This document shows positions 1 to 64,000 of a stretch of DNA of 64,000 nt, one piece after another. Both the position numbers and the translations under genes were made by a program. Source of the stretch: Seison nebaliae. Its lineage: Eukaryota. Location: the NCBI GenBank assembly GCA_023231475.1, contig JALJEE010000735.1, positions 1 to 64,000 on the forward strand, written 5' to 3'. Positions within the stretch are counted from its first letter, which is position 1, and each line of letters begins with the position of its first letter. A model generated the notes under the pieces. The model was not told where the DNA came from and did not search any database. It saw only the letters and a program-made list of their open reading frames with translations.

Positions 1-14724: not shown

Positions 14725-16474
14725 ATGATTATTATATCAATCAACTTTATTTTGTTATCTATGGTTCCTCTACATTCTGGCCAGGTTGCAGTTAAAATAA
14801 ATTTTAATTTGAATGCGAAATTGTCTAGAATATTTTTGACAAATTCTGCCTAAACAAAGAAAAATCGCTGACAAATTTTCTATGTCAATTTGAATATATA
14901 AAAGTTCTATTTGGATTTATGAATGAATTTTGAATATTTCCTTACCAATTAGCCCAAGACAGGAAATGTTTCAATATTTGCCATACCCTATGGATTTAAT
15001 GACAACGAGAACTCTTACAAGACAGTTAATCAATTGTTTGATGAATGAATATTAAAAGACTGATAAATTGACATCAAAATTAGATATGTAAAGATGAGGG
15101 AAATGTCTTTGAAAATTATTTGATGAAACCATTTTTATTCTGTAATGAGCTTGGAAATGTTGTTCATTGTGTGGGAAATGTTAAATTTTTAGTCGATCTT
15201 CCAACGTGCTTCCAAATGGTCAGTGTTAAATGTGACGATCGCAACATGTTAACAGAAGATGATGTTCAAATAGATAAACTTCAAACTCAATTAGTATTAA
15301 GTGGAAATGCGGTTCAAAGTTATGATAAGAAATATTTCTGGATACCATGTTCATTGGGAGTGATGGTTGGAATAATACAATTAATCTGGTATTGTGTTTA
15401 TAAGAAATGCAAAAAAGATTCACAATACACATTAATTATCATCTTCTTAACTTTGGTGTTATTAAACCCAATATTTTCAATATTCCAATTAATCAACGTT
15501 CCGTTGAGTATTATACTTTTCGAATGTGTCGGTTACTTTTGATAAGGATGATTCAAATATATTAATGATTTTAGATTTTTTCACTTTTGAATTTACTTCT
15601 TTGTTGTTAATTTGGATATTGGATGAAATGTTTCCCAAATATTCAAACAATAGTTACAATTTAATTATTTTATAAAATTATCGGTATTTTTATTATATAA
15701 AGATTGCAAGTTACCTAAAGTCGGAATAACCGCTAGTTTCTGGTTAGTAATTGTAATTTGGTTTCTGGTCAGTTTCGGTACATCAGTTCTTTATTGTGTT
15801 TAGTATAAAATATGTCTATATATCTAATTCGTTTATTTGAAATTTTCAAGATTAATTATCATAGTAGTTTTCTACTAATCAAACAACATCCACTTTCTTT
15901 TGGTACTACAGCGTCCCTAATTGCAATATCATTCCTCAATCACAGTAACACAATATCTGATTCTTATATTGCTATCGAAATTTTATTTAGATTATGTTTA
16001 ATACCAATTCCTATTGTTTATTCACGATTCGCATACCATTGCTTCCGATTGATAAGACAAACTGTTTACGGATTTATATTAGTTTATAATGAACGAAAAC
16101 AAGAAGACAATTCTTCAAAGACGACATATTCAAATACCCAAAGATGTTTTCCTTGTAAAAAACAGAATGAAGATAATGAGATACCAAGAAATGAAAAGGA
16201 GCAGGAAGTTGACAAAGAGAAGGAAATTGATAAACAACCAACTTTGGATGATATAGAAAAAGAAGCCGATGATTGGTTTTCAAACGAAGACAATCCATTT
16301 TCAAGGGAAGACGATCCATTTTCAAGCGAAGACGATCCATTTTCGGAGAAGAATGACGAAAAGAAAAAAAAACAAATGTCTGAAGAAGAAAAAAAGGGAA
16401 TTTTTACAAACTTAGACAGTCAGATCATCCCTGAACCGCTCCCTAAACCAGCCAACAAATCCGCGGGACAGTAA
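14725..16474 (+). CDS. Uncharacterised multi-pass membrane protein with signal peptide, Cys-containing ectodomain and acidic C-terminal tail (7 exons)
   Basis: MIIISINFILLSMVPLHSGQ signal-like exon 1; six GTT-AG introns (14785-14828, 14904-14952, 15024-15083, 15532-15574, 15653-15702, 15798-15850) give one continuous frame through ORFs 15120-15542 and 15812-16474; several hydrophobic segments. Confidence 0.7.
16277..16344 (+). repeat. 21-nt coding tandem repeat, ~3.2 copies (FS-N/R/S-ED-N/D-P)
   Basis: ttttcaaacgaagacaatcca / ttttcaagggaagacgatcca / ttttcaagcgaagacgatcca / ttttc. Confidence 0.85.
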
Positions 16475-16966
16475 AGAACCTCTACTAAACCTACAGTAAT
16501 AACTATATGAGTAGAGAAAATCATCAGATAATAAATTTATGAGTAGTGAGACTATCTTATTAATAATAATAAACAAGTATTGATAAATTTTCAAGAGCTA
16601 TCTTCATCGAATAAAATAATCGGATAAATATTGTCATATCACGTCAATTCGACGACTGTTGATGTAAGAGAAAAGAATAATATCTAATCCATTAAGGTAT
16701 TTGTTATTAGAACAATTAATATCGAAACTCATCTCCACTTTTCGAGGAGGAGATGAAGAAAAAGAGTCATTTCATCTATTAATTTCTCAATTTGAAATAA
16801 TGGTATTAACGATTATCAATTGTCATTGCCGTCAAATGATAATCGATAAAATTGAAAATATTAATCACATTGATTTAAATCAAGGAAAATTGAGCGAAAT
16901 TAATTTGCTCTTAATACAATGACGTTTCATCGCCTTTACTCGAATTAATCAATTTCGATCAATTAC

Positions 16967-16976
16967 TATATAAAAG
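16967..16976 (+). promoter_or_regulatory. TATA box candidate (TATATAAAAG)
   Basis: Canonical TATA sequence 73 nt upstream of the ATG at 17040. Confidence 0.5.
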
Positions 16977-17039
16977 ACGATCAATACCTTCTACACTACC
17001 ATTCTTCTTCTTAAATCATTCGATTTTCACTAAACTACA

Positions 17040-18353
17040 ATGGATCAATTCGAGTACAGTAACGAGCAATATGGTACAGCAGCATCAGTAGATCAATATG
17101 GATTTGATTCGAATATTGGCGAAAGAGTATTCGGCAACGAAGAAGCCACACAATATGCCAATGAAGAGCAGTATGGTAATATTAATGGCGAATTAAATCA
17201 AATTCAAATGCAACATGTATTTAACAATGCGGAAGCTGGTTTATATGCGGAAAATTCGGCTGCTAATGCAGATGGTAATTGGCAAACTGCCCTTCGTTCC
17301 GAATCAACTTTACAACATCGTATGGATGATGAAAATGAAAAGATTAAACAAATGAATAGCGAACAATTACAATACCAAATAAATTACGATCCAAATCCTC
17401 AAGTAATTAAGAAACAGAACAATGAAAATGTGGAATATAAACAAGAAGTTGCTATTCGGTATCTTCAACCACCAACTCCACCCCCACCTGGTCCAATCAT
17501 TATTAAAGAGGTCAGACCACCACCAGCACCTGCAGCTCCTCCAGTTATTGTACGTCAACGACCTCCAAGACCGTTAACTCCACCTCCAATTGTCGTCCGA
17601 GAACAACCACCAACTCAACCCCAACATTTACCCCCAAAAATTATCACTAAACAATTACCGAGAAATGTACCACCTCCACGACGTGTCATTGTTGAACGAT
17701 TGCCTCCACTACCACCAAAACCAAGAAGTTTAATTGTAGAAAAATGGTTACCCTACAAAGACCAAAAACGACGTGTGGTGTACCAAAGAGCCGCAGTAGA
17801 AAAACCACAAGAAAAGGTAAGAAACTTAATTGTGGAATGGGCCGGACCAAGATCGAAAATTGTGAAAGAAATTCGTAATTTAGGAGTAATGAAAGTAAAC
17901 CCGAAAATTTATCTGGAAAAATATGGTGGAAAATTAGCGAACACAGCATCGGTTCATGGCGCATTATCAAACTTTGGCTTATCGTTGTCCCACAAAGCTC
18001 TCGCACCACCAACTACGGTACTGAACGAAATTCGGCAAACTCCTTCACTCGATTTCCAACGGACACAATCCCAAACTCCAATTCGAAGTCAAACGATGGA
18101 TTTCAATAACTTCTCTTCCTATGGGAAAATGTCACAAGTTCAAAGTCGTCAAGTATCGCGTACGGTAACCCCGGCTGTCTCGAATAATCAGCTTAATGGT
18201 TTAACGAACAGTTATACAAGTGGAACATTGTTTGAAAACGAACAATTCCAAATGGGAGAATTGAAAAATGATGTACGTAATATTGTCAAACGGTATGAAA
18301 TTCCTGGATATCACACATTTGCTGTATTGAATGGTCGTTTGAGTCGAATGTGA
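17040..18353 (+). CDS. Intronless 437-aa protein with Pro-rich conserved core (INYDPNPQ...YLQPPTPPP...RRVIVERLP...EKWLPYK); paralog of 56581-58344
   Basis: Single ORF with raised GC; ~220-aa core aligns by eye with the 587-aa ORF, plus a shared C-terminal motif. Confidence 0.85.
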   Translation: MDQFEYSNEQYGTAASVDQYGFDSNIGERVFGNEEATQYANEEQYGNINGELNQIQMQHVFNNAEAGLYAENSAANADGNWQTALRSESTLQHRMDDENEKIKQMNSEQLQYQINYDPNPQVIKKQNNENVEYKQEVAIRYLQPPTPPPPGPIIIKEVRPPPAPAAPPVIVRQRPPRPLTPPPIVVREQPPTQPQHLPPKIITKQLPRNVPPPRRVIVERLPPLPPKPRSLIVEKWLPYKDQKRRVVYQRAAVEKPQEKVRNLIVEWAGPRSKIVKEIRNLGVMKVNPKIYLEKYGGKLANTASVHGALSNFGLSLSHKALAPPTTVLNEIRQTPSLDFQRTQSQTPIRSQTMDFNNFSSYGKMSQVQSRQVSRTVTPAVSNNQLNGLTNSYTSGTLFENEQFQMGELKNDVRNIVKRYEIPGYHTFAVLNGRLSRM

Positions 18354-18652
18354 TTTAGTTCCAAAAAAAATTATTTTAATACAACTCCTTACACAGACAC
18401 ATTGTTTTTACGCTTTTCCTATCGATTAATCTTTTTGTCAAACATTCTATTTCTCTTATCAGTAACAAATGTAACATTAGTAACAAAGTAACGTTTAAGA
18501 AAAAAATTGGGAAAATTTTAATGTAACATTCTGCAACATCAAAAAATTTGTCTTAGAAACGAAATTTTCATTTTAGATCATTATCAATATTTCTGCTTCT
18601 ATTTTCAGCAAAATAAATATTTACCACAAATAAAAAATTATAATAATTATCT

Positions 18653-20037
18653 TTATTGATATGACGTTCGGATCATGGATAAAATATATTGTACTTTTTT
18701 GGAATTGGTCAAAGCGAGTTTCAGTTCAAACACGAGAAATTGAACGATCATATAAGAATAGAGAATGAAAAAAGATTTTTTTGGAGTCATATGAATTGTG
18801 TCCAAGAAAATATTACCGAGACCGGTAAGAAGATTTGAGAATAGAAAGAAGAGTAATCCATTCTTATTCACCAAACGAGACAAATGATCAATTGGTTTAG
18901 AAGAATATGATTTTCTGATCAAATAATAAAGGAAATAATTGAATTGAAAGATTATAAAAACTATCAAAATATAAGAGATGTTACATAATCGTCTACTAGA
19001 TTCGATGAAATGGATAATAGATAAAGAGATGAAGAATAGAATGAAATAAGAGAAATTTAAAATTTGTAAATTATCTTTTTTTGAGAGTGTCAATTCTTTA
19101 AACGAATAAGATAACATATAAAGTGAAACATAACCGAGTAATGATGAAATGCCTTCAATATTTTGAAGAATTAAATTTCCATTTAATCTTTCAATTAAAG
19201 TCGGATTTAAACCATATACACCGAAACTTCTTAAAAGAAACTCATGTGAAAGAATCAGAATGAATGACAAGATGAATTGAAATGGAATTGAATTGATATT
19301 AAAGATTTTCCATAAAATTGTTCCGATCAATTCACCAATGGCCAGCGTAAAGAAGAAATTCCAATGAATTCCATATTCGGTGATATGATTCTGATAATTG
19401 AGGAATTGTATGGAAATCGATCGAATCGTGCCAACGAGTAATAAGAATAAAATTTTGTAAGTAATCCTCGAGAATTTTTGTTTTCGATGAAATGACATTC
19501 CATTAATTAACATGAACATTCCAACACCAACATCCATAAAAGAAATACCGGTCAATTCTGTTTTAATTAATGATCGTGGGAAGACGGTGGGGAAATCGAC
19601 AGCAAAAATGCAAAATGATGTTACTATCAATAAATCGGATCGTAAAGAACGAATAATTTCATTTGGTAACGGTTCATTCTTTATCGACTGATTATTTCGT
19701 AGATAATAAAAGAAGATAATGGAGGACATAACAATAAAATAATGGAGAATGTATTCATTAAGTTTTTCATAGAAAACCATCGAAATTATAATTTTTAATA
19801 GAGTCTTCAAATAACTTTGCAATTTACTAAAACGAATGTTGACATATTATATCCAATTATACAAAGAATAAGAACTAACTAATGTCTGATGATTCGATTG
19901 AGTATCAGTTCCAGAGGCAAATGAGACAACACTGGAATTGCTACCAACAAACAAACTTTGTATAATTCATCTCCACTATTGTGGGAGACGAGAAGTTCTT
20001 TCTCCAATTTCACAGATTGATCAATGACAGTTTTCAT
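18653..20037 (-). CDS. PIGW: GPI inositol acyltransferase PIG-W/GWT1 (exons 20037-19880, 19826-18653)
   Basis: Motifs IFAVDFPTVFPRSLIKTELTGISFMDVGVG, YQNHITEYGIHWNFFFTLA, NIEGISSLLGY, SRRLCN, NGLLFFLFSNLLTGLGN; 53-nt GTT-AG intron 19827-19879 links the N-terminal EKELLVSHNSG exon. Confidence 0.95.
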
Positions 20038-20203
20038 AATGATTTTGACATTTAAGTAAATTTAAATTATAACCCGAAAAAAAGAGCGCTTTATTTTTAA
20101 AATAAATTATTTTCTTTTTATTTGACAATCTTTTAATTTTTGAAAAAATTTAAGTTTCAAAAACTTATTTCTATAGTGATTATGTACACATTATAAAAGG
20201 AGG

Positions 20204-22254
20204 ATGTCGTTAACTGACGTTTTAGATGGCCGAGATAAGCAGATTGAGGAACTGAAAAATGTTATTAAGATGATGAGAAATGAATATGAAGTGTTAGCGG
20301 ATAAAATGGAACAAGATAGTTGCAGACAACCGATCATGTGCTCAATTGGAATAAATACAGAAGATATGGAATCCGATAGAAAAGAAAATACGAAGTTTGA
20401 TAATTCGAGTGAAATGGAAGAAAACTATGAAAATATTCAAGATAACTGTTCACATGTTATCAACAAAAATTATCAATTGAAAATGTTGTTCAATCATTTG
20501 TCAATCAACGAAAGTTCAATTTATTCTCATGAAATTATATAATATTTTAAATTTGTAAAGGTAAGTTGTCAAACGAATTAACTAACTGGAAAGTCAAATG
20601 GAAACGATTAAAAATCGAATATGATCGCATGAAAACTCAATTTTCAGAAAATTTAAAAAAAGTTCTAGTTCTGAAGTTTATCTCGTATAGATTGATAATA
20701 TAATAGAAATATAATAATTTTTTAATTGATAATCACTTTGTTTTAATAACTTATAAATTGTTTTAATATCTTTTATTTTCAGGTATCATTAAGAGAAACT
20801 GAATTGGAGAGTGAGAATTATCAATTGAAAGAAGAACTTGATAACTATAAAGATAAATTGGAGGAATTGAAGATGATGAAGGAGAATATTGATAATAAGT
20901 TGGAAGAGAAACGAATGGAATGTCAAGAATATTACAAGACCGTACTCGTGAAAAATAAGGAGATAACCCAAATGGAAAGAAAAGTTCTTAAATTTCTAAA
21001 AATTTCTCCTTCTGAAATGATTTTTTAGTTAGCATCTCAAATTATTGATAACGTCGATATGGAGGATGCACCCGATAGTAAAGATTTGATGATACACTAT
21101 TTGAAGAATGAATTAGACACATTAAGTGAACGTGAAGGAAAACTTACGGATGATATTAATAGTGTGAATTTTTAATTTTTCCAAATTTATTCATCATAAA
21201 ATTTTGATTAAATTAAATAGATATTTATGAACAATGTTCTCATTCGTCGACTGATTCGTTAACGGATCAAAAACTAATGGAGAATGAAGAGAAGAATGAA
21301 AAAGAATTCGTTCAAAATGATTACAAGATTGTGCGAAAATACAAAATATTATTAACTCAATATAAACAGTTGAATGAGAAATATCAGAATGTGTATAAAG
21401 AAAACCTGAATCTAATGGAGGCGAGTAATCGATTACATTGGCAAATGAGGAGTAAAACGACGTCACATACAACTAATCGTCTTATTCATAAAAGTTCGTT
21501 ATTATTAGAAGACTATTAATTTTATTAGAGCGAATCCTAATTCGGACTATTATAACATTTGAAAATTAATGACAATAGTCTATCCCATTATATCGATAAA
21601 TGTTCTGCATGACATATATGTATATAAATCTTTATATCGAAATTTAAATATATGAATTTTCATTATGTTTATATAGAATCGATTAATCGTTCAGTGCAAA
21701 CGAATAACCAATCGGAAGTAGCATTATTAATGAAGGAATTCTTAAATCGTATGCATATCGAATATCAGAAGAAGAAGAAGAAGGGAAAGCGAGAGAAACA
21801 TTGGATATCGGAAGGTATTGAACAAAGTGACGATGAAGAAGAATGTCATCGAATGCATAATGTCGATGGGAAAGAAGAAGTAATAAGCCAGCGTAGGCAA
21901 CCATCCGCATACTCACCACGATTGTCATATGAAATGGGGAATGAGGAGATGAAGGAATTATTAACCTCATTCTCCTCGATCGATTTGACCTCTCTATGGA
22001 AATTATTAGAACATGGAACGAACGATTCATTACTCCAAATCAAGAATGCGCCAATAATCGATGACAATATGAGGAAGAATATCGATAGTGAGCATAACCT
22101 ATTTAATGATGATAAATTACATTCTGCTCGTCATAATAATTCTTCAAAAGTGAAGAAAACAACGAAATTAAATACAAGAACATCTAGTCCAAATTTGGGA
22201 AAGCCACGAAAGTCGATGATCATACGTAATTATAGTTTAGGCGAAAATATCTAA
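20204..22254 (+). CDS. Uncharacterised multi-exon coiled-coil protein
   Basis: ORF pieces 20204, 20804, 21277 and 21652 are E/K/L heptad-rich and can be joined by GT-AG introns (e.g. 20514-20560, 21494-21676); head-to-head with PIGW, ATGs 167 nt apart. Some internal junctions are uncertain. Confidence 0.7.
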
Positions 22255-23608
22255 TTTCTTTTTAACATTTCTTTCTCCATTATTCATTTAATGTACATAA
22301 ATTCTTTTCTTTTCCTTTCTCGTTCTGCATTGTCTTCTTTCTTTCAATTAATATCTCAATGAAGGACATGCATCTTTCCGTTTTACCATCTACCGACTCT
22401 GGGAATTGCATGAACATTCAAACGAAATTCATATCGAACCTCATACTTTTCATCCTATGTTATAGTCAGCTTAAATTGTCTGATGAGTTGTCCATCGATT
22501 TTCTTATTTCTTCCGATTATTTCTTATTGAGAAATAAATGGAATAAAAAAATGATTTATATTTTGATGGAAATTTTAGATGAATTTACCGAATAATCTGA
22601 AAAGACTAAATTCGGTTTGGTTCTCATTAGAAAACGATACCGAAGAAAAAGAAATTGTTAGAAAATAATCGTTATAGAATGATTATAATCATTCTATATA
22701 TAGCTGATAATGATAGTTTGAGTTATATAAGTTAGTAAAAAGAATACTTTATTTTTAATTGAAATTAAATTTATCGATTCTTGCATTCTGATTAAGAAGA
22801 ATGAAATTAGTAAATGTTATTTTAATTGTTGAAGGTGTTCCTCAATGTTATCTATTCGGATGTTGGAGATAATTGATGTTATTTAATCTCCATTCATAAA
22901 GTGAAAGCAGAAAGTTACCGATGAAAACACTTATATATCTTATATATCGTCATCATTAAAATATCATCAGTCATATGGAATCGATCATTTTTACTCAGAT
23001 TTAATTACTCGGTTTTTTCTTCTTCTTCTTTTCATTCACCTTCGACGAAGTTGAATTGTGCAAATTTCCTTTCATATCCTATCATAAAAAAGTTTTGCCG
23101 ACGGTTCACATCGTCTTTAAAGAGAATAGGAGAATGTACTTCATAAATTATATTCAATGCATTTTCCTCCATTCGTCCTCTTACCTTGTGCACGTGCAGT
23201 CGTTATGTTTTTTGATAGCAGTAGGTGAAGTATGTGCGTGAAAAATTGGAAATTCTTTTGGCTGGAAAACTTATGTTTTGTTAATTTATTATCAAATAGT
23301 GTCGATTGATGAGTAACTATTTGGTACATTTTGAAGAAGAACATTTATCATACAGATCGATCATTAATACATTAATTACTTGTTCTATATTCTGTTATCG
23401 ATTAAACATCATACCAATTCAATTGAATGACATGATATGATGATAATTCTTGACAGGTAATCATGTTACAATGAATAGTTGAATGTATTGATTTATTCAA
23501 ACATTTAACTCAAAAATCATTTACTCAATTCTATTCAACTTTCATCTGATTAATGAAATGATTCATTAGTTAATTAATAAAAAAAGAAGACGAAGAAGAA
23601 GAAGAAGA

Positions 23609-24455
23609 ATGCAGAATATGCCGATACATATTGATTTGAATTCAGATATGTCGAAAGCGATCGAAGAAGAAAGATCGAAATTATTTGAGATCAAACAGGA
23701 TTTCGACTCATATAATCAATTCGCAAAGAATGATAAAACTACACCAGCAACCAATTTATTTCAACAGCAATCATTCGCATTACAACAACTCCATCAACAT
23801 CTCCAGGAGAAAAGAAGCAACGAACATAACGAAGAGTCGTCCAAAAAATTTAAACACATCAAATACCTCTTCATCGTTCTCATCATCTTTCTACTCATAC
23901 TCCTTCTTGTTTTCATCATTTGCATCTCTGTGTTGTTCAGTCGTCTGAAAGCGACTGAAAAGGAAAACAAAGTATTCGATCGAATTATTCAAAATATGCA
24001 ATCAAAAATCAGCATAAGTTTTTCTTTTCTATCTAATATTCTAATATGTATTTCCTTCTCTTCTTATTCAACTTTATTCAACTTAAGTTGAAAGTGACGT
24101 CAAAAAGGCTAATAATCGAACACAGATCATTCTCAGTCGGATGCCAACAGATTCTGAAAAACAATATCGAATTGGCAATAAAACGTTGTCAATGTTCACA
24201 TGTTTTCGAGCGAAAAATTTCAAACCAAACCAACTTTTTCCAATGCAACCTTGTACAATCTATGAAAAGGAAATTGGGAAACCAACATCGAAACCCGAAT
24301 CAAATCAAAATATTTATAGAAGGATGCAAGGAGAAAGAGGTCCACAAGGTCCACGAGGACAACGTGGTCCTTCCGGAAAATGCCAATGTAATGAAGAATC
24401 AATTATGCATAATATTATTTCTTTACTACCTGTCAATATCAGTTTATCCAATTAA
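23609..24455 (+). CDS. Type II membrane protein with coiled-coil stalk and short collagen-like segment (exons 23609-24017, 24088-24455; ~258 aa)
   Basis: Hydrophobic helix YLFIVLIIFLLILLLVFIICISVLF after basic residues; 70-nt GTT-AG intron 24018-24087 joins in frame to GERGPQGPRGQRGPSGKCQC. Confidence 0.7.
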
Positions 24456-25025
24456 TATTGGTATCTCGTTGACTATGCGATTGATTAGCATTTCCTCATT
24501 TTATCATTACATCTAATAATTTCAACTGAAACAATTTTCATTCATCTCCATCATCTCGTTATGTACTTTTGAGTCAAACGAGGATTATTATTCACCTGTA
24601 AATATTACACATTAATTATGAAATATCATTCAACGATTCATTTATATTTACTTTCTTCTGTCTGGTATTAAGAGATTACCGAATTCATTTATACCCCAAA
24701 CTTCTAACATAAGTTTTAATAACGAATATTTTCTTTACAGTTCTATCGAAATTTTCTAGGAAATATTTTCGAAGAGAAATACATTATTATAATTTTCCTT
24801 ATTAATGAAATATTGATCAATTTATTGATACGTTACTGTTATTTTAAGGATGATTGAGCACGAGAAGTAATTAAAAGAATAATAAACGCGATCAAGGTTA
24901 ATAACTAATACGTCATATTCCAAATTCAGCACTTTACGATGTTGAATTATCTTCTAACTATTTAGCTTTTTTTAAGATACACTTCACTTACCATAATCTA
25001 ATCAATAATAGTTTTTGTAAAAACC

Positions 25026-27159
25026 ATGACCGAAATATTCGAGTGTGTTCCTAACTTTTCCGAAGGAAAGGATTTGGAAGTTTAAATTTTTTTATTTTTG
25101 TTAATAATTTCTCATGCACTTCTCTTAGACTATCAGCAAATTAAGAAAATGTTTGGAAGAGAATGGAGTTTACGTTGCAGACGTTTCAGCAGAAGAATCA
25201 ACTAATAGATCGGTTTTCACTTTATTTGGTTCATCGGAAGTACTCTTGAAAGGATTAATCGGTGCGGCTCATATAGCAGCCGATTGTATCGATATGAGGA
25301 ATCATAAAGGAGAACATGCTCGTATGGGGGCGATTGATGTATGTCCGTTTATACCTTTGAGTAACGTGACAATGGTCGATTGCATTGAACTTTCGAAGAG
25401 ATTTGGAAAGAAATTATCAGAAGAACTAAATGTTTCAGTTTTCCTTTATGAAGAGAGTCAACCGAAAGAATATAGAAAATCTTTAGCGAAAATTCGTCAA
25501 GGTGAATATGAAGGAATGAAAGAGAAAGTTTTATTATTATTTTTTCGTGATTTTAAGGAAATGTGAATAGATAAAAGAAGATAAATGGAAACCGGATTTC
25601 AATGGTGAAAGTTTTAATGAGAAATGGGGTGCAACAGCTATTGGTGCCAGAGAATTCTTAATTGCTTATAATGTCAACATTTTAAGTACAAAAGAAGAGG
25701 CTCATCGAATTGCTTTAAATCTACGCGAAACCGGAAGGAACGATACTAAAGTTTTTTCTTTTAATACCATATTTAAGTTTTATGAAGAAAATAGCCCGGA
25801 AAATTGAAAAATCTCCGAGGTGTTGGATGGTATTTGGCATCGATAGATATGACTCAAATATCATTCAATCTTACTAATTATCATATAACCGGTTTAGGAG
25901 AGGTATATGATAATTGTCTGGATGAAGCAAAAGTTTTATTTTATAAATAACATTATTGTTTTGGTAGAAAAACCTTCATGTAATCAGAAATTAAATTTAT
26001 CGTTACTCGGATCAGAAATTGTTGGCGTTGTTCCATTACAAGCTATGTTAAATGCAGCCCAATATTTTATAGATAAAGAAGATCTACTAATTCTTTCAAC
26101 AAAAAATAAATTACAACTAGTTAAATTTAATTTAAAAAAAAATATTTTTTATAAATTTTATTAGATCATTAATCGACTCGGATTGGGATCAGATTTCGAT
26201 CCTTCGAAAAAAATTATTGAGTTATAATTCCCTTAATTTCATTTTCTTACCAAATTATCAATGTTTATTGAAGATATTTGGTAAAAAATGAAGAGAAAGA
26301 AAAAGAACAATATCCATATTACCATTCCACATTGTACGAATTCAACGATTTAGTGGGAAAAAGAAGTGCAGTTCCAGGAGGTGGTTCTGTCGCCGCTTAT
26401 TCTGTTTCGCAAGTTATTCTATTCTTTTTTCATATAAATAAATTTTGTAAATTAGGGCGCTAATTTATTATTAATGGCTGCAAGTTTATCCAGAGGTAAT
26501 GTGAAGTTCTATAATCAGGATCAGAAGATTAGACCAATTCTGACAAAATTATATGATTTAAGAGAAAAGATGATTTATTTACCGGATGAAGATTGTAATT
26601 ATTATAATGAGTCTATGGTTCATTCTTTTCATCTTAATAATTTTTCATAAATCTTTTTTTCCTAGAAAACTTTGCGGAATAAATCGTCCACTGAAGAAGA
26701 AAAGTTCATTATAATTCTTCTAATTTTCTAATCTAATTTATTTTGATCTAAAATGATATTCCCTGAATATTTTAAAAGAAGTGAAGCAACAATAAATGCA
26801 GCAGTGATTCCATTACGGGTCATGAAATTGGCCGTCGATACAATGAGCGTCGGTGGCGATCTTCATTCACTTTGTAACTCGAATGTACAATCAGATTATC
26901 TGGTTAGTAAATAAATTAATAACATGAAAATTTGAAGTTTCTTTAGACGGGAATGAAATGTTTGGAAGCTGGCTGTTACGGTGCTTATCAAAATGTTCAA
27001 ATCAATTTGAAAGATGTGGAAGATGTAAGCTTAACAAAGAAAGTTCATTTGACATATGAAACATAAAATATTTAACATATGATTTTGATGTAGATGTTGG
27101 AAGATTCGGAGACATATCTCAAGAAGTCGAAATTACTTCTTGAAACGAACATATATTAG
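25026..27159 (+). CDS. FTCD: Formimidoyltransferase-cyclodeaminase (12 exons)
   Basis: [81 protein letters not shown]; 11 introns with donors at 25080, 25528, 25751, 25933, 26120, 26221, 26413, 26618, 26704, 26903 and 27043, all frame-consistent. Confidence 0.97.
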
Positions 27160-27654
27160 AGAGCATTTTTTCTGTTTGAATATCATAATTCTTTCTAAAT
27201 ATTCTGACAAGAATCAACACTTGAGCATTATAGTTAACGCAAATCGATTCATCGATAACCAGTATGAAAAATAATAAAACTTAAAAAATAATCAGAAGTT
27301 TTTGATGTTTTATAAAACATGTCGTAACCTCTGTCAAATTAGGTATATTTTATAAGAGTACATAAAGCGCTGTAAGATAATTCACAAAGTTAAAATCTAT
27401 GCATTAACAAGGAATTTTCCATAAGCTTTCAATTTTCACTCTCTTGCACGTTTCAAAATTTTAAAACTAAAAACAGGTATATTATTAAATTTAAATTAAG
27501 TTTTAATTTATCATTAAATTAATACAAAAATTATATCAAGAGTGTATTATTAGAAAACTATTTGAGAAAAAGGATTCAGATTTTTTTTGTTTTCAGAAGC
27601 TTTCAAAAGAAAGTTTAAACGAATAAAACTTATAAAAACTTTTATCAGATCGTA

Positions 27655-28237
27655 TTTGTAGACGACAGTTCCCAGCACAAAAATAGGACAGTTCTCAACC
27701 TCAAAACATACTGGCCTGGAATCCGGAAAAATCTGAAAAAATTGTAACCGTACATAAAAATTCTCAAAACAAACAGTTAATGAATTATTATTATTAATCA
27801 ATTATAAGAATATAAAAGCAATTAATAAGAATAAAGCTTTTTCGATATTTAAAATTTTAAATTATTCAGATGAAAAATTAAGAAGATTGTTATTTATTGT
27901 TTGAGATCAAATGGACTGATTGAGAAATGAAATTGAATGTTTGAGAATAGATTTCAACGGAATCTAACTTTCATAAATTATAGTATCGATTCCGACCAAA
28001 AAAGAGGATACATTTCTTGGTTCAAAATTGACTACTAACTTCATCTTCTTTCTCATCTTCCACTCAACAAGAAAACTAACATTGTAAGTCAAAAACTATC
28101 CTAATTATGAATTAATAACTCTCCTTTGGAGGATTTTTATGTACGGTTAATACTTTTCTACTTCAATTTTCCGTATATTTTGAGGTTGAGAACTGTCCGA
28201 ACGAATAAAAAACAAGTTGAGAACTGTCGTCTACAAA
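27655..28237. mobile_element. MITE-like non-autonomous element, ~580 bp, with ~110-bp imperfect terminal inverted repeats
   Basis: tttgtagacgacagttc (27655-27671) is the exact reverse complement of 28221-28237; ggacagttctcaacctcaaaacatac (27686-27711) pairs with 28173-28198 with 1 mismatch; aaccgtacataaaaa pairs with 28134-28148; AT-rich non-coding interior. Confidence 0.8.
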
Positions 28238-28273
28238 ATTCTTATACAAATTTACAATCTGTCCGATTACCGT

Positions 28274-28529
28274 TAAATAAATTAATAACATGAAAATTTG
28301 AAGTTTCTTTAGATGGAAATGAAATGTTTGGAAGTTGGCTGTTACAGTGCTTATCAAAATGTTCAAATAAATTTGAAAGATGTGGAAGATGTAAGTATAA
28401 CAAAGAAAGTTCATTTGACATATGAAACATAAAATATTTAACATATGGTTTTGATGTAGATGTTGGAAGATTCGGAGACATATCTAAAGAAGTCGAAATT
28501 ACATCTTGAAACGAACATATATCAGAGAG
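28274..28529 (+). pseudogene. FTCD: 256-bp direct duplicate of the FTCD 3' end (26908-27163) with introns retained
   Basis: Colinear with no indels and about 11 substitutions by hand count; the FTCD stop TAG is changed to CAG; no upstream exons. Confidence 0.92.
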
Positions 28530-30250
28530 TATCGTATGGTTTCGCTGATACTTCAATCAATAGTTGAGTATATAATTTCTGATTATTTCGAGCAACTAAT
28601 CGATAACGAACACTACTTAATCCATCCCATTCTAATCGTTCGCGATCCGTTTGTAATAGTTTCAAACTAAATCGATTTTAACAGAATAAAAATATTTTAA
28701 TAATGAGAATACAAATAATAACTTGTAATCACCTAGAGGTGCTTTTCTTTTTTGATGAATTAACATATGATATTGGGCATAACTTGAAGATCGTTCGATA
28801 TTTAAATTATTTTCGTCTAAACGATAAAAGAAGTCGTCATCTAATTTCGGTTAGAACATTTATCATTAATTAAAAGTCATAGAGAAATAATGAACCCTCA
28901 GCACCCCAAGCCCAATATAAATTAGAGAATCCGTTTGCGTATAAAAAATGAATTGCTGGAACTACCAATACACCTCCAATTAATTCCTTATAAACTAATC
29001 TATTTTTGAAGTAATGAAAAAAAATGAAAATATATGTAACCTAACTTCATTCCTAAAGTATCTACTTCAACAGCAAGATGTTTTGGTTGATAACTACAAT
29101 TATAAACCAGGCGATCATCCAATGCAATCATATCAACATCATGGAATATAAAGCAATCAGACAATTGTAAATCATTTTCATGTTCATATTTCCAAATTTC
29201 TAAAAATCCTGCGTTCATTACAATTCCTTTATTAAATTCATGCTTTGATGTCTGATGACAAGGAAATTGAATGACATTTCTAAAAAAAAACTAAATAACT
29301 TGTTCACATACGTAAATTACATAGTTGATTTTATGTAAGGACAAAATGTAATGAAGGCGAAATAACAATTTTTTCAATTGATTGTTACGATTTCGATATG
29401 GAATTATTACTGCAACCTTGATAAAGATAAAGATTATTGAAAATTTCGAAAAATAAACTTTAGTTGGGGAAAAACAGTTTTTCGGTCTTCCTATACCCCA
29501 ATCAAAGTCATTTGTCTTGACAAATTGACTAGAAGTTACGTCTACTTTTTGTATTAAACTTCGATATTCAGTTTTTAATGCATTATGTCGTCTAAAACGC
29601 TTTGGATCACGAAAATATCGACGAAGTTCATTATATAAAATCGTTGGCAATATGTTATCTAAAAATCTTTGAAATATTTAAAGAAAATTGAAAAATAAGT
29701 AACATTTGGCAGATGTATTCATTTTACACATATTATAACTAAGAAATGCATTCACATCTTTTGAACGTTGCACATCACATGCACTTTTATTGTACGTGCA
29801 TCTCTCGAAATACGTTCTTAATCTTGAAACAGAACGTAACAAATTGAAGGAAAAATATCGTCGATCATCATCTCTCAATTCATCTAGAACAAATTTTTCG
29901 ATTGATGACAAATTCTTTTCGTACTCCGAAAGTAGTCGTTGAGTAAAGGTAAATCTTGATTCACTGTGACAAGCAATATTTATCAACCGCCAATCATTCA
30001 ATCTTTTATTAACATATCTCGATTGTGCTCGAATGAGATTATCATAAACCAATTGAGTTTTATTAAAGAATTGGAAACATATCCCAATTGAGGAACAACA
30101 GACAAAACATAACGCACTATAAAATATAAAGAGTGAGAAACATATTTTCTTCCGTCTTTCTTTTTCTTTTACTATTCAAAAAATTCAAATTACGTTAGAA
30201 GAAGTTATTTCAAAAAATAAACTTCTAAGTTTTGTATAATGAGGAACCAT
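28522..30250 (-). CDS. GT7-family beta-1,4-galactosyl/N-acetylgalactosaminyltransferase (8 exons)
   Basis: Type II TM anchor, VAVIIPYRNR, FNKGIVMNAGFLE, CFIFHDVDM, YKELIGGV, NGFSNLYWAWGAEDDDF, DGLSSVRY; 7 short GTT-AG introns; stop TGA at 28524-28522. Confidence 0.93.
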
Positions 30251-31389
30251 TGTTCTATTTTTTTACTCTATTGATGCTTGAAGTAAATTAAATAATCAGT
30301 ATGGACGTTGACACATACGTTGCTGGAAAAAACTTACGTTAATACCATATTTACGCTATGTACAATAAACGAAGTATATTAATAGTAAAGATAATAATGA
30401 TAGATAGGAAGATAAAGTATATTAAATAATAATAATAAGCATGTAAGAATTTTGGAACTTATTTTCAGTTATAAAATACTTTTCATCTTTTCAATGTTTT
30501 TTAAAAGAAATGTTCGAGAGATTATTTATGTTTATATAAAAAAAAAATTATCTATTTTCTCTTTATCTTCATCCAACATTGAATGTTTTATTATTTTTTC
30601 GATTAATATCTGATTAATATTTATTTTGATTTAGATGTTTCAATCATAGTGTTTTCCCTATCCTTATATTTTGGCACCTCATTTTATTCATTTCGGACAG
30701 TTCGTTATTCTCATATAAGGGTGCCGAAGCCACCGTATACCAGATGTTAAGATTAACATAATTTAACTAACAATGGTAAGTTTTTAATAAAATAAACTGT
30801 TTAGTTTAAAGAGAAACAAAATTCTCATAACGCATGCCACTGGATAGAGAAAACAAATTACTTGTGAAAACAGTAAAAATACAAAAAAATCTTAAATTTA
30901 CATATATTTTTTAAATTTTACTTCCTATAAGTTATCTCGTTTTCTTTTTAGTTTACACTGCGGGGATTTGTTGTATTAATAAAAAAATAAAATAAAATAA
31001 AATAAATCAGCCTTCATTAACGGCGTGTGGGGCAAATTAGGAAGACTTCATCATGATTATTTTATCACGTGTGTTTATTTATCCAAAATTATAGATTAAA
31101 TATTAAAGAAATAATGTAACAAAAAATTATTCAAAATTTTAGAATTATTAAGAGCTATTATTTTATTAATTTATTGGAGAACAGTGGAAATTTTATTGAA
31201 AAATTCGGCCAATTTCAATGAAAAAAATGACAAGGAGGTTGAGTAAGAAGTTCTGCAATTCTTCATTCTCAAATTTTCATCTTTTTCAATTTCTTTCTTA
31301 CGTTACACCCTTTTTTCTTACCTTATTTTTAAATAATTTATAATTAAACTCTTCTAAATTAAAAAATTTGGCAATTGAATTTTCAAAAG

Positions 31390-31943
31390 ATTCTTTTGAC
31401 GGATTATCGCAATTAATTAGATGTTTTAATAGGTTATTCTTCAATTCAACAAGAAAATTCGTTCACTATATTTTCAGTGAAAAAACTCAAAAAGTTGAAA
31501 AACTGAAATTTTTTCTTTGGAATTGTCCACATATTTGCGTACAAAAAATAGTCTAACATATGGTTATATCGGTTAATTATCTGAAAATAACAATACCTGG
31601 TATATTCTCAGTACTCAATGTAAAATATGATTGATGTGACTGAAGCTTCTTCATCGGAAGCCGGAAAGTTGTCATGAAATCATGTCATAGCATGATAGCG
31701 GGATTTCCGATGAAATTTTTGATGTTTCGCTGAAGGGTTATATGTTATGAGAGCGATGTTTCGCAAAAAGCAATAACATTTTGTTACTGGCTATTAAAGA
31801 ACAAGAGGTGTACTTCATACGAAGAAATGTTTAGTCAAATGAAAGAGCTTTTTTTAAACAATTTGTATATCGTTGTTCTAAATTTTTAAATTATTCTTTT
31901 AATGGATTATCGCAGTTAATTATATGCTGTAATCCGCTATTCT
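31390..31943 (+). repeat. Pair of diverged 51-nt direct repeats (31390-31440 and 31893-31943)
   Basis: attcttttgacggattatcgcaattaattagatgttttaataggttattct vs attcttttaatggattatcgcagttaattatatgctgtaatccgctattct. Confidence 0.65.
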
Positions 31944-32044
31944 GTCCTTTGAAAAGATTATTGACCGTTATGAAAACGTTTCTGCCCTATTGTACTCTAT
32001 CATCTTTGTCCTTGTTCATATGTATTATTCAGTTCTTTCTCTGA

Positions 32045-33195
32045 TTAAAAATACCACGGAATGGGTATATCATGCAGTAGTAAAACCACCATAATTTGCA
32101 CAAGAATGAAAACAGGTACACTAACAACAAACAGACCAAAACCAAACATACCAGTTGCAAAATAATAAGCTATAACCGTATAAGCTAGTGCAAGAATTTG
32201 GCTCCCCGCAGCGTATCTAACCCGTGCTCTATGATCTAATTGAAGTCTTGGCGGATGTTGAGCAGGTTCAGGAGGTTCCATTAAAGCTTTAAAATCTCTA
32301 AGTACTCTTCCAAGTAAGCCTTGAATATAACGTACTTTTTGTCTCCATTCTTCCATTTCGTTGTCTAAGCTGTAGCGGTCTAATAAATATATAAGAATAA
32401 ATAGCATTATCTAAAGTTAGCTAACTTGAACCCATATTGGTTCGGTCAAGTACATCTATTTTCAAGAGAATAGGTTATACTAATTTGAGAAAGATTAACA
32501 TTCTTCATCATTAAACTGCTTCCATTTACGATCAATTCCTAGGAGATAAAACACATAGAACAACTACTATAAATTTAATGTAAACTTTCAGCTTCATTTA
32601 TAATTTCCATTACTAAAAACAAAAATATGTATTAAAATATATAATTTTAATATAATCTCAAAAAAATACTATACTGCTAGAATCTTGAGCAGCATATTTA
32701 GCCATATCCTTAGGTCCTACTCCAAAGTGCTTACGAAGCGCTACAAAACAACATCCTTAGAATAATAAGTAGATTGAAATTTAACAATATATAAGGTACA
32801 TCATACATTCTTTTCCTTCTTGAAAATTTTTAAAAACGGGTCTCGGATCTTCAAGTTTCGGTATAAATGGAATACCCCCATTACAATAAGGACATGGAAC
32901 AAAGGGATATATTACATTCGGTGGTAAAGGCAGTATTTTAGACCGATGTTGAACCCAATTTTGGATACATTTAACACAAAATTTGTGGCGACATGGACTT
33001 ATTTGAAATAAAGGTTCTGGCTCTGGATTTTCACTAGTTGTCTCCCAGCAAATACTACAAATATCTTCTTCAGTAAATTGCGTTAATTTTCCGCATATCA
33101 ATATTTCTTCAGTTTTTTCTTCATAGTATTTAAAAGCTATTAATATGGAATTTTTATTAAATAATTCTTGATAATGAAATCTAACTTTCTTTCAT
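32045..33195 (-). CDS. C3HC4 RING-finger protein with C-terminal transmembrane helices (putative membrane E3 ligase); 5' end uncertain
   Basis: CSICWE...CRHKFCVKC...CPYC in ORF 32781-33101, linked through several small phase-1 exons to ORF 32045-32407, which ends in two hydrophobic helices. Confidence 0.7.
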
Positions 33196-34611
33196 AGAAC
33201 GATCCAGTTTACCTATAAAATTTCGAATTAATATCATTTAATTACACCCCTATTATTTCCTCCGTTATATATATCATGCTCCCTCGAAGTTTACGTAAAT
33301 TTTGTACATTTAGTGCAACATTTTATATATGCTTCAATTCTAATTTTTAATAAACGCAAGATTGTGCAGAGCAATCCAGGATTTAAACTCAGGTTACTTA
33401 GGCATTGAATTTGAATGGGATCTTCTTCAGTACCAGTTACTTGATAATAATTAAACGAACAAACCATATAGATCTTCAAGTAAATATTTGTTTCTATCTA
33501 ATTTATATAGGTAGGTATTTTTACAATAGTTCTCCACTAATTCGGTATCCCGGTAAGGTCTGCCCGCTCGGAAAGAACTAAGTGCACCTATTTAACGTCA
33601 AATAATAAATCCATTTGAACATAGTATTTACTAACGGTCGCAATCAAATGTTATATCTAAAGATGTTAATTTAAAAATAATTGTTATTCAAAATTATTAC
33701 AAATACAATAATTTTAACTGATTGACTCCGATGACAAGAATATGCTGAGGAAGAACAATACCAATTGACATACATCCATATCTTTTTATTAGATGTAAAT
33801 TCCTAAATTCCAGATAAAGTTTTGGATAATTGTATGTACTTTTCTAAATCAGGTTGGGAAGTTAAAGGGAAGGATATCAAATGAACTAGAATTAGAAGTA
33901 CAACTACAAAAGTAAAATAAACAAGAAAAAAAGAACGAAAATTAAAATACGAAATAATCAAGTTTTTGATTCCATACAATACTAATCATTAAATACAGTA
34001 AAAACTTAAAATAATGGCATACTTTTAAGGTTTTGTACAATAGATAATAAGTTCAGTTTTATTAGGTGTTTTTGTAATGTTGCATATCTTAAAATAACCC
34101 TATTTTTTATTTTAAATAGCGGTTAAGTTTATTGTAATAAACACCATTGAAAAAAATAAATGTACAACTGAAGTAATAATTTTCAAGCATTTTATAGAGT
34201 AAAATGTACATCTATTTGAGTGAATTCGAAGGTGCACAGATTTTTTAAAAATTATGTACGAAGAACAAAATAAAACGAAAACATAAAAATCTAAAAGTTT
34301 CAGTAAATATTAACGATATCATCGAGGAAATTGTAATGTACATTTTTTTCGGAATATTTGATAGTAAAGTACTTTCTTTTATGATGATATTAACCAATTG
34401 CTGGAAAATGTTCGTCAATATTTATTATAAATAAAATGAATCGTAATTGCCATTGTAAGATAAGCGCGTTTATTTAGAGTTTATATTTCAATATTATAAA
34501 AAACATTTATTTATGAAAAAAATAAAATAAAAAAATGTTAATATCTTTTCAATAGGTTTATCGATATAAGAGTATTGTAATATAATGTCGTAAAGTGTTA
34601 TAGTATTCTAA

Positions 34612-36354
34612 TTATTGAAGTAATAAGAGTAAAATTGAAGAAGCTAATTTGGATCGATTTGAAGATGTCACATGATGGACATCAGATAAATGTTGCGTAA
34701 AATTATCGTGAACATCATTTAATGATTGAGTAGAGTTATGAAAGAGATGACCGTCACATAGGGGACATACCACGCTATTTATTCCACTGGAAATGTTGGT
34801 AAACTGTATTGATCGAGTATCTGATGGTAACATGTTAGACGTTCGATTAGGATTATTTTTGCAATGGAAATTTATGTGGTTTTCTATCCGTCGTACATTA
34901 GCGTCAACTATTGAGAGATTAGAATTGGTAGTAGGAGGAATCATCACATCTTCTTTACAAAGTGGGCAAGTCAATTTTATCATTTCATTCGTCGTCGAGT
35001 TAATTGAGGAAGATGATAAAGTTGGTGATGGAATGCAATTCATAAGAGAACTAGAAAAACGATTTATGATATTAGTTTTATTTTCACCATTTTTACTATT
35101 CATTAATGTTGGTGGATTGGATTGAGATGAATAAATTGAATTTAAATTGGTAGAGGATTTATTTGCAGTGGTTGTCATGGTAACAGGATCACTCTTACTT
35201 CCTGAATTCTGATATGATTGTAAACATAATAACAATTGCACTAAAGCATTCTGATCAATCGATTCATTTTGTTTACTTGTTATATTGGGATTGGGTACTG
35301 CAGTATCAATATCCTTAATATTTTTCAATGACGTTTCATTTGAATGACTAAGATTATTCTCATTAGCTGAACTACTTTTTTGATTAAAAGCATTACTTCG
35401 GAAAACTTCATCTTGAATAGTTTTATGCAACAAATTTGCAATATGTGATGAATTTCCATTTTTAGATTGATCAGAATTTAACTTCATCGAATTATTCTGC
35501 CTATCGTTGAATGATGCCTTACCGTTGTTAGATGATCTGTGGTATTTCTTCATCAAACTTTCATTGACAGTAGAGTTATTGTTGTTGTTTATTAGTTTCA
35601 TTGGGGAATTAGACATGTAGTTGGATGATTGATTCAATTTTTTATTATAAGTCGTTGGATTTAATGTTTTATTGACCATCGCCTGTAATTGACAAAGAAC
35701 ATTTTGTTGTTTTGTCGGTTGTAAATTTTGATCGGAAACATTCACATTTACAATCGATGATTTGCTAGATGTTGATGAATTGTCTTTATATTCTGTTGAT
35801 AGAAAGCAATCAGTTAAGTTAGTCAATGCATTAATTGGATGTTGACTATTTGATCTGTCATCCGATTTCAAAGGAGATATATTGCAGATACCTTTGTTCT
35901 TCAATTGTTCTCCATCATCCATCTTCCTTCCAAATTTCTCAAAATCTAATATTAATGGTGAATTCCTTTCGCTATGAATCTTTCTAATTTTGCTTTCATT
36001 AATTAACGGCTCACTATTCTTTTCGTTATACGACAATCGTCGCTTATTCTTCTTTTCATTTTCATGAAAATTAAATTTAGATTTCAGATTATTTTCCGAC
36101 TTAATATTCTCTTTATTGAGGTCTAGCGATTTGGAGGTTGTAATAGTACCACAACTTCCATGGGAAGATGTACTGTCATTATCATTCATTTGTTGTATAA
36201 CATTTTCATTCATATTATCCATTTGTGTTTGTAACTTGTTCATTTGATCTTTCACTATCTTACTGTTTAGTGATTCCATGTTGAATAAGAATTTTTTGCT
36301 GCTGCGTTCAATCGCTTTCGTCATATGTAATGTCACACCGTTTAACAATTCCAT
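34612..36354 (-). CDS. 580-aa Asn/Ser-rich protein with two widely spaced C-terminal C2H2-like zinc fingers (putative transcription regulator)
   Basis: Single ORF; CPLC...HINFH and CPLC...HLSDVH; basic NLS-like KKNKRR; long upstream non-coding region. Confidence 0.7.
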   Translation of the reverse strand: MELLNGVTLHMTKAIERSSKKFLFNMESLNSKIVKDQMNKLQTQMDNMNENVIQQMNDNDSTSSHGSCGTITTSKSLDLNKENIKSENNLKSKFNFHENEKKNKRRLSYNEKNSEPLINESKIRKIHSERNSPLILDFEKFGRKMDDGEQLKNKGICNISPLKSDDRSNSQHPINALTNLTDCFLSTEYKDNSSTSSKSSIVNVNVSDQNLQPTKQQNVLCQLQAMVNKTLNPTTYNKKLNQSSNYMSNSPMKLINNNNNSTVNESLMKKYHRSSNNGKASFNDRQNNSMKLNSDQSKNGNSSHIANLLHKTIQDEVFRSNAFNQKSSSANENNLSHSNETSLKNIKDIDTAVPNPNITSKQNESIDQNALVQLLLCLQSYQNSGSKSDPVTMTTTANKSSTNLNSIYSSQSNPPTLMNSKNGENKTNIINRFSSSLMNCIPSPTLSSSSINSTTNEMIKLTCPLCKEDVMIPPTTNSNLSIVDANVRRIENHINFHCKNNPNRTSNMLPSDTRSIQFTNISSGINSVVCPLCDGHLFHNSTQSLNDVHDNFTQHLSDVHHVTSSNRSKLASSILLLLLQ

Positions 36355-39300
36355 AAATTAATTTCGAGAATATAAATCTTCGTAATAAGTGAAAATTAGA
36401 TAGAATATATAAAAATATTTATATCTGATATAACAATAAATCAGATAAATGAAAAAGAGAATGGTGAGTGGAACGAAATGTCTAAAAGAAGAATAAGTTT
36501 TGGGGGAAATATGATAGAAAACATAAAGAATTAATCTCGTGAGTAATAAAATTAAAAGGAAAAGAAGAAAAAGAATAAATTTCAAGAATTGACAAAGCAA
36601 TGTCAAAACGACTGACAGGAGAATGAAAAATGACTCAATTGTCGTTAGAATCTTGATTTTCTGATTAATTTATTAAGTGATCTATAGCTCCTGTCAGAGA
36701 GGCAACTATAATCATTTTAAATATACCAACGATTTCTTCTTATAAACTTTCACTAATGTCCCATTCACTAATTCGTCGTATGATTGAAACTCCGTAAACT
36801 TTCCCAATACTCAAACTAGAAATTTTAACAAAGAATAAATGTCGAGAACCAAACTTCATTAATTTTCTTATTGTCAAAATTAACAACTAAGTATGTCACT
36901 TAATATGTTCATCTGCTCTTGAAAGAAGACGAGATAAGAGTAATTGACATCTTCCTAATTTATTACAAGTCATTGACATTTCCTTCTTTATCATGCTGCT
37001 ATTTCACAATTCTCACTCAAAAAATCTATAGTCAAATTTCCGACATTCATAAACTTTCACTGCTTTATGTTTATCGAGAATAATTTGAATGATATTCAAT
37101 GACCAATCTGTCAAATAATATAATTTTTGTTTGTTACATAATAATATGACATTTACTGTTCTTACAACGAAAGAGATGAAAAGAAATGAAATATATAAAA
37201 TCTAAAAGAAGAATCTAAACAAATTTTTAGAGATATAAATTTGTTCAATTCGGTTTTGAGCGACAAATCGCTTTTCCTGTAATAATAATAAAATTTTCAG
37301 AAATGAATGAAACTGCTGAAGAGAATGAAGGAGAAATGGAAAAGAAATTTGTTTCGAATCCAAATCATCTGACGATTTGTGGATGATGAATGATTAAATT
37401 CACAACAATCTGTTAATGTTGAAATATATCAAGTTTTATTTACGATTATTGGAGAGGTGTCGATATATGTTTGTATATAAAGGAAAGACGTTCTTCCCTC
37501 ATACATCATTTCAGAAATTGCGGCATGTCATAAACATTATTGTCATTTTACTTTTGTTATGCTGATTACAGTAACTGAAGATGGGTGATGAAATGTCGGC
37601 AATTGGAAGGGTGGCATCGAACACCCGCTAATACAGAATTTTTAGACGTCATTACTCTCATTGCATTTGATTTATTACCTGTCTCCTATTTGCAGAATCA
37701 TTATTTATTCTCTACCTTTCGTTATCCACGAAGGTGAATAAGAAAAGAAATTTTTACGATGATGATAATTGAGATAGTGCATAGTTCGTATTTTGAATGA
37801 CGACTGACGAAATGGATAGAATGCAAAATTGAAAATATAAACAATAACTTGCCAATAGATCAATCATTCTATAATGAAAGAGAAAGACGAGAACTGAAAT
37901 GAGATTTATGTTGATTAAATGAAAACCGATTTACGAAATGGATGTGACTTCCTATTAAAGAAATGGATAACAGGTTCGATGTTTACACTCAAATGATTTG
38001 AAATGATAGAAAAAGATTAAATTCAATTAATTTTTTGACAGTTTTCACTAATTTTCCAACAATAATATCGCAACACTTAACAATAAATTCTCCCCATTGT
38101 TCTATTGATATTAGTTATGTGAAATTTTTCCTGAAAAGATGACGAACCACATTTACCAATTTTATCGATGGCTTTAATTGATGGATATTAGTCAAAAGAT
38201 TAATGAATCAGATAACGAATTACTAAAGAATTATATATTAATGAATATATACAAATACATCTTCGAATGAAGACAAACATCGTTAAATGTTAAGATAATC
38301 TATACTTTACTCCACATATGTACCTTGTCCAATACAAGCCAAACCAATTTCTTTTTGGATTCTCGAAAATGGCTAATTTCATTCTTACTGTATTATTATT
38401 AAAATTGAATTTAAAAATAACTAAATTAAAGATCGAATAAATTTAATTAAATTAAAACGGCACATTCTTCTCTCACTATTATAAAAGTTTTCTATAACTC
38501 CATTGTCGTTAAGGTTCTTCACTAATCATTAGTTTCGAATCATCGACTTTTCTTCACCATATATAAACTTTCTCAAAAAAGTGACTAAACGGCAATTTTC
38601 TCTAACACATTTTACTTTACAGAAAATTCCCCAGATTGTTCCAATATAGAAGTTTCATCAGCCTACTGTCAATTAAATGGAAAGATGTCAGAATTGTTGA
38701 CAAAATATTTTATTAGACTTTAAAAACTTGTATAGATTCTTATCAACATTTTTAAAATAAATTTATTATATAACTTGATATCATTTGCAGACAAAATTTA
38801 TGCATAATGTCGTAATGTGCAAAAAGACGTATTAAGATGTATATTCATAAAAATTGTTACTTTTTTAGAAAATTTAATTTAGACTCTGAAAAAGAGTGGG
38901 AACATTAATTTCAAATGAGATGTATTCATTGTCTAGTTTAGAAAATAATCAGTGTCATTCGAATACGAGAAATTCCTGAGAAAAACGCCAATAAATTTTT
39001 TCGTGCAACAAAATGAGTCGTCTTGACGAGAACTTTCGGGAAATTTTAATATGAAGAGTTTTCTCAAACGTTTATGAGAAGTTTTCTTTGTTGTTCTTTT
39101 CTTTTTCAAATAAAAATACTGACTTTTGGACATGGGAAATATTTGGGAATGGAAGAAAAATTTTAAGCACATTTGCATTGAATTTCACTTAAACTAACAT
39201 GTAATGAAGAGAATAGACAAGAGTGTTTTACGCCATGTGTCAAATCTTTGTCACATTTCTTTCATGGCAATGTTCGACACCGCTTTGATGATAAGTATCA

Positions 39301-40694
39301 TTTGATTTGAACGAAAATTTATGTTTATACATTTGCACTCTCCCATACACATAGACACATCTCATAACATGTACATATAATTTAAGCATGCTAACAGTTC
39401 CGATGATACCAATAAAAGAGATATAATCATAAAGAATTAATGGAGATTATTTATTCGTCGTATTCATTTTCAGCCACCTCTCTAGTAATGTCTAATCAGT
39501 TTTCGAAGAGATAACATCTAATTGAGAAATATTAAATAATTAATTAACATAAATATTTGTGCACATTCATCGACATCGAGTTACGTAGTAGTTAAAATAA
39601 GACATATCTTCCTGTTGTCAATTCTGACACTTTTCTCAAATGATTGCACATCAAATCATTCTATGAGCATTATTCTAAATGGATCAATTGACTCCAATTG
39701 AATGGAATAAGTGAGCCGGATAAAAGAAGGAATAGAATGAAAGGGAGAGGAAAGAATATGACAAAGATGCACGAAAATTGGAAATGTTTCACAGATCGAA
39801 CGACTAACTGACTGAGATGATTTGGGAAGGAGAGATGGAAAATTGAATAATAGGATGTGAAGATGATGATCGATAAGTTTTTAAGTTGAACATTCAATTT
39901 GTGTTAAAGAATTTTTGTTAAAGAATGAAGGAATATAATTCAACATATTCAACATAACTTACATAGTTAATGGAAATATATTTGATTGATGCAAATGAAA
40001 GGAAAATGATAAATCTAATTCATCATCATATTTCGACATTGTCAATCATTACCTCACGTTGGAACATGAAATAATGAAGAAAAATAACAGAATAACATTT
40101 GATATTTGACGACTGACATTTACGTCACTGGCATTTCTGATAGGCGATGAAACATTTTGATTGAAGTCGATTGAAAAGGATTGGCAGTTTCTCAATAATT
40201 CTAAGTGATTGGTTTGAGAGGTCGAAAAATAATTTTCTATTTTAATTGAATCAACAAACTCTCTAACATTCTTCTTCCATTAAATGATACTGACCATCAT
40301 AATTATTGTAGTCTGTGAAACTTTCCTATTGACTAGTACAACAAACAAGAAACGTGGTAAAGAAACGAAACGGAGACAGCATTCGAAATGAACCATATTA
40401 AAAATAAGAAAATTGAATAGATGAGAGTAGAAAGTGAATACAAAACTGACAGTAATAGTTTTTAGCGTTTTGATTGACGAGCGTCCGCTAACTTGATTGA
40501 TGAATTCTATATGTACTTCATTCATTATCGTTAATGTTTCTTCCCACCTTCAACCAATTCTTCACTAACTTAAATTCGTTTTCGATTTCATTCAACACTC
40601 AATTCTATCGTTTTAAAATAATCAATTATCCCACACTTTCACCATCCTCCTCACCAGTTAACAGTTTTTAATGATATATGATGTAACTTTGATT

Positions 40695-40932
40695 GGGGGA
40701 CAGTTCTACTCCTTTACGAGTTCTACTCCCTGGTAAAGGAAAAACGGGTAAATCTACTCCTTCTACACCGGACAGTTCTACCCTTTTTTCGAAATATTCC
40801 TACAGTTTTACTCCTTTTTCTAAAAAATTCGGACAGTTCTACTCCTTCTTTTACTCCCGTTTTTAAGGGATTCTATCTGTCCGTTTTTTTCCAGTTTAGG
40901 TGTAGAAATTCGAAGGAGTAGAACTGTCCGGG
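40695..40932. mobile_element. Small MITE-like element with 17-bp inverted termini and internal repeats of GGACAGTTCTACTCC
   Basis: ggacagttctactcctt (40698-40714) is the exact reverse complement of 40913-40929; further full or partial copies near 40720, 40753, 40770, 40803 and 40831. Confidence 0.7.
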
Positions 40933-42068
40933 AACAGTAGCTTTATCAATTTCATTTTTAGAATGAACAATTTCTAATCCATCAAAATTCCGTGATTTCT
41001 TTACGAACTTTAACTTTCAATAGTCTATTTGAATATTTTGAGAAAAGTTTTCAGAACGTCATATTAACAATCACATCCAACACATTCAATATTAAATTAT
41101 GAAATAATTTATATTGATCAAATTCATTTATTAATCTCTACTAACATCTTCAGTCTACTCCGTTTTATATACAATATATTGAGTGTCTTATATTCTATCC
41201 CACCGATATTGTATCAACAATACGTGTCGATCGTATGAAGATGGAAAAGATGAAGAAAACTTTCATTGTTGATCTATGTGATTCTGAACGAGTGTTAGAT
41301 GCTCTTCTTGCCAGAGGCAAGAATATGCACACTATTAATAACAAGTTGTTCAATATTATAAGTAAATTCACCACTTTTAGTAAGAGACAAATTTAAACTG
41401 GTATTCTTTATCAATTTCTTGATTCTAACAGAACCTTAATGGACAATTCTTCCTCTTTAAACCCAAATTTTCAAGAAAGATAAATGAGTGAAAATTATTT
41501 ATTACTATTCCTACTCTAATAATCCATGCTGACTACAAATATGGTATCTACGTACAATTTGGAGATGTCTGGTGAAGACATATGTCAATCAATGCTCAAC
41601 AAATATTCCTCTCGATTATATTAATAACTTTTGTATTTCGATGTTTTCATCACTCAATATAAAATTTCATTTGCTATTTCCAACCCATTTCCCATTATCG
41701 TTCATATGATAATATGTCGGTGTTATATATAACCAATTCCAATTCACATTCTCTCATCCAATTCCCAAATTTTTTCTTATCAGTTTTCTCAAAAATATTT
41801 CTCCTTTCTAAATTAAAAATATGCATTTCATTCAAATTTCAAGGGTCTTTTAAAAAACTTGATCTTAATCTTTAAATTTTCGAATAAACTTCTCTGGAAA
41901 TTGAACTACAAATTAAAGTACAAATTAAATTAAAATTAAATTTCAATTTTCATAATTTCGAAAGTAAAAATTAAATTATTATTATTATAAGACTATTAAA
42001 ATTAAGCGAAATATTTAAAATGGAGGATGAATGCATATTGCGTTAACAATCATAATTTGATTGTGACG

Positions 42069-42089
42069 GTTGTCATTGATACGTAAATA
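42069..42089 (+). promoter_or_regulatory. X-box-like site (GTTGTCATTGATAC) directly followed by a forkhead site (GTAAATA)
   Basis: Near-consensus RFX palindrome ~80 nt upstream of the ATG of a motile-cilia gene, with an abutting RTAAAYA forkhead core. Confidence 0.55.
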
Positions 42090-42162
42090 CAATTTGTGAT
42101 AATAAATTCTAATTAATCTGAATATTTTTCTATAATTACTGTACTGGATATAGTACAGTAAA

Positions 42163-45100
42163 ATGGAAACAAAGAAAGATGACTATCGAATAGAACATGG
42201 AGTTCAAATTGATCCCAATGTCATATCATTAACACAATGCCAAAAGGGTAAAAATTATATGGTACGAATAACCTTATTGAATTTGGATCAGAAACCTAAA
42301 AAAATTTCAGTGATCAAATCGAATGATCCAAATTGGTTGTTAAGTGCAAAGCAACCAATAGTCTTCGAAATCACTCCTAAAAGCGAAGAGTCATTGTTTT
42401 ACGAATATAAATTTTCGTCGAAACATAATCCCCATAACACCAGTCCATATCGACCATTAAGTGAAGGTGTTCTTGAAGTGTTAATCAATAAAAGTACAGC
42501 AAAAATTCCTTATTCGATTTATGGTGAATGTGCAGAAATCATATTTGACGGTGCATCTCTTTCTTTCTCTGAACTTCTAACATTATTTTTAGAAATGAAT
42601 TTCACTTTTGATTTATTGTTAAATGATCCGAATGTATTTCTCCAAACAAATCTGAAAAATGTTGGTCGATACAAAGCTAACATTGAATTCCGACCGAAAG
42701 ATCCTCATATTTTTGTGAATATGAAGAAAAGTGTTGCTACTCCTGGAGAATCATTACCATTCGAAATTGGTGTTGATGTTACTAACGAAATTTCAATTAC
42801 CACAGGAATAAAGTTTCTCCATAAATTTTTTCATTCTAAATACAACAAATATTTTTTTCAGTGTCTTCGTTAACGATATGTTATACCCAAAACCGATACT
42901 TGTTACGGCCGAAGTGAAAATTTGTAGTTTAGATCTGATATCTAAGAATACTCAACAAAAAATTGAACGAATCGACTTTAGTTCCGTTTATTATGGTTGT
43001 GACTATTTTCGTGAAGCATTGATCTTCAACAAGTCGAAATTTCCCATACAATTCTTGATTTTTGCTGGTACAACAAATGATGGACAACAAGATGTTAAAA
43101 TTTTCAGTTTTTCCATAATCACAATAATTTCAGAATACGGAGGATGAAGATGGTGATTTTAAAGGTGCTAATAAGAATGATCGAGTTTTCGGAGCGTTTC
43201 CAACCCAAGGTGAATTACGACCATTCGAGAAGAGGAATGTGGTATTCCGTTTTTCCCCACGAATGAAAGAGCCTGCCATCGGTTTTAAATCGACAGAAAT
43301 TGTACCGTTCGAGAAAGAACATTCGATGATTATTTATATTGTTGATGTTGTTAGATGGACACAATCGACTAGTATGTCAGATCCCGATAGTGCAGCGGCA
43401 AAATTTTGTTGTGTCACATTAACTGGTAATGTACATCCAGTTAATTTATCATTCGAACCGGATAATGCAATTGAATTTGGTGAAGTATTAGTTGGACAAG
43501 GAAAGAAGAAAGAATGCGAAGTACTCAATTTGTCTCGTTCAATGACTTTAAATATTAAATTTCAAAAATTGGCAAATTTCCATGTATGTCCGGAAATGGC
43601 ACAGATTAAACCACTTTCCAAACAACCATTCATTGTCATATTTACCCCCAAACAAATTGGAACGTTCAATTATTCGATTGGAATGGATGTGTTAGGACCA
43701 ATTGTAAAATCGGATTATTTTAATGCTCAACGTGGACCGTTCTATACGAGACATATCGAAGTAAATGCGGAAAGTATGCAGAAAGTAGATTATGAGAAAC
43801 TCGACGAAAAGTTCAATAAAATTGTAGAAGCAACGAAATATAAATATCCTAAGAAGTTAGAATCATTTATGATTCATCAATATTTTTATTTACTTTAGAG
43901 AAGCGAAAGAATTATACGACCCAATGTTAGAGATTTTTCACTGTTTCCATAGTAATTTTGGAATTTTTCTTTGATTTTTATGATAGTCCGAAAAATGTGA
44001 AAAGTTCTGAAAAATTATACAAAATTCGAAAAGAATTAGAATTGGAAGATTATGAGACTAATGCAATGGTAAGTGAAAGATACGCTTTGAATAAAGAAGA
44101 AAGACAAAAAGTAAAACAACATCGTAAATTGTATGATATTGAGAAAATGTCGAGACATGTGGAGAAACCACGAGACGTGATAACAGACCCGTCAAAAATC
44201 GAAGATACATTAACTCAATCGTCAAGTCTACTAAAAAGTTTCTTCATTTCATCTCAAATCTTTATAATAATTAATGAATTGAAGAGAAATCGTTATTCCC
44301 GAAAGAATGGCAATTAGTGAGTGCTAGAAATATGATTGCCGAAAGAAATGATCTTGAACAACTTACCACAGTAACATCGTGTCCAATGTATCCGAGAACA
44401 CAATTGCAGAAACAAAATACATCGGTAAAACTGAATCCTATCGAATCGTTACAGACAGTTTTTTGTTAGTCAATTTTCTCAAATGATGTTTCGCATAATT
44501 TCCTTCAGATCCAGAAACTCTCAATTTTGGAATTGTTCAGGTAAAATCATCATGTCGATTAAATTTATATGCATGTAATCAATTGGACATTCATATTTAT
44601 GCACAAATGGAAGTTTCTTTTCTTTTCATACGATTATTGTATAAATCTTTTAGACGGATATTGAAGAACTGAAACTATCTTTTCCTCGAAAGCAGGTCAT
44701 TCCTCCGAAAAGTAAAGCAATCTTCCCAATTTGCTTCCAAAGTGAAACGAAACAACATTTCCAACGGTTCATCTCTTAATTATCTTTTGATTAATTAAAA
44801 TGGTTTTTCGACAATTTATTTAGAGATATTAAATTTACAATAAATAAATCTTCCACTCGCACTATAAGAGTTACTGCCGAAGTGGCATCGGGCACATTAA
44901 ACTTATATCCTAAACATCATCTAATTTTAGGTACAACATGTGCCTCCAGTTGTCTACCGAACATAATCTCTCAATTCCATGGAATGGTAACATTAACCAA
45001 TCCGCAAGGTATACCAATGACTTTCCGATGGGAACGTGTATCGTCCGATGTTGGTGAACAATACTTTCAAGATTTTCATGAATCTGATTATCAAAGACAG

Positions 45101-48100
45101 AAAAATTACCACACAAAACAAGATAGAGGACATGAGATTGTGGAAGAAGATAATACTCAAATAGGTATCGATCCACCAGAAGGAGTTGTAGCAGGAAACG
45201 CAAGTATAATGTGTGAAGTCATTTGGAAATTGGATTACAATCATGTCACAGATAAGTATTTTATGGTTCTCTTTGCAAATGGCAGTCATAAGATCATGAA
45301 AGTTTCACTTTCTTTCACTTTAGCCAACATAACTTTTGTGGATCGTTCCATCGACTTTGGCATCATACCAACACACTTGCCATCTGAACGAACATTCTAC
45401 TTAGCTAACAAAAGTGATTGTTATGCGATATATGATATCGGAATGGATCCGAATGCTAAAGGAATTAATGTCAGTCCAAAGGTTGGTATGATAGCACCCG
45501 AATCATTTAGACCGATAACAGTAAGTGTGCAAATGCAAAAGGAAAATAAATTTGAAGTATTGCTAACCGTAAAATCGAGAACTGAAGCTGGTGGTACGAA
45601 GTTGAGAGTGAGTGGTTCAGCGTCAAATCGTTTATGTGAAATAGATCAACCGAAATTACTATTTGGATCTATATTTGCGAGAACTCGATCAACAATCCCT
45701 TTCAGATTATACAACGATACATCATGTATGAATACGGTGGAAATATCTTTTAGTCGTCAATCAGATTTCTGGATCACATTCTCATCAGACGTCTTAATGC
45801 AACAAAGATATTTGGGTAATTTCGATATACGACTTTTGGGCGATACCGCTTGTGATATGAATGATAATTTATTAATAAAAGATGAATATCCAACAGCTGA
45901 AAATCGTCGTTGCTTTCTCATCGTACCGAAACAAACGTCTATTGAATTAGTGTTGAATATTTATCCAGTTGAAGTAGCCACTTATGATTTCCCACTACCA
46001 ATGTTAGTGAATACACTCCAGAAACTTTCTTTGAGTGATTTAGATGTACAAAATTCAATTCCGTCTCCAACACATCGAACAGCAGAAGATATGTCTGTGA
46101 AAACGTTTTCGAAATCAACCAGTGATCTGGATCCTGTTGCTGAGAAATCGTCGTTCTCTTCTCAAATGAAACCACCAAAGAAAGTTGCAGTGATAAAGCG
46201 AATAGGAACGGTAGAGATATCGAACGATAGTCCTATTCGACAACCGAAATATACTGATGAATGTGGTTATTCATGGGAACCGTTGACATTTGAAGAAATC
46301 AGATTATTAGCCAAACAAAGACCAACTCCTTTAAGGAAGCAAAATAATGTTCATACAAGTTCAACGGAAGGAGATGAAAATCGATTACGTTTAAATAATT
46401 CGAATGAAGATCCGAAGAAAGGAATGGATAGTGCCGATACAAATATTCCATGGAGTAATGATGATCCGGCAGGAAAAACAATTTCGGCAACGGTTGTTCG
46501 ACCGATATTAGATATCAGTGAAGAATCTTTTACTTTCCATACATCGAGATTAATTCAAAATTTAGTCGAATCATCAACTTTCCTTAATTGTCGATCATTC
46601 AGTTTAACAAATCGATCAAAAAATGAAGTTCATTGGATGATCGATATGTCATATGATCCTGTTCATCCGAATATATTATACGATGGTGTATTTTCCATCA
46701 TTCATGGTAATATGGTCGGTTTCCCATCAGATCGAACCATCAAAGGACCAAGTGGATATTTATACGAAGGTGAAACAATTCCATTAAAAATTATTTTTTC
46801 TCCAAAATTACCTGGCACATATCAGGCAAAATTACCAGTAATTGTGAATAAAACTTCTGTTTATTCTCATTTAATATTATACGGAGAAATGCAGACACTT
46901 CGATTATCCAGTACACCATCAGATCTCAAATTTGAAACGGTTCCTTTAAACACCAAAATTAGCCAAACAATCAAGATCGAAGCATATGGTTATACGGGAA
47001 ATACGAAGTTATTTGTTAAAGTACCTTCGATCAATTCTTCGGATGAATCTGACGATGAAACGATACAACCACTATCATGTAAATTCGTTAATGGTAATGT
47101 TATTTCAGTTGATTCCGATACTCCCAATTTTAACATACCTGTCAGTTTGGAATTAGAAATTGAGTTCGTTTCCGATCGACCAATTTCTTTCGTTGCACCA
47201 CTTTACATTTATGATGAGAATAAAGTATCATACGAATTACCAGTTTCAGGATCGGCAGATAATTCAATGTTTTCGTCTTGTCGTTATTTAATGAATCACA
47301 ATTTCCATTATATGATCCATACTCTCCCGTTGACGGCTGAAGAGGGAGATAGTAATGGCTGTGGAACTAAATATTATTTGGAACCTATGCTAATGAGTTC
47401 TGATCAAATCATTAAGAAAGTTAATGAATATTTCGATTGTATGGGAGTTACTAAAACGATCGAAAAGAATACAATGGATAGTAGAGTGAATAAAGATCGA
47501 TTGAGACATTTCGGTTCAGAAAAATTGCAACAAAAGATCCACCACAACTATACTGAAGTTATTCGACATTCACAATTAAATCGCGCTTCTCATACTACTA
47601 TCGGAAAAGTCGATGATGCTGTTACGCTTTACAAACGAAGATTTTCGAAAGTACTTAAAATTTTACAAGTGTCACCCAGTTCCATACATTTGAGCACCAC
47701 AAATTGTATATTATCGTCAATGTTAACGAATGATGATTTTGGTAGGAAAAATTATGAACAATATTGTCGACTATTGAATGGATTACAAAGTTGGTTACGA
47801 CATTTCGGTTGGTCGAAATTTGCATATTCTCTCCATATACCCACATCATTCCAGAAAAACATAACCGGTTTTGGAGTTGCATATAAGAATAAGAAATTAC
47901 ATCGAGAACAGCCACCTCCAAGTAGTTTTACGATTTTTGAGATGATTGAAAATTTAAGTGGAATAAGAATACCAAATACATCAAGTATGCCGTCACAATA
48001 TGATGATAAGTTAACTCGAGCTAAATATCATTATTATCAACGGAAATTATTAATCGATTTCCTCAATGCCAATGGTGGATTAGTATCTCATATTAATCGA

Positions 48101-51100
48101 GAAATTTTGCTGGATTATCATGATTATGTAACTTTAATGCACTATTGGAAGAAGAAACAATCATATCCGAAATTATATTCAGTTGAAACGGAAGCAACCT
48201 TCACACCGGTTGAAATTCGGAAAGTTGGTTATCAATCATATAATCGATTGATGAATGATAGGACAATTTTGAATTCAAAACAACATACACTTCTTTGTTT
48301 AGATGCATGGATGACAATTCTTCTTCAATTAATTAAAATATTAGTCATATCTCGAATCGATGAATTATCATTTAAAACAGCAATTCAATCATTGGATGAA
48401 ATGCCGATGTCGATTTATCGTTCGGAAATTCCAACAAAGAAAGATATTGAAAGTAGTATGGTTCATGTGGAATCCAAATTAAAGAAATTACCACCACAAA
48501 ATTGTCGAATTTGTCTTAATCCTGTTTCATCAAATTTTTACTCAACATCTGAAAGATATTTATTGAAATGGATAAATTATGTTTATAACCGATATTTTGA
48601 AGCATTCTTTTTTCTTATTAATCACAACATGATTGCCCAACCTGGTGGGACGAAGGATAACGAAATGCTTTGTCTCAAACATGGCGAACAATTCGAAAAG
48701 AATATCAGCACAAATACACTCAATATCAAACAAGTAAGACGAAGAATATCAACTGAATCGTCACCGGAAAATCGCCAAAATGTTTTTAAAAAATACATTA
48801 GTGATAAAAGTGAGAAACTTCTACCGAATTTCATACCAGACACGATAAATAATTTTGCGGAAGATTTCAAAGATGGAATTGTAATTGGAATAATTTTATC
48901 AGCCTATTTCCCAATAATTATCGATCCGTTAATGCAAATGTATCCTAATCCTGTTTCGAGAGAAGAAAGAAAAAGTAATTGTAATCGAATAATTGATGCA
49001 TTAAAATTCCTGGGTTTAAATTTCGATATATCACCAGATGACATCGAACATTCCGATCCAATTATGATGTGTCTATTCTTCAGTTATTTGTTTCATCATC
49101 TTCCAAAAATGGTTCAACCGAAAAGTCTCGAGTTCAGTTGTGCATTAGGCGAATTTGCTATACAAACAATTCAATTGAGTAATCTGGCGAATAAGCCACT
49201 TCAATACAATGTTGCAATCGTTTTATTGAATGAAAGAAAAAGTAGAAAGAATGCTTACTCTGAAATTCTGGATGAAGTAACTGGTCAGCAGAAGAAAGGA
49301 CAGGACAGATCTCGAACAAGTATGAAAGCTGATTTGGAAAGTAATGTCTTCACTGTAAGTTCCACCAACATTACCATCCAACCAAATTCTAATGCCTCAT
49401 TGACAGTGACGTATAAAGGCCACATCGTCAGTAGTGAGAAAGCATTATTATTATTATATTGTAAGAAACAATATCCTCATCAATCGTCCAATATGATTTA
49501 TTTAATCACTTCTCGTACTCAACATGTAGCACCAAATGTTAGTAGTAAACAATTAATTCTTTATCATTTTCTTAAGTTTTTTTTGTTTTTTATTTCTCAA
49601 TAATCTGTTTATTTTTAACTTATGCTTTACTTTTTTTTGCTTCTGTTCTTAGGGAGATAGTGTAGCTGCTCAAACGGGAGTTCTTTTTTTTTTATTTCAT
49701 TTTCTATTTTAATATATATATAATTCCGTTCATTTTATTAAGCGTTATATCAAAGTGCAAACACCATTATACGAACCATATACGATACCGATTGAAGTTC
49801 GATATACAGCGAGACAAGGTGGAATTTACAATCTGAATTTACTTGAACGAATTGGAGATGACCCACTGCAACACTTTGAACCCATTAAAGAAGTGTCACG
49901 GTTACTTTTCAATTATAATTCCTTTATTTTCATTTAATCTAAACACAAATTTAGTGAAGGTAGAAGAGCTCTTCAAAAAATTATGAAAAGAAAACGGAAT
50001 ATATTGAATAAAATTGCTCAAATGGATCTACCAGAAGCTACACGAGACACGCCTGTCAAATATCGAACATTCTTCACTAAATCGGATTCTGTCTTCATTC
50101 CCAAATTAGAACCAGAAAAAGGAAGGAAGAAACAGAAAAAACAAGTGGAAATCAAGAAACAAAAACGGCATAAGAATATTTTAAGTGTTGTCGTTAATAT
50201 TACTTACTTACCGTTAACGATAGAGAAACGACATTGTACAATTGTTTTCCGTAATGAATATTTGGGTGAATTTACATATGAATTGGAAGGAATGCCTTTA
50301 TTGCCTCTACCACAACCATTCTCTTTGAAATATTTGGTTGCCTCTCCAGCTCCAACGGATCATTCAGCAAAAGATGATAATTCTTCCATGCGTTATGAGT
50401 ATAATCGAACTTCAGAAAGCGAAATTGGACGTCAAAATAGTGATAATCGTTTAACTGTACATACAGCAGGAAATACTAACGAAAATTCCTCAACTCGCAA
50501 GGCGGATGATAAAGTGACAACTGAAGTAAAATTTTTGGATCATAATGATGATGACAATAGTAGTCTGTCACATATTGAAAGTAATAACAAAATAAGTAGA
50601 ACTTCCAGAAGCAACACTAAAAGTTTACGTCGATCCCTTACACATCCCACTCCAAGTGCGGATCCTGGAAATACGGCTTCTAACTTAGCTGTCACATCGC
50701 CTATCCATACAAATTCATATACATATTATAATATTAATGTCAGTCCAACATATGATGCATTATCTGAAATGAATTTAAATTTGAATGCCAATCCAAAACC
50801 ATCAGCCCATCGGATATCAGACAATGTTATGTCGTCGCAGCATGTTGAAGTGAAAAAATTGAAAATTAACCCGGAAAAACCGATGATAAAAAATTATTCG
50901 CCACTAAGTGAAGAAAGTGTGATGATCTCTAACGTGAGACAAACAGTGACTATACCCGGAATCGACTTTCCACCAGAACAAGTCGAAAAGATATTGAAGA
51001 ATTTTAATCAGGAAACGATAAACAAATTAGGAATTGGAAAGAATAAGTATGCGGGACAAGTACCAACTCATATCATTTCAAAATCACACCAACAGAAATT

Positions 51101-54100
51101 GGCGCCAATTAAGTGCATTGAATTGCGGGAGAAAGTGGAAACTTCAAATATTCAGAGTGTGTTCGATAAATATTTGGAACAGGACGATGATGTTGGTCAA
51201 AAGCTTATTCGTTTAACTTCCGACTCACTTAATAAGAAACCGGAAAAGAAGACATTTGTTAATCAAGAGATTCCAACGGTTAAAGGTCCACCCGATGTCA
51301 GACATTTCCAAATATTATGTTCTACTCAACAAAAATTGAAAGCATTCATTCCCATCTATATTTATAATCAAGCGAAACATGACGCTCTCAATCACATGGT
51401 CTTGATGGTTATTCTTTTCAATTTCGAACCATTTCTATAATTTTATTTGTAGAATGAAGCCGAATTCTCCACAACAAGTAAAAATATCATTTTCGAGAAA
51501 ATTATGATTGATGGTTGTTCCAAAAAGAACCCAGCGTTTGAACAAGTTAAATTTACACCAAATTTTTTAACTGTTCGATCGTCTCTTTTTAGTCACTAAA
51601 AGTTTTCCAACCGGTTCCCTATCAAGTATTCTGTACAGTACCAGATATTATAAAAGTGCCGGAAACCGTGAAATTGACAGATTATGGTTTAGAATCATTA
51701 TATGTTGTGAAGGAAATGAATTTATTTGTATAGAAATTGTGAAAGATGAGATGTTTTTCTTTCTACCGGTTGAAATTCAACCCATCAATTTTACGACTAA
51801 TAAATCGGAGAAACAAATTTATGCTGGAATTTGTTTAGTTTCTCCTTACGATTTTCGGGCATATAGTTTGGAGTTATCATTTAATGAGCAAGAGGATGAT
51901 GAAATTTATACGTATTACGTGGAAATGACAAGTATTATAAATAAACCGATATGTCAATTTATACCGATAGTTATTATAATTATTTGCTAAATTAGAACAA
52001 TTATATCCATCCAAATATTTTCTAGAGGAATAATGAGGAGCATAAATTGATATTAAAATGTTCTTTGGAAGGTGAATGTTTCTCTGGGGAGACCACTCAA
52101 TTCATCGTTCCACCATTGAAAATCTTGCAATATCCTCTAACATTTACACCAACTGCCCATCGTGAATATAAAGGTACATTAACCTTCAAAAATATCAACA
52201 GAAATTTTAAACAAATCTTCCATCTAATCGGATTGGGTGAGCAAATACCTCCGTTTGATATTATAACGATCGATGCACAAGCAAGATCAATTGGAATTGG
52301 AAATGTTCTTCTAAAGAATACTACTCATCAACCAATTTACTATAAAGTTCATTCAACACTCAAATATTTGAGTGGTCCATCAACCTGTTGTGTGGCGCCA
52401 AAGAAATCGAAGTCATATAATTTCAATTACTTCCCATTAGTATCGGGGAATGATCGTGGCAAACTAATTTTCACAGTAACTGATGGAAAATCCAAGTTTT
52501 GTCCTATACTTATTTACTTTATTGCTACTAATCCGTAATATCAGGAAGGAAAATTTTACAGACAAATTACCAATTGCAACTATGGCGAATAACCAAGGAG
52601 AATACATCTGGTGTGATATCATATTTAATATCGATATGCCACAACCCGAACAAACTATTGACATTAACACAGTAGTGGGAGTTAGTAACATATTTTTCTT
52701 CGGATTTGCAATAAAGAATTCTCAAGACTGTAACGACGATAGAATTGAAAATAACAAATCCGATTAAAACGCCAGTGGTGTTGGAAGCCCATTTTAAATC
52801 TCCACCTAAATTTAAAGAAGCTGTTTTGGCTAAAAATAGTAAGAAGGACGTAACATATTCAAGAGCAATATTTTTTATCGGTGCTCCAAAACTCAAAATT
52901 GCAGCATGTGCTAAAGCTACTTACGAGTTTACGTTTAACGCTTATGTAGCAGGTGTGGACTATGGGAAATTAATATTCTCACATCCTGATATTGGGGAAT
53001 TTTGGTTTTCGTTGGTTTGTCGAGTGACGAATCCCGAAGTAAAACAATTTGAGGATTTCGTTCCAGTCAATGTAGGATGTCCAGTTTTGAAACAAATAAC
53101 GTTGTACAATCCAACTGAATCTCATACACCTTATCACATCTCTCTGACGAATGGGAGAGATTTTCAAATTGTACCTCACATTAACGTGCTAAAGAGTTTG
53201 ATAGTTAAATCGGGTAATTTATTGCCAGAAAAATTATCAATTTATACGGAAAAATTGAGGAAATCGTCGGCGCAAGAATTTAAGGAAACTCCGTCAACCA
53301 TCGTCAAAATAGCGAATCCAACTGAATCACACGTATTATTAGCACCATGGTCTACCTATCAATTAAGTATCTACTTTTTACCATCTTTTCATAAAGAAGC
53401 TTTAATTCCCGGAAAATTAACTATTACTAATGCGAAAGTCTATTTCTGCATCCTTTTGTCTGATTGATAAAATTTATATCCTTTTTAGGTGGGTAAATTT
53501 GAATATGAATTGAATGGAGTGTTAACTGAAAATTATTTCGAAAAATTGAAAGCAAAGGAAACGATCGAAGTAGCGTTGAAAGCTCCTGTTGAGGAAACAG
53601 TTGAAGGTGGATTAGTTTATCAAAACCCAACTGATACTGATTTGGCCATCGAAGTACGAACGAGCAGTATTAAAAATCAATCAGATGAAACTACATTCTC
53701 GGTTGATACGGTAAAAGATAATGTTAATTTATTTCATTTATTCAATTTTAATTCGTAATGATTAATAGGTGAGGAAATTTGATAAGAAAATTATACCAAT
53801 TCTTTTTACTCCTATGAATACTCAACAATATAGAATTCGAGTAGAAATTGTTGCTAAATCGATAGACGGGTTAATATTATTTATTAAATTTCTTCAAATA
53901 TAATTGGGATTAATTTCAATTAGAGTTAGTTATAGGTCAAAATTTACGAAGCCATTTCGAACATCCCAATCGAGTAGAAGATCAAGTTTTGGATTGAGCA
54001 AGAAAGGATCCGTCAGTTATTTACAAAGTAATTTAACCACGAAAAATCCATATTTGGCTGGTGATATGAATTTTAATAATAATACTACTAATAAGAAAGT

Positions 54101-55680
54101 TGTGGAGTTGCCGATATTTGATAATGTCAATAAAGAAATTAAAAAGGGAGAAAAATTATTGGAAAATATTCCTGAAGACAATTATGCGGTAACATTATCT
54201 GAGAATACGATGCTCATACCGAAGCAAATGACTGAAACACTTGATTCCATAAAACCGATTAACGATCAAATAAATGACATCGAAGTTATAAAAAAACAAA
54301 CTCCATCTAAACCGGAGAAGGTTGTGGAGATATCAAATAAGGTGGAAGAAATACGAGACGAAGATGATGAATCCATCGATTTCGGTTGTATTTTCAACAT
54401 TACTGGTGAAGGTATACCAGAGAAATATAATTGTAAAATAATGGATGAAAAATTTTCGTTGATTAATCAGCACATTAATAGTAAGCGACCAGATCTGGTG
54501 CCAAGTAAAAATAATGATTGCTTCCAAGTTGACGGAGAGGTACGAGAAGAGCAATTACATAATGTACAAGTCATATTGGAAAATGCTCCAAGTTTGATTT
54601 TTAAATTAATTCCATATAACGACATATGAATTTAGCGTCGAATATTAATTTGACTGTTACCAGTTCTCAGAATCAAAGTAACAGTACAGGTGATGATGAA
54701 TATAAGATTACCAATAACTACGTTTTGGATGAAAGTTTTCTTTTTGTAATTATTAAGTGTAAATTTATTAATTGTGTTTTTCGAATAATTAAGACCAAAA
54801 CCTTGTGGGCGAATATGTTTATTCTTTAGGGATGGATCCGAATCAAGAAAGAAATTCCACTATCCCATTGAGTACGTTACGTGACGTGGTAGATGTTGAG
54901 CTAGTGGAAGCGATCAACAATGGAGATGGAGAAATATCTCTCCGTTTCCAATTTAACTTCTCACCTATCAAACCTTTATAGTTGACTTTTATTTCGAATG
55001 CTTCTTATTCCCTTTAATTCTAGTGCAAATGCTCATCTTTTGATAAAATCAATTAATACGGGCAAATGGAAAATGCCGTTGAAATTTTGGGCGAACGATA
55101 ACAGATTTGAAGATACGATCTTTGTCGAATGTACCTCAGATAAACGAATAGTAGAATTCTTCCTTTCAAGTCTGAATAGGTTTCAATTAATTGAATTATG
55201 ATTATTATTATTATGATTATGGTCTTCTATAAACTGACAGAGAAAAATTGAGATTTCAATGGAAATTTGTTCCGGTTGCACCACCAACCGTCAAATTGAC
55301 AACATCATCGACTTATTTGTTACCTGGTGAGAAGGGAACGAAGTTCTCAATCGAGTACAAACCACAACCGGATGACGAGCATTTCCAATTAAAACTACGT
55401 ATTCAAGTTAGTCTCATACGATCATGTCTATTAGATCGAGAATAATTATTTTGAAAAGGCGGAGAATGATGAGGAATGGTCTTATCTTGTTTTGTTTTCA
55501 CAAAACGTCCCACTCACCAGCCAACTTCATTATAATAACGAACAACAAATGAATCAAGGTATGATACGGTTGAAGAAAGTGAAAAGGAATTTTGTAAAGG
55601 AGAACAAATACCTAATTCGAACTGCCCCGTCGAGTACAATGAAGGGTCTGTCGATGAATTCGAAAATAATTCTTAAGTAA
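42163..55680 (+). CDS. CFAP47: Cilia- and flagella-associated protein 47 (very large, more than 20 exons)
   Basis: Tandem ASH/Ig-like domains (IDFSSVYYG, IEFGEVLVG, IDFGIIP, LLFGSIF), calponin-homology motifs NFYSTSERYLLKWIN...INNFAEDFKDGIVIGIILSAYFP, GEFTYELEG, HPDIGEFWF; successive + strand ORFs join via 40-115-nt GT-AG introns. Confidence 0.9.
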
Positions 55681-56580
55681 ATCAGAAAGATAATGATCAT
55701 TAATATTAACGATTTGTGATCGACATGATTGTTTAATCAATAAATAAAACTCATCTCTTTCTGCCATTATTGAATGTTGTCTAATCAATTTTAACTTTGA
55801 ATTTCTCCCTAAATTAACATGACTTTCGAATGACTCGTAAAACATCTCAAAAGATTGAGATAATATTGATATCTGTATAAATCATCAGTTGAAATGTAAT
55901 TTGCAAAGTGGATAAAAGAGAAAATTTTAATGTTTATTTCAATAATTCACTCACAAACGTCTCACCAAAAAATGAGCATTTTAAAACTAAATTTACTCTT
56001 CCAACTCCAATTCTCTCTACTTTCTTGGAAATCTAATGGCTACTCAAGCGTAAGAAGAAAGTAGATTTGGTTTAAGTAATTGAATATTGCTGTTGAGCAA
56101 CCAATAGATAACAATTATATTAGATGACATGATGAATTGTTGAATAAAAACGCTCATTAATGATTAGTAAATCTGTCTCTATTAATAAGTGAAATCTTAA
56201 CACAAACATTCATCGAAACAATGAATTAAATTCATTTGGACATTGATCAAAGTCCGAGATATCATTTCCTCATATCCCTTCGATTTTGCATTGAAAGTGT
56301 ATGTTTAGATAAGAAAAGAAAACCTTCGTCATAATTTGATTGGAAAGAATTAGTAGTTTAATCGAAAATAATTTACTCATCCTGTCATTTCAACATACAA
56401 CACGCTTGTTGTTATTAGTTTCTCACTGATAATGATCTATGTTTTAATGATGTTAAGAAAGATAATTATAGGATGGAGGGTCATCCTTAACTAATATTTA
56501 TAGGAACCAGGAAAATCATCATACAATTGAATTTGTTTCATCTTTAGTATTCTATTGTAGTTCTCCAACTTTAACAAAAC

Positions 56581-58344
56581 ATGTCTAATTACGAATATAG
56601 CCAATCATCATCCTGGTCATCATCATCCTCATCAGAAGGCGGTGATGCTGGTTCAGCAGCTCAATCCATCTTCAAAGCATATCTCGCTGCATCTGATTTA
56701 GGTGGAAGTGGTGGAATTAAAGGTATTGGTGCTAGATCATACCCGGCCGAACCAATGGGTTCTGCCTCATTCGGTAGTTCAGGTGATGCGAGTGCATCAT
56801 ATTCAGCATCCTCTTCCTCTTCATGGGAATCGAGTGGCGCATCAAGTGGTGCTGCCGACTTCTCTTCTGAATCTTACAGTTCAGGAGGTGCCGCAGGTTT
56901 TGGTGCTGAAGGATTCAGTGCTGGAGGAGCATCTTATGGTGCATCAAGTGATGTTGCTGATTTCAGTAGCGGTGGTTCCTCTAGTTTCGAGAGCAGTTCG
57001 TCCAGTTTCGAAAGTTCATCATCCGGATCTGCTGGATATGGTAGTGGTTTCGCAGCTGGTGGTGATGCTTCATATGGTGGCAGTAGCTTCAATTCTCAAT
57101 CTGTCGAAGCATCTGGTTCATATGGTGCTGGTGATGCCGGTTCATCACATACCACATACAAGTACAAGATCAATTATGATCCAAATCCTCAAATTATCCG
57201 AAAAGATAACAAAGAAGATGTCGTTTACAAACAAGAAGTTGCTGTTCGATATTTGCAACCACCAACTCCTCCACCAAATGGCCCATTGATCATTAAAGAG
57301 GTACGAGGTGCTTCAATGAAAGCCGGTCCACCAGTTGTTATTCGACAACGACCAGACAACCCCAAAACACCTCTACCATTGGTCTTACGTGGCCCACCAC
57401 CAAAAATGCCACAGGCAATGAAACAACAAGTTATTACTCGTAAATTGAAGGGAGGTAGTCCACCACCTCGACGTGTCATTGTTGAACGTTTACCCAAACT
57501 TCCAGCAAAACCACGAGCTTTAGTCGTAGAAAAATGGTTACCATACAAACAACAAGCACGAAAAGTTGTTGTCCAAAAAGCTGAAGCTGCAAAGAAAGCA
57601 GAAGCTGTGAAAAATATGATTATTCAATGGAATAATCCACAAGTAAAGAAAGTTCAAGAAATCATCAATCTCGGTGTTATCAAAGCCAACCCACAATTGT
57701 ACATCACTAAATATCGATCGGACTTCCGAGATGAAGGCGCAATCAACTCCGCTTTCTCCCAATTCGGATTAACAGCCACTGATAAACGTATTTCAGCTCC
57801 AGCTGAAGTTTTGGCTGAAATCAAACGAAATAATGAAATGGCTGCTGCTGAATTAAAGAAAGCTACTGCTACATTCTCCAAATTCGAATCATCATCATCT
57901 GGTGGAGATTATGGTTTAGGAGGTGCTGCTGCCGCTGGCGGTGAATCAGGAAGTTCATGGTCTGCTCAAGAATCATCATCCTGGTCGTCATCCTCATCTG
58001 GTGATGCTGGTGCTGTTGGTGGAGATTATGGAGCATCAAGCTCCTACTCATCAGGAGGAGGTGCTGATTTCGGTGGAAGTTCTTCTTTCGAATCATCTGC
58101 TGAATGGTCATCATCATCCGGTTCAGGATCTGCAGGAGATGCTGATTTCTCTGCTGCTGGTAGTGTTGGATTTGGAGACGCTGCAGGAGGAGGAGAATCA
58201 TATTCATCTTCATCATCCTCTTCATATTCATCATCGTCATCATCAGGTTCTGGTGCATTTAGCGGTGGTTCTGCCGAACTTCGAGCCATCATCCAGAAAT
58301 ACACTGTTCCTGGTTTTATCACATTTGAAGTGAAGGGTGAATAA
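56581..58344 (+). CDS. Intronless 587-aa protein: Gly/Ser/Ala-rich head and tail flanking the same Pro-rich core as 17040-18353
   Basis: Single ORF, elevated GC, frequent C-ending codons; core INYDPNPQIIRK...YKQEVAVRYLQPPTPPP...RRVIVERLP...EKWLPYK; TATTTATA at 56495-56502. Confidence 0.88.
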   Translation: MSNYEYSQSSSWSSSSSSEGGDAGSAAQSIFKAYLAASDLGGSGGIKGIGARSYPAEPMGSASFGSSGDASASYSASSSSSWESSGASSGAADFSSESYSSGGAAGFGAEGFSAGGASYGASSDVADFSSGGSSSFESSSSSFESSSSGSAGYGSGFAAGGDASYGGSSFNSQSVEASGSYGAGDAGSSHTTYKYKINYDPNPQIIRKDNKEDVVYKQEVAVRYLQPPTPPPNGPLIIKEVRGASMKAGPPVVIRQRPDNPKTPLPLVLRGPPPKMPQAMKQQVITRKLKGGSPPPRRVIVERLPKLPAKPRALVVEKWLPYKQQARKVVVQKAEAAKKAEAVKNMIIQWNNPQVKKVQEIINLGVIKANPQLYITKYRSDFRDEGAINSAFSQFGLTATDKRISAPAEVLAEIKRNNEMAAAELKKATATFSKFESSSSGGDYGLGGAAAAGGESGSSWSAQESSSWSSSSSGDAGAVGGDYGASSSYSSGGGADFGGSSSFESSAEWSSSSGSGSAGDADFSAAGSVGFGDAAGGGESYSSSSSSSYSSSSSSGSGAFSGGSAELRAIIQKYTVPGFITFEVKGE

Positions 58345-58962
58345 TTCTTCTCTTCTTGAAGTTATTTAAATTTATACTAAACCTAAGAAACATTTCTCAA
58401 TATTTCTATTTTATTTATCATTTATTGCTTCTTCCGCATAATTGCTTAATTTACGCCTATTTTAGTTTATCATAACATTGCTTTCTCATTTATAATTGAA
58501 CCGATTAAAATATCCTAGAAATGACATTTCTCTTATTCCAACAAAACTACTTTTGAAGACGATTTTTAAATTCTGAAATTCGTTAAATTGTTAATTCATG
58601 AAAGATATTTAATAGTTTCACAATTTAATTGAATAATTTTATTTATTTATTATAAGATTAAATCCCCTCGGGCTAAATTAAAAATAAAATAAGATAACTG
58701 ACTGTTCACATTATCATTAATTTCTTTCCAATATCGATTTCATCTCGTAAATAATTAATAATCATTTCTAATTATAATAATTCATTATTCTTTCTTTAAA
58801 AAATTGAAAAAATAGTTAAACTTTTTATTGACAATGAATGGAAATGAAAAAGAATTAAAATTATCAGAATGAAAATGAAAGAAAATTTCCCCATGACAAT
58901 TGATTGAATTGAAACAGATATTTAATTTCACTAATAAACAGAATGATTGCATCTAATATATT

Positions 58963-60785
58963 CTAATAATTATTTGGTACTGGTTGATATGGAGCATACT
59001 TCTTTTTCTTATTCGATATCGTCATCCCACAAAACCCGATGGTTAAAATAATAAGTAAGAATAAAGCAGCAATGATGCCCATCATTATAAATTCTCCTAA
59101 AATAAAAAGCAGATAATCAAATGATGAAAGATTGAATTAGATTCATAAAATGAAATTATAGTTCAACGAACTCTTACTAAACGGTTCGTTTGATAACAAT
59201 TTACATTCGTTCACAATATTCTTTGGCATACGATCAGAATATGAATTCCACAATTTACCTACAGTACACGGAGCCGAACAATCTTTGAAGAGAAAGTTAA
59301 TGAATTAAAATATCTATTCGATTCTTTACTAACGAGGAATGTTCAACGGTTTCAAAGATACTTCATCAATCGTATCATTTCGAGCGAATAATTTCACGAT
59401 AAACTTATCCACATCTTTCCATATCGATAAAATAAGATGAGATTTAAGAAAAATATGAAACCATCAATTCCTATCGGTTTGTGTAATTCGAAAACGATTG
59501 CTGAAGCATATGGCAACACAAATGGAGGATCGAATAAATCTAATGTTTCGTACATTGCCGCCAAAGTAATATCATGCTAATAGATAATTAATTAAAAAAT
59601 TTGCCGATCGAAATTTAACTGCAGAATAAATGATCATTTTTGAATTGGCTACTTTCTCGTCTTTCTTGTAATGATATTTCATATTCTCCAAAAAATTCTT
59701 TAACATATATCCTACAATAAATAGAAATGTTATTATGAAATTCAATTTTCAATTTAGTTCATATGTAGAACCTCCTCGTAATTTTTTCATTTCTTTATTT
59801 GCATAAAATACAGTGAAGAATTGACGACTTTGATTGTAAATATAATTGAAAGTCGATTCATTGAGCCAGGTCGGTAAAGGAATATTATGTGCTTTCTAAA
59901 ATGAATTGAATTAACATTTCAATGAAATAAAATAGAAAAATGAACTCTACAAATTAATGTATCACTGATTGTGTCAAACGAGTCATATGTAATATTTGGA
60001 ACGCCAGTCCATTTTTCCAAATATTGGATCAATTCCTGAAATTGAAATTTCATAAAACTATTCCATCCAAATAATTAAGAACTTGATTATCTCTCATGAA
60101 ATTGGTGACCAATGATGATTCGAATGATTCATTGAGGAGTTTTGAGAATTTTGGACAATAAGAATTGACGTTCAATAACTGAACAAATTAGAAGATAATA
60201 TAAATCTAAAATGAATTAACTTGATCATGATAAGATGATTCCGTATGAATTGGTATTGGTTGCCATGGCATATTAGTCATCCATATGTCATGAGATGTCA
60301 CTGGAGGATATAAACCAGATAAATGAGCTTCAGCTGACATTAAAGTTCGATCTTTATCGGTACTGCGAATGTAAAACTGAAAATGGATTATCGATAAATT
60401 GATGATGGATTAATTGGAAACTTCGGAGATATCGAATGTTGAATTTAATAATGAATTGACATAACGTTTATTCATAAACTCTCCAAATTTGTGATGTTGT
60501 CGCTTACCAATATTAGTGAGTTCACCGTATGTCACATTCCATGAAACCTGATCGAATGGTAATGGTTTCAATGGTGATCTATCACCATGACGAAAGAGCT
60601 AAAGACAAATTTGATGAAAGATATTGTATTAGAGAAATCGAACTAACATATTGGACTTGAACCAATTGTGTTTGGTTCTGTTTGAAAAGTTTCACATCAG
60701 AAATTGAAGGGAATGCTTGCACAAATTGAAAGAGGATAATGAGAATGAGACAAATGAAAGACAATGAAAATATTCTTCTCTTCAT
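58963..60785 (-). CDS. Lysosomal/prostatic-type histidine acid phosphatase (ACP2-like), 11 exons
   Basis: Signal peptide; spliced LFRHGDRSP; IRSTDKDRTLMSAEAHLSGLYPP; WQPIPIHT; IYSA|HD; PYASAIVFELH; C-terminal TM helix and cytosolic YQPV (YxxPhi) motif; 10 GTT-AG introns. Confidence 0.95.
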
Positions 60786-61258
60786 TTTCAATTGATATTT
60801 AGTCCATCGCACAACTGTAAATGAAGAAATGAAAATTGTTAATAACTACTTTCTATAGATCATTTGAGAGAGGAATGGGAAGGAGATTGGATCAAAGGTC
60901 AAAAAATTTCAATTTCCCCCTATCAATTTGAAGCATAACTGAAAGAAATAAATAAACATTTATTTTCTAATGCACCTACGTCTCATGTCAATCATTTGAA
61001 TTAGATACTTGACAAAATGGAAAATAATAAAAATTTTATAATTTCAAAATAATCATTAATAATTAATCAAATAAGTTGGAATATAATTTTTCTTTATTAT
61101 TCATAAAAAGAAAATAAGAACTTCTTTTATGAATTAATATGTTGAAGTAATTATCCAATTGGAAACAAACTAATATTCACAATATGGAAATTGAGATAGT
61201 TTAGGAGAAATAATGTTTTTTCGAGATATTCTTCACTTTTTATATGTATAAAATTAAC

Positions 61259-61284
61259 CTCTTCTTCTTCTTCTTCTTCTTCTT
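61259..61284. repeat. (CTT)n microsatellite
   Basis: About 8 CTT units seen directly; (ATTC)n near 61308 and (ATT)n near 61480 lie in the same intergenic region. Confidence 0.85.
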
Positions 61285-61728
61285 GAATGACAGCAAATAG
61301 ATGTAATCATTCATTCATTCATTCAATTCCAATCGAATTATTTCTTTCTCCAATTTAATTTAAAATAAAATAGGAAAACTAATTCGATATAATAAATGAA
61401 TTGAATATTTGAATAAATTCACAATGTGTGAAGCAAACTCATATGTTATTGATATATGATCTTCCAAATTATATTTATGATTATTATTATTATTATTATT
61501 ATGATGAGATGTGCCTACGTAGCTAGAAACGTTTGCATTAAGCTGTTCATTTCTATATTTCATTTTTACTTATATTTCCTAAAGCCGAATTTGAAGAGAG
61601 ATATGACATAGTTGATGAGTCGACCATTGGCATTAGTCGATTAGAAGAATAAATCAAATGGACAAATGAAATAAATTTAAATTGAATTTTTAGTTTAAAA
61701 GTAGTTCGTTTCCAAAACGATAAATGCC

Positions 61729-63249
61729 ATGTTGAGAAATCGTTTACCACGACTATTTTCTCGGTTGTTGAGTCAGGATGTTCGAATTGAAAATGGATTA
61801 AAGAAGGAGAGAAATGTTCCGATATGGAAATTGAATGAAATTGGAAAGAAGATTCCATTAGAAGAATTAATCCGTTTGCGTGGATGGGTGAAAGTGAAGA
61901 AGAAGATGGGCAAACATTTCTACATTCTCAAATTAAGTGATGGAACGACAATCGAACCGTTACAACTGATCATGAGAAATCTTACAGAGAAGGACAGAAG
62001 AATATTGAAAGAAATCCAATATGCAAATGTGATCGAATGTTGTGGATTATTGAGATTAATTGTGGATAAGAGACATTCCCGAATTCAATTATATGAATTA
62101 GATGTGTTGAATAATTCGATGAATATTTTGTCGATAAGTGATCAATATCCATATCGATATAAAACGGATAAAACTAAAAATATGGAAATAAACAAAATAG
62201 TTGGGAAGAATTCGATGATGGATCTTTTAAGAAATGAGGAACATATTCGAATAAAAGAATCATCAATATTACAAAGTGTTATGAGAATTCGATCGAGTTT
62301 ATATTCTACCATCAATAATTTATTTGAGGAGAAGAATCGATCTTTCGTTACTACACCAACATTCACGTTAAATAATTGTGAGGGTGGATCCGATTCATTC
62401 GCTTTAGCCAATAAACAATTCTTTTCAAATCAAAACATTTTTCTCACAGTCAGTTCTCAATTACATTTGGAATGTTTGGCAAATTCGTTAGGAGATTGTT
62501 ATACTGTGGGACGAGTTTTCCGTTCAGAAAAATCATTGACGAGAAAACATCTCGCTGAATTTGATATGTTGGAAATGGAATTTCAAAATATTGATTCGTT
62601 ACCCGATTTAATGGAGAAGATCGAAGAGGATTTGAAAGATATAATTCGAAGAGTTATGTTAAAGAAAGAAAAGGATCTGATTAATGCCTTATCTAATTCA
62701 TCCGGATCCACAACAGAAAAAATTAAGAATTTAAAAAATTTATTAAATGAACCATTTATTCGATTAAGTTATGAGGAATCCATCAACATATTGAGAGAGA
62801 AATGTAAATTATCAATTTCAGTAGGTGATGATATTGGTGGGAAAGAAGAAAAAGAATTATTCAAATATCTTCCATCAAACATCAGTGGAATATTCATTTA
62901 TCGATGGCGAAAGGAAATGAAATCATTTTATATGAAATCTTCAGAAGGAAATGGAGAATTCGTTGAAAATGTCGACTTAATTCTAAAGAACGGTGGCGAA
63001 GTAGTTGGAGGAAGTCTGAGAGAAACGAATTATGAACAATTATTGATGAATCTCAATATCGAGAAAATGAAGGAAAAAGAATTGAAGAAATTGTCAATAT
63101 ATTGGTATCTGCAATTAAGACGATGTGGATTAACTAATGTTGGGGGATATGGAATGGGAATTGATCGACTTCTCTTGATATTAACTGGAATGACGACGAT
63201 TCGCGATGTTGTTCCATTTCCTCGCTTTTATAATAATTGTAAAAATTAA
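61729..63249 (+). CDS. NARS2: Mitochondrial asparaginyl-tRNA synthetase (intronless)
   Basis: Arg/Leu/Ser-rich presequence, OB-fold RGWVK, CEGGSDSF, FLTVSSQLHLE, FRSEKSLTRKHLAEFDMLEME, GEVVGGSLRE, WYLQLRRCG, GGYGMGIDR, IRDVVPFPR. Confidence 0.95.
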   Translation: MLRNRLPRLFSRLLSQDVRIENGLKKERNVPIWKLNEIGKKIPLEELIRLRGWVKVKKKMGKHFYILKLSDGTTIEPLQLIMRNLTEKDRRILKEIQYANVIECCGLLRLIVDKRHSRIQLYELDVLNNSMNILSISDQYPYRYKTDKTKNMEINKIVGKNSMMDLLRNEEHIRIKESSILQSVMRIRSSLYSTINNLFEEKNRSFVTTPTFTLNNCEGGSDSFALANKQFFSNQNIFLTVSSQLHLECLANSLGDCYTVGRVFRSEKSLTRKHLAEFDMLEMEFQNIDSLPDLMEKIEEDLKDIIRRVMLKKEKDLINALSNSSGSTTEKIKNLKNLLNEPFIRLSYEESINILREKCKLSISVGDDIGGKEEKELFKYLPSNISGIFIYRWRKEMKSFYMKSSEGNGEFVENVDLILKNGGEVVGGSLRETNYEQLLMNLNIEKMKEKELKKLSIYWYLQLRRCGLTNVGGYGMGIDRLLLILTGMTTIRDVVPFPRFYNNCKN

Positions 63250-63691
63250 AATTTATTGTTATAATTAAATAATTATTATATTTAATTGTTTTTTCTGAAT
63301 TTTACAAAAAATTTGAAATTGTAAAATTATTGAAAATTAGTTAATTTTAATTTCGCGAAATTTTAAAAGAAAAAATTTTTTTCAATATTAACTTTTGATG
63401 AATTAAGAATGAATTGAAGGCTTTTATCAATTGAGTTTATGAAAAATATATCAATTAAAAAAAATATCAACATTTCTTTAAATAGTCTACCTTTAGAAAA
63501 TATTTTCAAAAAATCCAGATTCAAAAGTTCTTTAATGTCATTTAATCGAAAATTAGAACATATCGATTAATATAAATATTAAGCTTTACTATTGGATCTA
63601 ATTTTATATTGAAAATAAAATTAATAAATAAAATAAAGAAAAACCATACAATGGCTAAGCTTATTTACTTCGATATTTCCGATAACATAGC

Positions 63692-64000
63692 ATGGTAGAT
63701 ATTGGTTTGTTGAATGAAGCTTACATTTTTGAAACTAAATTCTGCTATTTTCAAGCAGAAGCTAAAAGAGTTTTTCCTTCTCAGAAAACACATTGTGTTA
63801 ACTTTTAAATTTTAAATAGAGAATATTAGATTGAGATGGACACTTCCGAAGGAGATGTTGAAGATGACAATTCGGAGTCCAACGAAGATATAATAAATTC
63901 ATCGGTCGAAATTCATCGTAGCGCGCGACGGCGACATCATATGGATACGGCTTTCATCTTCCTCAACAATCATCCATTCTCACCATTATCAGGAAAAAAA
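63692..64000 (+). CDS. 5' part of an unidentified gene truncated by the window edge
   Basis: ATG at 63692 with GTT-AG introns 63705-63755 and 63770-63829 gives MVDIAEAKRIEMDTSEGDVEDDNSES..., open to position 64000. Confidence 0.45.

What the first reader, a model, noticed from the sequence alone, without database searches (positions are those of the whole stretch)
17040..58344. Two intronless paralogs sharing a Pro-rich core: candidate lineage-specific structural protein family
ORFs 17040-18353 and 56581-58344, 38 kb apart, share a ~220-aa core of short V/I-rich charged strands alternating with polyproline runs (PGPIIIKE, PPVIVRQRP, PPRRVIVERLP, LIVEKWLPY) and a terminal motif (VRNIVKRYEIPGYHTFAV vs LRAIIQKYTVPGFITFEV), but have unrelated low-complexity arms. 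Both are intronless, have TATA-like boxes, lack signal peptides and are GC-richer than neighbours, suggesting abundant intracellular proteins. The composition recalls articulin/alveolin-type cortical skeleton proteins. I recall similar uncharacterised proteins in rotifer proteomes. Hypothesis: components of the intracytoplasmic lamina of the syncytial epidermis.
Basis: partly seen in the sequence, partly recalled or inferred. Interest (0 to 1): 0.7.

Follow-up and report, generated by a model that had tools for sequence, protein, structure and literature searches.

The report
Rotifer-wide unnamed proline-beta repeat proteins
The two genes belong to a large, unnamed protein family that we found only in rotifers and thorny-headed worms, and its repetitive build suggests it is likely a structural material, possibly the still unidentified protein layer that stiffens the skin of these animals from inside.

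Summary
Both ORFs are real and paralogous (51% identity over 250 aa, E 1e-76). The window is almost certainly Seison nebaliae. Their ~190-aa core defines a large family with no Pfam, PDB-sequence or fold match: 963 clusters at 50% identity reach E<=1e-10, and all 94 hits that carry an organism name are Syndermata (seisonid, acanthocephalans, bdelloids, monogononts). The core repeats short Ile/Val strands between proline runs with a ~16-residue period (p~0.001), is basic, and sits between variable, usually acidic low-complexity arms; 68 of 352 full members carry terminal EF-hands. It fails the published composition test for epiplastins (articulins/alveolins), so the resemblance is architectural only. 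ORF1 is transcribed unspliced, so the GenBank model that removes 70 core residues looks wrong. The high GC comes from amino-acid content, but codon usage, strongest in ORF2, fits high expression. Most likely a self-assembling intracellular structural protein. Its presence in gutless acanthocephalans and male-less bdelloids leaves the epidermal lamina as the best site (about 45%) and muscle as the main rival. Localisation and assembly are untested, and range outside Syndermata is not excluded.

The parts
17040..18353 (+). ORF1, 437 aa, no Cys, 49.7 kDa
   Evidence: unspliced contig 16999-18630 in run X1
17370..17939 (+). ORF1 conserved core (res 111-300): Ile/Val strands alternating with proline runs, net charge +21
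17940..18044 (+). ORF1 continuation of the core, predicted small helical lobe (res 301-335)
   Evidence: AlphaFold model, pLDDT blocks 76-88; shared with ORF2
17728..17937 (+). 210-nt GT-AG stretch that the GenBank model SNEBB_003057 removes as an intron; it encodes 70 conserved core residues including the invariant E-x-W
   Evidence: no joint here in the four runs laid
18264..18329 (+). ORF1 C-terminal motif (res 409-430), seen only in Seison paralogues
16967..16975 (+). TATA box candidate, about 30 nt before the start of the X1 contig
   Evidence: contigs cannot fix a transcript start
18612..18617 (+). AATAAA near the end of the X1 contig (18630)
56581..58344 (+). ORF2, 587 aa, no Cys, 59.5 kDa by the script's figure
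   Evidence: covered in run X1
56581..57159 (+). ORF2 N-terminal arm, Ser 34% Gly 19% Ala 15%, net charge -14
57160..57729 (+). ORF2 conserved core (res 194-383), net charge +26
57730..58269 (+). ORF2 helical continuation and Ser/Gly/Ala C-terminal arm
58270..58335 (+). ORF2 C-terminal motif (res 564-585)

Best explanation
The two ORFs are members of a large, unnamed multigene family found so far only in Syndermata, whose periodic strand/proline core likely assembles into an intracellular structural network, most likely the fibrous lamina inside the syncytial epidermis. Shown: family, periodic core, medial position, charge pattern, terminal EF-hands in some members, transcription. Inferred mechanism: the short Ile/Val-rich strands, held apart at fixed spacing by stiff proline runs, cannot bury themselves in a small globular fold and would pair with strands of neighbouring paralogues to give sheets or filaments; the basic cores would be bridged by acidic arms; arm length and make-up (Ser/Gly/Ala up to about 1000 aa) would tune spacing and stiffness; terminal EF-hands, sometimes one at each end, would add calcium-dependent end-to-end links. 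Odds: structural polymer of some kind about 0.7, epidermal lamina specifically about 0.45.
For: [quoted passage not shown] Several copies per genome, lower bounds: 7 Seison, 6 Pomphorhynchus, 5 Neoechinorhynchus. Mixed clades (acanthocephalan+bdelloid SH-aLRT 95 and 87; monogonont+bdelloid 99) point to duplication before the classes split (quick tree). Kept in acanthocephalans, which lack a gut and whose body wall is mostly tegument (passages, PMC7310846), and in bdelloids, which lack males (passage, PMC10125929). Hydrophobic autocorrelation peaks at lags 16, 32, 47, p 0.0008 and 0.0012 against two shuffles. Core is medial in 343 of 352; positive in over 99%, arms negative in 87-88% of 222. 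Only 1 of 212 has a hydrophobic N-terminus. Giant Ser/Ala/Gly arms in some members. EF-hands in 68 of 352, one at each end in 12. Codon bias: NNC share 0.50 (ORF2) and 0.35 (ORF1) against 0.23 in ten neighbours, p 5e-6 and 0.02; ATA 0 of 23 and 1 of 24 against 163 of 570.
Against: No localisation or assembly data at all. The monomer model is only moderately confident (pLDDT 68, pTM 0.52; 54.5 and 0.29 with 28 rows), and strand pairing could not be read from covariation (best stripe 2.59 against null maximum 2.68). From memory, not from a call, the Brachionus lorica was described as two disulphide-linked keratin-like proteins of 39 and 47 kDa; this family is Cys-poor (132 of 219 have none, both ORFs none) and not coiled-coil, though its median mass is 50 kDa. 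Muscle and nerve are also shared by all four classes, so range alone does not single out the epidermis. Very few indels and invariant residues (W, E, R) could equally mark a defined binding fold.
Confidence: 0.45

Rival explanations
1. A structural or elastic component of muscle or another contractile system (dense bodies, attachment plaques, retractor recoil), with EF-hands sensing calcium.
For: Muscle is kept in all four classes (established knowledge); EF-hands in 68 of 352 members; Pro/Val/Ile/Lys/Arg/Glu-rich core loosely recalls elastic PEVK segments (recalled).
Against: No Ig, Fn3, LIM, PDZ or actin-binding family in any scanned member; no EF-hand in the 7 Seison and 11 acanthocephalan members checked; muscle machinery is normally pan-bilaterian, whereas this family was found only in Syndermata.
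Confidence: 0.2
2. A soluble scaffold or adaptor whose PxxP arrays bind SH3/WW/EVH1 partners under calcium control, not a polymer.
For: Many PxxP and polyproline runs; strong sequence conservation across classes, 44-73% identity.
Against: Strict 15-16-residue spacing with conserved hydrophobic triplets, large paralogue numbers and silk-like arms are unusual for adaptors; codon bias suggests bulk production.
Confidence: 0.15
3. A matrix protein that packs around true intermediate filaments in the lamina (like keratin-associated proteins) rather than forming the fibres itself.
For: Ser/Gly-rich arms of ORF2 (63% S+G+A) resemble loricrin and keratin end domains (recalled); would reconcile the recalled keratin-like lorica proteins.
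Against: Whether syndermatans have cytoplasmic intermediate-filament proteins could not be established; few Cys for cross-linking.
Confidence: 0.1
4. Egg, sperm, jaw, glue or desiccation protein.
For: Low-complexity structural proteins often serve these roles; monogonont males have filament-filled rods of unknown protein (passage, PMC13403294).
Against: No signal peptide; many copies in male-less bdelloids; kept in acanthocephalans, which lack a gut and, from memory, jaws and corona; present in a marine epizoic and in endoparasites that, by inference, do not dry out.
Confidence: 0.1

Closest known systems
Epiplastins (articulins, alveolins/IMC proteins, epiplasmins; Goodenough et al. 2018, PMC6212826)
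   Same: Medial domain of predicted strands and coil, about 200 aa, flanked by unrelated G/A/S/T-rich heads and tails; acid-base dyads next to V/I; multigene families; intracellular.
   Different: V+I 18.6% against 33+/-7; charged 23.6% against 35+/-6; net +14 against -9+/-13; Pro 20%; Ala 5.7%; almost no VPV; a conserved alignable sequence with fixed period rather than free composition; no IMCp Pfam match; animal host.
Corneous beta-proteins (beta-keratins) of reptiles and birds
   Same: V/I/P-rich beta core that is thought to drive filament formation, with variable low-complexity arms, in an epidermal multigene family (described in PMC6212826 section 42).
   Different: No sequence or Pfam match; core far longer with about 16-residue repeats; Cys-poor; EF-hand fusions.
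Rotifer lorica / intracytoplasmic lamina scleroproteins (Bender and Kleinow 1988; only the citation was seen, in PMC10246822)
   Same: Same animals; family masses (quartiles 45-56 kDa) overlap the recalled 39 and 47 kDa bands.
   Different: Recalled as keratin-like and disulphide-linked; no sequences known to me; this family is not coiled-coil and mostly lacks Cys.
Database labels on family members ('EF-hand domain-containing protein', 'serine threonine-phosphatase with EF-hands 2-like')
   Same: Real terminal EF-hands in a subset.
   Different: Labels describe only the appended motif; the core is unannotated, no phosphatase family was listed, and the two window proteins have no EF-hand.

Membership tests
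Epiplastins (articulin/alveolin class) | Medial domain with dissimilar G/A/S/T-rich head and tail | tested here: met
   343 of 352 medial; arm composition
Epiplastins (articulin/alveolin class) | V+I 33+/-7% in the medial domain | tested here: not met
   mean 18.6%, 0 of 219 reach 26% (criterion)
Epiplastins (articulin/alveolin class) | Charged residues 35+/-6%, net charge neutral or negative | tested here: not met
   23.6%; 7 of 219 reach 29%; net +14 mean, 6 of 219 at or below +4
Epiplastins (articulin/alveolin class) | Near-exclusion of Gly and Ala | tested here: not met
   G 2.5%, A 5.7% against 0.4 and 1
Epiplastins (articulin/alveolin class) | Acid-base dyads flanked by V/I | tested here: inconclusive
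   present but sparse: 6.5 dyads per core, 5 next to V/I
Epiplastins (articulin/alveolin class) | Predicted beta-strand/coil, no helices | tested here: inconclusive
   eight short or long strands and coil over about 180 residues, then three helices
Articulins | Numerous VPV modules | tested here: not met
   13 of 219 have one, none has two; both ORFs none
Alveolins | Pfam IMCp match | tested here: not met
   no such match for 28 cores at E<=1 or the two ORFs
Epiplastins (articulin/alveolin class) | Localisation in a submembrane skeleton | not testable with these tools
   needs antibodies or fraction proteomics
Intermediate filament / keratin proteins | Central alpha-helical coiled-coil rod | tested here: not met
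   no Pfam Filament match; 20% proline, strand/coil model
Corneous beta-proteins | Sequence homology to the beta-keratin core box | tested here: not met
   no Pfam or PDB sequence match
Component of the syndermatan intracytoplasmic lamina | Present in all four classes and lacking a secretion signal | tested here: met
Component of the syndermatan intracytoplasmic lamina | Recovered from the insoluble integument and localised to the lamina | not testable with these tools
   no proteome table with sequences was found

The most novel reading that the evidence does not exclude
This family is the building material of the intracytoplasmic lamina and lorica, the molecular counterpart of the trait that unites rotifers and thorny-headed worms: an animal cortical skeleton made not of intermediate filaments but of a new beta-strand/polyproline polymer, convergent on protist epiplasts and reptile beta-keratins, with split terminal EF-hands giving calcium-tunable stiffness.
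Probability: 0.35. Interest if true: 0.85.

Novelty: new variant of a known kind. Interest (0 to 1): 0.62.

Why it matters
The protein identity of the lamina that defines Syndermata appears not to be known at sequence level (none found in ten literature searches). A conserved, phylum-wide, multi-copy family gives a concrete candidate with sharp tests: lorica proteomics, CRISPR in Brachionus (method paper PMC10395877, seen in a search listing only), and presence or absence in Micrognathozoa, which have intracellular plates in a cellular epidermis. Even if the site is elsewhere, it is an unannotated domain of hundreds of clusters with no fold match, it deserves a Pfam entry, it is a candidate molecular marker of Syndermata, and it has no host homologue among the named hits, which is of use for work on acanthocephalan fish parasites.

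Tried and rejected
Run search: no RNA holder listed on record; X1 is judged RNA only from its spliced joints. Contig depth in X1 over ORF2 was 5857 and 1300 against 7-252 in the other 28 bins, and 43 over ORF1 against 0-22 in the other 27 bins; the tool states that such depth cannot rank genes, so it is kept as a lead only. Complex prediction for three copies of the core was not available, so there is no verdict on self-binding. Covariation did not beat its null. Fold searches found nothing: Foldseek PDB 0 at E<=0.001, top rows were FapC amyloid at E 0.18 and 0.54 with TM under 0.1, treated as noise; VIA-align 0 of 48161 at Z>=2; viral 0; with a pTM 0.52 model this does not show a new fold. 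ESM Atlas: three unnamed clusters, commonest taxon Rotifera; no named cluster after skipping EF-hands. No relative in prokaryote genomes (0 of 218 pattern matches, single-sequence query), viral contigs (0 of 9) or phages; these searches reach close relatives only. A degenerate EF-hand at the ORF2 ends was considered and not supported. A database-wide search for the C-terminal motif was not carried out, so its restriction to Seison rests on the 222 proteins then held. Seison monophyly of the seven paralogues is weak (SH-aLRT 78; 0.97 in FastTree). Literature: ten searches found no description of the family; most subscription papers, including the original lorica biochemistry, are not in the library. 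Motif searches in supplements of PMC9523657, PMC7310846 and PMC8351084 gave 0 hits (cells over 400 characters are cut); the expression spreadsheet of PMC12690905 was too large to read and may bear on expression. Earlier findings of the scan: none.
Full report
Observation. The window is an AT-rich (GC 0.307), gene-dense eukaryotic sequence. They align over 250 residues with 51% identity, E 1e-76, with one gap beyond the core. A profile of the core finds only these two copies in the window. A database protein of Seison nebaliae, SNEBB_003057, is identical to ORF1 in its first 229 and last 137 residues, so the window is almost certainly from that seisonid rotifer; the GC content fits the 31.9% given for its reference assembly (passages of PMC8351084).

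Gene structure. Of four runs laid, X1 behaves as RNA: patchy cover and GT-AG joints that the other three lack. One X1 contig covers 16999-18630 without gap, from about 30 nt after a TATATAAAA box to just past an AATAAA. The GenBank model removes 17728-17937 as an intron, deleting 70 residues that include the family's invariant Glu and Trp; no run shows that joint, so the model is probably wrong, though contigs drop rare variants. Neither full ORF is in the 15-billion-protein collection as an exact sequence. Lack of introns is not a family rule: three bdelloid-like loci have a 60-nt intron in the core. The raised GC is due to amino-acid content, since GC3 is not raised. Codon usage is a better hint of high expression: C-ending codons for Phe, Tyr, Asn and His make up 31 of 62 in ORF2 and 25 of 71 in ORF1 against 285 of 1256 in ten neighbouring ORFs (p 5e-6 and 0.02), and ATA is avoided. 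The neighbours are raw ORFs, some running into introns, so this is a rough control.

Family and range. Three homologue searches returned 300, 281 and 202 hits, of which the best 120 each were listed. A full HMMER scan of 1.84 billion cluster representatives gave 1562, 963 and 393 clusters at E up to 1e-3, 1e-10 and 1e-30 (the weakest class may hold unrelated proline-rich proteins; 150 were listed). Twenty look-ups aimed mostly at long-branch unnamed rows named only further syndermatans. In all, 94 of the 457 proteins fetched carry an organism name and all 94 are Syndermata: Seison, Pomphorhynchus, Neoechinorhynchus, Adineta, Rotaria, Didymodactylos, Brachionus. The Atlas's three nearest clusters are unnamed, all eukaryotic, commonest Rotifera. 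Nothing was found in prokaryote genomes, viral contigs or phages. The restriction is therefore well suggested but not proven: weaker hits were not listed and outgroup transcriptomes would be unnamed. No Pfam family matches the core (0 for both ORFs at E 0.1; six scattered single-member hits among 28 cores at E up to 1, best 0.022), nor any PDB sequence (best E 0.04).

History. A tree of 88 named cores (two named rows left out for broken cores; quick IQ-TREE search) places acanthocephalan copies in three places, two of them beside bdelloid copies (SH-aLRT 95 and 87), and one Brachionus copy beside bdelloid copies (99), so several subfamilies are probably older than the class splits. The seven Seison copies, including both ORFs, may be one lineage-specific expansion (78 there, 0.97 in FastTree); five of them share the C-terminal motif, which no other of the 222 proteins then held showed. 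No outgroup root was available.

Anatomy of the protein. Across 224 aligned cores the hydrophobic profile has autocorrelation peaks at 16, 32 and 47 residues (p about 0.001 by column and by block shuffles). The middle of the core reads as six units of 14-16 residues, each three aliphatic residues, a basic-acidic or basic-Gln pair, then a proline run. Core length varies little. The core is 20% Pro, 19% Val+Ile and basic (median +13, positive in over 99%), while the arms are Ser/Gly/Ala/Asn/Gln-rich and acidic in 87-88%. It is medial in 343 of 352 complete members. Arms range from tens of residues to Ser/Ala/Gly tracts giving proteins of 1094 and 1235 aa; ORF2 has the most S+G+A-rich arms (63%) of those 352. 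The recurrent appended domain is the EF-hand: 68 of 352, in 12 cases one at each extreme end; two other fusions seen once each (ribosomal eL8, glycosyl hydrolase-like 10) look like merged gene models. AlphaFold with 138 rows gave pLDDT 68 and pTM 0.52: long strands at both ends of the core, short strands between low-confidence proline linkers, and a confident three-helix lobe. No fold match was found, and covariation was too weak to give strand pairs.

How it most likely works. Shown: a conserved periodic core, variable low-complexity arms, opposite charges, no hydrophobic leader (1 of 212), several paralogues per genome, transcription. Inferred: this is the layout of polymer-forming structural proteins; strands spaced by rigid proline runs would pair between molecules, arms would set spacing and mechanics, and single EF-hands at opposite ends, which normally work in pairs (established knowledge), could link molecules end to end with calcium. 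The site is inferred by elimination. The family persists in acanthocephalans, which have no gut and whose body wall is largely tegument (passages), and in bdelloids, which have no males (passage); loss of jaws and corona in acanthocephalans is recalled. [quoted passage not shown] Muscle and nerve are also shared, so muscle stays the main rival. Against the lamina: my recollection, not checked in any paper here, is that the Brachionus lorica consists of disulphide-linked keratin-like proteins of 39 and 47 kDa; the family is mostly Cys-free (132 of 219; a few members have 10-31), although its median mass is 50 kDa. Only the citation of that work and the word scleroprotein were seen. I put a structural role at about 0.7 and the lamina at about 0.45.

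Comparison with known systems. By the criteria of Goodenough et al. (sections 6, 30 and 42 of PMC6212826, first parts read) the family is not an epiplastin: V+I, charge, net charge, Gly/Ala exclusion and VPV all fail. It may still work like one, and like the V/I/P-rich beta-keratins named in that paper, by convergence. It is not an intermediate-filament protein. Whether syndermatans have cytoplasmic intermediate filaments could not be settled from the passages seen. Micrognathozoa, sister to Syndermata, have intracellular plates in a cellular epidermis (passages), which gives a clean prediction for the family's range.

What I saw of each paper: PMC6212826 abstract and three sections; PMC9523657 abstract, section 6 and a supplement search; passages of PMC10125929, PMC13403294, PMC8351084, PMC10246822, PMC12690905, PMC12256650, PMC11836703, PMC4448529, PMC7310846 and bioRxiv 10.64898/2026.06.08.730799; supplement searches of PMC7310846 and PMC8351084; PMC10395877 in a listing only. 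Ten searches found no description of this family, within a library that lacks most subscription journals.

Verdict. The family is real, large, apparently undescribed and so far confined to Syndermata; the articulin/alveolin label should be dropped as membership and kept as analogy. The lamina hypothesis is the best single reading but is untested. Novelty: a new family within a known kind, lineage-specific structural proteins. Interest 0.62, because it offers a concrete, cheaply testable candidate for the material of a group-defining structure.

Noticed in passing
window 17728-17937: GenBank model SNEBB_003057 splices out 70 conserved core residues; the contigs laid show the stretch unspliced. 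A bdelloid-like locus (L078) has a real 60-nt intron starting in the same Ser codon, one base further on.
   Followed up: yes
window 57979: Runs X1 and X2 both read G where the window has T (codon 467 of ORF2, Ser to Ala), at full depth: allele or assembly error.
   Followed up: no
window 58073 and 57232-57276: Run X2 has a loose end with another Ser/Gly-coding sequence and short near-identical pieces over the ORF2 core, hinting at a close paralogue elsewhere in the genome.
   Followed up: no
window 58822-61439, minus strand: Multi-exon gene with at least eleven introns of 42-75 nt; the joined frame has RHGDRSP and a C-terminal hydrophobic stretch, recognised from memory as a lysosomal-type acid phosphatase.
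   Followed up: partly
window 44984-49603 and flanks: Large gene with CFAP47, CH and Ig-like domains; X1 contigs join it to 49954-51406.
   Followed up: partly
window 18653-19780 (-) and 61729-63249 (+): GWT1 inositol acyltransferase and a class II (Asn-type) tRNA synthetase: ordinary neighbours.
   Followed up: partly
window 1169-5776: 1535-aa ORF with no Pfam match at E 0.1; from memory it resembles the ribosome-biogenesis protein RRP12.
   Followed up: no
P0079, P0083, P0091, P0094, P0106, P0269, P0271, P0282: Bdelloid-clade members with one EF-hand at the extreme N-terminus and one at the extreme C-terminus, about 450 residues apart.
   Followed up: partly
L015:71-3778, L060:64-3348: Members of 1235 and 1094 aa with silk-like (SASASG) arms and extra conserved flanks on both sides of the core.
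   Followed up: partly
P0032/P0043, P0144/P0152, P0068/P0165: Pairs of family members list the same longest-contig length (18958, 10587, 31989), suggesting tandem paralogues.
   Followed up: no

Follow-up and report, generated by a model that had tools for sequence, protein, structure and literature searches.

The closest described parallel to the locus considered here is insertion with long target duplication, in which an insert of less than 20 kb lies between direct repeats of more than 30 bp, and a relative carries a single repeat (PMC2853133, Furuta, Abe and Kobayashi 2010). The repeats listed there have lengths between 46 and about 420 bp, and in two of the cases the 3' ends of genes are overlapped. 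Transposed genes in Arabidopsis have likewise been reported as inserts between direct repeats of genic sequence that correspond to the target site at the orthologous position (PMC2869330, Woodhouse et al. 2010), and in work on tandem duplications the fill-in of staggered breaks with 3' overhangs is described as duplicating the sequence between the nicks (PMC8355091, Schimmel et al. 2021). A second body of work concerns convergent genes of animals that overlap in antiparallel fashion at their 3' ends: such overlaps are reported to be lineage-specific, the genes remaining neighbours after the overlap has gone (PMC2330155, PMC2151771). In these two accounts the overlaps are mostly between UTRs and come or go when a gene changes its terminal exon or poly(A) site, and overlaps of coding sequence in animals are said to be strongly selected against (PMC2330155).

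In the window (the whole 64,000-nucleotide stretch of Seison nebaliae DNA that was analysed), two convergent genes are separated by a pair of 256-bp direct repeats with an insert of 1,110 bp between them, an arrangement like that of insertion with long target duplication. That class was described for bacterial restriction-modification (RM) genes, with no other mobile element (PMC2853133), whereas the present locus belongs to an animal nuclear genome, there are spliceosomal introns in the repeat, and the insert contains no gene but does contain a MITE-like element. In the way it works the locus resembles insertion with long target duplication, yet it falls outside the RM-bearing class. For Arabidopsis, where a gene has been inserted, the proposal is recombination with a circle (PMC2869330); the present insert is non-coding, and a search for its donor, confined to the window, found none. 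Finally, the accounts of animal UTR overlaps differ from what is suggested here, namely that coding ends shared 4 nt and that this overlap was lost by duplication of the junction. A literature search, the scope of which left out most subscription papers, turned up no account of this locus, nor of any animal in which duplication had resolved a stop-codon overlap.

Two convergent genes and their duplicated junction

The left-hand gene, FTCD (25026..27159, plus strand), has 12 exons, specifies 527 aa and ends in a TAG at 27157-27159. Its model is letter-identical to an NCBI protein (P0003), and one of its exons matches S. nebaliae NCBI SNEBB_003061. Matches to Pfam FTCD or FTCD_C fall on exons 3, 4, 7, 8, 10 and 11, with scores on single exons that exceed the curated cut-off (37-48 bits for FTCD and 25.7-27.4 bits for FTCD_C), and exon 11 also matches the FTCD of PDB 1tt9. 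The right-hand gene, of the GT7 family (28522..30250, minus strand), has 8 exons, specifies 461 aa and ends in a TGA at 28524-28522; its model is likewise letter-identical to an NCBI protein (P0001), and one exon is a 100% match to S. nebaliae NCBI SNEBB_003062. The GT7 product scores above the curated cut-offs of Glyco_transf_7N (113.9 bits) and Glyco_transf_7C (68.1 bits), and matches B4GALT1 structures with an E value of 2e-45. Judged by these matches, the two genes are a formiminotransferase-cyclodeaminase gene and a beta-1,4-galactosyltransferase-like gene. All 18 modelled introns in the two genes are of 41-75 nt. The two NCBI proteins bear consecutive locus tags, with no NCBI-annotated gene between them.

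The end of FTCD is present twice. Positions 26908-27163 recur at 28274-28529 as an ungapped direct repeat with an offset of 1366, identical at 245 of 256 positions (95.7%, 11 differences), and this is the only duplication of such quality in the window (self-BLAST E 8e-116). These figures bear out the preliminary description, made from the letters alone, in which the last 256 bp of FTCD recurred, at about 96% identity by hand count, 1366 bp downstream. That description took the copy to be simply the last part of the gene; this holds for the FTCD end, but the limits need correction, because the repeat begins 5 nt inside intron 10, includes most of that intron and runs on for 4 nt past the stop codon. 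Copy 1 (26908..27163, plus strand), the functional 3' end of FTCD, thus comprises part of intron 10, exon 11 (26947-27042), intron 11, exon 12 (27094-27159) and the 4 nt beyond. Copy 2 (28274..28529, plus strand) is likely a decaying relic of the same end, with six amino-acid changes relative to copy 1 in addition to the change of TAG to CAG. On its minus strand it carries the last two codons of GT7 and the stop (only 8 nt of GT7 coding sequence, the stop included), followed by what is presumed to be the start of the GT7 3' UTR.

At the junction itself, copy 1 reads TATTAGAGAG, giving the FTCD TAG at 27157-27159 and, on the other strand, a TAA at 27158-27156. Copy 2 reads TATCAGAGAG, giving CAG in place of the FTCD stop and an antisense TGA at 28524-28522, which is the stop of GT7. 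The letters read in both copies thus confirm the earlier observation that TTAG in FTCD corresponds to TCAG in the copy, with loss of the FTCD stop and continued use of the antisense stop by GT7, and the gene model that matches the NCBI protein places the final codons of GT7 and its stop at the right end of copy 2, as had been proposed. When the two copies are superimposed, the coding regions of FTCD and GT7 have four letters in common, the TTAG at 27156..27159, which is the FTCD stop on the plus strand and, on the minus strand, would be the former GT7 stop (TAA), and is likely to represent an ancestral 4-nt coding overlap.

Today the coding sequence of FTCD stops within copy 1 and that of GT7 within copy 2; both stop codons and the insert are seen directly. 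We consider, with a probability of about 70%, that the genes once overlapped tail to tail by 4 nt, and that 256 bp of their junction were then duplicated, 1,110 bp of unrelated DNA coming to lie between the copies. This layout would follow if the junction had suffered a staggered break whose two sides were filled in and then linked by captured DNA; alternatively, a tandem duplication might have come first, and the insertion into its joint later. Duplications at rearrangement breakpoints in Drosophila have reportedly arisen by the fill-in of offset breaks, which duplicates the sequence between the nicks. Staggered-break fill-in is also the route inferred for the present locus; capture of 1.1 kb is not among the events described in the abstract of PMC8355091. 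The rearrangement would have been survivable in that each gene retained an intact coding end: the insert likely supplied FTCD with a new poly(A) site, GT7 would have retained, as a copy, its old UTR antisense to FTCD, and copy 2, released from the constraint of encoding FTCD, would then have decayed neutrally.

The insert and the support for its surroundings

The 1,110 bp between the copies (27164..28273) has no homology to local genes or to the last exon of GT7. The preliminary description took no account of this insert or of the 583-bp mobile element that it contains; it is not plain spacer. Its left part (27164..27654, plus strand; 491 bp, GC 23%) is unique, AT-rich and at single-copy depth in bins 27128-27515, and is presumed, from its position, to be the new FTCD 3' UTR. 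There is an AATAAA at 27273, although poly(A) hexamers are expected by chance in DNA of 75% AT and were not weighed as evidence. The right part is mostly occupied by a MITE/foldback-like non-coding element of 583 bp (27655..28237), which ends 36 nt from copy 2. This element has perfect outer and inner inverted repeats of 17 and 21 bp, respectively (the left and right termini matching at 17/17 positions), together with a repeated subterminal motif, and is predicted to fold with a z score of -8.9, none of 20 shuffles doing as well. It is multicopy, as judged from a depth of up to about 14-fold over that of its flanks and from many variant contigs with loose ends. The combination of terminal inverted repeats on a short element and dispersed multiple copies matches the traits of MITEs; a search for a target-site duplication at the outer ends gave 3-4 nt AT-rich candidates only, none of them clear.

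Other features sought in and around the insert were few. A single open reading frame of at least 70 codons was found in it, an 83-codon stop-to-stop frame; Rfam gave 0 matches over 26800-28700; a tandem repeat search returned a trivial AT array only; and microhomology was looked for at the insert breakpoints but not found. A decayed GT7 last exon behind the FTCD stop, plausible by eye, was rejected when 105 of 1000 shuffles scored as well, and further homology searches behind the FTCD stop or to the left of the copies likewise gave nothing that stood out from shuffles (shuffles as good in 240/500, 147/1000 and 72/1000 cases; as good a score from 343 of 1694 tiles of the window in the same remnant and left-flank searches). 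With no GT7 remnant behind the FTCD stop, and with the unique part of the insert at single-copy depth, a layout of copy, insert and copy fits.

How far can the assembled order be trusted? Contigs of four public runs (2 samples, 2 studies, one of them possibly the source of the window) were aligned to 24800-30600. All four junctions (FTCD/copy 1, copy 1/insert, insert/copy 2 and copy 2/GT7), as well as both 144-nt inner variants, were found on contigs with 0 differences and at single-copy depth in two studies, the depth of the junction contigs equalling that of unique flanks (about 27-30 in run X1 and 12-18 in X2, a run flagged as probably of DNA). Both copies of the repeat are therefore real. 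A merged heterozygote would give half depth, so the full depth of the junctions in both studies disfavours the haplotype-merging artefact that had been raised in the preliminary description as one of the outcomes that would refute it. Two apparent joints, 26608>30214 and 30015>27686, were set aside as chance matches with short sides (20 letters in the first).

A residual version of the same concern is that both copies exist, but that the two halves of the insert come from two element copies at different loci, or that haplotypes were nevertheless merged. Among the contigs listed, none spans the whole locus or crosses the high-copy centre of the element (27894-27945) with 31 nt to spare at each end, so that the adjacency of the insert halves rests on assembly; the published S. 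nebaliae assembly is reported to be a short-read MEGAHIT one (PMC8351084), and the element has no clear target-site duplication. We nevertheless regard a misjoin as improbable, because the unbridged stretch, of about 50 nt, is below ordinary read length, the termini of the element agree at 17/17 positions, the two NCBI proteins have consecutive locus tags, and all four junctions are at full depth.

A joined junction in a divergent lineage

A pooled sample of S. nebaliae has been reported to contain two lineages at about 9:1 (PMC8351084), and on this account contigs from four runs of one sample (S1) were aligned to 28246-29060 at 80% likeness. Divergent contigs were present in runs X1, X3 and X5, and absent from X4. 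They are of two types, here called alpha and beta, with depths under 5 and 6-7 times shallower than those of the main contigs. Two alpha contigs (X1 record 5, 821 nt, depth 4.45, covering 28308-28589 with 49 differences and 7 gaps; X3 record 11, 759 nt, depth 3.4, covering 28308-28620 with 54 differences and 7 gaps) run unbroken from FTCD exon 11 across the stop site into the last exon of GT7. The comparison excludes the left 449-537 nt of these contigs, their continuity with the rest of FTCD (exon 10) being assumed. At 28523, all four divergent contigs that cover the site have T, two of the four spanning both coding ends; the other three letters of TTAG show no difference among the 40 of 76 differences listed.

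Alpha differs from the window by about 17%, and the two copies differ from each other by 4.3%, from which it appears that the FTCD-GT7 junction is older than the duplication. All listed gaps in alpha fall within the 51-nt intron, and 9 of the 11 listed differences in its GT7 exon are synonymous (P 4e-5), a pattern that indicates coding constraint on both reading frames. It is thus likely that the 4-nt TTAG overlap preceded the duplication, and the suggestion that the genes were once tail to tail with interlocked stops, and were separated only later by duplication, is supported by the alpha contigs with T at 28523. The contrary position would be that there never was an overlap: a chance 9-of-11 microhomology would have linked a copy of the FTCD end to the stop that GT7 already had, C at 28523 being original. 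This would agree with the end of the repeat homology 4-7 nt past the FTCD stop (a position outside what the mechanism proposed above accounts for), with the lack of a GT7 remnant behind FTCD, and with the situation at the other convergent gene pairs in the window, none of the three overlapping (gaps of about 46-240, 299 and 618 nt, with ends judged by eye). However, contigs diverged by 17% are already joined, with T at 28523 in 4/4, so that the junction predates a duplication only 4% old; a microhomology joint is largely refuted by the alpha contigs, unless these are chimeric, and we find it very hard to credit.

The beta contigs (X3 record 15 and X5 record 31) contain the last exon of GT7, with 11 lineage differences in common with alpha as well as T at 28523, and extend into GT7 exons further upstream. 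Loose ends that overlap by 9 letters suggest a link to a contig carrying exon 6; of the 10 differences listed for that contig, 9 are synonymous. Beta has four private changes in 72 nt (two synonymous and two not), one of them in the LYTQ motif common to B4GALT1. On the FTCD side beta has decayed: a hand count in fixed register gives agreement at 19 of the 30 letters shown (P about 1e-4), and two in-frame stops come 11 and 10 codons too soon. No private change of alpha is visible in 60 nt of the GT7 exon, which would make alpha unlike a neutral remnant of the same age. Our reading of these sequences is that alpha is the intact overlapped locus and beta an older duplicate of GT7, although beta may alternatively be an allele, a third lineage or a case of parallel unlinking. 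A search for the short GT7 fragments of the divergent lineage in a protein collection gave 38 candidates, none significant.

As an empty-site comparison, the two alpha contigs join the repeat to GT7 with the copy-1 state, with the qualifications that the FTCD exon 10 side lies outside the alignment and that a second version of the junction is present in the lineage. Beta hints at a second duplication of the FTCD-GT7 junction, and, as the divergent lineage has at least two versions of that junction, the course of events may have been less simple than outlined here; gene conversion, for its part, could give the copies a younger appearance than their true age.

Does this amount to repeated, selected escape from a coding overlap? 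It is conceivable, if doubtful, that duplication freed the genes from the TTAG interlock on two occasions, once in each of two cryptic sister lineages, recently in that of the window (through the 256-bp duplication and insert) and earlier in the divergent lineage (through copying of GT7 together with an FTCD tail). The broader adaptive proposition, which we hold to be unlikely, is that the overlap was costly through polymerase collision, mRNA duplex formation and frozen stop codons, and that separation was selected, and/or that the copied UTR of GT7 regulates FTCD in trans. For the first of these, one may point to the reported selection against coding overlaps in animals (PMC2330155) and to beta, in which GT7's last exon accompanies a more decayed FTCD tail, as if the junction had been duplicated or released twice; yet the joined form persists in the divergent lineage, so that overlap appears to be tolerated, and two events at one site may reflect fragility rather than selection. 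The second is considered below.

Probable decay of copy 2 and its complementarity to FTCD

The divergent lineage also gives a direction to most of the changes between the copies. Alpha bears the copy-1 base at 8 of the 11 differing sites (six amino-acid changes, the stop loss and an intron change) and does not bear it at the remaining three, which are synonymous. All seven protein-changing differences, the stop loss included, arose on copy 2, where a G>S change hits a glycine common to the 1tt9 FTCD chain. If the three synonymous changes arose on copy 1, the ratio of protein-changing to synonymous differences is 7:0 for copy 2 and 0:3 for copy 1 (p 0.008); if they arose on copy 2, its ratio of 7:3 is near the site ratio of 128:31. 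Under either assignment copy 1 is constrained, and copy 2 appears free. Within copy 2 the exons are not better conserved than the introns (differences at 10/162 and 1/90 sites, respectively; Fisher p 0.10), and, judged from these 11 differences, it is likely to be a neutrally drifting relic. For GT7 the change of its stop from TAA to TGA is silent; had it occurred while the genes still overlapped, it would have destroyed the FTCD stop.

Might copy 2 still be used on the plus strand, either as alternative last exons of FTCD (giving an end 15 residues longer) or through a 68-codon reading frame starting from an ATG gained at 28313? Its splice sites and frame are intact, an ACG has become that ATG, and the frame is open for 15 codons past the lost stop. 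Such use would need a 1.4-kb intron extending past the AATAAA, against the 41-75 nt of the modelled introns; 7/7 protein-changing differences lie on copy 2; and the consecutive locus tags leave no NCBI-annotated gene between FTCD and GT7. We therefore attach very little weight to it.

The remaining question is that of antisense RNA. Antisense complementarity between copy 2 and FTCD exons 11-12 extends over 158 nt, with 9 mismatches and with perfect runs of 22, 26 and 26 nt, and 3 of the 11 mismatches would be G:U pairs. On GT7's strand AATAAA is absent from copy 2, the first being at 27898, inside the element. The preliminary description had presented the complementarity of the GT7 3' UTR to FTCD as a consequence of the duplication. 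The complementarity stands, but the duplication was not its cause, since the sequence would already have been 100% antisense when the genes overlapped; as the sequences are best read, what the duplication did was to abolish the complementarity in the reciprocal direction and to leave the other behind as a decaying remnant.

A regulatory role in trans, the second half of the adaptive proposition, could draw on these perfect runs and G:U pairs, and on yeast, in which duplexes of convergent mRNAs are reported to regulate genes (PMC6993858). On the other hand, all the protein-changing differences are on copy 2, and its exons, being no better conserved than its introns, do not suggest that pairing with FTCD mRNA has been selected for. 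In Seisonidea and Acanthocephala, moreover, piRNAs are reported to be present and RdRP to be absent, which would limit siRNA amplification (PMC12256650). Any dsRNA potential is probably a leftover without selected function.

No new molecular system is implied. What we have described is probably a real and well-polarised loss of a 4-nt coding overlap through duplication of the junction, by a type of rearrangement that is already known. Its value lies in the circumstances: coding overlaps are reported to be rare in animals, and the route of their loss usually has to be conjectured from species that are distant, whereas here the joined and the separated states can both be sampled within one nominal species, giving a before-and-after view of overlap loss in which the lifting of constraint is visible base by base, the stop codon included. 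The locus also permits a direct test of whether un-overlapping alters expression, termination or antisense RNA.

Introns and antisense frame at the FTCD–GT7 locus

The gene models of FTCD and the beta-1,4-galactosyltransferase-like gene GT7 (25026-30250) together contain 18 introns, each 41-75 nt long, and the intron donor is unusually fixed, GTT opening each of the 17 for which sequence was printed. In copy 2, the apparent relic of the FTCD 3' end that contains the GT7 stop, an ATG has been gained and the stop lost on the plus strand (28313-28570); the 68-codon frame predicted here from the sequence would be spliceable, and antisense to the last GT7 codons.

A divergent-lineage version of GT7

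Low-depth contigs of a divergent lineage, from two public sequencing runs of one sample (X3 record 15 and X5 record 31), carry a GT7 version placed at 28519-28672, in which the FTCD tail has decayed and the LYTQ motif, common to B4GALT1, shows a T>I replacement. This version may be a paralogue, an allele or a third lineage.

Other genes and repeats in the window

Upstream of FTCD, a plus-strand gene (23609-24456) has a short collagen-like Gly-X-Y run and a predicted transmembrane stretch, with nothing above the cut-off in Pfam. Other genes include GWT1 (18653-19846, minus), a RING protein (near 32781-33191, minus), a large ciliary gene resembling CFAP47, which encodes Ig-like and CH domains (42154-55700, plus), and a class II tRNA synthetase without introns (61705-63249, plus). 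There is also a tight convergent pair (1070-5997, plus; 6044-9890, minus), its stops about 46-240 nt apart as judged by eye; its long ORFs (1568 and 1002 codons) had no Pfam match. A second foldback-like structure (13759-14177) has tandem subrepeats of 30-61 nt each within its inverted arms; its motif differs from that of the element in the insert between the two copies of the FTCD 3' end (27164..28273).

Two long single-ORF genes, of 439 and 589 codons, both contain proline-rich repeats and have in common a 406-nt stretch (17368-17771 and 57157-57561; 70% identity). Neither matched Pfam, and the pair possibly represents a lineage-specific family of structural proteins.
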